Positions 1-64,000 of a stretch of DNA of 64,000 bases are shown one piece after another. The position numbers and the translations under genes are program-made. The DNA is taken from contig OZ251222.1 of the NCBI GenBank assembly GCA_965240325.2, positions 4,216,001-4,280,000 on the forward strand, read 5' to 3'. How positions within the stretch are numbered: the first letter of the stretch is position 1; every line of letters starts with the position of its first letter. The notes beneath the pieces are model-generated. The model was given only the letters and a program-made list of their open reading frames with translations. It was not told the origin of the DNA and searched no databases. Origin of the DNA: Rebecca billardiae RCC1528 (taxonomy: Eukaryota > Protista > Haptophyta).

Positions 1-3000
1 CGGCGGCGACGGTGGCGGCGACGGCGGCGGCGACGGTGGAGGCGCCGGCGGCGGGGAAGGCGGTGGAGACGGCGGCGGCGACGGTGGTGAGGGCGGCGGG
101 AACGGCTCCGTCCGAGGCGGCGGCGGTGGAAGTGGCGGCGGCGACGGCGGCGGCGACGGCGGCGGCGACGGTGGCGATGCCGGAGGCGGACTCGGAGGCG
201 GAGGGCTCGGAGGTGGCGATGGCGGAGGCACCGGTGGCAGCACCGGTGGCGGCGATGGCGGCGGGCTTGGTGGCGGGGATGGCTGCGCACCCGATGGCGG
301 CGGGCTCGGTGGCGGCGAGGGCGGCGGCGCAGGCGGCAGGCTCGGTGGTGGCGATGGCGGCGGTGATGGCGGTGGCTGTGGCAGTGGCGGCGGCGGGCTT
401 GGAGGTGGGCTCGGGGGCGGAGACGGCGGCGGTGATGGCGGAGGCGAGGGCGGTGGCGACGGCGGCGGGGACGGCGGCGGCGACGGCGGGGAGGGCGGCG
501 GGAACGGCTCCGTCCGAGGCGGCGGCGGCGGAAGCGGCGGCGGCGACGGCGGCGGAGACGGCGGCGGCGACGGTGGCGGTGCCGGAGGCGGACTCGGAGG
601 CGGAGGGCTCGGAGGTGGCGATGGCGGAGGCACCGGTGGCAGCACCGGTGGCGGCGATGGCGGCGGGCTTGGTGGCGGGGATGGCTGCGCACCCGATGGC
701 GGCGGGCTCGGTGGCGGCGAGGGCGGCGGCGCAGGCGGCAGGCTCGGTGGTGGCGATGGCGGCGGTGATGGCGGTGGCTGTGGCAGTGGCGGCGGCGGGC
801 TTGGAGGTGGGCTCGGGGGCGGAGACGGCGGCGGTGATGGCGGAGGCGAGGGCGGTGGCGACGGCGGCGGGGACGGCGGCGGCGACGGCGGGGAGGGCGG
901 CGGGAACGGCTCCGTCCGAGGCGGCGGCGGCGGAAGCGGCGGCGGAGACGGCGGCGGCGACGGCGGCGGCGACGGTGGCGGTGCCGGAGGCGGACTCGGA
1001 GGCGGAGGGCTCGGAGGTGGCGATGGCGGAGGCACCGGTGGCAGCACCGGTGGCGGCGATGGCGGCGGGCTTGGTGGCGGGGATGGCTGCACACCCGATG
1101 GCGGCGGGCTCGGTGGCGGCGAGGGCGGTGGCGCAGGCGGCAGGCTCGGTGGTGGCGATGGCGGTGGCTGTGGCAGCGGCGGCGGCGGGCTCGGTGGCGG
1201 GCTCGGTGGCGGTGAAGGCGGCGGCGATGGCGGCGGCGACGGTGGCGCCGACGGCGGCGGCGACGGTGGAGGCGCCGGCGGCGGGGAAGGCGGTGGAGAC
1301 GGCGGCGGCGACGGTGGTGAGGGCGGCGGGAACGGCTCGGTCCGAGGCGGCGGCGGTGGAAGTGGCGGCGGCGACGGCGGCGGCGACGGCGGCGGTGATG
1401 GTGGCGGTGCCGGAGGCGGACTCGGAGGCGGAGGGCTCGGAGGTGGCGATGGCGGAGGCACTGGTGGCAGCGCCGGTGGAGGCGATGGCGGCGGGCTTGG
1501 TGGCGGGGATGGCTGCGCACCCGATGGCGGCGGGCTCGGTGGCGGCGAGGGCGGCGGCGCAGGCGGCAGGCTCGGTGGTGGCGATGGCGGCGGTGATGGC
1601 GGTGGCTGTGGCAGTGGCGGCGGCGGGCTTGGAGGTGGGCTCGGGGGCGGAGACGGCGGCGGTGATGGCGGAGGCGAGGGCGGTGGCGACGGCGGCGGCG
1701 ACGGCGGCGGCGACGGCGGGGAGGGCGGCGGGAACGGCTCCGTCCGAGGCGGCGGCGGCGGAAGCGGCGGCGGCGACGGCGGCGGCGACGGCGGCGGCGA
1801 CGGTGGCGGTGCCGGAGGCGGACTCGGAGGCGGAGGGCTCGGAGGTGGCGATGGCGGAGGCACCGGTGGCAGCACCGGTGGCGGCGATGGCGGCGGGCTT
1901 GGTGGCGGGGATGGCTGCGCACCCGATGGCGGCGGGCTCGGTGGCGGCGAGGGCGGTGGCGCAGGCGGCAGGCTCGGTGGTGGCGATGGCGGTGGCTGTG
2001 GCAGCGGCGGCGGCGGGCTCGGTGGCGGGCTCGGTGGCGGTGAAGGCGGCGGCGATGGAGGCGGCGACGGTGGCGCCGACGGCGGCGGCGACGGTGGAGG
2101 CGCCGGCGGCGGGGAAGGCGGTGGAGACGGCGGCGGCGACGGTGGTGAGGGCGGCGGGAACGGCTCGGTCCGAGGCGGCGGCGGTGGAAGTGGCGGCGGC
2201 GACGGCGGCGGCGACGGCGGCGGTGATGGTGGCGGTGCCGGAGGCGGACTCGGAGGCGGAGGGCTCGGAGGTGGCGATGGCGGAGGCACTGGTGGCAGCA
2301 CCGGTGGCGGCGATGGCGGCGGGCTTGGTGGCGGGGATGGCTGCGCACCCGATGGCGGCGGGCTCGGTGGCGGCGAGGGCGGCGGCGCAGGCGGCAGGCT
2401 CGGTGGTGGCGATGGCGGCGGTGATGGCGGTGGCTGTGGCAGTGGCGGCGGCGGGCTTGGAGGTGGGCTCGGGGGCGGCGACGGCGGCGGTGATGGCGGA
2501 GGCGAGGGCGGTGGCGACGGCGGCGGCGACGGCGGCGGCGACGGCGGGGAGGGCGGCGGGAACGGCTCCGTCCGAGGCGGCGGCGGCGGAAGCGGCGGCG
2601 GAGACGGCGGCGGCGACGGCGGCGGCGACGGTGGCGGTGCCGGAGGCGGACTCGGAGGCGGAGGGCTCGGAGGTGGCGATGGCGGAGGCACCGGTGGCAG
2701 CACCGGTGGCGGCGATGGCGGCGGGCTTGGTGGCGGGGATGGCTGCGCACCCGATGGCGGCGGGCTCGGTGGCGGCGAGGGCGGCGGCGCAGGCGGCAGG
2801 CTCGGTGGTGGCGATGGTGGTGGTGATGGTGGTGGGCTCGGTGGCGGGCTCGGTGGCGGTGAAGGCGGCGGCGATGGCGGCGGTGATGGTGGCGGTGCCG
2901 GAGGCGGACTCGGAGGCGGAGGGCTCGGAGGTGGCGATGGCGGAGGCACTGGTGGCAGCACCGGTGGCGGCGATGGCGGCGGGCTTGGTGGCGGGGATGG

Positions 3001-6000
3001 CTGCGCACCCGATGGCGGCGGGCTCGGTGGCGGCGAGGGCGGCGGCGCAGGCGGCAGGCTCGGTGGTGGCGATGGCGGCGGTGATGGCGGTGGCTGTGGC
3101 AGTGGCGGCGGCGGGCTTGGAGGTGGGCTCGGGGGCGGCGACGGCGGCGGTGATGGCGGAGGCGAGGGCGGTGGCGACGGCGGCGGCGACGGCGGCGGCG
3201 ACGGCGGGGAGGGCGGCGGGAACGGCTCCGTCCGAGGCGGCGGCGGCGGAAGCGGCGGCGGAGACGGCGGCGGCGACGGCGGCGGCGACGGTGGCGGTGC
3301 CGGAGGCGGACTCGGAGGCGGAGGGCTCGGAGGTGGCGATGGCGGAGGCACCGGTGGCAGCACCGGTGGCGGCGATGGCGGCGGGCTTGGTGGCGGGGAT
3401 GGCTGCGCACCCGATGGCGGCGGGCTCGGTGGCGGCGAGGGCGGCGGCGCAGGCGGCAGGCTCGGTGGTGGCGATGGTGGTGGTGATGGTGGTGGGCTCG
3501 GTGGCGGGCTCGGTGGCGGTGAAGGCGGCGGCGATGGCGGCGGCGACGGTGGCGCCGACGGCGGCGGCGACGGTGGAGGCGCCGGTGGCGGGGAAGGCGG
3601 TGGGGACGGCGGCGGCGACGGTGGTGAGGGCGGCGGGAACGGCTCGGTCCGAGGCGGCGGCGGCGGAAGCGGCGGCGGAGACGGCGGCGGCGACGGCGGC
3701 GGCGACGGTGGCGGTGCCGGAGGCGGACTCGGAGGCGGAGGGCTCGGAGGTGGCGATGGCGGAGGCACCGGTGGCAGCACCGGTGGCGGCGATGGCGGCG
3801 GGCTTGGTGGCGGGGATGGCTGCGCACCCGATGGCGGCGGGCTCGGTGGCGGCGATGGCGGCGGCGCAGGCGGCAGGCTCGGTGGTGGCGATGGCGGCGG
3901 TGATGGCGGTGGCTGTGGCAGTGGCGGCGGCGGGCTTGGAGGTGGGCTCGGGGGCGGAGACGGCGGCGGTGATGGCGGAGGCGAGGGCGGTGGCGACGGC
4001 GGCGGCGACGGCGGCGGCGACGGTGGTGAGGGCGGCGGGAACGGCTCCGTCCGAGGCGGCGGCGGTGGAAGCGGCGGCGGCGATGGCGGCGGCGACGGCG
4101 GCGGCGACGGTGGCGGTGCCGGAGGCGGACTCGGAGGCGGAGGGCTCGGAGGTGGCGATGGCGGCGGCACCGGCGGCAGCGCCGGTGGCGGCGATGGCGG
4201 CGGGCTTGGTGGCGGGGATGGCTGCACACCCGATGGCGGCGGGCTCGGTGGCGGCGAGGGCGGTGGCGCAGGCGGCAGGCTCTGTGGTGGCGATGGCGGT
4301 GGCTGTGGCAGCGGCGGCGGCGGGCTCGGTGGCGGGCTCGGTGGCGGTGAAGGCGGCGGCGATGGCGGCGGCGACGGTGGCGCCGACGGCGGCGGCGACG
4401 GTGGAGGCGCCGGCGGCGGGGAAGGCGGCGGGGACGGCGGCGGGGACGGCGGGGAGGGCGGCGGGAACGGCTCCGTCCGAGGCGGCGGCGGTGGAAGCGG
4501 CGGCGGCGATGGCGGCGGCGACGGCGGCGGCGACGGTGGCGGTGCCGGAGGCGGACTCGGAGGAGGAGGGCTCGGCGGCGGCGATGGCGGCGGGCTTGGT
4601 GGCGTCGTCGGCGGCGGTGAAGGCGGCGGGCTTGGCGAAGCAGCCACTGGCGGCGGGCTCGGTGGCGGCGAGGGCGGTGGCGCAGGCGGCAGGCTCGGTG
4701 GTGGCGATGGCGGCGGTGATGGCGGTGGCTGTGGCAGTGGCGGCGGCGGGCTCGGTGGCGGGCTCGGTGGCGGTGAAGGCGGCGGCGATGGCGGCGGCGA
4801 CGGTGGCGCCGACGGCGGCGGAGACGGTGGAGGCGCCGGTGGCGGGGAAGGCGGCGGGGACGGCGGCGGCGACGGCGGTGAGGGCGGCGGGAACGGCTCC
4901 GTCCGAGGCGGCGGCGGTGGAAGCGGCGGCGGCGATGGCGGCGGCGACGGCGGCGGCGACGGTGGCGGTGCCGGAGGCGGACTCGGAGGCGGAGGGCTCG
5001 GAGGTGGCGATGGCGGCGGCACCGGCGGCAGCGCCGGTGGCGGCGATGGCGGCGGGCTTGGTGGCGGGGATGGCTGCACACCCGATGGCGGCGGGCTCGG
5101 TGGCGGCGAGGGCGGTGGCGCAGGCGGCAGGCTCTGTGGTGGCGATGGCGGTGGCTGTGGCAGCGGCGGCGGCGGGCTCGGTGGCGGGCTCGGTGGCGGT
5201 GAAGGCGGCGGCGATGGCGGCGGCGACGGTGGCGCCGACGGCGGCGGCGACGGTGGAGGCGCCGGTGGCGGGGAAGGCGGTGGAGACGGCGGCGGCGACG
5301 GTGGTGAGGGCGGCGGGAACGGCTCCGTCCGAGGCGGCGGCGGCGGAAGCGGCGGCGGCGATGGCGGCGGCGACGGCGGCGGCGACGGTGGCGGTGCCGG
5401 AGGCGGACTCGGAGGCGGAGGGCTCGGAGGTGGCGATGGCGGAGGCACCGGTGGAAGCACCGGTGGCGGCGATGGCGGCGGGCTTGGTGGCGGGGATGGC
5501 TGCGCACCCGATGGCGGCGGGCTTGGCGGCGGCGAGGGCGGCGGCGCAGGCGGCAGGCTCGGTGGTGGCGATGGCGGCGGTGATGGCGGTGGCTGTGGCA
5601 GCGGCGGCGGCGGGCTCGGTGGCGGGCTCGGTGGCGGTGAGGGCGGCGGCGATGGCGGCGGCAACGGTGGCGCCGACGGCGGCGGCGACGGTGGAGGCGC
5701 CGGTGGCGGGGAAGGCGGCGGGGAGGGCGGCGGGGACGGCGGGGAGGGCGGCGGGAACGGCTCCGTCCGAGGCGGCGGCGGTGGAAGCGGCGGCGGCGAT
5801 GGCGGCGGCGACGGCGGCGGCGACGGTGGCGGTGCCGGAGGCGGACTCGGAGGCGGAGGGCTCGGAGGTGGCGATGGCGGAGGCACCGGTGGCAGCACCG
5901 GTGGCGGCGATGGCGGCGGGCTTGGTGGCGGGGATGGCTGCGCACCCGATGGCGGCGGGCTTGGCGGCGGCGAGGGCGGCGGCGCAGGCGGCAGGCTCGG

Positions 6001-8900
6001 TGGTGGCGATGGCGGCGGTGATGGCGGTGGCTGTGGCAGCGGCGGCGGCGGGCTCGGTGGCGGGCTCGGTGGCGGTGAGGGCGGCGGCGATGGCGGCGGC
6101 AACGGTGGCGCCGACGGCGGCGGCGATGGTGGAGGCGCCGGTGGCGGGGAAGGCGGCGGGGACGGCGGCGGGGACGGCGGGGAGGGCGGCGGGAACGGCT
6201 CCGTCCGAGGCGGCGGCGGTGGAAGCGGCGGCGGCGATGGCGGCGGCGACGGCGGCGGCGACGGTGGCGGTGCCGGAGGCGGACTCGGAGGAGGAGGGCT
6301 CGGCGGCGGCGATGGCGGCGGGCTTGGTGGCGTCGTCGGCGGCGGTGAAGGCGGCGGGCTTGGCGAAGCAGCCACTGGCGGCGGGCTCGGTGGCGGCGAG
6401 GGCGGTGGCGCAGGCGGCAGGCTCGGTGGTGGCGATGGCGGCGGTGATGGCGGTGGCTGTGGCAGTGGCGGCGGCGGGCTCGGTGGCGGGCTCGGTGGCG
6501 GTGAAGGCGGCGGCGATGGCGGCGGCGACGGTGGCGCCGACGGCGGCGGAGACGGTGGAGGCGCCGGTGGCGGGGAAGGCGGCGGGGACGGCGGCGGCGA
6601 CGGCGGTGAGGGCGGCGGGAACGGCTCCGTCCGAGGCGGCGGCGGTGGAAGCGGCGGCGGCGATGGCGGCGGCGACGGCGGCGGCGACGGTGGCGGTGCC
6701 GGAGGCGGACTCGGAGGCGGAGGGCTCGGAGGTGGCGATGGCGGCGGCACCGGCGGCAGCGCCGGTGGCGGCGATGGCGGCGGGCTTGGTGGCGGGGATG
6801 GCTGCACACCCGATGGCGGCGGGCTCGGTGGCGGCGAGGGCGGTGGCGCAGGCGGCAGGCTCTGTGGTGGCGATGGCGGTGGCTGTGGCAGCGGCGGCGG
6901 CGGGCTCGGTGGCGGGCTCGGTGGCGGTGAAGGCGGCGGCGATGGCGGCGGCGACGGTGGCGCCGACGGCGGCGGAGACGGTGGAGGCGCCGGTGGCGGG
7001 GAAGGCGGCGGGGACGGCGGCGGCGACGGCGGTGAGGGCGGCGGGAACGGCTCCGTCCGAGGCGGCGGCGGTGGAAGCGGCGGCGGCGATGGCGGCGGCG
7101 ACGGCGGCGGCGACGGTGGCGGTGCCGGAGGCGGACTCGGAGGCGGAGGGCTCGGAGGTGGCGATGGCGGCGGCACCGGCGGCAGCGCCGGTGGCGGCGA
7201 TGGCGGCGGGCTTGGTGGCGGGGATGGCTGCACACCCGATGGCGGCGGGCTCGGTGGCGGCGAGGGCGGTGGCGCAGGCGGCAGGCTCTGTGGTGGCGAT
7301 GGCGGTGGCTGTGGCAGCGGCGGCGGCGGGCTCGGTGGCGGGCTCGGTGGCGGTGAAGGCGGCGGCGATGGCGGCGGCGACGGTGGCGCCGACGGCGGCG
7401 GAGACGGTGGAGGCGCCGGCGGCGGGGAAGGCGGCGGGGACGGAGGCGGGGACGGCGGGGAGGGCGGCGGGAACGGCTCCGTCCGAGGCGGCGGCGGTGG
7501 AAGCGGCGGCGGCGATGGCGGCGGCGACGGCGGCGGCGACGGTGGCGGTGCCGGAGGCGGACTCGGAGGAGGAGGGCTCGGCGGCGGCGATGGCGGCGGG
7601 CTTGGTGGCGTCGTCGGCGGCGGTGAAGGCGGCGGGCTTGGCGAAGCAGCCACTGGCGGCGGGCTCGGTGGCGGCGAGGGCGGTGGCGCAGGCGGCAGGC
7701 TCGGTGGTGGCGATGGCGGCGGTGATGGCGGTGGCTGTGGCAGTGGCGGCGGCGGGCTCGGTGGCGGGCTCGGTGGCGGTGAAGGCGGCGGCGATGGCGG
7801 CGGCGACGGTGGCGCCGACGGCGGCGGAGACGGTGGAGGCGCCGGTGGCGGGGAAGGCGGCGGGGACGGCGGCGGCGACGGCGGTGAGGGCGGCGGGAAC
7901 GGCTCCGTCCGAGGCGGCGGCGGCGGAAGCGGCGGCGGAGACGGCGGCGGCGACGGCGGCGGCGACGGTGGCGGTGCCGGAGGCGGACTCGGAGGCGGAG
8001 GGCTCGGAGGTGGCGATGGCGGAGGCACCGGTGGCAGCGCCGGTGGCGGCGATGGCGGCGGGCTTGGTGGCGGGGATGGCTGCGCACCCGATGGAGGCGG
8101 GCTCGGTGGCGGCGAGGGCGGCGGCGCAGGCGGCAGGCTCGGTGGTGGCGATGGCGGCGGTGATGGCGGTGGCTGTGGCAGTGGCGGCGGCGGGCTCGGT
8201 GGCGGGCTCGGTGGCGGTGAAGGCGGCGGCGATGGCGGCGGCGACGGTGGCGCCGACGGCGGCGGTGAAGGTGGTGGCGCCGGTGGCGGGGAAGGCGGCG
8301 GCGACGGCGGCGGCGACGGCGGTGAGGGCGGCGGGAACGGCTCCGTCCGAGGCGGCGGCGGCGGAAGCGGCGGCAGTGACGGCGGCGGAGACGGCGGCGG
8401 CGACGGTGGCGGTGCCGGAGGCGGACTCGGAGGCGGAGGGCTCGGCGGCGGCGATGGCGGCGGGCTTGGTGGCGTCGTCGGCGGCGGTGAAGGCGGCGGG
8501 CTTGGTGCAGCAGCCACTGGCGGCGGGCTTGGTGGCGGCGAGGGCGGCGGCGCAGGCGGCAGGCTCGGTGGCGGCGATGGCGACGGTGATGGCGGTGGCT
8601 GTGGCAGTGGCGGCGGCGGGCTTGGAGGTGGGCTCGGTGGCGGTGAAGGCGGCGGTGATGGCGGCGGTGACGGTGGCGCCGACGGCGGCGGAGACGGTGG
8701 AGGCGCCGGTGGCGGGGAAGGCGGCGGGGACGGCGGCGGCGACGGCGGTGAGGGCGGCGGGAACGGCTCCGTCCGAGGCGGCGGCGGCGGAAGCGGCGGC
8801 GGCGACGGCGGCGGCGACGGCGGCGGCGACGGTGGCGGTGAGGGCGGTAGAGCTGGGGGCGGAGGGCTTGGCGGTGGTGACGGTGGCGGCACCGGTGGCA
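1..8900. repeat. Coding tandem array, ~21 units mostly of 402/426/438 bp (RTEPF unit)
   Basis: Anchor gaacggctc[c/g]gtccgag at 100, 502, 904, 1330, 1732, 2158, 2560, 3220, 3637, 4039, 4465, 4891, 5317, 5755, 6193, 6619, 7045, 7471, 7897, 8335, 8761. Confidence 0.9.
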
Positions 8901-11900
8901 GTGCTGGTGGTGGCGATGGCGGTGGACGTGGGCTGTTAGGAGGCGGAGATGGCGGCGGGCTTGGCGGCGCTGAGGGCGGCGGCGATGGCGGCGGTGACGG
9001 CGGTGGTGACGGCGCCTCTTGCGCGAGTGGCGGTGGCGGGCTGGGCGGCGGAGCAGGCGGAGGGCTTGGCGGTGGCAGCGGCGGCAACACTGGCGGCGGG
9101 CTGGGCGGTGGCGCCGGTGGCGGACTCGGCGGCGGTGCCGGCGGCAGCGATGGAGGTGGGCTCGGCGGCGGGCTCGGTGGCGGCCCCGGCGGCGGTGGAC
9201 TTGGCGGCGGAGATGGCGGTGGCGACGGTGGCGGGCTCGGTGGCGGCGACGGTGGCGGCGATGGCGGCGGTGTCGGTGGCGGTGACGGCGGTGGCAACGG
9301 CGGTGAGGGCGGCGGGAATGGCTCAGCACGCGGTGGTGGTGGCGGCCTTGGCGGTGGCGAGGGTGGCGGGCTGGGCGGAGGCGAGGGCGGCGGAGACGGA
9401 GGCGGCGAGGGCGGGGGCGGCGAGGGCGGTGGGCTCGGTGGCGGTGCTGGCGGCAGCGAGGGCGGCGGGCTTGGCGGCGGTGATGGCGGTGGGCTCGGTG
9501 GTGGCGGGCTTGGCGGCGGTGACGGCGGCGGGCTCGGCGGCGGGCTCGGCTCCGACGGCGGCGGCGATGGCGGTGGGCTCGGAGGTGGCGCCGGCGGGAG
9601 GACGGGCGGTGGCGATGGCGGTGGCGAGGGCGGCGGGGTTGGGAGTGGCGGCGGCGGGCTGGGCGGTGGTGATGGTGGCGGCGATGGCGGAGAGACAGGT
9701 GGCGGGCTTGGAGGGGGCGTCGGCGGAGACGCTGGTGGCGGTGATGGTGGCGGCGCGGGTGGTGGCGAAGGTGGTGGCAGCGGCACCGGCGGTGGCGGGC
9801 TCGGCGGTGGCGATGGCGGTGGGCTTGGCGGCGGAGATGGCGGCGGAGACGGTGGCGGGCTCGGCGGCGGCGATGGAGGCGGGCTTGGTGGCGGGCTCGG
9901 GGGCGGTGACGGTGGCGGCGACGGCGGCGGAGGCGACGGCGGTGGGCTCGGCGGCGGAATCGGCGGTGGAGACGGTGGCGGTGCCGGAGGTGGCGACGGT
10001 GGCGGCGAGGGCGGCGGCGAGGGCGGCGGTGCTGGCGGCGACGGTGGCGGGAACGGCTGCACGCGTGGCGGCGGCGGTGGCAGTGGCGGTGGCGATGGTG
10101 GCGGGCTGGGCGGAGGCGAGGGCGGCGGAGACGGAGGCGGCGAGGGCGGGGGCGGCGAGGGCGGTGGGCTCGGTGGCGGTGCTGGCGGCAGCGAGGGCGG
10201 CGGGCTTGGCGGCGGTGATGGCGGTGGGCTCGGTGGTGGCGGGCTTGGCGGCGGTGACGGCGGCGGGCTCGGCGGCGGGCTCGGCTCCGACGGCGGCGGC
10301 GATGGCGGTGGGCTCGGAGGTGGCGCTGGCGGCGGCGAGGGCGGCAGTGATGGCGGCGGAGACGGCGGCGGCGCCGGCAGCGGCGGTGGCGGGCTCGGAG
10401 GCGGCGAGGGCGGCGGAGACGGTGGCGCCACGGGCGGTGGGCTCGGCGGTGGCGCCGGAGGCGGGCTCGGAGGCAGGCTCGGCGGCGGCGAGGGTGGTGG
10501 CAATGGCGGAGGCGACGGCGGCGGAGACGGCAGCGGCGGCGGCGGGCTCGGAGGCGGCGACGGCGGTGGGCTCGGCGGCGGCGATGGCGGCGGGCTCGGC
10601 GGTGGTGCCGGCGGCACGGATGGCGGCGGCGACGGTGGCGGCGCGGGTGGTGGCGACGGTGGCGGGACAGGAACCGGCGGTGGCGGGCTCGGCGGTGGCG
10701 ATGGCGGTGGGCTCGGTGGCGGAGACGGCGGCGGAGACGGTGGTGGGGTTGGCGGCGGCGATGGCGGGGCACCCGGTGGCGGGCTCGGTGGCGGGCTCGG
10801 TGGCGGTGTCGGCGGCGGCGGCGACGGCGGCGGGCTCGGCGGTGGAGATGGTGGCGGCGACGGTGGCGGTGATGGTGGTGGCGACGGTGGTGGCGATGGC
10901 GGCGGCGAAGGCGGCGGTGCTGGCGGCGACGGCGGCGGGAACGGCTGCACGCGCGGCGGCGGCGGCGGCAGTGGCGGTGGCGATGGCGGCGGGCTGGGCG
11001 GCGGTGACGGCGGCGGGCTGGGTGGCGGCGATGGCGGCGGTGGTGACGGTGGCGGGCTCGGCGGCGGCGCTGGCGGCGGCGCGGGCGGCGGGCTCGGCGG
11101 CGGTGACGGCGGCGGGCTCGGCGGTGGCGGGCTTGGCGGCGGTGACGGCGGCGGGCTCGGCGGCGGGCTCGGATCGGACGGTGGCGGCGATGGCGGCGGG
11201 CTCGGCGGAGGTGCTGGCGGCGGCGAGGGAGGCGGTGACGGCGGTGGCGACGGCGGCGGCGCCGGCAGAGGCGGCGGCGGGCTGGGCGGCGGCGAGGGCG
11301 GCGGAGACGGTGGCACCACGGGCGGTGGGCTCGGCGGTGGCGCAGGTGGAGGGCTTGGCGGCAGACCCGGCGGCGGCGAGGGTGGTGGCAATGGCGGAGG
11401 CGACGGCGGCGGCGACGGCAGCGGCGGCGGCGGGCTCGGAGGCGGCGACGGCGGTGGGCTCGGCGGCGGTGATGGCGGCGGGCTCGGCGGTGGTGCCGGC
11501 GGCACGGATGGCGGCGGTGACGGTGGCGGCGCGGGTGGTGGCGACGGTGGCGGGACAGGAACCGGCGGTGGCGGGCTCGGCGGTGGCGATGGCGGTGGGC
11601 TCGGTGGCGGAGACGGCGGCGGAGACGGTGGTGGGGTTGGCGGCGGCGATGGCGGGGCACTCGGTGGCGGGCTCGGTGGCGGGCTCGGTGGCGGTGTCGG
11701 CGGCGGCGGCGACGGCGGCGGGCTCGGCGGTGGAGATGGTGGCGGCGACGGTGGCGGTGATGGTGGTGGCGACGGTGGTGGCGATGGCGGCGGCGAGGGC
11801 GGCGGTGCTGGCGGGGACGGCGGCGGGAACGGCTGCACGCGCGGCGGCGGCGGCGGCAGTGGCGGTGGCGATGGAGGCGGGCTGGGCGGTGGCGATGGCG

Positions 11901-14900
11901 GCGGGCTGGGCGGTGGCGATGGTGGCGGCGGCGATGGCGGTGGGCTCGGCGGCGGCGCTGGCGGCGGCGCGGGCGGCTGACTTGGTGGCGGTGACGGCGG
12001 CGGGCTGGGCGGCGGCGGGCTTGGCGGCGGTGACGGCGGCGGGCTCGGTGGCGGGCTCGGATCGGACGGCGGCGGCGATGGCGGCGGGCTCGGCGGCGGC
12101 GCTGGCGGCGGCGAGGGCGGCGGTGACGGCGGCGGCGACGGCGGCGGCGCCGGCAATGGCGGCGGCGGGCTGGGCGGCGGCGAGGGCGGCGGAGACGGTG
12201 GCGCCACGGGCGGTGGGCTCGGCGGTGGCGCAGGTGGAGGGCTCGGCGGCAGACCCGGCGGCGGCGAGGGTGGTGGCAATGGCGGAGGCGACGGCGGCGG
12301 CGACGGCAGCGGCGGCGGCGGGCTCGGAGGCGGCGATGGCGGTGGCGACGGCGGCGGTGATGGCGGCGGGCTCGGCGGTGGTGCCGGCGGCGCTGATGGC
12401 GGCGGTGACGGTGGCGGCGCGGGTGGTGGCAATGGTGGCGGGACAGGAACCGGCGGTGGCGGGCTCGGCGGTGGCGATGGCGGTGGGCTCGGTGGCGGAG
12501 ACGGCGGCGGAGACGGTGGTGGGGTTGGCGGCGGCGATGGAGGCGGGCTTGGTGGCGGGCTCGGTGGCGGGCTCGGTGGCGGTATCGGCGGCGGCGGCGA
12601 CGGCGGCGGGCTCGGCGGTGGAGATGGTGGCAGCGACGGTGGCGGTGATGGTGGTGGCGACGGTGGTGACGATGGTGGCGGCGACGGCGGCGGTGCTGGC
12701 GGTGCTGGCGGCGGGAACGGCTGCACGCGTGGCGGCGGCGGCGGCAGTGGCGGTGGCGATGGAGGCGGGCTGGGCGGTGGCGATGGCGGCGGGCTGGGCG
12801 GTGGCGATGGTGGCGGCGGCGATGGCGGTGGGCTCGGCGGCGGCGCTGGCGGCGGCGCGGGCGGCTGACTTGGTGGCGGTGACGGCGGCGGGCTGGGCGG
12901 CGGCGGGCTTGGCGGCGGTGACGGCGGCGGGCTCGGTGGCGGGCTCGGATCGGACGGCGGCGGCGATGGCGGCGGGCTCGGCGGCGGCGCTGGCGGCGGC
13001 GAGGGCGGCGGTGACGGCGGCGGCGACGGCGGCGGCGCCGGCAATGGCGGCGGCGGGCTGGGCGGCGGCGAGGGCGGCGGAGACGGTGGCGCCACGGGCG
13101 GTGGGCTCGGCGGTGGCGCAGGTGGAGGGCTTGGCGGCAGACCCGGCGGCGGCGAGGGTGGTGGCAATGGCGGAGGCGACGGCGGCGGAGAAGGCAGCGG
13201 CGGCGGCGGGCTCGGAGGCGGCGATGGCGGTGGCGACGGCGGCGGCGATGGCGGCGGGCTCGGCGGTGGTGCCGGCGGCGCTGATGGCGGCGGTGACGGT
13301 GGCGGCGCGGGTGGTGGCGACGGTGGCGGGACAGGAACCGGCGGTGGCGGGCTCGGCGGTGGCGATGGCGGTGGGCTCGGTGGCGGAGACGGCGGCGGAG
13401 ACGGTGGTGGGGTTGGCGGCGGCGATGGAGGCGGGCTTGGTGGCGGGCTCGGTGGCGGGCTCGGTGGCGGTGTCGGCGGCGGCGGCGACGGCGGCGGGCT
13501 CGGCGGTGGAGATGGTGGCGGCGACGGTGGCGGCGATGGTGGTGGCGACGGTGGTGGCGATGGCGGCGGCGACGGCGGCGGTGCTGGCGGCGACGGCGGC
13601 GGGAACGGCTGCACGCGCGGCGGCGGCGGCGGCAGTGGCGGTGGCGATGGCGGCGGGCTCGGCGGTGGTGATGGCGGCGGGCTGGGCGGTGGCGATGGTG
13701 GCGGCGGCGATGGCGGTGGGCTCGGCGGCGGCGCTGGTGGCGGCGCGGGCGGCTGACTTGGCGGCGGTGACGGTGGCGGGCTGGGCGGCGGCGGGCTCGG
13801 CGGCGGTGACGGCGGCGGGCTCGGTGGCGGGCTCGGATCGGACGGTGGCGGCGAGGGCGGCGGGCTCGGCGGAGGCGCTGGCGGCGGCGAGGGCGGCGGT
13901 GATGGCGGCGGCGACGGCGGCGGCGCCGGCAATGGCGGCGGCGGGCTGGGCGGCGGCGAGGGCGGCGGAGACGGTGGCACCACGGGCGGTGGGCTCGGCG
14001 GTGGCGCAGGTGGAGGGCTTGGCGGCAGACCCGGCGGCGGCGAGGGTGGTGGCAATGGCGGAGGCGACGGCGGCGGCGACGGCAGCGGCGGCGGCGGGCT
14101 CGGAGGCGGCGATGGCGGTGGCGACGGCGGCGGCGATGGCGGCGGGCTCGGCGGTGGTGCCGGCGGCACGGATGGCGGCGGTGACGGTGGCGGCGCGGGT
14201 GGTGGCGACGGTGGCGGGACAGGAACCGGCGGTGGCGGGCTCGGCGGTGGCGATGGCGGTGGGCTTGGCGGCGGAGACGGCGGCGGAGACGGTGGTGGGG
14301 TTGGCGGCGGCGATGGAGGCGGGCTTGGTGGCGGGCTCGGTGGCGGGCTCGGGGGCGGCAATGGTGGCGGCGGCGACGGCGGCGGGCTCGGCGGCGGGCT
14401 CGGCGGTGGAGACGGTGGCGGTGCCGGAGGTGGCGACGGTGGCGGCGATGGCGGCGGCGACGGCGGCGGTGCTGGCGGCGACGGTGGCGGGAACGGCTGC
14501 ACGCGTGGCGGCGGCGGCGGCAATGGCGGTGGCGATGGCGGCGGGCTGGGCGGTGGTGATGGCGGCGGACTGGGCGGCGGCGATGGCGGCGGTGGTGACG
14601 GTGGCGGGCTCGGCGGCGGCGCCGGCGGCAGCGAGGGCGGCGGGCTTGGCGGCGGCGCGGGCGGCGGGCTGGGCGGCGGTGGGCTCGGTGGCGGCGACGG
14701 CGGCGGGCTCGGTGGCGGGCTCGGATCGGACGGCGGCGGCGATGGCGGTGGGCCCGGCGGAGGCGCTGGCGGCGGCAAGGGCGGCGGTGACGGCGGCGGA
14801 GACGGCGGCGGCGCCGGCAATGGCGGCGGCGGGCTGGGCGGCGGCGAGGGCGGCGGAGACGGTGGCGCCATGGGCGGTGGGCTCGGCGGTGGCGCAGGTG

Positions 14901-17900
14901 GAGGGCTTGGCGGCAGACCCGGCGGCGGCGAGGGTGGTGGCAATGGCGGAGGCGACGGCGGCGGAGAAGGCAGAGGCGGCGGCGGGCTCGGAGGCGGCGA
15001 CGGCGGTGGGCTCGGCGGCGGCGATGGCGGCGGGCTCGGCGGTGGTGCCGGCGGCACGGATGGCGGCGGCGACGGTGGCGGCGCGGGTGGTGGTGACGGT
15101 GGCGGGACAGGAACCGGCGGTGGCGGGCTCGGCGGTGGCGATGGCGGTGGGCTTGGCGGCGGAGACGGCGGCGGAGACGGAGGTGGGGTTGGCGGCGGCG
15201 ATGGAGGCGGGCTTGGTGGCGGGCTCGGTGGCGGGCTCGGGGGCGGCAATGGTGGCGGCGGCGACGGCGGCGGGCTCGGCGACGGGCTCGGCGGTGGAGA
15301 CGGTGGCGGCGCCGGAGGTGGCGACGGTGGCGGCGATGGCGGCGGCGAGGGCGGCGGTGCTGGCGGCGACGGTGGCGGGAACGGCTGCACGCGTGGCGGC
15401 GGCGGCGGCAGTGGCGGTGGCGATGGCGGCGGGCTGGGCGGCGGTGACGGCGGCGGGCTGGGCGGCGGCGATGGCGGCGGTGGTGACGGTGGCGGGCTCG
15501 GCGGCGGCGGTGGCGGCGGTGCGGGCGGCGAGCTCGGCGGCGGTGACGGCGGCGGGCTCGGCGGTGGCGGGCTTGGCGGCGGTGACGGTGGCGGGCTCGG
15601 TGGCGGGCTCGGATCGGACGGCGGCGGAGAGGGCGGCGGGCTCGGCGGAGGTGCTGGCGGCGGTGAGGGCGGCGGTGAGGGCGGCGGCGACGGCGGCGGC
15701 GCCGGCAGAGGCGGCGGCGGGCTGGGCGGCGGCGAGGGCGGCGGAGACGGTGGCGCCACGGGCGGTGGGCTCGGCAGTGGCGCAGGCGGAGGACTCGGCG
15801 GCAGACCCGGCGGCGGCGAGGGCGGTGGCAATGGCGGAGGCGACGGCGGCGGAGACGGCAGCGGCGGCGGCGGGCTCGGAGGCGGCGACGGCGGTGGGCT
15901 CGGCGGCGGGCTTGGCGGCGGGCTTGGAGGTGGGCTTGGCGGCGCTGCCGGCGGCGGCGACGGTGGCGGCGCAGGCGGTGGCGACGGCGGAGGCAGCGGC
16001 AACGGAGGCGGCGGGCTTGGAGGTGGGCTTGGCGGTGGGCTCGGCGGTGGAAACGGCGGTGGGCTCGGCGGCGGCGACGGCGGCGGAGATGGCGGAGGAC
16101 TCGGTGGCGGGCTCGGTGGCGGCGACGGTGGCGGGGAAGGTGGCGGCGGTGATGGCGGCGGCCTCGGCGGTGGTGACGGTGGCGGTGACGGTGGCGGCGC
16201 CGGCGGCGGTGATGGCGGCGGCGATGGCGGCGGCGACGGCGGCGGTGCTGGCGGCGACGGCGGTGGGAACGGCTCCGCGCGCGGCGGCGGCGGCGGCAGT
16301 GGCGGTGGCGATGGTGGCGGGCTGGGCGGTGGTGAAGGCGGCGGGCTGGGCGGCGGCGACGGTGGCGGCGGCGATGGCGGTGGGCTCGGCGGCGGCACTG
16401 GCGGCAGCGAGGGCGGCGGGCTCGGCGGCGGCGCGGGCGGTGGGCTCGGCGGTGGCGGGCTCGGCGGCGGTGACGGCGGCGGGCTCGGTGGCGGGCTCGG
16501 ATCGGACGGCGGCGGAGAGGGCGGCGGGCTCGGCGGAGGTGCTGGCGGCGGTGAGGGCGGCGGTGACGGCGGCGGCGACGGCGGCGGCGCCGGCAATGGC
16601 GGCGGCGGGCTGGGCGGCGGCGAGGGCGGCGGAGACGGTGGCACCACGGGCGGTGGGCTCGGCGGTGGCGCAGGTGGAGGGCTTGGCGGCAGACCCGGCG
16701 GCGGCGAGGGCGGTGGCAATGGCGGAGGCGACGGCGGCGGAGACGGCAGCGGCGGCGGCGGGCTCGGAGGCGGCGACGGCGGTGGGCTCGGCGGCGGGCT
16801 TGGCGGCGGGCTTGGAGGTGGGCTTGGCGGCACTGCCGGCGGCGGCGACGGTGGCGGCGCGGGTGGTGGCGACGGTGGCGGGACAGGAACCGGCGGTGGC
16901 GGGCTCGGCGGTGGCGATGGCGGTGGGCTTGGCGGCGAAGACGGCGGCGGAGACGGAGGTGGGGTTGGCGGCGGCGATGGCGGTGGGCTTGGTGGCGGGC
17001 TCGGGGGCGGCGACGGCGGAGGCAGCGGCGGCGGCGGCGACGGCGGCGGGCTCGGCGGCGGGCTCGGCGGTGGAGACGGTGGCGGCGCCGGAGGTGGCGA
17101 CGGTGGCGGCGATGGCGGCGGCGACGGCGGCGGTGCTGGCGGGGACGGTGGCGGGAACGGCTGCACGCGCGGCGGTGGCGGCGGCAGCGGTGGCGGCGAC
17201 GGTGGCGGGCTGGGCGGCGGCGACGGCGGTGGACTGGGGGGTGGTGATGGTGGCGGTGGCGATGGAGGCGGGGTCGGCGGCGGCGCCGGCGGCGGCGAGG
17301 GCGGCGGGCTTGGCGGGGGTGACGGCGGCGGGCTCGGCGGCGGCGGGCTCGGCGGAGGATACGGCGGCGGGCTCGGCGGCGGGCTCGGGTTGGATGGCGG
17401 CGGCGACGGTGGCGGGCTTGGCGGCGGCGCTGGCGGAGTCAATGGCGGTGGTGACGGCGGCGGTGATGGCGGAGGCCGTGGCAATGGCGGCGGCGGGCTT
17501 GGTGGCGGCGCTGGCGGCGGAGACGGCGGTACGGTAGGCGGCGGGCTCGGCGGCGGCGTAGGTGGCGCCACTGGTGGAGGACTCGGGGGCGGCGATGGAG
17601 GCGGTGAAGGCGGCGGCGAAGGCGGCGGAGTCGGCGCGGGCGGCGGCGGGCTCGGTGGCGGCGACGGTGGTGGCGAGGGCGGCGGCGACGGCGGCGGGCT
17701 CGGCGGTGGCACAGGAGGCGTCGCCGGTGGCGGTGACGGCGGCGGCACGGGTGGTGGCGATGGCGGCGGCAGCGGCACTGGCGGCGGCGGGCTGGGTGGC
17801 GGCGACGGCGGTGGGCTCGGTGGCGGCGCCGGGGGCTGAGCCGGCGGCGGGCTCGGTGGCGGAGATGGCGGGGGGCTCGGCGGCGGGCTCGGTGGAGGCG

Positions 17901-20900
17901 AAGGTGGCGGTGCGGGTGGTGGCGGCGATGGCGGCGGCGATGGCGGCGGAGACGGAGGCAGTGCGGGTGGCGGCGAAGGCGGCGGCGACGGTGGCGGCGC
18001 CGGCGGCGGCGATGGAGGCGGCGCCGGCGGCGAGGGTGGCGGGAACGGCTCTGCGCGCGGCGGTGGCGGCGGCAGCGGCGGTGGCGAGGGCGGTGGGCTG
18101 GGCGGCGGTGAGGGCGGCGGGCTCGGCGGAGGGAACGGTGGCGGCGGCGAGGGCGGCGGGCTCGGTGGCGGCGCTGGCGGCGGCGAGGGTGGCGGGCTCG
18201 GTGGAGGGCTGGGCGGCGGGCTCGGTGGTGGCGGGCTCGGTGGCGGGGCTGGTGGCGGGCTGGGTGGCGGGCTGGGCGCGGCTGGTGGCGGCGAGGGTGG
18301 CGGGCTGGGCGGAGGGGCCGGGGGTGCGAGCGGTGGTGGCGATGGCGGGGGCGATGGCGGCGGTCGAGGAAGCGGCGGCGGCGGGCTTGGCGGCGGCGAG
18401 GGTGGCGGGCTTGGCGGCGGTGACGGTGGTGCCGCCGGCGGCGGAGACGGCGGGGGCGACGGCTGCGCCGCTGTTGGCGGCGGGCTTGGCGGTGGCGCCG
18501 GCGGCGGGCTTGGTGGAGGCGCCGGTGGCGGGCTCGGCGGCGGCTGTGGCAACGGCGGCGGCGGACTCGGCGGCGGCGACGGCGGCGGGCTCGGCGGCGG
18601 CGCCGGCGGCGGCACTGGTGGCGGTGATGGCGGCGACGCAGGCGGGGGCGAAGGTGGCGGCGCGGGCGGTGGAGAGGGCGGGGGCACCGGAAGCGGCGGT
18701 GGCGGGCTTGGCGGCGGCGACGGCGGCGGGCTCGGGGGTGGCGACGGCGGTGGTGCCGGCGGCGCCTGTGGCGGCGGCGATGGCGGCGGCGATGGCGGCG
18801 GCGGGCTGGGCGGTGGGCTCGGCGGCGGCGTGGGTGGCGGACTTGGCGGCGGCGCGGGCGGCGGTGACGGTGGCGGCGAGGGCGGCGGCGAGGGCGGCGG
18901 CGCTGGGGGCGACGGTGGAGGGAACGGCTCTGCACGCGGCGGGGGCGGTGGCAGCGGCGGCGGCGAAGGAGGTGGCGACGGCGGCGGCGACGGTGGCGGC
19001 GACGGTGGAGGCGCAGGCGGCGGAGGGCTCGGCGGCGGGCTCGGCGGCAGGCTGGGCGGTGGCGGGCTCGGCGGCGGCGACGGCGGCGGACTGGGCGGTG
19101 GACGCGGCGCCGCTGGTGGCGGCGACGGCGGCGGGCTGGGCGGCGGGCTAGGTGGAGGCGATGGTGGAGGCGACGGCGGTGGGGACGGTGGCGGCCGCGG
19201 CAGCGGCGGCGGCGGGCTGGGCGGCGGCGACGGCGGCGAGCTGGGCGGCGGGCTGGGCGGCAGCGCAGGCGGCGGCGATGGTGGCGGTCGCGGCAGCGGT
19301 GGGGGCGGGCTCGGCGGCGGCGAGGGCGGCGGGCTCGGCGGCGGCGCCGGCGGCGGCACTGGCGGTGGGCTGGGCGGCGGGCTCGGCGGCGGCGCGGGCG
19401 GCGGTGAGGGCGGCGGCACGGGCGGCGGCGATGGTGGCGGTCGCGGCAGCGGAGGCGGCGGGCTCGGCGGTGGCGACGGCGGCGGGCTGGGAGGCGGCGA
19501 CGGCGGCGGCGACGGCGGCGACCGTGGGGGCGGCGACGGCGGTGGAAGGGGTGGCGGGCTCGGTGGCGGGCTCGGCGGCGGTGGGCTCGGTGGAGGGCTC
19601 GGCGGCGGCGCTGGCGGCGGGCTGGGCGGCGGCGCGGGCGGGAGCGACGGCGGCGGCGACGGCGGCGGCGATGGCGGCGGGGCCGGCGGCGACGGTGGCG
19701 GGAACGGCTCCGCGCGCGGCGGCGGCGGAGGCAGCGGCGGCGGCGACGGCGGCGGGCTCGGCGGCGGCGACGGCGGCGGCCGCGGCGGCGGGGATGGCGG
19801 GGGCGGCGACGGTGGTGGACTCGGCGGTGGCGCTGGTGGCAGCGCTGGCGGCGGGCTCGGCGGTGGGCTTGGCGGCGGGCTTGGCGGCGGCGGGCTCGGC
19901 GGCGGCGACGGCGGTGGGCTCGGCGGCGGGCTCGGCGCAGCCGGCGGCGGCGATGGCGGCGGGCTTGGCGGTGGCCCCGGCGGCGGCGACGGCGGCGGCG
20001 ATGGCGGCGGCGACGGCGGGAGCTGCGGCAGCGGCGGAGGCGGGCTGGGCGGCGGCGACGGCGGTGGGCTTGGTGGTGGTGAGGGCGGCGGCGCGGGCGG
20101 CGGCGACGGCGGAGGCAAAGGCTGCGCCTGCGGGGGCGGGCTTGGCGGCGGCGCTGGTGGTGGGCTCGGCGGCGGCGCGGGCGGCGGGGACGGCGGCGGA
20201 GCGGGCGGTGGGCCGGGAGGCGCCTGCGGCGGCGGGCTCGGAGGCGGCGACGGCGGCGGTGCGGGCGGCGGCGATGGCGGCGGACTCGGAGGCGGAGACG
20301 GCGGCGGTGCGGGCGGCGGCGATGGCGGCGGGGACGGCGGCGGTGGGCTCGGCGGCGGACTCGGCGGCGGCGCGGGCGGAGGGTGCGGCGGCGGGGACGG
20401 CGGCGGCACCGGCGGTGGTGGGCTCGGTGGTGGGCTCGGTGGCGGCGACGGTGGCGGGCTCGGCGGTGGTGCCGGCGGCGGCGATGGCGGCGGGCTCGGC
20501 GGCGGCGACGGCGGCGGCTTTGGCGGCGATGGCGGTGGGAACGGCTCCGCGCGCGGCGGCGGCGGCGGGAGCGGCGGCGGCGACGGCGGCGGGCTGGGTG
20601 GCGGCGACGGTGGCGGCGACGGTGGCGGCGTGGGCGGCGGCGGGCTAGGCGGCGGGCTTGGTGGCGGCGCAGGCGGCGGCACAGGTGGCGGGCTCGGCGG
20701 CGGGCTCGGCGGCTGCGAAGGCGGCGGCGGGCTCGGCGGCGGCGAGGGCGGCGGCGAGGGCGGCGGCGAGGGTGAGAGCGGCGGTGGAGACGGCGGCGGG
20801 GATGGCGGCGGACTCGGCGGCGGCGGGCTCGGCGGCGGCGAGGGCGGCGGGCTCGGCGGCGGCGATGGCAACGAGGGCGGCGGCGACGGCGGTGGGCTGG

Positions 20901-23900
20901 GCGGCGGCTGAGGTGGCGGGCTGGGCGGTGGGTCGGGGGGCGGGGCTGGCGGCGGGCTGGGCGGCGGTGTCGGCACCGGTGGAGGTGGGCTCGGCGGCGG
21001 GCTCGGCGGCGGGCTCGGCGGCGGGCTCGGCGGTGGCAGCGGTGGTGGTGACGGCGGCGGCGGGCTGGGCGGCGGGCTGGGCGGCGGGCTGGGCGGTGGC
21101 GACGGCGGCGCGCCTGGCGGCGGCGACGGCGGCGGCGACGGCGGCGGCGACGGCAGGGGTGGCGGCGGGCTGGGCGGCGGGCTGGGCGGCGGGCTGGGCG
21201 GCGGGCTGGGCGGCGCGGCCGGTGGCGGGCTCGGCGGCGGGCTCGGCGGCGGGCTCGGCGGCGGACCGGGAGGCGGGCTCGGCGGCGGGCTCGGCGGCGG
21301 GCTCGGCGGCGGACCGGGAGGCGGGCTCGGCGGCGGGCTCGGCGGCGGCGCCGGCGGCGGCGCCGGCGGCGGCAGCGGCGGCGGCGGGCTCGGCGGCGGC
21401 GACGGCGGCGGGCTCGGCGGCGGGCTCGGCGGCGGGCTGGGCGGCGGGCTGGGCGGCGGGCTGGGCGGCGGGCTGGGCGGCGGCGGGCTGGGCGGCGGGC
21501 TCGGCGGCGGCGCCGGGCTCGGCGGCGGCGACGGCGGCGGCAGCGGCGGCGGCGGCAGCGGCGGGCCGACGACCACCGTGCGCATCAGCGGCTCGAACGA
21601 GTAGCCAAAGCTCGCGTACGGCTGCGCGGACGAGCCGAGGAACGGGAAGAGGCGCTCCGTGTCCGACTCGCCGAGCGCGTCCGTCGTCTCGACGATGACG
21701 GACACGCCGATCGAGCCGCCGATCGAGGGCCAGCCGCCGCTCGGGTACACGCCGAGCGTGAAGACGCCGTCCGCGTAGCTCGCGCGCCCCACCCAGTAGC
21801 CCTGCGTCGAGGTGCCGTTGTCGGTGCCGTTCACGTACACGGGCGTGTACGACGCGGCGCCCATCTCGACCTCGAACAGCACCGCCGTCTGCGAGTCGTC
21901 GGTCTGCGCGTTCTTGTGCGTCGTCAGCGCGACGCTCACGAGCAGCGGCACGCTCGAGCCCACGCTGATCTCCTCGCTCGAGATGTTGTACCCGCTGAGC
22001 AGCCGGTACTTGCCCGCGACCGCGAGCAGCAGGTAGAGCACGTCCCCTGCGGACGTCGAGCCGTCGAGCGTCGGGTCGAGCGCGTGCGTGCACGCGGAGG
22101 AGACGGCGGCCGAGTCGCCCGCGACGTACTGCGAGAGCACACGCACGTCGTACGAGGTGAGCACCGCGTCGCCGCTCACGTCGCCCGCGACGCGGTGGGC
22201 GCACTGCGCGCTCTGCGCGAGCTGGCGGCCGCCGGGCGGCGAGCGGCGCGCGCGCGCCGTGGGCGCGGCGCGCGCGCCCAGCGCCTGCCGCTCGCGCAGC
22301 GCGGCGAGCGCGCGGCGGCGCGAGAGCGTGGTCGTGACCGAGCCGGCGCCCGCGACGATCGGCTCGTTCTGCACGCGCTGCTCGGCCGAGCCGTCCGCCG
22401 CGGCGGTGACGAGCTCGACGATCGTGCCGCCGAGCGCGGTGGTGGTGGCCGCCTGCACGCTGAACGTGACGGTGCCGACGTCGACGGTGCCGCTCGCGCT
22501 CGCGGCGTCGGTGTTGCCCACGATCGTGACCAGGTCGAGCGGGTCGTTGATCGTGCACACCGCCCACGACAGCTCGACCACGCACGCGCTCGCCAGCAGC
22601 GCGGCCGAGTCGATCTCGATCTCGATCTGAAAGTTGTATGCGTACACGGCCGCGCTGCCCGTGTGGATGCGCACCGGCACAGAGACGGTCGAGCCGGACT
22701 GCGCGAGCTGCTGCCCGCTCGACGCGCCGAGGTCGACGTCGTACGCGGCGGGCTCGAGGTTGGCGTACAGCGCCAGCTGGGCGGACGCGCCGCCCGCGTC
22801 GAGCGCCGTCGCCGTGAGCGTGACCTGCCCCGCGCTGTTGCCGAGCAGCGTGGCGACGCCGTCCGCGCGCACGCTGATCGACCCGTCGTCGGTCGAGAAG
22901 GCGGCGAGCTCGGAGGGGGAGACGAAGCCGAGCGCGCCGACGTCGGTGAGCACGGTGCCGTCGCTCAGCGTCGCGTCGAGCTGCAGCGCGCTCGAGCTGC
23001 CGTTCACGCCGGACAGCGTGCCGCCACTGCCGCCGCTCAGCGCGAGGGCGCTAATGCCCAGCCGCTCGGCGCTCACGCCCAGCGGCGCGCTCGCGGAGAG
23101 CGAGCCGGCCCACACGGCGGTGATGAGCGCCGAGCCGTCGGCGACGCCGGCGACGAGCGCGCCGTCGACGCTCGCGACCGCCGTGTCGTTCGAGCTCACG
23201 CTCACGTGCGCGCTCGCGTCGAGCACGCTCCCGTCCGAGAGCGTCGCGCTCGCGGAGACGGCGGCGCGCTGGAAGGCCGAGCTGGCGCCGATGCGGCGGA
23301 GCGTGCTCACGCTCACGGCGCTCGAGCCGTCGTACGCGGGCGAGGGCGAGAGGCTGAGCGCGAGCGCGCTCGCCGTGACGACGGGCACGCCCTCCTGCCG
23401 CGTGAGGCCGTAGTACTCGATGGCCGCCTGCACGACGATGGACGCGCACGCCGCGCCCGGCAGCACGCTCACGCCCGTGCCGCCGCCGCCGAGCGTCGCG
23501 CACGCGGCGCTGCCGTTGGCCAGCGTGATGTTGGTGCGCGCGTCGGTCGTGAGGTCGGCCGAGGTGCCGTCGGCGAAGCCGACGCTCACGCTCACGTTGA
23601 AGTAGCTCGGCAGCGACGCCGGCGCGCTCGTCGCCGCGTCGCCCGGCGGCGAGACGCGCGCCTGCGTGAGCTGCACGCTGACGCTGCTCGGCGGCGGCAG
23701 CTGCACGCGCACCTTGCCGCGCCCGCTCGCGAGCGCGGCGCCGCAGCCGTCGAGCCACGAGGCCTCGAGCAGGTACCCCTCGGCCGAGGCGGCGAGGCTC
23801 GCCACCGTCGCCGTCCACAGCGCGCCCTCCGCCGCGGGCGGCGCCACGCTCAGGCTGGGCGTGCGGCTGCTCAGGCTGACGTTGGGCGCGGGCACCTCGT

Positions 23901-26900
23901 GCACGCTGCCGTCGGAGAGCGCCGCGTACACGAGCACGGACGCGCGCGCGCCCTCGGCGCTGAGGAGCTGCTGCACGCGCGCCACGCCGGTGAGCAGCTC
24001 GGTGGGCGCGGTGCCCACCGTCGCCGCCGGCTGCGCGTGCCAGCTCACGCTCGTGTACGCCACCGGCGTGAGCGCGGACACGGTGCGCGCGGGCGCGGCC
24101 GCCACCGTGACGCTCGCGCCCTGCACGACGGAAGAGCCGGCCGCGCTCAGCGCCGCGCTGCCCGCGGAGAGGCCGGTGACGGTGGCGAAGCCGGTGACGG
24201 CGGAGACACCGACGCTCGCGACGGCGGCGTCGGACGAGGCGAGGCTGACGAGCGGCGTCACGTCCACGCCGCTCACCGTGCTCAGCCCCTCGCCGCCGAG
24301 CTCGGCGAGCACGCGCGCGCGCGTCGACTGGAAGGCCTGCGTGCCGCACGCGCCCGGCTGCGACAGGCCGCTGATCGGGTGGAGCGTGCTCAGGCCGAGC
24401 GAGATCGCCGCGGAGAGCGGCACCCACACGCGCAGCGGCACCGACGCGAGCGCCGGGCCGCCGCCGCCCTCCGCGTACACGCCCACGCTCACGCTCGCCG
24501 CCCCGTCCGGGTTGGCCGTGGTGACGCCGAGCGCGCACGGCGAGCCGTCTCCGGGCAGCACGAGCGCCACGCTCGCGTTGGCGCACGCGCACGCGTACCC
24601 GCTGCTCGCGAGCGAGGCGGCGGTGGCGGGGCGGTTGTACAGCTCGAGCACGCGCAGCGCGGTGCTCGTGTTCGCGCCGCTCAGCGCCGCGCTGTTGAGC
24701 AGCTCGGGCGCGTCCGCGTACGCCAGCACCGCCGAGACGGCCAGCGCGGCCGCCTCGACCGTGCCGACCGCAGCGGCGCCGTCGTCCGCGTCGGCCACGT
24801 CGGCGGCCGCGTCCTGCACAAACGCGAAGCCGAGCGTGTTGACGAGCTCCTGCACGTGCACCGAGAGCGCGTCGGCGACGGTGAGCCCGCCCGGCGCGGC
24901 CGCGCTCAGCCGCAGCGTCAGCGTGATCAGCGCCACCGCGCTGCCGCTGGCGTCCGCCTCGGACTTGCCCGGCGCGAGCCCGGCGACCACGACCGACACG
25001 GCGCTGCCCGAGTCGACGACGGTCGGCGCGTTGAACACGTCCGAGGCCGCGCTCGAGACGAACGAGAGGTAGCTCGCGTTGTACGACGCGCTGAGCTGGA
25101 ACGCCTTGAGCGCAAACCCGCCCGTGTGCGCGCTCAGCGCCACGTCCAACGTGTCGCCCGGGAAGACGGCCGACTGCGCCATCTGCGCGAGCACGCCCGC
25201 AGCCGAGAGCGCGTGCGGCACCGGCGAGCGCTGCAGCGCGATCGCGCCGCCGTGCGCGCAGCTCGCCACGGCCGCGCCCGAGTAGGCGAACTCGACGGTG
25301 ACGTCGGCGGCGCCGGCCTGCGTGTCTGAGAACCAGCCGCTCGGCACGCTCGCCGCACACTCGCCCACGCCGCTCGTGCCGTCGGGCGCGCCGCAGCTCG
25401 CGCTCGTCTGCGTGCCCACGCCGGTGCGCGTGAGTGTCAGGCTCGCGCTCAGGCCGGAGCTGAGCACCACCGTGCGGCCCGCGGCGTCGCGCAGCTGGTA
25501 GTTGACGCGCACGTCGAGCCGGTCGGCGTACGCGCTCGGCGTGCGCACCGCGCACGTGATCGACGCTGCCGCCGCCGGCGTCAGCGCGAACGCGGCGGAG
25601 AGGCCGAGGTCGAGGCCGTGCGAGGAGGCGCCGACGCTGCCGGCAGAGCCAGCGGCGCTCGAAGCGAAGAAGCCGACGCTCACGTTGTGCAGCTCGCCGC
25701 CGCTCGCCTCCGAGCCCGCGAGGATGAAGCCCGCCGAGCCCGGCGGCGGGTAGAGGAGCAGCGATGCGTCCGCGACCAGCTCCGCGTCGCTGAAGTCCCA
25801 CGGCGGAAGCGGCGGCGACGGCGGCGACGGCGGTGGCTGCGGCGGCGGCGGCCCCGGCGGCGGGCTCGGCGGCGGCGAAGGAGGCGGGCTCGGCGGCGGT
25901 GAAGGCGGCGGGCTCGGCGGCGGCGAGGGCGGCGGGCTCGGCGGCGGCGAGGGCGGCGGGCTCGGCGGCGGCGTCGGCAGCGGGCTCGGCGGTGGCGAGG
26001 GCGGCGGGCTCGGTGGCGGCGTGGGCGGCGGGCTCGGCGGCGGCGAGGGAGGCAGGCTGGGCGGCGGCGAGGGCGGTGGGCCCGGCGGTGGCGAGGGCGG
26101 CGGGCTCGGCGGTGGCGAGGGCGGAAGCAGCGGCGGTGGGCTCGGCGGTGGCGCCGGTGGCGGCGGCGAGGGCGGAGGCGAAGGCGGCGGTGCCGGTGGC
26201 GGCGAGGGCGGCGGCATCGGCGGCGCCGATGGCGGCGGCGAGGGCGGCGGCAACGGAGGCGGCGGCGAGGGAGGCGGCGCGGGCGGCGGAGATGGCGGCG
26301 TGGCAGGGGGCAATGACGGCGGAGGCAGCGGAGGCGGCGGGCTCGGCGGCGGCGAGGGCGGCGGCGAGGGCGGCGGCGCAGGCGGCGGCGCGGGCGGCGG
26401 CGCCGGCAGCGGCGGCGGCGGGCTCGGCGGTGGCGAGGGCGGCGGGCTTGGCGGCGGGCTTGGGGGTGGCGACGGCGGCAGCTGTGGGGGCGGGCTCGGC
26501 GGCGGCGACGGCGGTGAGACCGGAGGCGGCGAGGGCGGCGGCCGCGGCGGCGCGGAGGGCGGGGGCGAGGGCGGTGGCGCCGGTGGTGGCGGCGAGGGCG
26601 GCGGCGAGGGCGGCGGGCTTGGCGGCGGGCTTGGCGGCGGAGCAGGCGGCGAGCTCGGAGGCGGGCTCGGCGGCGGCGACGGCGGCGGCGCTGGCGGCGA
26701 CGGCGGCGGGAACGGCTCCGCGCGCGGAGGGGGCGGCGGCAGCGGTGGCGGTGACGGCGGCGGGCTCGGCGGTGGCGACGGCGGCGGCTGCGGCGGTGGC
26801 GACGGCGGCGGTGGCGACGGTGGCGGGCTCGGCGGCGGAGACGGCGGCAGCTCAGGCGGCGGGCTCGGCGGCGGGCTCGGCGGCGGGCTCGGCGGCGGCG

Positions 26901-29900
26901 GGCTCGGCGGCGGCGAAGGCGGCGGGCTCGGGGGCGGGCTTGGCGCGGCCGGAGGCGGCGATGGCGGCGGGCTCGGAGGCGGGCTCGGCGGAGGTGCGGG
27001 CGGTGGCGATGGCGGCGGCGACGGCGGCGGCTGCGGGAGCGGCGGCGGCGGGCTCGGCGGCGGCGACGGCGGAGGGCTCGGAGGCGGGCTCGGCGGAGGT
27101 GCCGGCGGCGGCGACGGCGGCGGCGCGGGCAGCGGCGGCGGGCTCGGCGGCGGCGATGGCGGCGGCGTCGGCGGCGACGCCGGCGGTGGGGAAGGCGGTG
27201 GCGACGGCGGCGGCGACGGCGGCGGCAACGGAAGCGGCGGCGGCGGGCTTGGAGGCGGGCTCGGCGGGGGGGACGGTGGCGGCGCTGGCGGCAGCGACGG
27301 CGGCGGGCTTGGCGGCGGCGACGGTGGCGGCGTCGGCGGCGGCGACGGCGGTGGGCTCGGCGGCGGCGATGGCGGCGGCGACGGCGGAGGCGGGCTCGGC
27401 GGCGGGCTTGGCGGCGGGCTCGGCGGCGGGCCCGGCGGTGGGCTCGGCGGCGGGCTGGGCGGCGGGCTCGGTGGTGGTGAAGGCGGCGGTGCCGGGGGCG
27501 ATGGCGGTGGGAACGGATCCGCGCGTGGCGGCGGTGGCGGCAGCGGCGGCGGCGAAGGCGGTGGGCTCGGCGGTGGCGATGGCGGCGGCTGCGGCGGTGG
27601 AAAAGGCGGGGGCGGCGACGGCGGTGGCGACGGCGGCGGGGCTGGCGGCAACGAGGGTGGCGGGCTCGGCGGCGGGCTTGGCGGTGGCGCTGGTGGCGGC
27701 GGGCTCGGAGGTGGGCTGGGTGGGGGCGCTGGTGGCGGCGCTGGCGGCGGCGCCGGCGGCGGGCTCGGCGGCGGGTGTGGTGGTGGGCTCGGCGGCGGCG
27801 GGCTCGGCGGCGGGCTGGGCGGGGGGCTCGGTGGCGGCACTGGCGGCGGCGCGGGCGGTGGGCTCGGCGGCGACGCGGGTGGTGGGCTCGGCGGCGGGCT
27901 CGGTGGCGGTGACGGCGGCGGTGACGGCGGTGGCGCAGGCACGGCCGCAAGCGGTGGCGGGCTCGGAGGCGGCGAGGGCGGCGGGCCCGGCGGTGGCGAC
28001 GGAGGCGGGCTCGGCGGCGGCGCTGGTGGTGGGCTCGGCGGCGGCGCCGGCGGCGGGGACGGCGGCGGGGATGGCAACGGCGGTGGCGGGCTCGGCGGTG
28101 GTGATGGCGGCGGGCTCGGCGGAGGGCTCGGCGGCGGGCTCGGCGGCGGGCTCGGCGGCGGCGAAGGCGGTGGCAAAGGTGGCACGCTCGGCGGTGGAGA
28201 CGGCGGCGGAGCCGGTGGCGGCGGACTTGGCGGTGGGCTCGGCGGCGGGCTCGGCGGCGGAATCGGCGGCGGTGCCGGCGGCGCCGATGGTGGCGGCGAC
28301 GGCGGCGGCGACGGCGGCGGCGCCGGTGGTGATGGCGGCGGGAAGGGCTCTGCGCGTGGCGGCGGCGGCGGTAGTGGCGGCGGCGATGGTGGCGGGCTCG
28401 GCGGCGGCGATGGAGGCGGCTGCGGTGGGGGCGTGGGCGGTGGCGGGCTCGGCGGCGGGCTCGGCGGCGGAGCCGGTGGCAGCGTCGGCGGCGGGCTGGG
28501 CGGCGGCTGCGGCGGCGGGCTCGGCGGTGGCGATGGTGGCGGCGGGCTCGGCGGCGGCGACGGCGGCGGCGATGGCGGCGGACTCGGCGGCGGGCTCGGC
28601 GGCGGCACCGGTGGCGGCGGGCTTGGCGGCGGGGACGGCGGCGGGGACGGCGGCGGGCTTGGTGGCGGGCTCGGCGGTGACGGCGGCGGGAACGGCAGGG
28701 CGCGCGGCGGCGGTGGCGGCGATGGCGGCGATGGAGGCGGTGGGCTCGGTGGCGGGCTCGGCGGAGGGCCTGGCGGTGGGCTCGGCGGCGGGAAGGGCGG
28801 CGGCTCCGGCGGAGGCGGAGACGGCCTCGGTGGTGGCGGCGGTGGAAACGGGATCACGCGCGGCGGCGGCGGCGGCAGTGGCGGCGGCGATGGTGGTGGA
28901 CTGGGCGGCGGTGACGGGGGCGGCGACGGTGGCAGGGCGGGTGGCGGCGAGGGCGGCGGGCTCGGCGGCGGGCTCGGCGGCGGGCTCGGAGGCGGTGGGC
29001 TCGGCGGCGGCGAAGGCGGCGGGCTCGGGGGAGGGCTCGGAGCCTCCGGTGGCGGCGAGGGTGGCGGCGACGGCGGCGGAGCCGGCGGCAGCGAGGGCGG
29101 CGGCGAGGGCGGCGGCGAGGGCGGCGGCCGCGGCAACGGCGGCGGCGGGCTGGGTGGCGGCGACGGTGGCGGACTCGGCGGTGGCGAGGGCGGCGGGCTG
29201 GGTGGCGGGCTGGGCGGCGGCGACGGCGGTGGCACCGGCGGGGGCGGAGAAGGTGGTGGGCTCGGCGGCGGACTTGGCGGCGGGATGGGTGGCGGGGCAG
29301 GGGGCCGCGAGGGCGGCGGCGAGGGCGGCGGCGAGGGCGGCGGCGAGGGCGGCGAGGGCGGCGGGAACGGCTCCGCGCGCGGCGGCGGTGGCGGCAGCGG
29401 CGGTGGCGACGGCGGCGGGCTTGGCGGAGGCGACGGTGGCGGCAACGGTGGCGGCGCGGGCGGCGGCGGCGATGGTGGCGGGCTCGGCGGGGGCGCGGGC
29501 GGCGACGACGGCGGCGGGCTCGGCGGCGGGCTCGGCGGTGGGCTCGGCGGCGGCGGGCTGGGCGGCGGCGATGGTGGCGGCGATGGCGGAGGGCTCGGTA
29601 GGGACGGCGGCGGCGAGGGCGGCGGGGAGGGCGGAGGGCTCGGCGGTGGCGATGGCGGCGGCTGTGGTGGTGACGATGGGGGCGGCGGGCTCGGCGGCGG
29701 GCTCGGCGGTGGAGCTGGCGGGAGCCCCGGCGGCGGGCTCGGCGGCGGGCCCGGGGGCGGGCTCGGCGGCGGCGGGCTTGGCGGCGGCGATGGCGGCGGG
29801 CTTGGCGGCGGGCTTGGCGCACGCGGGGGCGGCGAGGGCGGCGGGCTTGGCGGTGGTGAGGGCGGCGGCGAGGGCGGAGGCGACGGCGGTGGGCTCGGCG

Positions 29901-32900
29901 GCGGGCTTGGCGGTGGTGACGGTGGGGGCGAGGGCGGCGGTGACGGCGGTGGGGCCGGTGGAGGAGACGGCGGCGGTGCCGGCACTGCCACTGGCGGTGG
30001 CGGGCTCGGCGGTGGTGATGGCGGCGGAGACGGTGGTGGCGACGGTGGCGGGCTCGGCGGTGGCGATGGCGGCGGAGACGGTGGTGGCGATGGCGGCGGG
30101 CTCGGTGGTGGCACAGGTGGCGGGCTCGGCGGTGGCAATGGTGGTGGCGTCGGGGGTGGGCTCGGCGGTGGTGACGGTGGCGGTGCTGGCAGCGGTGGAG
30201 GCGGGCTCGGCGGCGGGCTTGGCGGCGGGCTTGGCGGTGGGCTCGGCGGCGGCAATGGCGGCGGCGATGGTGGCGGACGTGGCGGCGGGGACGGCGGTGG
30301 CGCCGGTGGCGGCGGACTGGGTGGCGGGCTCGGCGGCGCGAGCGGTGGAGGGCTCGGCGGCGGTGCCGGTGGTGGCGACGGCGGCGGCGACGGCGGAGGT
30401 GACGGTGGTGGCGACGGCGGCGACGGCGGCGGGAACGGCTCCGCGCGCGGCGGCGGTGGCGGCAGTGGAGGCGGCGACGGCGGCGGGCTGGGTGGAGGCG
30501 ACGGCGGTGGTTGAGGAGGTGGCGCCGGCGGCGGCGGCGAGGGCGGCGGGCTTGGCGGCGGGGCGGGCGGTGGGGATGGCGGCGGGCTCGGTGGTGGGCT
30601 CGGTGGCGGGCTCGGCGGCGGCGGGCTGGGCGGCGGCGATGGCGGCGGGCTGGGCGGCGGGCTCGGCGCACGCGGGGGCGGCGAGGGCGGCGGGCTTGGC
30701 GGTGGTGAGGGCGGCGGCGAAGGAGGAGGCGACGGCGGTGGGCTCGGCGGCGGGCTTGGCGGTGGTGACGGTGGGGGCGAGGGCGGCGGTGACGGCGGAG
30801 GGGCCGGTGGAGGGGACGGCGGCGGTGCCGGCACTGCCACCGGCGGTGGCGGGCTCGGCGGTGGCGATGGCGGCGGAGACGGCGGTGGCGACGGTGGCGG
30901 GGCCGGCGGTGGCATCGGCGGCGGGCTCGGCGGCGGTGCAGGCGGAGAAGCGGGCGGCGGTGAGGGCGGAGGCGACGGCGGCGGCGCTGGCAGCGGCGGC
31001 GGCGGGCTCGGCGGTGGCGATGGGGGCGGACTGGGTGGTGGCCATGGTGGCGGGCTCGGCGGGGGCGATGGTGGTGGCGACGGGGGTGGGCTCGGCGGTG
31101 GTGTCGGTGGCGGTGCTGGCAGCGGCGGCGGCGGGCTCGGCGGCGGGCTCGGCGGTGGGCTAGGTGGTGGGCCTGGCGGCGGCGATGGTGGCGGCGATGG
31201 TGGCGGACTCGGCGGCGGGGACGGCGGCGGAGCCGGTGGAGGCGACGGCGGTGGCGCTGGTGGCGGCGGGCTGGGTGGCGGGCTCGGTGGCGCGCGCGGC
31301 GGAGGGCTCGGCGGCGGCGCCGGTGGCGGCGATGGCGGTGGCGAGGGCGGAGGTGACGGCGGTGGCGACGGCGGCGACGGTGGCGGGAACGGCTCCGCGC
31401 GCGGCGGCGGTGGCGGCAGTGGAGGCGGAGACGGCGGCGGGCTCGGCGGTGGCGACGGAGGCGGCTGTGGCGGCGGCGATGGCGGTGGTGGCGAGGGCGG
31501 TGGGCTCGGTGGCGGGGCGGGAGGCAGCGACGGTGGCGGGCTCGGTGGCGGGCGGGGCGGCGGGCTCGGCGGCGGGCTCGGCGGCGGCGATGGAGGCGGT
31601 TGTGGCGGCGGCGCCGGCGGCGGCGGGCTCGGCGGCGGGCTCGGTGGCGGAGCCGGCGGCGGCGCCGGTGGAGGGCTGGGCGGTGGTTGCGGCGGCGGGG
31701 ACGGCGGCGGGGACGGTGGTGGCGGACTGGGTGGCGGCGAAGGCGGCGGGGTGGGCGGCGGGCTGGGCGGCGGGCTCGGCGGCGGCACCGGTGGCGGCGG
31801 GCTTGGCGGCGGGGACGGCGGCGGGGACGGCGGCGGGCTTGGTGGCGGGCTCGGCGGTGACGGCGGCGGGAACGGCAGAGCGCGCGGCGGCGGTGGCGGT
31901 AATGGCGGCGTTGGAGGCGGTGGGCTCGGTGGCGGGCTCGGCGGAGGGCCTGGCGGTGGGCTCGGCGGCGGGAAGGGCGGCGGCTCCGGCGGAGGCGGAG
32001 ACGGCCTCGGTGGTGGCGGCGGTGGGAACGGGATCACGCGCGGCGGCGGCGGCGGCAGTGGCGGCGGCGATGGTGGTGGACTGGGCGGCGGTGACGGGGG
32101 CGGCGACGGTGGCAGGGCGGGTGGCGGCGAGGGCGGCGGGCTCGGCGGCGGGCTCGGCGGCGGGCTCGGAGGCGGTGGGCTCGGCGGCGGCGAAGGCGGC
32201 GGGCTCGGGGGAGGGCTCGGAGCCTCCGGTGGCGGCGAGGGTGGCGGCGACGGCGGCGGAGCCGGCGGCAGCGAGGGCGGCGGCGAGGGCGGCGGCGAGG
32301 GCGGCGGCCGCGGCAACGGCGGCGGCGGGCTGGGTGGCGGCGACGGTGGCGGACTCGGCGGTGGCGAGGGCGGCGGGCTGGGTGGCGGGCTGGGCGGCGG
32401 CGACGGCGGTGGCGCCGGCGGGGGCGGAGAAGGTGGTGGGCTCGGCGGCGGGCTCGGCGGCGGGATGGGTGGCGGGGCCGGGGGCGGCGAGGGCGGCGGC
32501 GAGGGCGGCGGCGAGGGCGGCGGCGAGGGCGGCGATGGCGGCGGGAACGGCTCCGCGCGCGGTGGCGGTGGCGGCAGCGGCGGTGGCGACGGCGGCGGGC
32601 TTGGCGGAGGCGACGGCGGCGGCAACGGCGGCGACGCAGGCGGCGGCGGCGATGGTGGCGGGCTCGGCGGGGGCGCAGGCGGTAGCGAAGGCGGCGGGCT
32701 CGGCGGCGGGCTCGGCGGTGGGCTCGGCGGCGGCGGGCTGGGCGGCGGCGATGGTGGCGGCGATGGCGGAGGGCTCGGTAGGGACGGCGGCGGCGAGGGC
32801 GGCGGGGAGGGCGGAGGGCTCGGCGGTGGCGATGGCGGCGGCTGTGGTGGTGACAATGGGGGCGGCGGGCTCGGCGGCGGGCTCGGCGGTGGAGCTGGCG

Positions 32901-35900
32901 GGAGCCCCGGCGGCGGGCTCGGCGGCGGGCTCGGCGGCGGGCTCGGCGGCGGCGGGCTTGGCGGCGGCGATGGCGGCGGGCTTGGCGGCGGGCTTGGCGC
33001 ACGGGGGGGCGGCGAGGGCGGCGGGCTTGGCGGTGGTGAGGGCGGCGGCGAGGGCGGAGGCGACGGCGGTGGGCTCGGCGGCGGGCTTGGCGGTGGTGAC
33101 GGTGGGGGCGAGGGCGGCGGTGACGGCGGTGGGGCCGGTGGAGGAGACGGCGGCGGTGCCGGCACCGCCGCTGGCGGTGGCGGGCTCGGCGGTGGTGATG
33201 GCGGCGGGGAGGGTGGTGGCACAGGTGGCGGGCTCGGCGGTGGCGATGGCGACGGAGACGGTGGTGGTGATGGCGGTGGGCCGGGTGGTGGCGATGGTGG
33301 TGGCGACGGGGGTGGGCTCGGCGGTGGTGTCGGTGGCGGTGCTGGCAGCGGCGGAGGCGGGCTCGGCGGCGGGCTCGGCGGTGGGCTAGGTGGTGGGCTT
33401 GGCGGCGGCGATGGTGGCGGCGATGGTGGCGGACTCGGCGGCGGGGACGGCGGTGGAGCCGGTGGAGGCGACGGCGGTGGCGCTGGTGGCGGCGGGCTGG
33501 GTGGCGGGCTCGGCGGCGCGCGCGGCGGAGGGCTCGGCGGCGGCGCCGGTGGAGGCGACGGCGGTGGCGACGGCGGAGGTGACGGTGGTGGCGACGGCGG
33601 CGACGGTGGCGGGAACGGCTCCGCGCGCGGCGGCGGCGGCGGCAGCGGCGGCGGAGACGGCGGCGGGCTCGGCGGTGGCGACGGAGGCGGCTGTGGCGGC
33701 GGCGATGGCGGTGGTGGCGAGGGCGGTGGGCTCGGTGGCGGGGCGGGAGGCAGCGACGGTGGCGGGCTCGGTGGCGGGCGGGGCGGCGGGCTCGGCGGCG
33801 GGCTCGGCGGTGGCGATGGAGGCGGTTGTGGCGGCGGCGCCGGCGGCGGCGGACTCGGCGGCGGGCTCGGCGGCGGGCTCGGCGGCGGCGGGCTTGGCGG
33901 CGGCGATGGCGGCGGGCTGGGCGGCGGGCTCGGCGCACGCGGGGGCGGCGAGGGCGGCGGGCTTGGCGGTGGTGAGGGCGGCGGCGAGGGAGGAGGCGAC
34001 GGCGGTGGGCTCGGCGGCGGGCTTGGCGGTGGTGACGGTGGGGGCGAGGGCGGCGGTGACGGCGGTGGGGCCGGCACCGCCGCTGGCGGTGGCGGGCTCG
34101 GCGGTGGCGATGGCGGCGGAGACGGTGGTGGCGATGGCGGCGGGCTCGGCGGTGGCGATGGCGGCGGAGACGGTGGTGGCGATGGCGGCGGGCTCGGTGG
34201 TGGCGATGGCGGCGGAGACGGTGGTGGCGATGGCGGCGGGCTCGGTGGTGGCACAGGTGGCGGGCTCGGCGGTGGCAATGGTGGTGGCGTCGGGGGTGGG
34301 CTCGGCGGTGGTGACGGTGGCGGTGCTGGCAGCGGTGGAGGCGGGCTCGGCGGCGGGCTTGGCGGTGGGCTTGGCGGTGGGCTCGGCGGCGGCAATGGCG
34401 GCGGCGATGGTGGCGGACGTGGCGGCGGGGACGGCGGTGGCGCCGGTGGCGGCGGACTGGGTGGCGGGCTCGGCGGCGCGAGCGGTGGAAGGCTCGGCGG
34501 CGGTGCCGGTGGTGGCGACGGCGGCGGCGACGGCGGAGGTGACGGTGGTGGCGACGGCGGCGACGGCGGCGGGAACGGCTCCGCGCGCGGCGGCGGTGGC
34601 GGCAGTGGAGGCGGCGACGGCGGCGGGCTGGGTGGAGGCGACGGCGGTGGTTGAGGAGGTGGCGCCGGCGGCGGCGGCGAGGGCGGCGGGCTTGGCGGCG
34701 GGGCGGGCGGTGGGGATGGCGGCGGGCTCGGTGGTGGGCTCGGTGGCGGGCTCGGCGGCGGCGGGCTCGGCGGCGGCGATGGCGGCGGGCTGGGCGGCGG
34801 GCTCGGCGCACGCGGTGGCGGCGAGGGCGGCGGGCTTGGCGGTGGTGAGGGCGGCGGCGAAGGAGGAGGCGACGGCGGTGGGCTCGGCGGCGGGCTTGGC
34901 GGTGGTGACGGTGGGGGCGAGGGCGACGGTGACGGCGGTGGGGCCGGTGGAGGAGACGGCGGCGGTGCCGGCACTGCCACCGGCGGTGGCGGGCTCGGCG
35001 GTGGTGATGGCGGTGAAGACGGTGGTGGCATCGGCGGCGGGCTCGGCGGCGGTGCAGGCGGAGAAGCGGGCGGCGGCGAGGGCGGAGGCGACGGCGGCGG
35101 CGCTGGCAGCGGCGGCGGCGGGCTCGGCGGTGGCGATGGGGGCGGACTGGGTGGTGGCCATGGTGGCGGGCTCGGCGGGGGCGATGGTGGTGGCGACGGG
35201 GGTGGGCTCGGCGGTGGTGTCGGTGGCGGTGCTGGCAGCGGCGGAGGCGGGCTCGGCGGCGGGCTCGGCGGTGGGCTAGGTGGTGGGCCTGGCGGCGGCG
35301 ATGGTGGCGGCGATGGTGGCGGACTCGGCGGCGGGGACGGCGGCGGAGCCGGTGGAGGCGACGGCGGTGGCGCTGGTGGCGGCGGGCTGGGTGGCGGGCT
35401 CGGCGGCGCGCGCGGCGGAGGGCTCGGCGGCGGCGCCGGTGGCGGCGATGGCGGTGGCGAGGGCGGAGGTGACGGCGGTGGCGACGGCGGCGACGGTGGC
35501 GGGAACGGCTCCGCGCGCGGCGGCGGTGGCGGCAGTGGAGGCGGAGACGGCGGCGGGCTCGGCGGTGGCGACGGAGGCGGCTGTGGCGGCGGCGATGGCG
35601 GTGGTGGCGAGGGCGGTGGGCTCGGTGGCGGGGCGGGAGGCAGCGACGGTGGCGGGCTCGGTGGCGGGCGGGGCGGCGGGCTCGGCGGCGGGCTCGGCGG
35701 CGGCGATGGAGGCGGTTGTGGAGGCGGCGCCGGCGGCGGCGGGCTCGGCGGCGGGCTCGGTGGCGGAGCCGGCGGCGGCGCCGGTGGAGGGCTGGGCGGT
35801 GGTTGCGGCGGCGGGGACGGCGGCGGGGACGGTGGTGGCGGACTGGGTGGCGGCGAAGGCGGCGGGGTGGGCGGCGGACTCGGCGGCGGGCTCGGCGGCG

Positions 35901-38900
35901 GCACCGGTGGCGGCGGGCTTGGCGGCGGGGACGGCGGCGGGGACGGCGGCGGGCTTGGTGGCGGGCTCGGCGGTGACGGCGGCGGGAACGGCAGGGCGCG
36001 CGGCGGCGGTGGCGGCGATGGCGGCGTTGGAGGCGGTGGGCTCGGTGGCGGGCTCGGCGGAGGGCCTGGCGGTGGGCTCGGCGGCGGGAAGGGCGGCGGC
36101 TCCGGCGGAGGCGGAGACGGCCTCGGTGGTGGCGGCGGTGGAAACGGGATCACGCGCGGCGGCGGCGGCGGCAGTGGCGGCGGCGATGGTGGTGGACTGG
36201 GCGGCGGTGACGGGGGCGGCGACGGTGGCAGGGCGGGTGGCGGCGAGGGCGGCGGGCTCGGCGGCGGGCTCGGCGGCGGGCTCGGAGGCGGTGGGCTCGG
36301 CGGCGGCGAAGGCGGCGGGCTCGGGGGAGGGCTCGGAGCCTCCGGTGGCGGCGAGGGTGGCGGCGACGGCGGCGGAGCCGGCGGCAGCGAGGGCGGCGGC
36401 GAGGGCGGCGGCGAGGGCGGCGGCCGCGGCAACGGCGGCGGCGGGCTGGGTGGCGGCGACGGTGGCGGACTCGGCGGTGGCGAGGGCGGCGGGCTGGGTG
36501 GCGGGCTGGGCGGCGGCGACGGCGGTGGCGCCGGCGGGGGCGGAGAAGGTGGTGGGCTTGGCGGCGGGCTTGGCGGCGGGATGGGTGGCGGGGCCGGGGG
36601 CGGCGAGGGCGGCGGCGAGGGCGGCGGGGACGGCGGCGGCGCAGGCGGCGATGGCGGCGGGAACGGCTCCGCGCGCGGTGGCGGTGGCGGCAGTGGCGGT
36701 GGCGACGGCGGCGGGCTTGGCGGAGGCGACGGCGGCGGCGACGGCGGCGACGCAGGCGGCGGCGGCGATGGTGGCGGGCTCGGCGGGGGCGCGGGCGGCG
36801 ACGACGGCGGCGGGCTCGGCGGCGGGCTCGGCGGCGGGCTCGGCGGCGGCGGGCTGGGCGGCGGCGATGGTGGCGGCGATGGCGGAGGGCTCGGTTCGGA
36901 CGGCGGCGGCGAGGGCGGCGGGGAGGGCGGAGGGCTCGGCGGTGGCGATGGCGGCGGCCGTGGTGGTGACAATGGGGGCGGCGGACTCGGCGGTGGACTC
37001 GGCGGTGGTGACGGTGGGGGCGAGGGCGGCGGTGACGGCGGTGGGGCCGGTGGAGGAGACGGCGGCGGTGCCGGCACTGCCGCTGGCGGTGGCGGGCTCG
37101 GCGGTGGCGATGGCGGCGGGGAGGGTGGTGGCGATGGCGGCGGGCTCGGTGGTGGCACAGGTGGCGGGCTCGGCGGTGGCGATGGCGGCGGAGACGGTGG
37201 TGGCGATGGCGGCGGGCTGGGTGGTGGCGATGGTGGTGGCGACGGGGGTGGGCTCGGCGGTGGTGTCGGTGGCGGTGCTGGCAGCGGCGGAGGCGGGCTC
37301 GGCGGCGGGCTCGGCGGTGGGCTCGGCGGTGGGCCTGGCGGCGGCGATGGTGGCGGCGATGGTGGCGGACTCGGCGGCGGGGACGGCGGCGGAGCCGGTG
37401 GAGGCGACGGCGGTGGCACTGGTGGCGGCGGGCTGGGTGGCGGGCTCGGGGGCGCGCGCGGCGGAGGGCTCGGCGGCGGCGCCGGTGGCGGCGATGGCGG
37501 TGGCGACGGCGGAGGTGACGGTGGTGGCGACGGCGGCGACGGTGGCGGGAACGGCTCCGCGCGCGGCGGCGGCGGCGGCAGTGGTGGCGGAGACGGCGGC
37601 GGGCTCGGCGGTGGCGACGGAGGCGGCTGTGGCGGCGGCGATGGCGGTGGTGGCGAGGGCGGTGGACTCGGTGGCGGGGCGGGAGGCAGCGACGGTGGCG
37701 GGCTCGGTGGCGGGCGGGGCGGCGGGCTCGGCGGCGGGCTCGGCGGTGGCGATGGAGGCGGTTGTGGCGGCGGCGCCGGCGGCGGCGGACTCGGCGGCGG
37801 GCTCGGCGGCGGAGCCGGCGGCCGCGGGCTTGGCGGCGGCGATGGCGGCGGGCTGGGCGGCGGGCTCGGCGCACGCGGGGGCGGCGAGGGCGGCGGGCTT
37901 GGCGGTGGTGAGGGCGGCGGCGAGGGCGGAGGCGACGGCGGTGGGCTCGGCGGCGGGCTTGGCGGTGGTGACGGTGGGGGCGAGGGCGGCGGTGACGGCG
38001 GTGGAGCCGGTGGAGGAGACGGCGGCGGTGCCGGCACTGCCGCTGGCGGTGGCGGGCTCGGCGGTGGCGATGGCGGCGGAGACGGCGGTGGCGACGGTGG
38101 CGGGGACGGCGGTGGCATCGGCGGCGGGCTCGGCGGCGGTGCAGGCGGAGAAGCGGGCGGCGGCGAGGGCGGAGGCGACGGCGGCGCCGCGGGCAGCGGC
38201 GGCGGCGGGCTCGGCGGTGGCGATGGTGGCGGGCTCGGTGGTGGCACCGGTGGCGGGCTCGGCGGCAGCGATGGTGGTGGCGATGGTGGTGGCGACGGGG
38301 GTGGGCTCGGTGGTGGTGTCGGTGGCGGTGCTGGCAGCGGCGGAGGCGGGCTCGGCGGCGGGCTCGGCGGTGGGCTAGGTGGTGGGCTTGGCGGTGGAGA
38401 TGGTGGCGGCGATGGTGGCGGACTCGGCGGCGGGGACGGCGGTGGAGCCGGTGGAGGCGACGGCGGTGGCCGTGGCGGCGGCGGGCTGGGCGGTGGGCTC
38501 GGCGGCGCGCGCGGCGGAGGGCTCGGCGGCGGCGCCGGTGGCGGCGATGGCGGTGGCGACGGCGGAGGTGACGGCGGTGGCGACGGCGGCGACGGTGGCG
38601 GGAACGGCTCCGCGCGCGGCGGCGGCGGCGGCAGTGGTGGCGGAGACGGCGGCGGGCTCGGCGGCGGTGACGGAGGCGGCTGTGGCGGCGGGGATGGCGG
38701 TGGCGGCGATGGCGGTGGGCTCGGCGGCGGAGCAGGTGGCAGCTGCGGTGGCGGGCTCGGTGGCGGGCCCGGCGGCGGGCTCGGCGGCGGGCTCGGCGGG
38801 GGCGATGGTGGCGGCGATGGCGGAGGGCTCGGCGCGAGCGGTGGCGGCGAGGGCGGCGGGCTGGGCGGTGGGAATGGCGGCGGCGACGGCGGCGGGGTCG

Positions 38901-41900
38901 GTGGGAGCGACGGAGGCGGACTCGGCGGCGGGCTCGGTGGCGGAGATGGTGGCGGCACCGGTGGTGGCGGGCTGGGCGGCGGGCTCGGCGGCGGCACCGG
39001 CGGCGGGCTTGGTGGTGGTGCCGGTGGCGGCGCTGGCGGCGGTGACGGCGGCGTCCACGGTGGTGGCGACGGCGGCGGCGACGGCGGCGGCGTTGGCAGC
39101 GGCGGGGGTGGGCTGGGCGGAGGTGATGGTGGCGGCAGAGGCGGGGCCTGCGGAGGCGGGCTCGGCGGCGGAGACGGTGGCGCAGACGGCGGTGGTGATG
39201 GCGGCGGCAGAGGCGGTGGAGAAGGCGGCGGCACAGGCGGCGGTGGGCTCGGCGGCGGGCTCGGCGGCGGCGTGGGCGGCGGGCTTGGCGGCGGCGCAGG
39301 TGGCGACGACGGCGGCGGCGACGGCGGCGGCGATGGCGGCGGCGCTGGCGGCGACGGCGGCGGGAAGGGCTCTGCGCGAGGCGGCGGCGGCGGCAGCGGC
39401 GGCGGAGACGGCGGCGGGCTGGGCGGCGGCGACGGTGGCGGCGACGGTGGCGGGGCAGGCGGCGGTGGCGAGGGCGGTGGGCTCGGTGGCGGGGCCGGCG
39501 GCAAGCCTGGTGGCGGGCTCGGCGGCGGGCTCGGCGGCGGGCTCGGCGGCGGCGGGCTGGGCGGTGGCGATGGAGGAGGGCTAGGCGGCGGGCTCGGTGC
39601 CTGCGGTGGTGGCGACGGTGGCGGGCTCGGCGGTGGCGATGGCGGCGGGGCTGGGGGCGCGGCAGGCGGCGGACTCGGCGGCGGTGCCGGTGGCGGAGAA
39701 GGTGGCGGGGCGGGGACTGCCGCTGGCGGCGGTGGGCTCGGAGGCGGTGACGGCGGCGGGCTCGGCGGCGGCACCGGTGGCTGGCTCGGTGGCGGCGACG
39801 GCGGCGGGCTCGGCGGTGGTGCGGGAGGCGGCGATGGCGGCGGGGCCGGCAGCGGCGGTGGCGGTGACGGCGGCGGGCTTGGCGGCGGGCTTGGCGGCGG
39901 GCTCGGCGGCGGGATCGGCGGCGGGCTCGGCGGTGGCGCCGGTGGCAGGCTCGGAGGCGGTGACGGCGGCGGGATCGGCGGCGGGGCAGGCGGCGGCGAT
40001 GGCGGTGGAGACGGCAGGGGCGGCGGAGGTGACGGCGGCGGGCTCGGCGGGGGCGATGGCGGCGGAGTTGGCGGCGGCGACGGTGGCAGAGCCGGCGGTG
40101 GCGACGGCGGCGGGGTTGGCGGAGGCGACGGCGGCGGCGCCGGTGGCGGCGGGCTCGGCGGTGGGCTCGGCGGCGGGGATGGCGGCGGGCTCGGCGGTGG
40201 CGATGGCGGCGTCGACGGCGGTGGCGATGGCGGCGGCGATGGCGGCGGCGATGGCGGTGACGGCGGCGGGAACGGCTCCGCACGTGGCGGGGGCGGCGGC
40301 AGCGGCGGCGGCGACGGCGGCGGGCTCGGCGGTGGCGATGGTGGCGGCTGTGGTGGTGGAGCGGGCGGGGGCGGAGAGGGCGGCGGGCTCGGCGGTGGCG
40401 CTGGCGGGGCAGACGGCGGCGGACTCGGCGGCGGGCTCGGCGGCGGGCCTGGCGGTGGCGGGCTCGGCGGCGGCGAAGGTGGCGGGCTGGGTGGAGGGTT
40501 TGGTGAGTGTGGCGGTGGCGAGGGCGGTGGGCTTGGAGGTGGCGAGGGCGGCGGGCTGGGCGGTGGCGTGGGAGGCGGGGACGGCGGCGGGGCCGGGGCA
40601 GACACTGGCGGCGGTGGGCTGGGTGGCGGCGACGGCGGCGGGCTGGGCGGTGGCGATGGCGGCGGCACGGGCGGAGGGGACGGCGGCGCCGACGGTGGGG
40701 GCGACGGCGGGGGCGAGGGCGGCTGTGCCGGCAGCGGCGGAGGCGGGCTCGGCGGTGGCGAGGGCGGCGGGCTTGGTGGCAGGCTCGGAGGAGGAGACGG
40801 TGGTGGACTTGGTGGCAGCGAAGGTGGAGGGCTGGGCGGCGGGCTCGGCGGCGGGGACGGCGGCGGCAGTGGCGGCGGCGGGCTCGGCGGTGGGCTTGGC
40901 GGCGGCACCGGTGGCGGGCTCGGTGGCGGCGACGGTGGGGGCGACGGCGGTGGTGACGGTGGCGGCGAGGGCGGCGGCGCGGGCGGCGACGGCGGCGGGA
41001 ACGGCTCCGCGCGCGGCGGCGGCGGTGGCAGCGGCGGCGGGCTCGGCGGCGGGCTCGGCGGCGGCGATGGCGGCGGCTGCGGAGGGGGCGTGGGTGGCGG
41101 AGGCGATGGCGGCGGGCTTGGCGGCGGAGCTGGCGGCAGCCCCGGTGGCGGGCTCGGCGGCGGGCTCGGCGGCGGGCTCGGCGGCGGCGGGCTCGGTGGC
41201 GGCGAAGGGGGCGGGCTCGGCGGCGGACTCGGCGCCTGGGGTGGTGGCGACGGCGGCGGGCTCGGTGGTGGCGATGGCGGCGGCGTAGGTGGCACAGCTG
41301 GGGGCGGGCTCGGCGGTGGTGTCGGTGGCGTCGACGGCGGCTGCGCGGGCGAGGCCGCCGGCGGTGGCGGGCTCGGAGGCGGGGACGGCGGAGGACTCGG
41401 TGGCGGCACCGGTGGCGGGCTCGGCGGAGGAGAAGGTGGCGCCGATGGCGGTGGCGAGGGCGGCGGTGCTGGCGGCGGCGTCGGCAGCGGCGGAGGCGGG
41501 CTTGGTGGCGGGCTCGGCGGCGGGCTCGGCGGCGGGCTCGGCGGCGGGCTCGGCGGCGGGCTAGGCGGCGGGCCCGGCGGCGGGCTAGGTGGCGGGCTCG
41601 GTGGTGGCGATGGCGGCGGGCTCGGCGGTGGCGACGGCGGCGGCACCGGTGGCGGCGGGCTCGGCGGCGGGCTCGGCGGTGGGGATGGCGGCGGGCTTGG
41701 CGGCGGCGAGGGCGGCGGCGAGGGCGGCTGGCCTGGCGGCGGCGATGGAGGCGGCGCGGGCGGCGACGGTGGCGGGAACGGCTCCGCGCGCGGTGGTGGC
41801 GGCGGCAGCGGAGGCGGAGACGGCGGTGGACTGGGTGGTGGCGACGGCGGTGGCGACGGTGGCGGAGTGGGCGGTGGCGGCGAGGGCGGCGGACTCGGCG

Positions 41901-44900
41901 GCGGCGAGGGCGGTGCACTCGGCGGTGGGCTCGGCGGCGGGTGTGGCGGTAGGCCCGGCGGCGGGCTCGGCGGCGGGGACGGTGGTGGACTCGGCGGCGG
42001 CACTGGCGGCGGGCTTGGCGGCAGCGCCGGTGGTGGGGACGGCGGCGGCGTCGGCACGGCCTCTGGCGGCGGTGGGCTTGGGGGTGGGGACGGCGGCGGG
42101 CTGGGTGGCGGCACCGGTGGCGGGCTCGGCGGAGGTGCCGGCGGAGGTGCGGGCGGTGTCGATGGCGGCGGCGACGGCGGCGGTGACGGCGGCGGTGCCG
42201 GTAGCGGCGGCGGCGGGCTCGGCGGTGGTGACGGCGGAGGGCTCGGCGGTGGCGATGGTGGTGGGCTCGGCGGCGGTGACGGTGGCGGTGATGGCGGTGG
42301 CGATGGTGGTGGGCTCGGCGGTGGCGAGGGCGGTGGCGAGGGCGGGGGTGCCGGCAGCGGCGGCGGCGGGCTCGGCGGTGGTGACGGCGGTGGGCTCGGC
42401 GGCGGCGATGGAGGCGGGATCGGTGGCGGCAACGGTGGCGGTGAGGGCGGTGGCAACGGCGGTTGGCTTGGCGGCGGTGACGGTGGCGGCGACGGTGGCG
42501 GCGGACTGGGTGGCGGGCTCGGCGGCGCGAGCGGCGGAGGGCTCGGCGGCGGTGCCGGTGGTGGCGACGGCGGCGGCGACGGCGGAGGTGACGGTGGTGG
42601 CGACGGCGGCGACGGTGGCGGGAACGGCTCCGCGCGCGGTGGCGGCGGCGGCAGCGGCGGTGGAGACGGGAGAGGGCTCGGCGGTGGCGACGGAGGCGGC
42701 GACGGCGGCGGCAATGGCGGCGGCGGCGACGGCGGTGGGCTCGGCGGCGGGCCAGGGGGTGGGCTCGGAGGCGGTCTCGGTGGCGGGTTCGGTGGCTGGC
42801 TCGGCGGTGGCGGGCTCGGCGGGGGCGATGGCGGCGGCGATGGCGGAGGGCTCGGTGCGAGCGGTGGCGGCGACGGCGGCGGGCTGGGCGGTGGGCTCGG
42901 CGGGGGAGACGGCGGCAAAGTTGGCGGTGGGCTCGGGGGCGGCGCCGGTGGCGGCCTTGGCGGCGGCGTGGGCGGCGCAGTCGGCGGCGGACTCGGCGGT
43001 GGCGCCGGAGACGGGGACGGTGGCGGCGCCGGCACAGCTACTGGCGGCGGCGGGCTCGGTGGCGGTGATGGCGGTGGGCTCGACGGCAGCGCCGGTGGCG
43101 GACTCGGCGGTGGTGCCGGCGGCGACAAGGGCGGCGGCGACGGCGGCGGCGACGGCGGTGGTGCCGGCAGCGGCGGCGGCGGGCTCGGCGGTGGTGACGG
43201 CGGTGGGCTCGGCGGCGGCGATGGCGGAGGGCTCGGCGGCGGCAATGGTGGTGGTGATGGCGGTGGCGAAGGGGGCACGCTCGGCGGTGGCGATGGCGGT
43301 GGCAGCGGCGGCGGCGGGCTGGGTGGCGGGCTGGGTGGCGGCACCGGTGGGGGGCTGGGTGGCGGCGCGGGTGGGAGCAACGGCGGCGGCGACGGCGGCG
43401 GCGACGGGGGAGGCGCAGGCGGCGACGGCGGCGGGAAGGGCTCTGCGCGAGGCGGCGGCGGCGGCAACGGCGGGGGGCTCGGAGGCGGCGACGGTGGCGG
43501 CGACGGTGGCGGCTGCGGCGGCGGGGCGGGCGGTGGCGGCGACGGCGGTGGGCTCGGAGGTGGGGCGGGCGGCAACGATGGCGGCGGGCTCGGCGGCGGG
43601 CTCGGCGGCGGAGATGGCGGCGGCGGGCTGGGTGGTGGCGAAGGAGGCGGGCTCGGCGGCGGGCTCGGCGCCTCTGGTGGCGGCGATGGCGGCGGGCTCG
43701 GTGGTGGCGATGGCGGCGGGCTTGGGGGGGGCGCCGGTGGCGGCGACGGCGGCGGCACTGGCACACCCGCCGGCGGTGGCGACGGCGGTGGGCTTGGCGG
43801 CGGTGGTGACGGCGGAGGACTGGGCGGTGGGCTCGGAGGGGGGCTCGGTGGCGGCGTGGGCGGCGGCGGGCTCGGCGGCGGGCTCGGCGGCGGGCTCGGC
43901 GGCGGCACTGGCGGCGGGCTCGGCGGCGGCGATGGAGGCGGCGCCGGCAGCGGCGGCGGTGGGCTCGGCGGTGGCGATGGCGGTGGTGACGGCGGTGGCG
44001 ACGGTGGCACACTCGGTGGTGGCGAGGGCGGTGGAAGCGGAGGCGGCGGACTGGGCGGTGGGCTGGGCGGCGGCTTCGGTGGCGGACTGGGTGGCGGCGA
44101 GGGCGGCAGCGAGGGCGGTGGGGAGGGCGGCGGCGACGGCGGCGGCGCAGGCGGCGACGGCGGCGGGAACGGCTCCGCGCGCGGTGGCGGTGGCGGCAGC
44201 GGCGGCGGCGATGGTGGCGGGCTCGGTGGTGGCGACGGCGGTGGCGACGGCGGTGGCGCAGGCGGAGGAGGCGAAGGAGGCGGGCTCGGCGGCGGAGCTG
44301 GCGGCAGCCCCGGTGGTGGGCTGGGTGGCGGGCTCGGTGGCGGGCTGGGCGGCGGCGGGCTCGGCGGGGGCGAGGGTGGAGGGCTGGGCGGAGGGCTCGG
44401 AGCCTGCGGGGGCGGCGACGGTGGTGGGCTTGGCGGAGGTGATGGCGGCGGGGACGGTGGCGCAGCCGGTGGCGGGCTCGGGGGCGGCGCCGGTGGCGGT
44501 GACGGCGGCGGTGCTGGCACTGCCGCCGGCGGTGGCGACGGCGGCGGGCTCGGAGGCGGTGACGGTGGCGGTGACGGTGGTGGGCTTGGCGGCGGTGCTG
44601 GTGGCGGCGACGGTGGCGGCGACGGCGGCGGTGCCGGCAGTGGCGGCGGCGGGCTCGGCGGTGGCGAAGGTGGCGGAGACGGCGGTGGACTGGGCGGCGG
44701 GCTCGGCGGGGGACTCGGTGGCGGCGTGGGCGGCGGCGGGCTCGGCGGTGGGCTCGGCGGTGGCGATGGTGGTGGTGATGGCGGTGGCGAAGGGGGCACG
44801 CTCGGCGGTGGCGATGGCGGTGGCAGCGGCGGCGGCGGGCTGGGTGGCGGGCTGGGTGGCGGCACCGGTGGGGGGCTGGGTGGCGGCGCGGGTGGGAGCA

Positions 44901-47202
44901 ACGGCGGCGGCGACGGCGGCGGCGACGGCGGTGGCGCGGGTGGCGACGGCGGCGGGAACGGCTCCGCGCGCGGCGGCGGCGGTGGCAGCGGCGGCGGCGA
45001 TGGTGGCGGGCTTGGTGGTGGCGACGGCGGTGGCGACGGCGGTGGCGACGGTGGTGGCGGCGATGGCGGCGGGCTCGGCGGTGGAGCTGGCGGCAGCACT
45101 GGGGGTGGGCTGGGTGGCGGGCTCGGTGGCGGGCTGGGCGGCGGCGGGCTCGGCGGTGGCGATGGCGGTGGACTCGGCACGGGCGACGGCGGCGGAGACG
45201 GCGGTGGACTCGGCGGCGGGGAACGCGCGCCTGCCGGCGGCGGCGGGCTCGGCGGCGGGCTCGGCGGCGGGCTCGGTGGATCCAACGGCGGCGGTGACGG
45301 CGGTGGCGTGGGTGGTGGCGACGGCGGGGGCGAAGGCGGTGGTGACGGCGGGGGCACAGGCAGCGGCGGTGGCGGGCTCGGCGGTGGTGAGGGCGGGGGC
45401 GAGGGTGGCAGCCCCGGCGGTGGGCTGGGTGGCGGGGCTGGTGGCGTTGACGGGGGCGGACTCGGTGGCGGGCTCGGTGGTGGCGACGGCGGTGGTGCTG
45501 GCGGCGGCGGGCTCGGCGGTGGGCTCGGCGGTGGCACTGGCGGCGGGCTCGGCGGCGGAGCTGGCGGCGGAGCTGGCGGTGGCGACGGAGGGGGCGATGG
45601 CGGCGGCGCCGGCGGCGAAGGCGGAGGAAATGGCTCCGCACGTGGCGGCGGAGGCGGCTGGGGTGGAGGCGATGGCGGCGGGCTCGGAGGTGGCGATGGC
45701 GGCGGTGACGGCGGCGGCGAGGGCGGCGGCGGCGACGGCGGCGGCGACGGCGGTGGTGAGGGCGGCGGGGCAGGCGGCGGCGAGGGCGGCGGGCTCGGTG
45801 GCGGGCGAGGCGCGCTCGGCGGAGGGGAAGGTGGTGGCGACGGCGGCGGCGAGGGCGGCGGCGAGGGCGGTGGCGACGGCGGTTGCTGTGGTGGGCTCGG
45901 CGGGGGCGACGGCGGTGGCGACGGCGGGACCGTGGGCGGCGGGGATGGCGGCGGTGACGGCGGCGGCGAGGGCGGCGGGCTCGGTGGCGGTGTCGGCGGC
46001 GGCAACGGCGGTGGTGAGGGCGGCGGGGCAGGCGGCGGCGAGGGCGGCGGGCTCGGTGGCGGGCGCGGCGCGCTCGGCGGAGGGGACGGTGGTGGCGAGG
46101 GCGGCGGCGAGGGCGGCGGCGAGGGCGGCGGCGAGGGCGGCGGCTGTGGTGGGCTCGGCGGGGGCGACGGCGGTGGCGCCGGCGGCACCGTGGGCGGTGG
46201 GGAAGGCGGCGGGGATGGCGGTGACGAGGGCGGCGGGCTCGGTGGCGGTGTCGGCGGCGGCGACGGCGGCGGCGAAGGCGGCGGCGACGGGGGTGGGCTC
46301 GGCGGCGGCACGGGCGGCGGCACGGGCGGCGGTGGGCTCGGCGGCGGGCTCGGCGGCGGCACTGGCGGCGGGCTAGGCGGTGGGCCGGGTGGCGAACTCG
46401 GCGGCGGCGAAGGCGGTGGCGTCGGGGGCGAAGAAGGCGGCGGGCTGGGAGGCGGGAGCGGCGGCGGCGCTGGCGGTTGCGAGGGCGGTGGCGGGCTGGG
46501 CGGCGGCCGCGGGGGCGGGCTGGGCGGCGGCGAGGGCGGGGGCGTCGGCGGCGGCGAGGGCGGTGGCGAGGGCGGCGGCAACGGGGGAGGGCTCGGCGGA
46601 GGCGCGGGCGGCGGGCTCGGCGGCGGCAAGGGTGGCGGCGCCGGCGGTGGGCTTGGTGGTGGGCTCGGCGGCGGCTTCGGCGGCGACGGCGGCGGGAACG
46701 GCTCCGCGCGCGGCGGTGGTGGCGGCTGCGGCGGCGGCGACGGAGGCGGGCTCGGAGGCGGAGAGGGCGGCGGGGCCGGGGGCGGCGAAGGCGGCGGTGA
46801 GGGCGGCGGCGAGGGCGGGGGCAGCGGTGGCGACGGTGGCGGCGACGGTGGCGGCGAGGGCGGCGGGCTGGGCGGCGGGCTGGGCGGCGGTGCCGGGGGT
46901 GGCGCCGGTGGCGGGCTTGGCGGCGGCGAGGGCGGTGGGCTCGGCGTCGGCGAGGGCGGCGGGCTGGGCGGCGGGCTGGGCGGCGGTGACGGCGGCGCCG
47001 ATGGGGGTGGGCTCGGTGGCGGGCTTGGCGGTGGCGCCGGTGGCTGCGCTGGGGGCGGGCTGGGCGGCGGGCTGGGCGGCAATGAAGGTGGCGGTGAGGG
47101 CGGCGGCGAGGGCGGCGGCGGGCTCGGCGGTGGCGACGGTGGCGGTGACGGCGGCGGCGACGGCGGCGGCAGGGGTGGGGGGATTGGTGGCGGGCTCGGC
47201 GG
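1..47202 (-). CDS. Continuation of the same giant SPPP-rich protein including globular module B; ~15,700 codons, 3'-partial
   Basis: All plus-strand Gly-frame shadow ORFs from 14870 to 35867 share one phase and all Ala-frame shadow ORFs from 12 to 41589 share the next, so the minus Pro frame is unbroken. The ORF track has no terminated ORF in this frame below 51286 despite many in-frame GTG codons, implying no stop before the left edge. Manual translation of 21565-25800 gives a paralog of module A in this frame. Confidence 0.85.
10051..18043. repeat. Coding tandem array with an exact 888-bp (296-aa) period, 9 intervals
   Basis: Anchor gaacggct at 10051, 10939, 11827, 12715, 13603, 14491, 15379, 16267, 17155, 18043. 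Confidence 0.9.
21727..21902. repeat. 176-bp near-perfect direct repeat of 59111-59286
   Basis: Base-by-base comparison shows one mismatch (21860 c vs 59244 t); offset 37,384 bp. Confidence 0.9.
22012..22185 (-). other. Dockerin-like domain, module B
   Basis: GDVSGDAVLTSYDVRVLSQYVAG…LDPTLDGSTSAGDVLYLLLAVAG. Confidence 0.7.
22345..22743 (-). other. Cohesin-like domain 2, module B
   Basis: GSTVSVPVRIHTGSAAVYAYNFQIEIEIDSAALLASAC…LVTIVG…VGTVTFSV; the G.tVsVPV start is typical of cohesins. Confidence 0.55.
23700..25540 (-). other. TMEM132-like ectodomain core, module B
   Basis: SASC…GECAASVPSGWFS; LRVWVPL…TLHPISG…C…FQS…VDVT; LLSAEG…YAALSDGSV; GYLLEA…GCGAALASG. Confidence 0.6.
24800..25200 (-). 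other. Cohesin-like domain 1, module B
   Basis: AVFPGDTLDVALSAHTGGFALKAFQLSASYNASYLSFVS…ALITLTLRL. Confidence 0.6.
28600..38400. repeat. Higher-order coding duplications, three copies with offsets of ~3.2 and ~4.1 kb
   Basis: Unique markers recur: aacgggatcacgcg at ~28847, ~32027, ~36143; ggttgaggaggtggcgcc at ~30509 and ~34649; ggagcctccggt at ~29039, ~32219, ~36335. Confidence 0.8.
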
Positions 47203-47203
47203 G

Positions 47204-50200
47204 TGGCGATGGTGGCGGCGAGGGCGGAGATGGCGGCGGGAAGGGCTCAGCACGGGGCGGCGGCGGCGGGGCCGGCGGCGGCGAGGGCGGCGGGCTCGGC
47301 GGCGGCGAGGGCGGCGGCGAGGGCGGCGGCGAGGGCGGCGGCGGCGAGGGCGGCGGGCTCGGCGGCGGCGAAGGCGGCGGCGAGGGCGGTGGCTGCGGCG
47401 GTGACGCCGGCGGCGAGGGCGGTGGGGGCGAGGGCGTGGGTGGTGGCGGCAGCGGCGGCGCCGAGGGCGGCTTCGGCGGGCCGGGCGGCGGGGACGGGCT
47501 GGCCGGTGGCGGGCTGGGCGGCGGCGATGGCGGTGGCGACGGCGGCGGTCCGGGGCTTGGCGGTGGGCTGGGAGGTGGGCTGGGAGGTGGTAGGGGTGGC
47601 GGCGACAGCGGTGGTGGCGGGCTGGGCGGCGGGCTGGGTGGCGGGCTGGGCGGCGGCTGGCTCGGTGGCGGCGACGGAGGCGGGCTCGGCGGCGGCAAAG
47701 GCGGTAGCGACGGCGGCGGCAGCGGCGGCGGCGACGGCGGCGGGGTCGGCGATGCCGGCGGCGGGCTCGGTGGCGGCCGAGGCAGCGGAGGCGGTGGGCT
47801 TGGCGGTGGCGACGGTGGCGGCAGTGGCGGCGGCGGCCGCGGCGGCGGGCTCGGCGGCGGCAATGGCGGCGGCGATGGCGGCTCGCTCGGCGGCGGTGGC
47901 GATGGCTGCGGCGGCGGTGGCGGCGGGAAAGGCACTACACGCGGTGGCGGCGGCGGCGCTGGCGGTGGTGACGGCGGTGGCGACGGCGGCGGCGATGGCG
48001 GCGGTGCAGGCGGCGGCGAGGGCGGCGGCGAGGGCGGTGGGAGGGGCGGCGACGGTGGCGGGCTCGGCGGCGGCAGCGGCGGCGGCGGCGACGGTGCGGG
48101 CGGCGGCGGCGGTGGGAACGGGATCGTGCGCGGCGGCGGCGGCGGTGTTGGCGGTGGGGACGGCGGCGGCGACGGCGGTGGCGTCGGTGGGGACGGCGGA
48201 GGCGACGGCGGCGGGCTGGGTGGCGGCGAGGGCGGCGGCAGCGGCGGTGACGGTGGCGGGCTTGGCGGCGGCAGTGGCGGCGGCGGCGACGGTGCGGGCG
48301 GCGGCGGCGGTGGGAACGGGATCGTGCGCGGCGGCGGCGGCGGTGTTGGCGGTGGGGACGGCGGTGGCGACGGCGGCGGCGAGGGAGGCGGTGCCGGTGG
48401 CGTCGGCGGGCTTGGCGGCGGGCTCGGCGGTGGCGAAGGCGGCGGCGACGGTGGCAATGGCGGCGGGTATGGCTCGGCGCGCGGTGGCGGCGGCGGCAGC
48501 GGCGGCGGAGACGGCGGTGGGCTTGGCGGCGGCAAGGGGGGTGGCGTGGGCGGGGTCAATGGCGGCGGTGGGCTCGGCGGCGGCGAAGGCGGAGGAGACG
48601 GCGGCAAATGCGGCGGCGGCGAAGGAGGCGGCGAGGGTGGGGGGCTGGGCGGCGGCGATGGCGGAGGTGATGGCGGCGGGCGCGGGACGCCAGTCGGCGG
48701 CGGGGACGGCGGTGGGCTCGGCGGAGGCGACGGCGGCGGACTCGGCGGCGGGGACGGTGGCGGGCTCGGCGGAGGCGATGGCGGCAGCCGCGGCGGCGGC
48801 GACGGCGGCGGGCTTGGCGGTGGGCTGGGCGGCGGCGTGGGCGGAAGCGGGTTCGGCGGCGGGCTCGGCGGCGGCGACGGTGGCGGGCTCGGCGGTGGGG
48901 ACGGTGAGGGCAAGGGCGGTGGAGACGGCGGCGGCACGGGCGGCGGGCTCGGCGGTGGGCGCGGCGGCGGCGGGGACGGTGGCGGGCGCGGCGGTGGCGA
49001 CGGTGGCGGCACGGGCGGCGGGCTTGGCGGCGGCGCCGGAGGTGGGCTCGGCGGCGGCGAGGGCGGCGGAGCGGGTGGCAACGGCGGCGGGAACGGCTCA
49101 GCCCGTGGCGGCGGCGGCGGCAGGGGCGGTGGCGACGGAGGTGGGCTCGGCGGCGGCGAGGGCGGTGGCGAGGGCGGAGGTGTTGGCGGCGGCGGGCTCG
49201 GGGGCGGGCTCGGCGGTGGCGCCGGCGGCGCGCCCGGCGGCGGCGAGGGCGGCGGGCTCGGTGGCGGGCCTGGCGGCGGCGGGCTCGGCGGCGGGCTCGG
49301 CGGTGGGCTCGGCGGCGGGCTGGGCGGCGGGCTCGGCGGCGGGCTCGGCGGCGGGCTCGGCGGCGGACTGGGCGGCGACGAGGGCGGTGGCGAAGGTGGC
49401 GGGCTCGGCGCGTCCGCGGGTGGTGGGCTCGGCGGCGGGCTTGGCGGTGGGCTCGGCGGCGGGGATGGCGGCGGGCTGGGCGGCACCGACGGTGGCGGCG
49501 AGGGCGGCGGCAACGGCGGCGGAGGGCTCGGTGGCGGACTCGGCGGAGGGCTCGGTGGCGGCGAGGGCGGCGGCGAGGGCGGCGGCGAGGGCGGCGGGCT
49601 CGGAATGCCAGCAGGCGGCGGGCTCGGTGGCGGGCTCGGCGGAGGCGATGGCGGCGGGCTCGGCGGCGGCGACGGTGGCGGGCTCGGCGGAGGCGACGGC
49701 GGTGGGCTCGGCGGCGGCGACGGTGGCGGGCTCGGCGGAGGCGATGGCGGCGGCAAGGGCGGTGGAGACGGCGGCGGCACGGGCGGCGGGCTCGGCGGTG
49801 GGCGCGGCGGCGGTGGGGACGGTGGCGGGCTCGGCGGTGGCGACGGCGGCGGCACGGGCGGCGGGCTTGGCGGCGGCGCCGGAGGTGGGCTCGGCGGCGG
49901 CGAGGGCGGCGGAGCGGGTGGCAACGGCGGCGGGAACGGCTCAGCCCGTGGCGGCGGCGGCGGCAGGGGCGGTGGCGACGGAGGTGGGCTCGGCGGCGGC
50001 GAGGGCGGTGGCGAGGGCGGAGGTGTTGGCGGCGGCGGGCTCGGGGGCGGGCTCGGCGGTGGCGCCGGCGGCGCGCCCGGCGGCGGCGAGGGCGGCGGGC
50101 TCGGTGGCGGGCCTGGCGGCGGCGGGCTCGGCGGCGGGCTCGGCGGTGGGCTCGGCGGCGGGCTGGGCGGCGGGCTCGGCGGCGGGCTCGGCGGCGGGCT

Positions 50201-53200
50201 CGGCGGCGGATTGGGCGGCGACGAGGGCGGTGGCGAAGGTGGCGGGCTCGGCGCGTCCGCGGGTGGTGGGCTCGGCGGCGGGCTTGGCGGTGGGCTCGGC
50301 GGCGGGGATGGCGGCGGGCTGGGCGGCACCGACGGTGGCGGCGAGGGCGGCGGCAACGGCGGCGGAGGGCTCGGTGGCGGACTCGGCGGAGGGCTCGGTG
50401 GCGGCGAGGGCGGCGGCGAGGGCGGCGGCGAGGGCGGCGGGCTCGGAATGCCAGCAGGCGGCGGGCTCGGTGGCGGGCTCGGCGGAGGCGATGGCGGCGG
50501 GCTCGGCGGCGGCGACGGTGGCGGGCTCGGCGGAGGCGACGGCGGTGGGCTCGGCGGCGGCGACGGTGGCGGGCTCGGCGGAGGCGATGGCGGCGGCAAG
50601 GGCGGTGGAGACGGCGGCGGCACGGGCGGCGGGCTCGGCGGTGGGCGCGGCGGCGGTGGGGACGGTGGCGGGCTCGGCGGTGGCGACGGCGGCGGCACGG
50701 GCGGCGGGCTTGGCGGCGGCGCCGGAGGTGGGCTCGGCGGCGGCGAGGGCGGCGGAGCGGGTGGCGACGGCGGCGGGAACGGCTCAGCCCGTGGCGGCGG
50801 CGGCGGCAGGGGCGGTGGCGACGGAGGTGGGCTCGGCGGCGGCGAGGGCGGTGGCGAGGGCGGAGGTGTTGGCGGCGGCGGGCTCGGGGGCGGGCTCGGC
50901 GGTGGCGCCGGCGGCGCGCCCGGCGGCGGCGAGGGCGGCGGGCTCGGTGGCGGGCCTGGCGGCGGCGGGCTCGGCGGCGGGCTCGGCGGTGGGCTCGGCG
51001 GCGGGCTGGGCGGCGGGCTCGGCGGCGGGCTCGGCGGCGGGCTCGGCGGCGGGCTGGGCGGCGACGAGGGCGGTGGCGAAGGTGGCGGGCTCGGCGCGTC
51101 CGCGGGTGGTGGGCTCGGCGGCGGGCTTGGCGGTGGGCTCGGCGGCGGGGATGGCGGCGGGCTGGGCGGCACCGACGGTGGCGGCGAGGGCGGCGGCAAC
51201 GGCGGCGGAGGGCTCGGTGGCGGACTCGGCGGAGGGCTCGGTGGCGGCGAGGGCGGCGGCGAGGGCGGCGGCGAGGGCGGCGGGCTCAGAATGCCAGCAG
51301 GCGGCGGGCTCGGTGGCGGGCTCGGCGGAGGCGATGGCGGCGGGCTCGGCGGCGGCGACGGTGGCGGGCTCGGCGGAGGCGACGGCGGTGGGCTCGGCGG
51401 CGGCGACGGTGGCGGGCTCGGCGGAGGCGATGGCGGCGGCAAGGGCGGTGGAGACGGCGGCGGCACGGGCGGCGGGCTCGGCGGTGGGCGCGGCGGCGGT
51501 GGGGACGGTGGCGGGCTCGGCGGTGACGACGGCGGCGGCACGGGCGGCGGGCTTGGCGGCGGCGCCGGAGGTGGGCTCGGCGGCGGCGAGGGCGGCGGAG
51601 CGGGTGGCGACGGCGGCGGGAACGGCTCAGCCCGTGGCGGCGGCGGCGGCAGGGGCGGTGGCGACGGAGGTGGGCTCGGCGGCGGCGAGGGCGGTGGCGA
51701 GGGCGGAGGTGTTGGCGGCGGCGGGCTCGGGGGCGGGCTCGGCGGTGGCGCCGGCGGCGCGCCCGGCGGCGGCGAGGGCGGCGGGCTCGGTGGCGGGCCT
51801 GGCGGCGGCGGGCTCGGCGGCGGGCTCGGCGGTGGGTTCGGCGGCGGGCTGGGCGGCAAGCTCGGCGGCGGGCTCGGCGGCGGGCTCGGCGGCGGACTGG
51901 GCGGCGACGAGGGCGGTGGCGAAGGTGGCGGGCTCGGCGCGTCCGCGGGTGGTGGGCTCGGCGGCGGGCTTGGCGGTGGGCTCGGCGGCGGGGATGGCGG
52001 CGGGCTGGGCGGCACCGACGGTGGCGGCGAGGGCGGCGGCAACGGCGGCGGAGGGCTCGGTGGCGGACTCGGCGGAGGGCTCGGTGGCGGCGAGGGCGGC
52101 GGCGAGGGCGGCGGCGAGGGCGGCGCGCTCGGAATGCCAGCAGGCGGCGGGCTCGGTGGCGGGCTCGGCGGAGGCGATGGCGGCGGGCTCGGCGGCGGCG
52201 ACGGTGGCGGGCTCGGCGGAGGCGACGGCGGTGGGCTCGGCGGCGGCGACGGTGGCGGGCTCGGCGGAGGCGATGGCGGCGGCAAGGGCGGTGGAGACGG
52301 CGGCGGCACGGGCGGCGGGCTCGGCGGTGGGCGCGGCGGCGGTGGGGACGGTGGCGGGCTCGGCGGTGGCGACGGCGGCGGCACGGGCGGCGGGCTTGGC
52401 GGCGGCGCCGGAGGTGGGCTCGGCGGCGGCGAGGGCGGCGGAGCGGGTGGCGACGGCGGCGGGAACGGCTCAGCCCGTGGCGGCGGCGGCGGCAGGGGCG
52501 GTGGCGACGGAGGTGGGCTCGGCGGCGGCGAGGGCGGTGGCGAGGGCGGAGGTGTTGGCGGCGGCGGGCTCGGGGGCGGGCTCGGCGGTGGCGCCGGCGG
52601 CGCGCCCGGCGGCGGCGAGGGCGGCGGGCTCGGTGGCGGGCCTGGCGGCGGCGGGCTCGGCGGCGGGCTCGGCGGTGGGCTCGGCGGCGGGCTGGGCGGC
52701 GGGCTCGGCGGCGGGCTCGGCGGCGGGCTCGGCGGCGGACTGGGCGGCGACGAGGGCGGTGGCGAAGGTGGCGGGCTCGGCGCGTCCGCGGGTGGTGGGC
52801 TCGGCGGCGGGCTTGGCGGTGGGCTCGGCGGCGGGGATGGCGGCGGGCTGGGCGGCACCGACGGTGGCGGCGAGGGCGGCGGCAACGGCGGCGGAGGGCT
52901 CGGTGGCGGACTCGGCGGAGGGCTCGGTGGCGGCGAGGGCGGCGGCGAGGGCGGCGGCGAGGGCGGCGGGCTCGGAATGCCAGCAGGCGGCGGGCTCGGT
53001 GGCGGGCTCGGCGGAGGCGATGGCGGCGGGCTCGGCGGCGGCGACGGTGGCGGGCTCGGCGGAGGCGACGGCGGTGGGCTCGGCGGCGGCGACGGTGGCG
53101 GGCTCGGCGGAGGCGATGGCGGCGGCAAGGGCGGTGGAGACGGCGGCGGCACGGGCGGCGGGCTCGGCGGTGGGCGCGGCGGCGGTGGGGACGGTGGCGG

Positions 53201-56200
53201 GCTCGGCGGTGGCGACGGCGGCGGCACGGGCGGCGGGCTTGGCGGCGGCGCCGGAGGTGGGCTCGGCGGCGGCGAGGGCGGCGGAGCGGGTGGCGACGGC
53301 GGCGGGAACGGCTCAGCCCGTGGCGGCGGCGGCGGCAGGGGCGGTGGCGACGGAGGTGGGCTCGGCGGCGGCGAAGGCGGTGGCGAGGGCGGAGGTGTTG
53401 GCGGCGGCGGGCTCGGGGGCGGGCTCGGCGGTGGCGCCGGCGGCGCGCCCGGCGGCGGCGAGGGCGGCGGGCTCGGTGGCGGGCCTGGCGGCGGCGGGCT
53501 CGGCGGCGGGCTCGGCGGTGGGCTCGGCGGCGGGCTGGGCGGCGGGCTCGGCGGCGGGCTCGGCGGCGGGCTCGGCGGCGGACTGGGCGGCGACGAGGGC
53601 GGTGGCGAAGGTGGCGGGCTCGGCGCGTCCGCGGGTGGTGGGCTCGGCGGCGGGCTTGGCGGTGGGCTCGGCGGCGGGGATGGCGGCGGGCTGGGCGGCA
53701 CCGACGGTGGCGGCGAGGGCGGCGGCAACGGCGGCGGAGGGCTCGGCGGCGGACTCGGCGGAGGGCTCGGTGGCGGCGAGGGCGGGGGTGATGGCGGCGG
53801 GCTCGGAGCGCCGGCCGGTGGCGGTGACGGTGGCGGGCTCGGCGGAGGCGACGGTGGCGGCATGGGTGGCGGGCTTGGTGGTGGCGATGGAGGCGGCACG
53901 GGCGGCGGCGGCGAGGGTGGCGGGCTCGGCGGTGGTGATGGCGGCGGCACGGGGGGCGGGTTGGGCGGAGGCGACGGCGGAGGGCTCGGTGGCGGTGATG
54001 GCGGCGGCTCTGGCGGCGAAGGCGGCGGGAACGGCTCCGCCCGAGGCGGAGGCGGTGGCGCGGGCGGCGGCGAGGGCGGTGGGCTTGGCGGTGGCGAGGG
54101 TGGCGGCGAGGGCGGCGGGGACGGCGGCGGCGGCGACGGCGGCGGTGCGGGCGGTGGTGACGGCGGCGGCACAGGTGGCGGCTGTGGCGGCGGGCTCGGC
54201 GGCGGCTGCGGCGCGCTGGGTGGCGGCGACGGCGGCGGCGACGGCGGCGGCGACGGGGGCGGCAGAGGCGGCGGCGACGGGGGCGGCAGAGGCGGGCTCG
54301 GCGGTGGGCTCGGCGGCGGGCTCGGCGGCGGCGATGGCGGTGGCGCAGGCGGCGGCGCTGGCGGCGGCGAGGGCGGCGGTGCTGGCGGCGGCGAGGGCGG
54401 CTGACCCGGGGGTGGGCTCGGAGGTGGGTTGGGCGGTGGCGAGGGCGGCGGGCTCGGGACGCCCGCCGGCGGTGGGCTCGGCGGTGGGCTCGGCGGTGGC
54501 GACGGCGGTGGCGCTGGCGGCAGGGACGGCGGTGGGCTCGGCGGCGGCGACGGTGGCGGGCCCGGCGGCGGCGACGGCGGTGGCGACGGGGGCGGCGGGG
54601 ACGGTGGCGGGCTTGGTGGCGGCAATGGAGGCGGCACCGGCGGCGAACGCGGCGGCGGCGACGGTGGTGGCGACGGCGGCGGGCTCGGTGGCGGCGCCGG
54701 CGGCGCCGGCGGCGGGAAGGGCAATGCGCGCGGAGGCGGCGGCGGCAGGGGCGGCGACGACGGAGGCGGGCTCGGCGGCGGCGAGGGTGGCGGTGAGGGC
54801 GGTGGTGTGGGCGGCGGCGGGCTCGGCGGCGGGCTCGGCGGCGGCGCCGGCGGCGCGCTCGGCGGCGGCGAGGGCGGCGGGCTCGGTGGCGGGCTCGGCG
54901 GTGGCGGGCTCGGCGGCGGTGACGGCGGGGGGCTTGGCGGCGGGCGCGGCGCGGCGGGTGGCGGCGACGGAGGTGGGCTTGGCGGTGGCGAGGGTGGCGG
55001 GGATGGCGGCGGCGACGGCGGAGCGGACGGTGGCGGCGACGGCGGCGGCAATGGCGGGGGCGAAGGCGGGGGCGAAGGTGGCAGGCTTGGCGGCGGCGAG
55101 GGCGGCGGGCCGGGCGAGCCTGTGGGTGGAGGGCTGGGCGGGGGGCTGGGCGGCGGCACGGGTGGCGGAGACGGTGGCACCGCCGGCGGTGGGCTCGGTG
55201 GTGGCGTCGGCGGCGGCGTCGGCGGCTGCGCCGGCGGCGGGCTCGGCGGCGGGCTCGGCGGCGGCGCTGGCGGCGGAGGGCTCGGTGGCGGCGACGGTGG
55301 AGGCGCCGGGGGCGATGATGGCGGCGGCGACGGCGGTGGCCGCGGCGGCGGGCTCGGCGGCGGGCTCGGCGGCGGCGAGGGTGGCAGCGACGGCGGCGGC
55401 GACGGCGGAGGCACGGGCAGCGGCGGAGGCGGGCTCGGCGGTGGCGACGGCGGCGGCGCGGGCGGCGGGCTCGGCGGCGGCAAAGGCGGACGCGACGGTG
55501 GGGGCGGCGACGGAGGCGGCGCGGGCGGCGGTGAGGGCGGCGGCGACGGCGGCGGCGACGGCGGCGGCGATGGTGGCGGGCTCGGCGGCGGGCTCGGGGG
55601 CGGCGCGGGCGGCGACGGCGGCGGGAAGGGCAATGCGCGCGGAGGCGGCGGCGGCAGGGGCGGCGGCGACGGAGGCGGGCTCGGCGGCGGCGATGGCGGC
55701 GGCGACGGTGGCGGCGCCGGCGGCGGCGGCGAGGGCGGCGGCGAGGGCGGCGGCAATGGCGGCGGCGACGGCGGTGGCGAAGGCGGTGGGCTCGGCGGCG
55801 GCTGCGGCGATCGGGGCGGCGGGGACGGCGGAGGCGACGGCGGTGGTGAGGGCGGTGGAGACGGCGGCGGTGAGGGTGGCGGCAGCGGTGGGCTCGGCGG
55901 CGGCGAGGGCGGCGGCGAGGGCGGCGGGCTCGGTGGCGGTTGCGGTGGCGTCGACGGCGGCGGCGACGGCGGCGGATGCGGTGGTGGCGACGGCGGAAGG
56001 CTTGGCGGTGGCGACGGCGGCGGCGACGGCGGTGGTGAGGGCGGTGGGCTCGGAGGCGGCTGCGGCGATCGGGGCGGCGGGGACGGCGGAGGCGACGGCG
56101 GTGGTGAGGGCGGTGGAGACGGCGGCGGTGATGGTGGCGGCAGCGGTGGGCTTGGCGGTGGCGATGGTGGCGGCGCCGGCGGCGGGCTCGGCGGCGGGCT

Positions 56201-59200
56201 CGGCGGCGGGCTCGGCGGCACGCTTGGCGGTGGGCTCGGAGGTGGCGCTGGCGGCTGCAGCGGCGGCGGGCTCGGGGGCGGCAGAGGTGGCGGCAGAGGC
56301 GGTGGTGGGCTCGGCGGCGGCGAAGGCGGTGGTGAGGGCGGCGGCGACGGCGGTGGGCTCGGCGGTGCCGCCGGCGGCGGCGAAGGTGGCGGCGAGGGCG
56401 GCGGCGAGGGTGGCGGTGAGGGTGGCGGCGAGGGCGGTGGCAGGGGCGGCGGAGGCGAGGGTGGTGGCGAAGGCGGCGGGCTCGGCGGCGGCGCTGGCGG
56501 CGGCGATGGCGGCGGCACCGGCGGCAGCGCGGGCGGCGGGCTCGGCGGCGGCGAGGGCGGTGGGCTCGGCGGCGGGCTCGGCGGCGGGCTCGGCGGCGAC
56601 GGTGGCGGGAATGGCTGGGTGCGAGGCGGGGGCGGCGGGAGCGGCGGCGGCGAGGGCGGCGGGGACGGCGGCGGCGAGGGCGGTGGGCTCGGTGGGGGCG
56701 ACGGTGGTGGGCTCGGCGGCGGCGAGGGCGGCGGGGACGGCGGCGGTGACGGTGGCGGGCTCGGCGGCGGCGAGGGCGGCGGCAAGGGCGGCGGCGAGGG
56801 CGGCGGTGGCGAGGGCGGCGGGCTCGGCGGCGGCGAGGGCGGCGGCGAAGGCGGCGGCTGCGGCGGCGACGCCGGCGGCGAGGGCGGTGGGGGCGAGGGC
56901 GTGGGTGGTGGCGGCAGCGGCGGCGCCGAGGGCGGCTTGGGCGGGCCGGGCGGCGGGAACGGGCTGGCGGGCGGCGGGCTGGGCGGCGGCGATGGTGGCG
57001 GCGAGGGCGGCGGTTCGGGGTGCGGCGGCGGGCTGGGCGGCGGGCTCGGCGGCGGGCTGGGCGGCCGCGGCTGCGGCGGCGGTGGGCTCGGTGGCGGCAA
57101 GGGCGGCGGGCTCGGCGGCGGGCTCGGCGGCGGGCTCGGGGGCGGCGACGGCGGCGGCGACGGCGGTGGGCTCGGCGGTGGGCCAGGCGGCGGCGACGGC
57201 GGCGGCGACGGCGGTGGGCTCGGCGGCGGGCTCGGCGGCGGGCTCGGCGGCGGCGACGGCGGTGGGCTCGGCGGTGGCGGCAGCGGCGGCGGGCTCGGCG
57301 GCGGCGACGGCGGCGGTGCCGGCGGTGGGACAGGCGGCGGCGGCGACGGCTGGGGTGGCGGCGGCGGCGGGAACGGGATCGTGCGCGGTGGTGGCGGCGG
57401 GTTCGGCGGCGGGCTCGGCGGCGGCGACGGCGGCGGCATCGGCGGCGGCGATGGCGGCGACGAAGGCGGCGGCGATGGCGGCGGCGAGGGCGGCGGCGAG
57501 GGCGGCGGCGTGGGCGGTGGCGAAGGCGGCGGCGTGGGCGGCGACGGCGGCGGGCTTGGCGGCGGCAGCGGTGGTGGCGGCGACGGCTGGGGTGGCGGCG
57601 GCGGCGGGAACGGGATCGTGCGCGGTGGTGGCGGCGGTGCTGGCGGCGGCGACGGTGGCGGCGACGGCGGTGGCGTCGGCGGCGACGGCGGCGGCGACGG
57701 CGGCGGGCTCGGCGGCGGCGACGGCGGCGGCAGCGGTGGCGACGGCGGCGGGCTCGGCGGCGGCAGCGGCGGGGGTGGCGAGGGTGCCGGTGGCGGCGGC
57801 GGCGGGAATGGGATCGTGCGCGGCGGCGGAGGCGGTGCGGGCGGCGGCGACGGTGGCGGCGCCGGCGGCGGCGAGGGCGGCGGCGGCGAGGGCGGCGGTG
57901 CGGGCGGCGACGGGCTCGGCGGCAGGCCCGGCGGCGGCGACGGCGGTGGCGACGGCGGAGGCATCGGCGGCGGCGAGGGCGGTGGCGAGGGGGGCGGCGA
58001 GGGGGGCGGCGAGGGCGGTGGTGAGGGCGGCGGCGAGGGCGGCGGGCTCGGCGGCGGCGACGGCGGCGGCGACGGCGGCGACGGCGGCGGGAACGGCTCC
58101 GCGCGCGGCGGCGGCGGCGGCAGCGGCGGCGGCGAGGGCGGCGGGCTCGGTGGCGGCGAGGGCGGCGGCGACGGCGGAGGCGTGGGCGGTGGCGGCGAGG
58201 GCGGCGGCGCGGGCGGCGGCGGCGAGGGCGGCGCAGACGGCGGCGGCGAGGGCGGCGGGCTCGGCGGCGGGCTCGGCGGCGGGCTCGGGTTGCCGACTGG
58301 CGGCGGGCTCGGCGGCGGGCTCGGCGGCGGCGACGGCGGCGGCGACGGCGGCGGCGCCGGCGGCGCGCTCGGCGGCGGGCGCGGCGGCGGGCGCGGCGGC
58401 GGGCGCGGCGGCGGGCTCGGCGGCGGAGACGGAGGTGGCGGGGACGGCGGCGGAGAAGGCGGCGGGGACGGCGGCGGGGACGGCGGCGGGGACGGCGGCG
58501 GGCTCGGCGGCGGGCTCGGCGGCGGCGAGGGCGGCGGGCCCGGAGCGCCGGCCGGCGGCGGGCTCGGCGGCGGCGAGGGCGGCGGCAAGGGCGGCGGGCT
58601 CGGCGGCGGGCGCGGCGGCGCGCGCGGCGGCGGGCTCGGCGGCGGCGCCGGCGGCGGCGGGCTGGGCGGCGGGCTCGGCGGCGGCGACGGCGGCGGGCTC
58701 GGCGGCGGCGTCGGCGGCGGTGCCGGCGGCGGCGACGGCGGCGGCGCCGGCGGTGGGCTCGGCGGCGGGCTGGGCGGCGGCGCCGGTGGCGGGCTCGGCG
58801 GCGCGCCGGGCGGCGGGCTCGGCGGCGGGCTCGGCGGCGGCGCGGGCGGCGCGGCCGGCGGCGGCGAGGGCGGCGGGCTGGGCGGCGGGCTGGGCGGCGG
58901 GCTGGGCGGCGGGCTGGGCGGCGGCGCGGGCGGCGGCGGCAGCGGCGGCCCCGCCACCGTCGCGCTGAGCAGCGGCTCGAACGTGAAGGCGAAGCCGTCA
59001 TAGAAGGCGGCGGACGAGCCGAGGAACGGGAAGTTGCGCTCGTCGCCGCCGACGCCGAGCGCGTCCGTCGTCTCGACCATCACGGCGACGCCGAACGCGC
59101 CGCTCAGCGCGGGCCAGCCGCCGCTCGGGTACACGCCGAGCGTGAAGACGCCGTCCGCGTAGCTCGCGCGCCCCACCCAGTAGCCCTGCGTCGAGGTGCC

Positions 59201-62200
59201 GTTGTCGGTGCCGTTCACGTACACGGGCGTGTACGACGCGGCGTCCATCTCGACCTCGAACAGCACCGCCGTCTGCGAGTCGTCGGCGGTGGCGCCGTCG
59301 TCGCTCGTCACGACGACCGAGACGACGAGCGGCTCGGTGCTGCCCAGCACCGGCGCGCTCGTGATGTTGTAGCTCGCGAGGAAGCGGTACTTCCCCGCGA
59401 CGGCGCGCAGCAGGTACTGCACGTCCTGCGCGCTCGGCGTGCCGTCGAGCGTCGGGTCGAGCGCGGACGCGCACGCGCTCACGTCCGAGCCGACGACGAG
59501 CTGCGCGAGGACGCGCACGTCGAACGAGGTGAAGGCGCAGTCGCCGTTCACGTCGCCCACCACCGCCGCGTCGCACCCCGCGCACGAGGACAGCCGGCGC
59601 CGCGCGCCGCGCCGCTCCGCCGCGCGGCGCGCGCTCGCGCGGTGGGCGCGCGGCGCGCGCGCGGCCTCGAGCTCGAGCAGCGCGCGCCGCCGCCGGCTGA
59701 CGGTGGTGGTGAGCCCGCCCACGCCCGCGAAGATGGGCACGTCGGTGACGCGCGTCTCGGTCTCGCCCAGCAGCGTGACGAGCTCGACGACCGTGCCGCT
59801 CAGCTCCGTGCTCGCCGCGCCGAGCACGTCGAAGAGGACCGTGCCCACGTTTGCCAGCTGGCCGCTCGTCGTGAGCGAGTCGGTGTTGCCCGCGATCCGC
59901 ACGGTCTCGAGCGGGTCGTTGATCGTGCACACGGCCCAGGAGAGCGTGGTGCACGAGGCCGCGCGGAGGACGGACGAGTCGAGCGCGATCTCGATCTGGA
60001 AGTTCACCAGGTACTCCGAGACGCCGCCCGTGTTGACGAGGACGTCGACGCTCACGCCGCTGCCCGACTGCACGAGCTGCAGCCCGCTGCTCGAGCCGAG
60101 GTCGACGTCGTACTGCGCGGGGCGCAGGTTGGCGGTGACGTCGAGCGTGTCCGAGACGGCGCCCGCGTCGCGCGAGGTGGCGGTGATCACGTTCGCGCCG
60201 TTGCGGCTGTTCCCCGCGATCGTGAGCACGCCGTCAGCGCCCACGCGCACCACGGCCGGGTCGTCCGAGCCCCAGTCCAGCAGCTGCGCCGAAGGCACGT
60301 ACGACAGCGAGAGCAGGTCGGCGTAGGCCACGCCGTCCGCGAGCGTGGCCGCGGCGGCCAGCGAGACGGAGGTGCCGTTGATCCCGTTGAGCAACGCGCC
60401 GGACGTCGAGCCGTACAGGCTGAGCGTGAGCGACGTGAGCTGCACCGGCATGTCGCTCACGAGCGCGAGCGCGGACGCAGAGGTCGAGCCCCACGTGGCG
60501 GTGATGAGCGCCGCGCCCGCCCCGACGCCGACGACGGTCGCCCCGCTGAGCGTCGCGACGGACGTGTCGTTCGAGGCGATGCTCATGTACGGGCCGAGGC
60601 CCGAGACGGCGGTGCCGTCGGTCAGCGCGGCGCTGGTCGTGGTGCCCGAGCGCTGGAACGCTGAGGACGCGCCGATCCGTCCGAGCTCCGCGTCCGCGAG
60701 CGTGATCGCCATGGCCGTGGCGTACAGCACGCGCACCTCCGCCCAGCCGCTCAAGCCGAAGGAGGGCACGGCGGCGCTCACGTTGAACGCGGCGCAGCTC
60801 GCGCCGGACGCGACGCTGATCGTCGCGCTCGGCGCGTCGAGCGTGGCGCAGTCGGTCGACGTGCCGCCGAGCGTGAGGTTGGTGCGCGCGTCTGCGCTGA
60901 AGTCCGCCTCCGAGCCGTCCGCAAAGTGGACCGTGACGGTGGCGGTGGTCGAGGTGGGAAGCGAGACGGGCGCGCCCGCGGCGGAGTCGCCCGGCGCGGC
61001 GAGGCGCGCGGTGGCGGTGCTCACGACGAGCGAGGTCGCGGCGGGCAGCGCGATCTCCACGCGCGCGCGCCCGGTCGCCAGCGTGCTGTTGCATGAGTCC
61101 CTCCACACCGCCTCGAGCAGCTCGCCCGCGGCCGAGCTCGCGCCCGTGGCGACGGTGGCGCTCCACGGCGCGTCGGCCGAGGCGGGCGCGCTCACGGTGA
61201 GGCTCGGCGTCCGGCTGCTGAGCGTGAGCGCGTCGGACGGGACGCGCTCCACCGAGCCATCGCCGAGGTACGCGTACGCGTACACGCTCAGCGCCTGCCC
61301 CTCGGCGCTCAGCGCCTGCGAGAGCTGCACGGCCGCGTCGAACGCGGCGCTGGACGCGCCGAGCTCCGTCGGCGGCTGCGCGACAAACGACGCGGCGCTG
61401 AACGCGACCGGCCGCAGCGAGGCGACGAGGCGCTGCACCGCGGTGGAGACGACGACGCTTGCGCGCACGCTGCCGCGCGCGCTTGACACGACCACCTCCG
61501 TCGAGCCCACGCCCACGCCGCTCACCGTCGCCACGCCGGTCGTGGCCGACTGGCTGACGCTCGCGACCGCCGCGTCCGCGCTCGCGAGCGCGGTGCGCGC
61601 GGTCACGTCCACGCCGCTCACCGTGCCCAGCCCCTCGCCGCCGAACGCGGCGACGACGCTCGCCGTGCCCGACTGAAAGGCCTGCGCGCCGCACGCGCCC
61701 GGCTGCGACGCGCCCTTGATTGCGTACAGCGTGCCTCGCTCCAGCACGAGCTCGGCGGACAGCGGGTACCACACGCGCAGCGGCACGCTCGCCACGACGG
61801 CGCCGCTCGACTCGTCGGTCACGTTCACGAGCGTCCCCGCCGCGCCGGCCGTGTGCGACGCGCCCGCGACGAGCGTGCACGGCGAGCCCGTCTCGACCGC
61901 GAGCACCGCCGCGTCGAGCGCCGCGCAGCCGTACCCTTGGGTCGCGTACGCCGACGCGGTGGCCGCCCTCGAGTAGAGCTCGAGCACGGAGAGCGCGGCG
62001 CTCGCGTTGGCGCCGCCGAGCGGGGCGTCGTTGAGCAGCTCGCCCGCGTCCACCCACGCTTGCACCGCGCCGACGGAGACCGCCTCGACGCCGAGCGTGC
62101 CCGTCGCGGCCGCGCCGTCGTCCGCGCCCGCCACCACGCCCGCGCTGTCTGAGAGGTACGCGTTGCTCGCAGCGTTCACGTACTGCACGACGCGGCACGA

Positions 62201-63298
62201 GAGCGCGGCCGCGTGCGAGCCGGGCGGCGCGTCCGCGCGCACGGCGAGCGTGAGCGTGATGAGCGGCACCGCGGCGCCCGTCACGTCCGCCTCGGACGTG
62301 CCGCCCGTCAGCCCGGACGCCACGACGCCGAGCGTGCCCACGCCGTCGTCGTTGAGCGTGGGCGAGTTGTACGTGCTCGCCACCGCGCTCGCGCTCACGC
62401 CCAGCAGGCTCGCGTTGTACGACAGCTCGACCTGCCACGTGCTGAGCGCCGCGCCGCCCGTGTGCGCGTACAGCACGAGCTCGAACGAGTCGCCCGCGAA
62501 GATGGGCGACTTGGCCATCTGCGCGAGCAGCCCGACGGAGGGCAGCGTGTACGCCGTCGGCGCCTTGGCAAGCGTGATCGCGCCCGCGGCCTCGCACGAG
62601 CCCGCGTTGCCGCCGCCGTCGTACGAGAAGTCGACGCGCGCGCTGAGCGTGCGCGCGGCGCTGTCGCTGAACCACGCGGCGTCGAGCGTCGCGCTGCACT
62701 CGCCCACGCCGCTGCTCGAGCCGGGCATCCCGCACGAGGACTGCGCGCTCTCCGAGCCGCCGTCGAGCGAGAGTGTGAGCAACACGCCCAGCCCGCTGCT
62801 CGTCACCTGCGAGCGCTGCGCCTCGTCGCGCATCTGGTAGTTGACGCGCGCGTCGAGGCGGTCGACGTACAGCACGGCGGTGCGCGGCACGCAGCTCACG
62901 CTCGCCGCCTGCTGCGCGACCAGCGTGAAGCCGGCGCTCGCCACGCCCAGGTCGATGCCGTGCGACGACGCGCGGACCGTGCCCGCGTCGCCCTTGGTCG
63001 CGCCCGCAAAGAAGCCCACGCTCACGTTGTGGAAGCTGCCCGCGCTGCTCGCCGAGCCGTGCAGCGGCAGGCCTGGGCTGCCCGCCGCCGGGTAGAGCGT
63101 CAGCAGCGCGCCCTCGACCAGGTCGGCCGCGTCGAAGGCGAACGGCGGCAGCGGCGGCGAGGGCGGCGAGGGCGGCGGGTGCGGCAGCGTGCGCGGCGGC
63201 GGCGGGCTCGGCGGCGACGGCGGCGGGGCCGGCGGCGGCGGGCTCGGCGGCGGCGACGGTGGCGGCGACGGCGGCGGCGACGGCGGCGGCTGCGGGAA

Positions 63299-63329
<31 letters not shown>

Positions 63330-64000
63330 GGCGGCGGGCTCGGCGGCGGGCTCGGCGGCGGGCGCGGCGGCGGGCTGGGCGGTGGAAGCGGCGGCGGCGG
63401 TGCCGGCGGTGGGGATGGCGGCGGCGAGGGCGGCGGGCTGGGCGGCGGCGAGGGCGGCGGCGAGGGTGGCGGGAACGGAGGCGGCGGCGAGGGCGGCGGC
63501 GAGGGCGGCGGCGAGGGCGGCAGCGTGGGAGGCGGGCTCGGCGGCGGGTGTGGTGGTGGCGGCGCCGGCGGTGGCGACGGTGGCGGCGATGGAGGCGGGC
63601 TGGGCGGCGGCGAGGGCGGCGGCGAGGGCGGCGGCGCGGGTGGCGGCGGCGAGGGCGGCGGCGAGGGCGGCGGCGAGGGCGGCGGCGAGGGCGGCGGCGA
63701 CGGCGGCGGCGGCGAGGGCGGCGGCGAGGGCGGTGGCGAGGGCGGCGGCGCAGGCGGCGGCGCAGGCGGCGGTGACGGCGGCGGCGACGGCGGCGGGCTC
63801 GGCGGAGGCGACGGCGGAGGGCTCGGCGGTGGCGGGCTTGGCGGCGGCGAGGGTGGTGGCGAGGGCGGCGGCGAGGGCGGCGGGCTCGGTGGGGGCGGGC
63901 TCGGCGGCGGAGCCGGTGGTGGCGAGGGCGGCGCCGCCGGCGGTGGCGACGGTGGCGGGCGTGGCGGCGGCGACGGCGGCGGGCTCGGAGGCGGCGACGG
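47204..64000 (-). CDS. Giant SPPP-rich (extensin/HRGP-like) extracellular protein with TMEM132-like/cohesin/dockerin module A; upstream segment, 5'-partial
   Basis: Corresponds to ORF 46373..63025(-). The frame continues upstream of the called GTG (…SPPLPPFAFDAADLVEGALLTLYPAAGSPGLPLHGSASSAGSFHNVSVGFF…) and through SPPP repeats to the right edge. Contains a normal-looking globular domain with strong GC3 codon bias. The Pro-rich reading ends at a 1-nt indel at 47201-47203. Confidence 0.9.
48860..53800. repeat. Near-identical coding tandem array, ~6 x 843 bp (281 aa)
   Basis: Anchor gaacggctcagcccgt at 49091, 49934, 50777, 51620, 52463, 53306; the translated units (…AGIP…ADAP…GAPP…RAEPF…) differ at only a few residues. 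Confidence 0.92.
59393..59557 (-). other. Dockerin-like domain, module A
   Basis: GDVNGDCAFTSFDVRVLAQLVVG…LDPTLDGTPSAQDVQYLLRAVAG: two Dx[N/T]xDx6D loops, each followed by an amphipathic helix, as in dockerin type I. Confidence 0.7.
59725..60113 (-). other. Cohesin-like domain 2, module A
   Basis: GSGVSVDVLVNTGGVSEYLVNFQIEIALDSSVLRAASC…TVRIAG…VGTVLFDV. Confidence 0.55.
61052..62900 (-). other. TMEM132-like ectodomain core, module A
   Basis: Motifs recalled from TMEM132 proteins occur in order: SC…GECSATLDAAWFS, a cohesin-like domain, LRVWYPL…TLYAIKG…C…FQS…VDVT, L…EGQ…YAYLGDGSV…LTLSS, and GELLEA…C…TLATG. Confidence 0.6.
62130..62540 (-). other. Cohesin-like domain 1, module A
   Basis: PIFAGDSFELVLYAHTGGAALSTWQVELSYNASLLGV…LGVVASG…PLITLTLAV matches the cohesin pattern (GdtftV.v…i.g.q..l.YD..lL…l.tltF.v). 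Confidence 0.6.

Follow-up and report, generated by a model that had tools for sequence, protein, structure and literature searches.

The minus strand of a very GC-rich window from a haptophyte-type alga was found to carry what is probably one intron-free gene of at least 21,300 codons, apart from a single extra base that breaks the frame as assembled. Its predicted product is a cell-surface thread in which rods of Ser-Pro3 repeats alternate with two beads of ~1,400 aa, each containing a predicted cohesin and dockerin of bacterial type. The window is the whole 64,000-nucleotide stretch that was analysed (Rebecca billardiae RCC1528, GCA_965240325.2, contig OZ251222.1, positions 4,216,001 to 4,280,000). 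The frame is open at both ends, and sequence outside the window may bring the whole gene near 28,000 codons. The first-pass annotation had claimed a hidden, titin-scale reading frame of 5,599 + 15,734 codons broken by one 1-nt indel, and this observation was confirmed. We are highly confident that the sequence is a coding gene, and continuity across the break is likely, although it rests on the assembly without read or transcript data.

The features of the window are as follows.

47204..64000, minus strand: 5' piece of the giant reading frame, 5,599 codons, open beyond the window end
1..47202, minus strand: 3' piece of the giant reading frame, 15,734 codons, open beyond the window start
47203..47206, minus strand: the only frame break, one extra C in a short C run
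63143..64000, minus strand: rod 0, last 286 residues of the upstream Ser-Pro3 rod
58952..63142, minus strand: cassette M1, 1,397 aa, with a TMEM132-type ectodomain, second cohesin (predicted), polybasic loop, dockerin (predicted) and C-terminal beta-rich domain
62114..62536, minus strand: M1 first cohesin-like domain (TMEM132 position; approximate boundaries, family-level support only)
61763..62059, minus strand: M1 TMEM132 fourth (BIG-type Ig) domain
59696..60115, minus strand: M1 second cohesin (predicted)
59573..59695, minus strand: M1 polybasic loop with two Arg clusters between cohesin and dockerin, candidate convertase site
59387..59566, minus strand: M1 dockerin (predicted), two calcium-loop/helix repeats, second loop degenerate
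25801..58951, minus strand: rod 1, 11,050 residues of Ser-Pro3 repeats (contour 3.4 µm), containing the break, with a periodic RxxPF motif
21568..25800, minus strand: cassette M2, 1,411 aa, 52% identical to M1 and with the same layout (second cohesin about 22746-22327, loop 22320-22198, dockerin 22188-22030)
1..21567, minus strand: rod 2, at least 7,189 residues (contour at least 2.2 µm), built from 888-nt and 402/426-nt super-repeats

One minus frame was stop-free from 64000 to 46376 and a second from 47934 to 1, and the Pro-rich reading switched from the first to the second once, near 47200. The two pieces were translated and used apart. Openness alone is weak evidence at 82% GC, since shadow frames also ran 2,000-4,000 codons, but the coding frame still exceeded chance. 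A codon-position-preserving shuffle gave an expectation of about 53 stops in the rods and 27 in the modules, and none were observed. CAG appeared 109 times against 8,703 CCG, while TAG never appeared against 1,318 TCG, and Ser used both TCN and AGY codons. The rods were 72% Pro and 17% Ser, with about 2,570 SP3 units. A BLAST self-alignment returned nothing, and an ungapped codon method was used in its place; over 6,831 duplicated codons downstream of the break, pN/pS among young internal duplicates was 0.10, showing purifying selection. All 1,074 same-side repeat pairs kept frame. The ORF caller listed only 46373-63025 and never the 15,734-codon frame, and the long plus-strand Gly- or Ala-rich ORFs were rejected as shadows of Pro codons. 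No tRNA or Rfam match was obtained, and a metagenome scan gave no confirmed locus.

No intron-like stretch was detected. Non-proline runs in the rods never exceeded 5 residues, the two modules aligned without large insertions, and the sense strand had no AATAAA, ATTAAA, A5 or T5. A reading as two separate genes was rejected, because no start, poly(A) signal or AT-rich gap was found.

The break consists of one extra C in the run at 47206-47203. The 12-nt motif without this base occurred 152 times in the window and with it once, and all 148 cross-break repeat pairs were offset by 1 mod 3. A consensus error is the most likely cause, as an extra base in a C run would be typical of long-read data, but it is not shown that the break is an assembly error. 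The alternative, that the base is real and marks a very recent frameshift allele or new pseudogene, is unlikely. In that case translation would run 275 residues off-frame and stop at 46373-46375, releasing a shorter, unanchored protein with one cassette and leaving the 3' 47 kb untranslated. The base is in the assembly, the 3' frame has no plausible start of its own (first Met at 38118 inside a rod, no signal peptide), and repeat-rich giant genes are large mutational targets. However, no second lesion was present in 15,734 codons, and given the pN/pS among copies only 4-10% diverged, any loss must be very young. A small intron at the break was also rejected, as the only GT-YAG candidate starts inside a conserved RAEPF motif and the others need GC donors inside ordinary rod codons.

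Over-expansion of the repeats during assembly is very unlikely. While 46% of positions lay in repeated 30-mers and one 843-nt array was 97-99% identical, the longest exact repeat was 842 nt, and the four distinct super-repeat families showed synonymous-biased divergence. Rods of about 3,000 residues also occur in an independent PacBio assembly, that of Diacronema lutheri.

The D. lutheri assembly held the same rod-bead design as one unbroken frame of at least 11,486 codons, with rods before, between and after two cassettes and all 2,992 repeat offsets in frame, ending in hydrophobic helices. The RxxPF motif punctuated the rods in both species. A 6,729-codon frame was found in Prymnesium parvum. 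Public models of the D. lutheri and P. parvum relatives treat the rods as in-frame introns, and the D. lutheri annotation used RNA-seq (PMC8379373), which raises the possibility that the rods are removed or trimmed by splicing (exitrons or length isoforms) and that real products are much shorter than the open frame. This appears improbable, since those introns also cut out conserved cassette sequence (over 100 codons of the second D. lutheri cassette), the rods are under amino-acid-level selection, and no splice-like or AT-rich islands were seen. The gene points to a class of very large extracellular proteins that public annotation removes.

The first-pass annotation did not identify the beads in this finding. 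Both are TMEM132/coherin-type cassettes followed by a second cohesin, a polybasic loop and a dockerin. The TMEM132 fourth domain was matched in M1 (PF16070, E 7e-6; 29.1 bits, above the curated cut-off) and in 54 of 58 family members, and the fifth, sixth and cohesin models were matched in 10-11 members. The first cohesin is supported at family level only (Pfam Cohesin in 11 of 58 members, TMEM132_3rd in 1). For the second cohesin, the model had pLDDT above 90, cohesins were top in Foldseek and occupied ranks 1-10 (Z 12-13, rmsd 2.5-3.5 over 125-133 residues), and Pfam Cohesin was found in 70 of 110 members. The predicted dockerin fold aligned to 2ccl_B (Z 9.9, rmsd 1.5 over 60 residues), and the family profile matched 4fl4_A (E 7.5e-9), although the Pfam scores of the window's dockerins were below the curated cut-off. 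A fold of the whole cassette from 3 sequences was poor (pLDDT 41) and was not used. The modules carry 12-13 N-glycan sequons and conserved Cys. M1 and M2 nested with D. lutheri cassettes, and a bacterial origin of the DNA was rejected because the nearest cassettes are from Pavlovales.

We consider it somewhat more likely than not that the gene, from a pavlovophyte-type haptophyte, encodes a giant secreted, membrane-tethered hydroxyproline-rich glycoprotein, although the start, signal peptide, stop and anchor (possibly a REJ/polycystin-type base) lie outside the window. From plant and algal HRGP biology and from MST3 (PMC11015965), it is inferred that the prolines are hydroxylated and glycosylated, so that the rods become stiff polyproline-II threads acting as spacers or rulers. 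The stalk lengths of 3.4 and 2.2 µm in the first-pass annotation are contour lengths only, and a worm-like chain would span 0.2-0.8 µm. The RxxPF motif may mark regular kinks or docking sites. The thread is a candidate for fine surface threads of haptophytes, with beads predicted to be spaced up to 3.4 µm apart and sub-features every 40-110 nm if the motif is a docking site.

That the product remains one covalent molecule, as the first-pass annotation supposed, is likewise not shown. The polybasic loop was the region of lowest pLDDT in the model. A dibasic site was present in 56 of 59 family linkers, two clusters in 50 and a furin consensus in 42. The cohesin-loop-dockerin-beta domain piece had pTM 0.91, suggesting a fixed arrangement, although contacts could not be viewed. 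We tentatively propose that a Golgi convertase cuts each loop and that the calcium-loaded dockerin stays bound to its neighbouring cohesin, so that the thread is a chain of pieces held by non-covalent clasps. The middle piece, dockerin - 11,000-residue rod - cohesin, could also swap partners and link threads into a coat or tether. Alternatively, though this seems doubtful, the cassette is a plain adhesion head in which the loop is not cut, or the cohesin and dockerin bind other proteins rather than each other. Animal TMEM132 keeps a cohesin with no dockerin and its ligand is unknown (PMC6030884), the second calcium loop here is degenerate, and no cleavage or binding data exist for any member. 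On the other hand, cohesin, polybasic loop and dockerin stay adjacent across haptophyte, prasinophyte, choanoflagellate and cadherin-linked members, and the dockerin aspartates are among the few invariant columns. A more speculative and unlikely possibility is that the gene is expressed whole as a precursor of about 28,000 residues, among the largest proteins known and possibly the largest extracellular one, whose cut and re-clasped linkers polymerise into a releasable cell coat or tether. This would be a eukaryotic structural use of the cellulosome clasp and would name the lost partner of the animal TMEM132 cohesin fold.

Like the product inferred here, Chlamydomonas MST3, the mastigoneme core, is a giant HRGP whose polyproline-II rod is a ruler and scaffold on a membrane anchor, with periodic non-proline motifs, Ser, Ala and Glu as spacers and a mis-annotated gene model (PMC11015965). 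MST3 is 8,572 aa with 42 P13/P11(XXP)3 repeats and a PKD2-like channel domain, whereas here the rods are Ser-Pro3 with runs never exceeding five prolines, one stalk alone is 11,050 aa, and cohesin-dockerin cassettes interrupt them. The similarity is one of working principle.

TMEM132 and the TMEM132-type cassettes of choanoflagellate and sponge cadherins (coherins, lefftyrins, hedglings; PMC6030884) share a cohesin followed by tandem BIG domains, and cadherin-spaced proteins with three full cassettes are direct homologues. In the window the spacers are polyproline rods instead of cadherin repeats, no cadherin hit was obtained in the modules, and a second cohesin, polybasic loop and dockerin follow; vertebrates have no detectable dockerin. 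The cassette is internal, repeated and extended, and is not TMEM132 proper with its single ectodomain. The cassette, described as holozoan, is extended to haptophytes and prasinophytes, with a dockerin beside a cohesin.

The closest relatives, the D. lutheri KFE25_003122 locus, P. parvum AB1Y20_021478 and Cymbomonas CYMTET_54114, have the same cassette (45%, 33% and 32% identity), as tandem cassettes with Pro-rich spacers. All are labelled hypothetical and truncated by annotation, and their rods are shorter (about 200-3,000 residues).

Type I cellulosomal cohesin-dockerin pairs share both folds and the calcium-loop pattern, but here both partners lie in one chain split by a polybasic loop, in a eukaryote, with no enzymes or carbohydrate-binding modules in the window. 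Plant extensins and volvocine wall HRGPs (GP1, agglutinins, pherophorins) also join Ser-Pro(3-4) rods to globular domains. The rods here contained 2 Tyr, 5 Lys and 0 Cys in about 18,500 residues and no Tyr-X-Tyr or Val-Tyr-Lys motifs, so they are not cross-linked like classical extensins. Coccolith proteomics papers mention Ser-Pro3-4 proteins but no cohesin, dockerin or TMEM132. Titin and PKZILLA-1 (10.1101/2024.01.29.577497) share the invisibility to standard annotation and, if the frame is continuous across the break, the size class; the term titin-scale is fair as an order of magnitude but is not a record against the 45,212 of PKZILLA-1. Both are unrelated in sequence and function, intracellular and multi-exon, while the gene described here is smaller, intron-free over 64 kb and, by inference, extracellular.

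On the minus strand, the giant frame is real and protein-coding, although whether it represents one unbroken gene depends on a single base that could not be compared with reads. It is the longest example we saw of a family of algal rod-and-bead surface proteins that public annotation hides. The window is 82% GC with a strong G skew except in two islands. One minus-strand frame was open from 64000 to 46376 and another from 47934 to 1, and the proline-rich reading changed frame once, near 47200. The pieces are 5,599 and 15,734 codons, as in the first-pass annotation, with a mass of 2.05 MDa before glycans. The ORF caller listed the first piece and many shadow frames, but never the second. Stop-free stretches of about 4,000 codons on the plus strand (for example 2-11977, 34655-47401 and 47149-58965; Gly- or Arg-rich) are shadows of the proline codons and not genes.

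Coordinates are those of the window, and the rods and cassettes (beads) are listed as they are referred to in the text.
64000 to 46376, minus strand: first open frame
47934 to 1, minus strand: second open frame
47206-47203, minus strand: the break, one extra C in a short C run
63142-58952, minus strand: cassette M1
25801-58951, minus strand: rod between the cassettes
25800-21568, minus strand: cassette M2
1-21567, minus strand: rod downstream of M2

Because open frames come cheaply at this composition, coding was tested directly. A shuffle that preserved codon-position composition gave an expectation of about 53 stops in the rods and 27 in the modules, whereas none were observed. CAG occurred 109 times beside 8,703 CCG, yet TAG never occurred beside 1,318 TCG, and serine was written with both TCN and AGY codons at the same repeat position. 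Among recently duplicated rod segments, pN/pS was 0.10 downstream of the break (6,831 codons) and 0.44 upstream, the latter on only 26 changes. The rods are therefore selected as protein. It was also observed that third-position A/T rises along the gene, with CCA making up 11% of Pro codons in rod 0 (the end of the rod upstream of M1), 15% in the first part of rod 1 (the rod between the cassettes) and 22-24% further on, while the cassettes have almost no A/T at third positions. This trend is unexplained.

The break consists of one extra C in a short C run at 47206-47203. The motif without the extra base occurred 152 times and the motif with it once. All 1,074 exact repeat pairs lying on the same side had offsets divisible by three, and all 148 pairs that cross the break were off by one, so there is exactly one break. 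No credible intron spans it, the 3' piece has no start of its own, and there is no poly(A) signal or AT-rich gap. In the absence of read data, an assembly error is the probable cause and a very young, real frameshift is unlikely; the two pieces were kept apart in all searches and folds. Over-expansion of the repeats in the assembly is unlikely. The longest exact repeat is 842 nt, and the rods are built from separate super-repeat families (843, about 4,116, 888 and 402/426 nt) that have diverged with a synonymous bias.

M1 and M2 are 52% identical. A tract of 133 identical bases was found near the 3' ends of the two cassettes (59243-59111 and 21859-21727), although they are about 64% identical in DNA elsewhere, which resembles a recent gene conversion. 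Pfam gave the TMEM132 fourth domain and a weak dockerin, and a profile search found 608 clusters at E 1e-30 or better. Across the family, the first 820 residues match TMEM132 domains 4, 5 and 6 and cohesin, the order described in PMC6030884. The last 400 residues were predicted to fold, with pLDDT 91 and pTM 0.91, into a cohesin (Z 12-13), a loop, a dockerin (Z 9.9, rmsd 1.5 over 60 residues) and a further beta-rich domain. A family profile found cellulosomal dockerins and cohesins in the PDB. The loop holds a dibasic site in 56 of 59 scorable members, two clusters in 50 and a furin consensus in 42.

The closest relative is Diacronema lutheri KFE25_003122 (45%). Its locus (JAGTXO010000038.1, 2-34459), from a polished PacBio assembly (PMC8379373), has one frame of at least 11,486 codons, open at its 5' end, that reads rod, cassette, rod, cassette, rod, and then a region with hydrophobic helices. 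The public model starts inside a cassette and has 4,660 aa because 2,949 and 544 in-frame codons, including two rods, are cut out as introns. Splicing of the rods is a rival reading, but conserved cassette sequence is cut out along with them. Prymnesium parvum (CM083862.1, 8882-29068) shows the same, with a 6,729-codon frame annotated as 4,778 aa; this frame has three cassettes that are 95-99% identical, Pro-rich linkers cut out by annotation, and a C-terminal Cys-rich repeat region. Cymbomonas (LGRX02035242.1, 1180-20885) has tandem cassettes with a Pro-rich spacer. Two 'partial' genes there are probably one tandem-cassette gene, and the linker changes frame several times, which looks like assembly indels.

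Other homologues space the cassettes with cadherin or TNFR repeats, or follow one with filamin repeats, and one is from the choanoflagellate Salpingoeca urceolata. Three unnamed proteins of ~6,000 aa from ENA contigs (P0016, P0021 and P0069) have three full cassettes spaced by cadherin repeats and are apparently intron-free on long metagenome contigs. They are coherin-like and also carry the cohesin-Arg loop-dockerin part. In a 25-row tree, with all rows kept and a midpoint root, so that no donor is claimed, M1 and M2 are sisters and group with the D. lutheri cassettes inside a haptophyte clade. The source is thus probably a pavlovophyte, and M1 and M2 duplicated within its lineage.

The rods are about 72% Pro and 17% Ser, almost all Ser-Pro3, with 2 Tyr, 5 Lys and no Cys, so extensin-type cross-linking is excluded. 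An Arg-x-x-Pro-Phe motif occurred 82 times against 0.5 expected, mostly every 130-360 residues, and its spacing equals the super-repeat units (281, 296 and 142/134 residues). D. lutheri has 70 copies, mostly about 97 residues apart, of which RFLPF accounts for 65. The motif could be a kink, a docking site or a protease site. The first-pass annotation inferred that the stalks could extend about 3.4 and at least 2.2 micrometres; at 0.31 nm per residue the contours are 3.43 and at least 2.23 µm, but for assumed persistence lengths of 5-100 nm the long rod would span 0.19-0.82 µm as a free coil. Chlamydomonas MST3 shows that a glycosylated 429-residue rod stays straight over 146 nm and that periodic rods act as rulers (PMC11015965), although straightness over micrometres was not shown in any source we read.

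The whole gene may be longer. Provisional annotation of the adjoining DNA places an extensin stalk leading into M1 at 62001-71302 and a stalk on a REJ/polycystin-1-like base at about -13559 to 2000. Together these would imply about 28,300 codons, below titin and PKZILLA-1 (45,212 aa).

The product is most likely a membrane-tethered hydroxyproline thread. Secretion and anchoring are inferred from D. lutheri and from the provisional annotation of the adjoining DNA, and proline hydroxylation and glycosylation into polyproline-II rods are inferred from HRGP biology. Convertase cutting in each bead is inferred from the conserved Arg clusters, with an uncut adhesion head as the alternative. The pieces may then be retained or exchanged by calcium-dependent cohesin-dockerin clasps, for which the folds are supported but binding remains hypothetical. 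Our literature searches, which miss most subscription journals, found no description of this combination or of this size. The separate parts (HRGP rods, the TMEM132-type cassette, cohesin and dockerin) are known, and the rod-on-anchor design is known from MST3.

What the first reader, a model, noticed from the sequence alone, without database searches (positions are those of the whole stretch)
59393..60113. Cohesin-like / cleavable linker / dockerin-like cassette within a giant HRGP: candidate eukaryotic self-assembling cellulosome-style scaffold
Seen: in both modules a cohesin-like domain is followed by a 30-40 aa Arg-rich linker and then a dockerin-like double Ca-binding motif (also at 22012-22743); each module has a second cohesin-like domain further upstream. 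Established: cohesin-dockerin pairs are the high-affinity, Ca-dependent connectors of bacterial cellulosomes. Inference: cleavage at the linker would release subunits of the form [dockerin-domain X-micrometre SPPP rod-TMEM132-like/cohesin/Ig/cohesin], with a dockerin at one end and two cohesins at the other. Such subunits could polymerise head-to-tail or branch into a Ca-dependent extracellular mesh, coat or filament. No catalytic domain is visible, so the role looks structural or adhesive. I know of no described algal HRGP that uses cohesin-dockerin links.
Basis: partly seen in the sequence, partly recalled or inferred. Interest (0 to 1): 0.92.

Follow-up and report, generated by a model that had tools for sequence, protein, structure and literature searches.

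The report
Cohesin, cleavable spacer, dockerin cassette
A giant proline-rich surface protein, probably from a haptophyte alga, carries a bacterial-type cohesin followed by its likely dockerin partner, joined by a spacer with conserved protease-type sites, so the protein may be cut into micrometre-long pieces held together by calcium-dependent clips.

Summary
On the minus strand, 59393-60118 encodes three parts.
- A cohesin: the fold matches solved cohesins at Z 11-13.
- A 37-residue Arg-rich spacer.
- A type-I-like dockerin with two intact 12-residue Ca loops. The family profile hits solved dockerins at E 5e-10.

A 62% identical copy lies at 22000-22767. Each copy ends a conserved unit of about 1400 aa: a TMEM132-like ectodomain with an upstream cohesin, then cohesin, spacer, dockerin and an unknown beta-sandwich (X). 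The units sit between (S/A)PPP rods; the rod between them is 11,053 aa.

The family is large, with 319 representatives at E<=0.001. Named members are haptophytes (Diacronema, Prymnesium) and green algae (Cymbomonas, Mesostigma), and unnamed members carry cadherin repeats. The window is probably pavlovophyte, not a green alga.

Dibasic sites flank the spacer family-wide. AlphaFold gives pTM 0.90 for the cassette and 0.86 without X, so the cohesin and dockerin are predicted to pack together.

My reading: a convertase excises the spacer, and each junction stays clipped by its own cohesin-dockerin pair. Cleavage, Ca dependence, binding and expression are untested. It is not a cellulosome, since no enzymes are present.

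First-stage notes flag the same cassette elsewhere in this genome; I did not check them.

The parts
58958..63142 (-). Module B, 1395 aa: TMEM132-like ectodomain followed by the cohesin-spacer-dockerin-X cassette
   Evidence: Continuous frame with SPPP rod on both sides. GC3 is 0.98. Homologous end to end with family members.
62087..62575 (-). Upstream cohesin-like domain (Coh1) of module B
   Evidence: Profile A8 against cassette cohesin profile A4: hhalign 98.2%, E 3.4e-14. Pfam Cohesin hits 4 of 35 family members. The only two PDB sequence hits are cohesins, both weak (E 0.3 and 0.4).
61763..62059 (-). Ig_TMEM132_4th domain of module B
   Evidence: Pfam PF16070 scores 28.4 bits against a cut-off of 27. 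It is found in 33 of 35 family members, best 2.3e-24.
59696..60118 (-). Cohesin domain (Coh2) of module B, cassette residues 7-147
   Evidence: AF2 pLDDT 93-98. VIA-align Z 13.3 to 2jh2_B and Z 11-13 to type I cohesins at rmsd 2.5-3.0 A over about 125 residues; 27 of the top 28 hits are cohesins.
59585..59695 (-). Arg-rich spacer, cassette residues 148-184, with basic sites RRRR (59684-59695) and RRR-L (59594-59602)
   Evidence: pLDDT falls to 54-78 here. Dibasic sites are position-locked at both ends across the family.
59393..59584 (-). Dockerin, cassette residues 185-248; Ca loops at 59519-59554 and 59423-59458; four Cys
   Evidence: Helices 204-214 and 236-246 each follow a 12-residue D1/N-or-T3/D5/D12 loop. 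Pfam Dockerin_1 scores 21.4 bits. Family profile against PDB dockerins: 5.2e-10.
58958..59392 (-). Domain X: beta-sandwich of no known family, leading straight into the rod
   Evidence: pLDDT 92-98, all-beta. No Pfam, PDB sequence or Atlas match of weight.
21565..25800 (-). Module A, 1412 aa, same architecture as B
   Evidence: 53% aa identity to B overall and 62% over the cassette. Pfam hits: Ig_TMEM132_4th, Ig_TMEM132_6th and Dockerin_1.
22000..22767 (-). Cassette A: cohesin (22321-22767), spacer (about 22216-22320), dockerin (22000-22215)
   Evidence: Pfam Cohesin 18.6 bits covering profile positions 9-128 of 139, and Dockerin_1 20.4 bits. Sub-ranges taken from alignment A2.
25801..58957 (-). 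(S/A)PPP rod between modules, 11,053 aa, with a 1-nt frame switch near 47205
   Evidence: 72% Pro, 17.5% Ser, 0-1 Tyr, 0 Cys. Frame switch located.
1..21564 (-). Rod after module A, at least 7,188 aa, running off the window
63143..64000 (-). Rod before module B, running off the window

Best explanation
Region 59393-60118 (minus strand) encodes a real cohesin, a disordered Arg-rich spacer bounded by two dibasic sites, and a real type-I-like Ca-loop dockerin. An unknown beta-sandwich, X, follows. This cassette closes a conserved extracellular unit of about 1400 aa, whose first 1000 aa form a TMEM132-like ectodomain with its own cohesin. The unit recurs along a giant (S/A)PPP-rod protein of a probable pavlovophyte haptophyte.

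Proposed working:
1. The dockerin's partner is the cohesin directly before it.
2. In the secretory pathway a kexin/furin-type convertase cuts at both basic sites and removes the spacer, as the C-peptide is removed from proinsulin.
3. The covalent polyprotein becomes a chain of subunits, each of the form dockerin-X-rod-TMEM132-like-cohesin.
4. Each junction is then held non-covalently by a Ca-dependent cohesin-dockerin clip, comparable to SEA, GAIN or Notch S1 junctions.
5. The result is a micrometre-scale extracellular fibre or coat with strong joints that could release.

Status of each step:
- Shown here: the domain identities, their order, conservation of the basic sites, and family breadth.
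- Inferred: cohesin-dockerin contact, from pTM only.
- Not shown: cleavage, Ca dependence, extracellular location, expression.
For: - Cohesin fold: Z 11-13.3 to solved cohesins over model residues 7-147, with Foldseek probability 1.00 to cohesins.
- Dockerin: the family profile hits C. thermocellum dockerins at full length, E 5e-10 to 4e-9. Ca-loop residues D195, D206 and D238 are invariant in 63 cassettes.
- Pfam at family level: Cohesin in 27/63 and Dockerin_1 in 18/63.
- Packing: AF2 gives pLDDT 92.7 and pTM 0.90 for the whole cassette. The cohesin-spacer-dockerin piece alone gives pLDDT 90.2 and pTM 0.86. The cohesin is only 59% of that chain, so a freely moving dockerin would not allow such a pTM.
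- First basic site: 56/63 spacers have a dibasic site at a fixed distance after the cohesin (median 8, IQR 7-9).
- Second basic site: 48/63 have one within 22 residues of the dockerin.
- Dibasic density: 6.0 per 100 aa in spacers against 0.33 in folded parts.
- Furin-type motif: R-x-[KR]-R occurs in 25/63 spacers but only once in 22,638 folded residues.
- Spacer middle: variable in length (33-76 aa for the measured segment) and in sequence.
- One unit: the upstream 1000 aa and the cassette always occur together, often two or three times per protein.
- Coding frame: GC3 is 0.98, and the frame is continuous with SPPP at all four module-rod junctions.
Against: - No coordinates or PAE were available. 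Cohesin-dockerin contact rests on pTM alone, and the geometry could not be compared with known complexes.
- AF2 would give the same packing if the real pairing were in trans.
- Module A's second site is degenerate: an RR lies 8 residues upstream, with a single R at the usual place.
- The window's own cohesin copies fall below Pfam cut-offs.
- No expression evidence was obtained.
- NG86 dN/dS between modules A and B is about 0.95. GC3 of 98% makes dS unreliable.
- A 1-nt frame switch at about 47205 may be an assembly error or a real break.
Confidence: 0.5

Rival explanations
1. After cleavage the subunits separate and re-associate in trans. The dockerin of one subunit binds Coh2 or Coh1 of another, giving head-to-tail polymers or a branched Ca-dependent mesh.
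For: Each module has two cohesins and one dockerin, so one cohesin is always spare. The same dibasic-site evidence applies. AF2 packing cannot tell cis from trans. Coh1 is homologous to Coh2.
Against: The spacer is never shorter than about 33 aa and the pair is always adjacent, which suits a pair that forms in cis as it is translated. Coh1 is only 19% identical to Coh2 in the hhalign alignment. In TMEM132 relatives Coh1 exists without any dockerin (PMC6030884). No free-standing dockerin-X or cohesin-terminal natural variants could be shown.
Confidence: 0.2
2. There is no cleavage. Cohesin, dockerin and X form one permanent rigid supradomain that caps each TMEM132-like unit. The basic spacer is an exposed loop, for example one that binds acidic or sulphated polysaccharide of the cell covering.
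For: High pTM suggests a compact unit. The spacer is 16% basic at the median and much higher in the window. Bacterial proteins with cohesin and dockerin on one chain are common.
Against: The basic residues are not spread along the spacer. They cluster at two position-locked sites flanking a variable middle, often as R-x-[KR]-R. That is the pattern of processing sites rather than a charge patch.
Confidence: 0.25
3. The locus is a decaying or mis-assembled repeat array, and the cassette is a relic with no present function.
For: There is a frame switch at about 47205. dN/dS is about 0.95 between modules. Long open frames occur in all frames of this 80-85% GC DNA. No transcripts were found.
Against: All 7 invariant and 10 near-invariant family columns are kept in both modules. 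GC3 is 0.98 in the modules against GC2 of 0.58. Both modules are in frame with SPPP on both sides. The AF2 models are of high confidence.
Confidence: 0.05

Closest known systems
Type I cohesin-dockerin pairs of bacterial cellulosomes (e.g. C. thermocellum 1ohz/2ccl, C. acetobutylicum 6kgc)
   Same: Same two folds. The cohesin matches at Z 11-12. The dockerin aligns at full length with both Ca loops conserved.
   Different: Here both modules lie on one eukaryotic chain, adjacent to each other, and no enzymes are involved. The dockerin repeats are not symmetric. The dockerin carries 2-4 Cys, with Cys replacing the loop-1 Gly. A spacer flanked by dibasic sites lies between the two modules.
Non-cellulosomal cohesin/dockerin proteins (C. 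perfringens GH84C/GH33 cohesins 2jh2, 2w1n, 2vo8; Archaeoglobus cohesin 2xdh; bacterial proteins with both modules)
   Same: These are the best structural matches, at Z 12.8-13.3. Cohesin and dockerin on one polypeptide is common in bacteria.
   Different: None has the TMEM132-like ectodomain, the processing-type spacer, domain X or proline rods. In the AlphaFold DB models the two domains do not superpose as a unit (rmsd 15-25 A).
TMEM132 family and holozoan coherin/lefftyrin/hedgling cadherins (Sanchez-Pulido and Ponting 2017, PMC6030884)
   Same: The upstream 1000 aa carries a cohesin followed by Ig_TMEM132_4th, 5th and 6th domains in the same order. Family members with cadherin repeats carry the whole unit, cassette included.
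   Different: That paper reports no detectable dockerin in vertebrates. Here a second cohesin, a dockerin and X follow the TMEM132-like part. No transmembrane segment lies within the window. The unit is repeated on SPPP rods.
Processed non-covalent junctions (SEA, GAIN, Notch S1) and proinsulin C-peptide excision; from general knowledge
   Same: The proposed logic is the same: cut inside a folded or paired unit so that the halves stay associated. Two basic sites flank a variable excised peptide.
   Different: The folds differ. SEA and GAIN cleave themselves, whereas this would need a convertase. Nothing here has been shown experimentally.
Algal hydroxyproline-rich glycoproteins (volvocine SPPP-rod HRGPs, extensins); from general knowledge
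   Same: Rods of (S/A)PPP units at 72% Pro, flanked by globular domains.
   Different: The rods are about 11,000 aa long and have no Tyr cross-link motifs (0-1 Tyr). The host is a haptophyte. The globular domains are of cohesin, dockerin and TMEM132 type.

Membership tests
Cohesin (PF00963) | Nine-stranded beta jelly-roll fold of cohesin modules | tested here: met
   Model residues 7-147: Z 13.3 (2jh2_B), 12.5 (4ums), 11.4 (1ohz_A), rmsd 2.5-3.0 A over about 125 residues.
Cohesin (PF00963) | Sequence match above Pfam's gathering score | tested here: inconclusive
   In the window, copy A scores 18.6 bits (cut-off 24.1) and copy B has no hit. In the family, 27/63 hit at E<=0.01, best 1.5e-10. 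The family profile hits PDB cohesins at 4e-5 to 0.03.
Cohesin (PF00963) | Binds a dockerin | not testable with these tools
   Only indirect evidence: pTM 0.86 for cohesin-spacer-dockerin. No coordinates or PAE were returned.
Dockerin_1 (PF00404) | Two tandem segments, each a 12-residue EF-hand-like Ca loop followed by a helix | tested here: met
   Loop 195-206 with helix 204-214, and loop 227-238 with helix 236-246, pLDDT 94-98. D at loop positions 1, 5 and 12 in both loops.
Dockerin_1 (PF00404) | Sequence match to the family | tested here: met
   The window alone is just below cut-off: 21.4 and 20.4 bits against 22.9. The family profile hits 4fl4_A at 5.2e-10 and 2ccl_B at 8.2e-10; the hits up to E 1e-3 are dockerins or enzymes and scaffoldins of cellulosome-type systems, and EF-hand proteins appear only above E 1e-3.
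Dockerin_1 (PF00404) | Ca2+-dependent folding and binding | not testable with these tools
   Needs ITC or SPR with and without EDTA.
Cellulosome / scaffoldin system | Scaffoldin cohesins recruit dockerin-bearing catalytic subunits | tested here: not met
   Pfam finds no catalytic domain in either module. Cohesin and dockerin lie on the same chain.
TMEM132-like ectodomain | Cohesin followed by Ig_TMEM132 4th, 5th and 6th domains in order | tested here: met
   PF16070 scores 28.4 bits (cut-off 27) and is found in 33/35 members. The 5th domain is found in 7 members and the 6th in 4. The upstream cohesin is supported.
TMEM132-like ectodomain | Single transmembrane helix and cytoplasmic tail after the ectodomain | tested here: inconclusive
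   None within the window, and the gene runs off both ends. Some relatives have a C-terminal hydrophobic helix: P0014, P0018 and P0097.
Extensin-type HRGP | Ser-Pro(3-4) repeats | tested here: met
   85-91% of rod residues lie in X-PPP(P) units.
Extensin-type HRGP | Tyr-containing cross-link motifs | tested here: not met
   0-1 Tyr per rod segment of 3,900-7,200 aa.
Convertase-processed polyprotein | Conserved dibasic or R-x-[KR]-R sites in an exposed segment | tested here: met
   56/63 and 48/63 spacers have position-locked dibasic sites. R-x-[KR]-R is in 25/63 spacers against 1 in 22,638 folded residues. Spacer pLDDT is 54-78.
Convertase-processed polyprotein | Cleavage actually occurs | not testable with these tools
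   Needs protein chemistry on native material.

The most novel reading that the evidence does not exclude
Eukaryotes have an undescribed, widespread assembly device. A cohesin and its own dockerin are encoded side by side, cut apart by a convertase, and left as a Ca-dependent non-covalent joint. The joint links micrometre-long glycoprotein rods into extracellular fibres. This device would be the ancestral context of the orphan cohesin of TMEM132 and coherin adhesion proteins, which lost the dockerin in vertebrates.
Probability: 0.3. Interest if true: 0.85.

Novelty: new variant of a known kind. Interest (0 to 1): 0.7.

Why it matters
- Cohesin-dockerin pairs are among the strongest known protein connectors. 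So far they have mainly been studied in bacterial enzyme complexes.
- Here the pair is a fixed, conserved part of a large eukaryotic surface-protein family, with 319 representative clusters. The family includes cadherin-bearing relatives.
- The conserved processing-type spacer suggests a way to build very long extracellular structures from one gene.
- It gives a testable candidate for the missing partner of the TMEM132-type cohesin. The 2017 paper that defined that cohesin found no dockerin in vertebrates (PMC6030884).
- It gives a molecular entry point to haptophyte cell coverings.
- It offers a new, disulphide-bearing eukaryotic cohesin-dockerin pair for protein engineering.

Tried and rejected
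- Out-of-frame query: two references started at 60113, which is out of frame, and gave empty results. I repeated them in frame.
- Pfam on the window's copy-B cohesin and on both upstream cohesins: no hit. These were resolved only through family profiles and the fold.
- Domain X: profile against PDB sequences, Pfam over 61 members and Atlas features (best 0.72 to CBM96-type clusters, below the level worth trusting). No assignment.
- Expression:
  - The first run search listed none.
  - The second listed one coded run holding 6% of the words.
  - Laying that run gave only four short contig pieces at 90-99% likeness. That is probably a paralogue or relative, and it shows nothing about transcription.
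- dN/dS between modules is about 0.95 by Nei-Gojobori. I set it aside because GC3 is 98%, so synonymous change is confined to G/C.
- Natural split variants, meaning proteins that end at the cohesin or start at the dockerin: the candidates look like truncated gene models, so no conclusion.
- Swiss-Prot models: no TMEM132 among the top 30, only scaffoldins and generic beta-sandwich proteins.
- Papers: Peer et al. 2009 and Nichols et al. 2012 are not held. No held paper links dockerins to haptophytes or algal HRGPs.
- Cellulosome reading: rejected, because no enzymes are present.
- Green-alga reading: set aside, because the closest named relatives are haptophytes.
Full report
**What is in the sequence**

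The window is 75-86% GC with a constant G excess on the plus strand. The minus strand is effectively one open frame. Frame 0 is open over 46376-64000, and frame 1 over 1-47934. The two are joined by a single-base frame switch near 47205 inside the repeat.

Most of the frame encodes (S/A)PPP units: 72% Pro, 17.5% Ser, no Cys and almost no Tyr. Two globular modules interrupt the repeats. Module B lies at 58958-63142 (1395 aa) and module A at 21565-25800 (1412 aa).

Long ORFs exist in every frame of DNA this GC-rich, so ORF length proves nothing by itself. Three observations support the frame:
- Codon-position GC in the modules is 0.67/0.58/0.98.
- Both modules are in frame with SPPP on both sides.
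- Both modules are homologous end to end with proteins from other organisms.

The rod between the modules is 11,053 aa. That is about 3.4 um if it forms a polyproline-II helix at 0.31 nm per residue (the rise per residue is from general knowledge).

**The cassette**

The last 393 aa of module B read, in order:
- a beta-domain;
- SRRRR, then 27 variable residues, then RRR-L-SS;
- a Cys-bracketed segment with two 12-residue loops (DVNGDCAFTSFD and DPTLDGTPSAQD), each followed by a helix;
- a second beta-domain, here called X, which runs straight into the rod.

Module A has the same order and is 62% identical over this stretch.

Pfam on the window's own copies falls just short of the curated cut-offs. 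Dockerin_1 scores 21.4 and 20.4 bits against 22.9. Cohesin scores 18.6 bits in A against 24.1, though it covers profile positions 9-128 of 139. Copy B gives no Cohesin hit.

**Family**

I searched a profile of the two cassettes against 1.84 billion representative proteins. It found 319 proteins at E<=0.001 and 171 at E<=1e-10. Among the best 150, 62 cassettes in 55 proteins are full length.

Named members:
- Diacronema lutheri KAG8459670 (about 50% identical over the cassette, two modules);
- Prymnesium parvum KAL1521827 (three modules);
- Pavlovales sp. CCMP2436;
- Cymbomonas tetramitiformis;
- Mesostigma viride.

The D. lutheri gene is 63-73% identical to the window's modules at the DNA level and lies in similarly GC-rich DNA. 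I therefore take the window to be from a pavlovophyte-like haptophyte. It could be a paralogue in that genome or a related species. This is an inference.

The upstream 1000 aa always travels with the cassette, so the whole 1400 aa is one conserved unit, often repeated within a protein. Some unnamed 5,800-6,100-aa members alternate this unit with cadherin repeats. That is the architecture PMC6030884 cites for holozoan coherin-type cadherins.

**Cohesin**

AlphaFold2 on a 63-sequence alignment gave mean pLDDT 92.7.
- Foldseek's best PDB matches are cohesins at probability 1.00.
- VIA-align places model residues 7-147 on cohesin modules at Z 11-13.3, with rmsd 2.5-3.0 A over about 125 of about 140 residues.
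- 27 of the top 28 entries are cohesins.
- The Atlas and AlphaFold DB searches agree.
- Pfam Cohesin is hit by 27 of the 63 cassettes, best 1.5e-10.

**Dockerin**

The 61-sequence profile of the segment hits solved dockerins at full length: 4fl4_A at 5.2e-10, 2ccl_B at 8.2e-10 and 1ohz_B at 3.6e-9. The hits up to E 1e-3 are dockerins or enzymes and scaffoldins of cellulosome-type systems, and generic EF-hand proteins appear only above E 1e-3.

The Asp residues at loop positions 1 and 12 of the first loop and position 12 of the second are invariant in all 63 cassettes. The model shows the expected loop-helix, loop-helix at pLDDT 94-98.

The family differs from bacterial dockerins in three ways:
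- Cys replaces Gly at position 6 of loop 1.
- The segment carries four Cys in 33 of 63 members and two in 18, which suggests disulphides.
- The two repeats are unlike each other, so a single binding mode is more likely than the bacterial dual mode. This last point is an inference.

**Upstream cohesin and TMEM132 likeness**

Ig_TMEM132_4th passes its cut-off in the window (28.4 bits against 27) and is found in 33 of 35 relatives. The 5th and 6th TMEM132 domains and Cohesin appear in some members. The profile of module residues about 190-352 matches the cassette cohesin profile at 98.2% probability, E 3.4e-14.

**The spacer**

The spacer is the only low-confidence part of the model, at pLDDT 54-78. 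Across the family:
- Its middle varies in length and sequence. The measured segment is 33-76 aa, median 51.
- Its ends carry position-locked basic sites.
  - 56 of 63 have a dibasic site at a median of 8 residues into the measured segment (IQR 7-9).
  - 48 of 63 have one within 22 residues of the dockerin's GD.
  - 43 of 63 have both.
- Dibasic density is 6.0 per 100 aa in the spacer against 0.33 in the folded parts.
- The furin-type motif R-x-[KR]-R occurs in 25 of 63 spacers but only once in 22,638 folded residues. In the cadherin-bearing members the sites are textbook examples such as RKRR and RTRR.

This is the pattern of a peptide excised at both ends. Cleavage itself has not been shown.

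**Do the cohesin and dockerin pair?**

No coordinates or PAE are returned by the tool, so I used pTM as a proxy.
- The full cassette has pTM 0.90.
- I then folded cohesin-spacer-dockerin without X. pLDDT was 90.2 and pTM 0.86.
- The cohesin is 59% of that chain and the spacer is poorly placed. A pTM of 0.86 therefore requires the dockerin to be placed confidently relative to the cohesin.

I read this as predicted contact between Coh2 and the dockerin. It cannot distinguish cis from trans, and I could not check the binding face.

**Mechanism**

My preferred reading has four steps:
1. The pair forms as the chain folds.
2. A convertase removes the spacer.
3. Each junction of the polyprotein becomes a non-covalent, probably Ca-dependent clip.
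4. The gene product is then a pre-assembled chain of subunits of the form dockerin-X-rod-TMEM132-like-cohesin.

A third possibility is an uncleaved rigid supradomain with a basic loop. The report gives odds for each.

**Comparison with what is known**

- It is not a cellulosome. There are no catalytic domains, and both connector modules lie on one chain.
- One-chain cohesin-plus-dockerin proteins are common in bacteria, so that feature is not new in itself.
- Within the literature I could search, three things are new:
  - the fixed eukaryotic arrangement of TMEM132-like ectodomain, cohesin, processing-type spacer, dockerin and X;
  - its repetition on micrometre-long proline rods;
  - its breadth across haptophytes, green algae and cadherin-bearing proteins.
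- PMC6030884 states that dockerin homologues are not detectable in vertebrates, which left the TMEM132 cohesin without a partner. This family supplies a candidate ancestral partner.
- I could not read Peer et al. 2009. From memory, it surveyed eukaryotic cohesin-like and dockerin-like sequences, so part of this may have been listed there.

**Caveats**

- No expression data were obtained.
- A frame switch at 47205 may be an assembly error.
- dN/dS is about 0.95 between the two modules, although GC3 of 98% makes it unreliable.
- Against decay, all 17 invariant or near-invariant family columns are kept in both modules.

**Earlier notes of this scan**

First-stage notes on this window and on other pieces of the same genome describe the same cassette, its basic linker and TMEM132-like modules. 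They are unchecked. I used them only as a pointer that the genome holds several such genes.

Noticed in passing
window 47150-47290 (minus strand): A single-base frame switch lies inside the SPPP repeat near 47205. Frame 0 reads on as Ala/Thr/Pro-rich sequence to a stop at 46376, while frame 1 continues as SPPP. It is either a homopolymer assembly error or a real break that would split the protein.
   Followed up: partly
window 49101-53312 and rods generally: The rod has higher-order repeats of 843 bp (281 aa). They are punctuated by a PPPPPRAEPF motif: 37 copies in the window's rods, with five spacings of exactly 281 aa.
   Followed up: partly
modules versus rods: Third-codon-position GC is 0.98 in the globular modules but 0.75 in the rods. 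The rods therefore use a more mixed set of Pro/Ser codons than the rest of the gene.
   Followed up: no
P0023, P0018 (also P0017, P0043, P0114): Unnamed proteins of 5,800-6,100 aa from large eukaryotic assemblies alternate cadherin repeats with the full TMEM132-like plus cohesin-dockerin-X unit. Their spacer sites are furin-type (RKRR, RTRR). They look like holozoan coherin-type cadherins that carry a dockerin.
   Followed up: partly
window 60097-60130 (cassette residues 3-14): The segment ANLxPxxxDVDLG at the start of the cassette cohesin holds three of the seven invariant residues of the whole cassette (N3, D10, D12). It may be a metal site or a contact site.
   Followed up: no
window 58958-59392 and 21565-22008: Domain X is the most conserved part between the two modules (70% identity). 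It is confidently predicted as a beta-sandwich but matches no Pfam or solved-structure family. The weak Atlas leads to CBM96/CBM9-type clusters are below a useful score.
   Followed up: partly
P0097 (Mesostigma viride), residues 1285-3000: This green-algal relative combines one module with filamin repeats, GEX2-like Ig domains and a C-terminal hydrophobic helix. The unit is therefore used in membrane-anchored proteins too.
   Followed up: no
L001 5004-7659: In the metagenomic contig of homologue P0002, the module is not followed by a proline rod. Unrelated ORFs in 53% GC DNA follow it instead.
   Followed up: no

Follow-up and report, generated by a model that had tools for sequence, protein, structure and literature searches.

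Paralogous beads with a TMEM132-type ectodomain core and a predicted dockerin between the Ser-Pro3 rods of a probable giant algal gene

Introduction

Why should a long proline-rich reading frame of apparently non-animal origin carry, twice, a block resembling the ectodomain of animal TMEM132 proteins, and does that block bring with it a partner for its cohesin? TMEM132 adhesion proteins are anchored by one C-terminal TM helix, and their cytoplasmic tail carries PP1 (RVxF) and WIRS motifs. The cohesin fold is a nine-strand jelly-roll β-sandwich and a dockerin is a duplicated Ca-binding loop and helix, while extensin-type HRGPs are marked by Ser-Pro(3-5) repeats, Tyr cross-linking motifs, prolyl hydroxylation and O-arabinosylation or galactosylation. 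The ectodomain of TMEM132A-E comprises a conserved region, a cohesin and three BIG domains, an architecture whose origin was placed in early holozoans (Sanchez-Pulido & Ponting 2018, PMC6030884). A first-pass annotation of the DNA had described a TMEM132-like core used as a repeated internal module in a probably non-animal HRGP, and had suggested an adjoining dockerin-like domain as the ancestral partner of its cohesin.

Gene model and Ser-Pro3 rods

The window, meaning the whole 64,000-nt stretch of DNA analysed, reads as a single minus-strand frame of 21,333 codons, 63% Pro, in which Ser-Pro3 rods alternate with two globular modules. From the upstream end, these are a rod cut by the window end (63146..64000, minus strand; 285 codons, 74% Pro, 47 SPPP motifs), module B (58967..63145, minus strand; a globular cassette of ~1,393 aa, 100% open frame), a rod of ~11,050 aa between the modules (25804..58966, minus strand; 72% Pro, 1,721 SPPP, 1 Tyr, 0 Cys), module A (21583..25803, minus strand; a paralogous cassette of ~1,407 aa with its TMEM132-like half at ~23683-25599) and a rod of 7,194 aa that runs past the window start (1..21582, minus strand). 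Ser-Pro3 repeats in the same frame flank modules A and B on each side, and the rod-to-module junction, which is conserved, contains no stop, ATG or signal peptide in either module. Both modules are internal to the giant frame, and the description of a repeated internal module was borne out by two paralogous copies lying in frame between the rods.

The rods contain 2,893 SPPP motifs and are 71-74% Pro and 17-18% Ser, with 2 Tyr, 0 Cys and no extensin Tyr cross-link motif in 18,532 residues. The HRGP assignment, which had been drawn from the Ser-Pro3 repeats, holds for those repeats and fails for the Tyr cross-link motifs of extensins. If fully extended as PPII, rod length would be about 3.4 µm, and at least 2.2 µm in the window.

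Five near-identical 843-nt units were observed at 49,101-53,312, and the other reading frames are likewise open for thousands of codons. Because GC-rich composition alone yields long open frames, the coding status of the rods rests on their frame continuity with the modules. It was considered very unlikely that the locus is a repeat tract in decay or wrongly assembled, with a giant frame produced by composition and repeat collapse or expansion and with modules left over as relics. The one-base frame change around position 47,200 could be taken in that sense, as could the 843-nt units, the further open frames, a look-up of sequencing runs that listed neither RNA nor DNA and the occurrence of a long Pro rod in just 1 of 150 public relatives; however, the SPPP reading carries on across the shift, and one shift of homopolymer type within 64 kb of CCG repeats looks as an assembly error would. 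Modules A and B, moreover, are each open over about 4.2 kb despite 48% mutual divergence, both retain all six family cysteines and every dockerin Ca ligand, and at both sides, via the conserved junction, the module frame runs on into the SPPP frame without a break. The window is best read, from its sequence, as part of one huge minus-strand gene in what appears to be a very GC-rich haptophyte-like alga.

Paralogous modules and their motifs

Alignment identifies modules A and B as paralogues: they align end to end in tblastn with 51.7% identity over 1,378 columns, the remaining tblastn matches in the window being low-complexity noise (21-27%). Module B also aligns end to end with residues 379-1800 of Cymbomonas P0002 (E 6e-76). 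Residue numbers of module B, used below, start at codon 63025.

All of the ordered motifs said to be common to two stretches of the window, 61052-62900 and 23700-25540, were recovered in the same order in the alignment of the modules. Both contain S-C...G-E-C-x-A...W-F-S, the cohesin-like block and P-L-R-V-W-x-P-L-S, followed by T-L-x-x-I-x-G...C-G-x-Q-A-F-Q-S...V-D-V-T, D-G-S-V...L-S-S-R-T-P-S-L and L-L-E-A-x-W-x-D-x-C...L-A-x-G. In each module the stretch covers the TMEM132-like N-terminal half (residues ~42-658), beyond which a further ~700 residues follow.

TMEM132-type core

The proposal that the first half of each bead shares ancestry, as one block, with the TMEM132 ectodomain core (Ig-like region, cohesin and three BIG-type Ig domains) is supported by sequence profiles and by predicted models. 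In module B (all features on the minus strand) the core begins with the conserved region, an Ig-like β-sandwich in the position of the TMEM132 2nd domain that contains C98 and C110 (aa ~37-156; 62558..62917), followed by cohesin 1 in the position of the 3rd, cohesin-like domain (aa 162-316; 62078..62542) and by the TMEM132 4th domain, or first BIG domain, with C367 and C383 (aa 323-421; 61763..62059). The 5th-domain equivalent carries the PLRVWxPLS boundary strand and C445 (aa ~422-533; 61427..61762) and the 6th-domain equivalent carries C645 (aa ~534-660; 61046..61426).

In Pfam scans, the model of the TMEM132 4th domain (PF16070) matched the module B piece with 33.5 bits (E 4.1e-8; curated cut-off 27), scored 26.3 bits against the same cut-off in the whole-module B scan and matched module A with E 2e-4. 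It was the only TMEM132 domain significant on module B by itself, where the 5th-domain model (PF23486) reached E 0.15 and the 2nd, 3rd and 6th domain models gave no match; the 6th-domain model (PF23487) reached E 0.039 on module A. Across 60 relatives, PF16070 was found in 57 (best 1e-20), PF23486 in 25 (best 3.5e-14) and PF23487 in 13 (best 1.2e-4), while matches to Ig_TMEM132_2nd (PF23481; 4 relatives, best 3.7e-4) and TMEM132_3rd (PF23039; 3 relatives, best 1.6e-3) were few and weak. Pfam Cohesin was matched at cohesin 1 in 18 of these relatives (best 3.5e-7), generic Big_2 in 5 and any other family in at most one. The commonest specific match in each sub-region was to the TMEM132 2nd to 6th domains and Cohesin, collinear with TMEM132. 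TMEM132_N (PF15705) and TMEM132_C (PF15706) were absent from the Pfam scans of the modules and of the 60 relatives.

The six cysteines named above are 93-100% conserved among relatives (C98 in 60/60, C110 in 59/60 and the other four each in 93-98%). C367 and C383 both lie in BIG1, C445 early in BIG2 and C645 late in BIG3; in TMEM132, one disulphide is predicted within BIG1 and another to join BIG2 to BIG3 (PMC6030884). Judged by domain position, the six-cysteine pattern fits this published topology.

An AF2 model (pLDDT 92.4, pTM 0.77) was used for shape comparison. Residues 37-156 resemble macroglobulin and filamin Ig domains (Z ~9.8), and the block first described as cohesin-like proved to have a true cohesin fold, cohesin 1 aligning with 2vo8_A over 132 of 135 residues (Z 14.1, rmsd 2.4 Å) and with at least 15 other cohesins at Z 11-14. 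In the Atlas shape search, three chordate TMEM132 clusters ranked straight after the protein's own cluster. The T132C model aligned over aa 1-705 (467 residues, TM 0.49) and the TMEM132D model over aa 177-662 (338 residues, rmsd 3.5 Å), the shape match to the TMEM132D and TMEM132C models covering aa 177-688. Atlas feature scores were 0.95 for a haptophyte PF16070 cluster and 0.90 for a chordate TMEM132 cluster.

An independently assembled array of Big_2-type Ig domains and a cohesin, sharing with TMEM132 common folds alone, was given hardly any credence. The algal family profile does also find bacterial Big_2 arrays (E 1e-13 to 1e-26), many unrelated Ig arrays come up in a Foldseek search of the PDB, no TMEM132 model reaches a TM-score of 0.5 and the Pfam matches to the 2nd, 3rd and 6th domains are weak. 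However, TMEM132-specific models exceed Big_2 (57, 25 and 13 against 5 of 60 relatives) and do so in TMEM132 order, chordate TMEM132 models have about twice the TM-score and about half the rmsd of Big_2 arrays in the shape search (TM 0.24-0.29 and rmsd 6.6-8.3 Å for the latter), and the cysteine pattern agrees with the TMEM132 disulphide topology. The TMEM132-like core announced by the first-pass annotation thus has profile and shape matches to TMEM132 that go beyond generic Ig folds, with PF16070 above its cut-off, collinear family-level matches from the 2nd to the 6th domain and chordate TMEM132 at the top of the shape search.

Assignment of the protein as a TMEM132 orthologue was considered and rejected, given a window without TM helix or cytoplasmic tail, the absence of the N- and C-terminal TMEM132 families and nearest relatives among haptophytes and green algae.

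Second cohesin and dockerin

Past the core lie about three more Ig-like β-sandwich domains with no named TMEM132 counterpart (aa ~661-960; 60146..61045, minus strand, as are all features of this section). This region gave no Pfam match in the module B scan; it is all-β with pLDDT >90 up to aa 770, AF2 modelling covering the part outside aa 790-950, and structure searches of the model matched aa 532-768 to LigA Ig domains (Z 11.1) and gave Z 9.6 for aa 661-768. Cohesin 2 follows (aa ~970-1110; 59696..60118), then an Arg-rich linker (aa ~1111-1150; 59576..59695) with two predicted helices (model residues 162-174 and 178-191) and a low-confidence loop (pLDDT <50 at 192-198). The predicted dockerin (aa ~1157-1209; 59399..59557) consists of two 12-residue Ca-type loops with a helix after each. 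The cassette is closed by a β-sandwich of no named family (aa ~1214-1340; 59006..59386; model strands 266-385, pLDDT ~90-97), which is conserved among relatives and has no Pfam match in module B or in 62 relatives.

Cohesin 2 aligned with 2vo8_A over 128 of 135 residues (Z 12.9, rmsd 2.9 Å). Pfam Cohesin was matched at this position in 31 of 62 relatives (best 5e-13), and cohesin 2 is nearer in sequence to bacterial, canonical cohesins than cohesin 1 (31/62 against 18/60). For the dockerin, Dockerin_1 scored 18 bits (E 0.003) on module B, below its cut-off of 22.9, reached E 0.0035 on module A and was found in 12 of 62 relatives, while the family profile matched solved dockerins with E 6e-4. 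In both loops, positions 1, 3 and 5 are D, N, S or T and position 12 is D in all 62 relatives. A dockerin-like domain, as had been claimed, is present, with two conserved Ca loops and a predicted helix after each. In the structure search of this piece, matches to the cohesin filled the list. Its claimed position next to the TMEM132-type cohesin was not confirmed: it comes instead after the second cohesin, which lies ~650 residues downstream of cohesin 1; the dockerin stands ~50 residues past cohesin 2 and ~840 past cohesin 1.

The cassette offers a candidate partner for the TMEM132-type cohesin, proposed from sequence, rather than a demonstration of binding. No holozoan member with the dockerin half was found, so an "ancestral" dockerin partner is a conjecture. 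A strong contender, given slightly less than even weight, is that the dockerin serves cohesin 2 alone, whether as a clasp within the molecule or as a link from bead to bead, and that cohesin 1 has a non-dockerin ligand; if so, the cassette would be uninformative on the partner of animal TMEM132. The spacing of the dockerin and the more canonical sequence of cohesin 2 both point this way, as do the AF2 piece of cohesin 2, dockerin and terminal domain, which shows a confident mutual arrangement (pTM 0.88), and the lack of a detectable dockerin partner in vertebrates (PMC6030884). Against this, cohesins 1 and 2 are equally good shape matches to dockerin-binding bacterial cohesins, and with one dockerin per two cohesins in each bead one cohesin would be free for binding in trans.

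Relatives and taxonomic spread

As judged from profile matches, the same cassette is a large family in haptophytes and green algae, with 3,211 representatives at E≤1e-3, and most top matches span the profile through the dockerin. The named members, which are also the nearest relatives and bear out the suggestion of a non-animal host, come from Prymnesium, Diacronema, Pavlovales, Cymbomonas, Mesostigma and Pedinophyceae. The full cassette, collinear from conserved region to dockerin, was found in Diacronema lutheri KAG8459670.1 (45% identity) and in Prymnesium parvum KAL1521827.1, Cymbomonas tetramitiformis CYMTET_13431 and Mesostigma viride Mv00404 (28-33%).

No TM-type hydrophobic stretch occurs among the 21,333 window-encoded residues, so the claim that no TM helix follows the core stands within the window. 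It does not extend to the whole gene, which runs beyond the window at both ends and could encode an anchor outside it, or to the family, in which at least 22 of the 150 best relatives, the full-cassette Cymbomonas relative included, have a C-terminal TM helix; some members are single-pass membrane proteins. UniProt automatically names some algal relatives "TMEM132 fourth domain-containing protein", and because public databases already label them with the name of the 4th domain, what this locus adds is confirmation and anatomical detail, not a first sighting.

Proposed role

The overall account, held with good confidence, is of a giant gene of rods and two beads with a TMEM132-type core, in which the beads would act as adhesion or assembly nodes with a dockerin-cohesin contact. 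Outside the cell, the product would form a thread in which Ser-Pro3 polyproline rods are interrupted by the two paralogous ~1,400-aa globular beads, placed as nodes on a presumably glycosylated rod. The predicted dockerin may engage a cohesin in a Ca-dependent manner: in cis, its neighbour cohesin 2, or in trans, one that belongs to a different bead or molecule. Such contacts could link threads into a surface meshwork or fix them to a partner. The known range of TMEM132-type architecture is widened, with the five-domain core found outside animals, repeated in a haptophyte-like alga and present in a large haptophyte and green-algal family. The same-chain Ca-loop dockerin is a concrete candidate for the ligand of a TMEM132-type cohesin, and the locus points to an undescribed type of algal surface fibre, with micrometre-long polyproline rods and adhesion beads.

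A further reading, thought rather unlikely, takes the TMEM132 ectodomain for half of an ancient cohesin-dockerin adhesion cassette of eukaryotes, older than the split between haptophytes or green plants and holozoans; animals would have kept the half with conserved region, cohesin and three BIG domains on a membrane anchor and lost the half with cohesin 2 and dockerin. If true, the orphan cohesin of human TMEM132 would trace back to a module that bound dockerins, and the algal pair could guide the search for its ligand site.

Comparison with known systems

The protein encoded in the window differs from the public algal cassette proteins, which mostly have no long Pro rods and several of which carry a terminal TM helix and cytoplasmic tail. 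Its rods share long Ser-Pro3 repeats with plant and green-algal extensin-type HRGPs, but are of extreme length and without Tyr cross-link motifs. Like bacterial cohesin-dockerin pairs, cellulosomal and non-cellulosomal, the cassette has two cohesin folds (Z 12.9-14.1) and a ~55-aa two-loop predicted dockerin; unlike them, it belongs to a eukaryotic host, joins cohesins and dockerin in one chain and has no enzymes or carbohydrate-binding modules, and its predicted dockerin scores under the Pfam cut-off on this sequence.

The algal core appears to follow the domain order of the animal TMEM132 ectodomain. The 4th-domain model exceeds its cut-off on the module B piece, the cysteine pattern, by domain position, fits a pair within BIG1 and a BIG2-BIG3 pair, and no other multi-domain shape match is as good as that to chordate TMEM132 models; single-pass membrane proteins, like TMEM132, occur among the algal relatives. 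In contrast, the algal window has no TM helix, cytoplasmic tail, TMEM132_N or TMEM132_C, its core is internal and repeated between micrometre-scale Ser-Pro3 rods and continues for ~700 residues (three Ig domains, cohesin 2, dockerin and β-sandwich), and its host is a haptophyte-like alga as against the published early holozoan origin. In choanoflagellates and sponges, the premetazoan cadherins coherin, hedgling and lefftyrin also use the five-domain TMEM132 core as a module in far larger extracellular proteins (PMC6030884); compared by description, the core is combined there with cadherin repeats and in the alga with Ser-Pro3 rods, cohesin 2 and the predicted dockerin.

Window organisation and reading frame

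The G+C content of the window is 75-86%, with a strong excess of G over C on the plus strand, except in two islands near 21.5-25.8 kb and 59-63 kb. On the minus strand, frame 1 is open from 64000 to 46376 and frame 2 from 47934 to 1, and the two meet at ~47,200 (47,190-47,210), where the Ser-Pro3 reading switches frame by a single base. The SPPP reading follows the frame of 64000 upstream of this point and the frame of 47199 downstream of it; were the shift real, the first frame would extend for ~275 Ala-rich codons to the stop at 46376. The frame change resembles a homopolymer-type assembly error more than a real shift. Read through it, the window encodes 21,333 residues, 63% of which are Pro, and no hydrophobic stretch of the transmembrane (TM) type was found among them.

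The encoded chain is a thread of Ser-Pro3 rods bearing repeated globular beads. In minus-strand order it consists of a rod of 285 residues truncated at the window edge, module B (63145..58967, ~1,393 residues), a rod of ~11,050 residues, module A (25803..21583, ~1,407 residues) and a rod of 7,194 residues, again cut by the window edge. Long plus-strand open reading frames, and those in the alternate minus-strand frames, were rejected as genes, being other frames of the CCG/GGC repeat. These alternate-frame open reading frames are Ala-, Gly- or Arg-rich on both strands (for example 47203..58968 and 25833..31163 on the plus strand).

The rods are composed of 71-74% Pro and 17-18% Ser and contain 2,893 SPPP motifs, two Tyr and no Cys. 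Codon usage is dominated by CCG, and the modules have a GC3 of 0.98. A polyproline II helix rises by 0.31 nm per residue, at which the complete rod between the modules would be ~3.4 μm long. Five near-identical higher-order units of 843 nt (281 codons), each punctuated by a P-R-A-E-P-F-P-P-P motif, lie within the rod at 49,101-53,312 and indicate either recent amplification in tandem or an artefact of repeat assembly.

When module B was compared with the window using tblastn, a single real match was obtained, module A, with 51.7% identity over 1,378 columns; the remaining matches were low-complexity noise at 21-27% identity. The first-pass annotation had described a TMEM132-like ectodomain used as a repeated internal module and listed a series of ordered motifs, all of which were found in both modules in identical order; its coordinates span residues ~42-658 of each module, the first half. 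The tblastn match and the motif alignment of the two modules confirm that observation as a whole. The description of a repeated internal module is likewise correct, because each of the two paralogues carries on the frame of its upstream rod across a conserved junction that has no stop codon, ATG or signal peptide. The possibility that each module starts a separate gene was rejected on the same grounds, the frame of the upstream rod being continuous. The junction itself (63,026-63,145 and 25,684-25,803) comprises ~40 conserved residues running from P-P-S-P-P-S-P-P-L-P-P-(F/W)-x-F to N-V-S-V-G-F-F-A, and is recognisable in the Cymbomonas tetramitiformis relative CYMTET_13431 (P0002) immediately before residue 379.

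Sequence analysis of the TMEM132-like half

Residues are numbered in module B from the codon at 63025. Against Pfam, the whole of module B matched Ig_TMEM132_4th with 26.3 bits (E 7e-6), slightly below the cut-off of 27, together with a weak Dockerin_1 match, and module A added a weak match to the TMEM132 6th domain. When the 4th domain of module B was searched on its own, it scored 33.5 bits (E 4.1e-8), above the cut-off of 27, and the next piece matched the TMEM132 5th domain weakly (E 0.15).

Sixty relatives were then split into sub-regions and each member was scanned against Pfam; the families reported here are those with more than one member matched, all others having matched at most one. 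The conserved Ig-like region together with the first cohesin (cohesin 1) matched Cohesin in 18/60 (best 3.5e-7), Ig_TMEM132_2nd in 4/60 (best 3.7e-4) and TMEM132_3rd in 3/60 (best 1.6e-3). Ig_TMEM132_4th was matched by the 4th domain of 57/60 (best 1e-20), and in the 5th and 6th domains the matches were to Ig_TMEM132_5th (25/60, best 3.5e-14), Ig_TMEM132_6th (13/60, best 1.2e-4) and Big_2 (5/60). All five models of the TMEM132 ectodomain thus stand first among the specific matches, arranged in TMEM132 order, and outnumber generic Big_2, the 2nd- and 3rd-domain signals being weak in these 60 relatives.

Six cysteines are 93-100% conserved across the cassette family: two in the conserved region, two in the 4th domain 16 residues apart, and one each near the start of the 5th domain and near the end of the 6th. 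Animal TMEM132 is predicted to have an intradomain disulphide in BIG1 and one linking the a-b loop to the f-g loop between BIG2 and BIG3 (Sanchez-Pulido and Ponting, PMC6030884), and, compared by domain position, the cysteine pattern of the cassette fits that prediction. The putative disulphide cysteines and Ca ligands are kept in both beads despite 48% divergence.

Three word-index protein searches of 8,000 candidates each, dominated by low-complexity words, returned 2, 1 and 8 significant matches, with no animal TMEM132 among them, and a profile search of solved structures returned dockerins and chance matches to designed PPR proteins only, with no TMEM132 chain. The algal profile from the cohesin to the 7th domain also matches bacterial proteins of the Big_2/invasin type (E 1e-13 to 1e-26; P0153-P0160, e.g. 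Aeromonas media), which is consistent with a BIG-domain ancestry of the cassette Ig domains.

Structure prediction for the TMEM132-like half

An AF2 model of module B residues 1-790, built with a 60-sequence alignment, is all-beta with a mean pLDDT of 92.4 and a pTM of 0.77. When the model was compared by shape with the ESM Atlas, the module's own haptophyte cluster came first and rows 2-4 were chordate TMEM132 clusters: T132C (467 residues aligned over residues 1-705, TM-score 0.49 by query, rmsd 5.3 Å), TMEM132D (338 residues aligned over 177-662, rmsd 3.5 Å) and TMEM132C (295 residues aligned over 366-688). Bacterial Big_2 arrays ranked after these, with TM-scores of 0.24-0.29 and rmsd values of 6.6-8.3 Å, and a feature-based Atlas search agreed (haptophyte PF16070 cluster 0.95, a chordate TMEM132 cluster 0.90). 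Foldseek comparison of the whole 790-residue model with the PDB, where there is no structure of TMEM132, was used as a negative control and found only generic multi-Ig arrays with TM-scores of 0.23 or less.

Exhaustive alignment with VIA-align identified residues 162-316 as a cohesin fold (Z 14.1, rmsd 2.4 Å, 132/135 residues of 2vo8_A), more than 12 further dockerin-binding cohesins following 2vo8_A, and a VIA-align search assigned residues ~37-156 to a macroglobulin- or filamin-like Ig sandwich. The likeness to TMEM132 extends beyond generic Ig folds in the Pfam, cysteine and Atlas shape matches, and the TMEM132 reading of the first half stands, as tested against Pfam and Atlas models.

The cohesin-dockerin half

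In each bead the TMEM132-type core is followed by about three further Ig-like domains and a second cohesin (cohesin 2), and then, after a linker, by a Ca-loop dockerin and a closing sandwich domain. The AF2 model of module B residues 950-1353 has a pLDDT of 91.1 and a pTM of 0.88, and within it residues ~970-1110 form cohesin 2 (Z 12.9, rmsd 2.9 Å); this region matches Pfam Cohesin in 31/62 relatives (best 5e-13). An Arg-rich, partly helical linker (window 59,576-59,695, residues ~1111-1150), with an equivalent in module A, separates cohesin 2 from the dockerin. It is predicted to form two helices and then a loop with pLDDT below 50, and its RR-x-L-like strings are kept in relatives.

The module B dockerin scores 18 bits with Dockerin_1, below the cut-off; Dockerin_1 matches 12/62 relatives, and the profile of the cassette family matches solved clostridial dockerins with E 6e-4. 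Both 12-residue loops carry D/N/S/T at positions 1, 3 and 5 and Asp at position 12 in 62/62 relatives, and a helix is predicted after each loop. The terminal beta-sandwich beyond the dockerin (window 59,006-59,386, residues ~1214-1340) is confidently modelled, is kept in 62 relatives and belongs to no Pfam family.

The first-pass annotation had placed the TMEM132-like core next to a dockerin-like domain and taken this to suggest that the ancestral partner of the TMEM132 cohesin was a dockerin. A dockerin is indeed present in the same chain, but it adjoins cohesin 2 and not the TMEM132-type cohesin, and the step from a same-chain dockerin to an ancestral partner finds no support in the present results. 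The interpretation overall is partly supported: the TMEM132-type ectodomain core is retained and the ancestral-partner step is not.

Relatives and taxonomic distribution

A word search gave full-length relatives from Mesostigma and Cymbomonas. Over its whole length, module B aligns with residues 379-1800 of CYMTET_13431 (E 6e-76), a protein in which a TM helix and a tail of ~430 residues come after the cassette. A four-cassette profile searched against 1.84 billion representatives yielded 3,211 proteins with E<=1e-3, of which 715 reached E<=1e-30, with coverage extending through the dockerin in most top matches. Diacronema lutheri has the nearest public protein (45% identity), followed by Pavlovales sp. 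CCMP2436 and Prymnesium parvum (33%); named members at a greater distance come from the green algae Cymbomonas, Mesostigma and Pedinophyceae, and most others are metagenomic. Judged by best match only, these sequences support a non-animal, haptophyte-like (pavlovophyte-like) source.

No holozoan was present among 30 relatives looked up by name, and no holozoan member with the dockerin half was found among the named relatives. Many relatives are 6,000-8,000 residues long with 3-7 cassette copies, and some algal relatives are automatically named 'TMEM132 fourth domain-containing' in UniProt. The claim that no TM helix follows the core holds within the window but not in the family, in which CYMTET_13431 has one and a C-terminal TM helix with basic residues after it is present in at least 22 of the 150 best relatives. 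A Pro-rich rod of at least 200 residues occurs in one public relative out of the best 150 (P0001-P0150), against rods of thousands of residues in this genome; the alternatives are that the rods are specific to the lineage or that gene models elsewhere end at them.

Proposed working and comparison with animal TMEM132

The product is probably secreted or surface-exposed, with the rods as extended, probably glycosylated spacers and the beads as putative nodes of adhesion or assembly, in which the dockerin would engage a cohesin in a Ca-dependent manner. As a bead has two cohesins but a single dockerin, one may speculate that a cis clasp on cohesin 2 would leave cohesin 1 available for trans binding.

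The only literature found to link TMEM132 with dockerins or algae (PMC6030884) places the origin of the TMEM132 architecture in early holozoans and reports no detectable dockerin in vertebrates. The window protein contains a TMEM132-type ectodomain core, yet it is not a TMEM132 orthologue: in contrast to animal TMEM132, it is without a TM helix or tail in the window and without the N- and C-terminal family regions, and it belongs to another lineage and another protein context.
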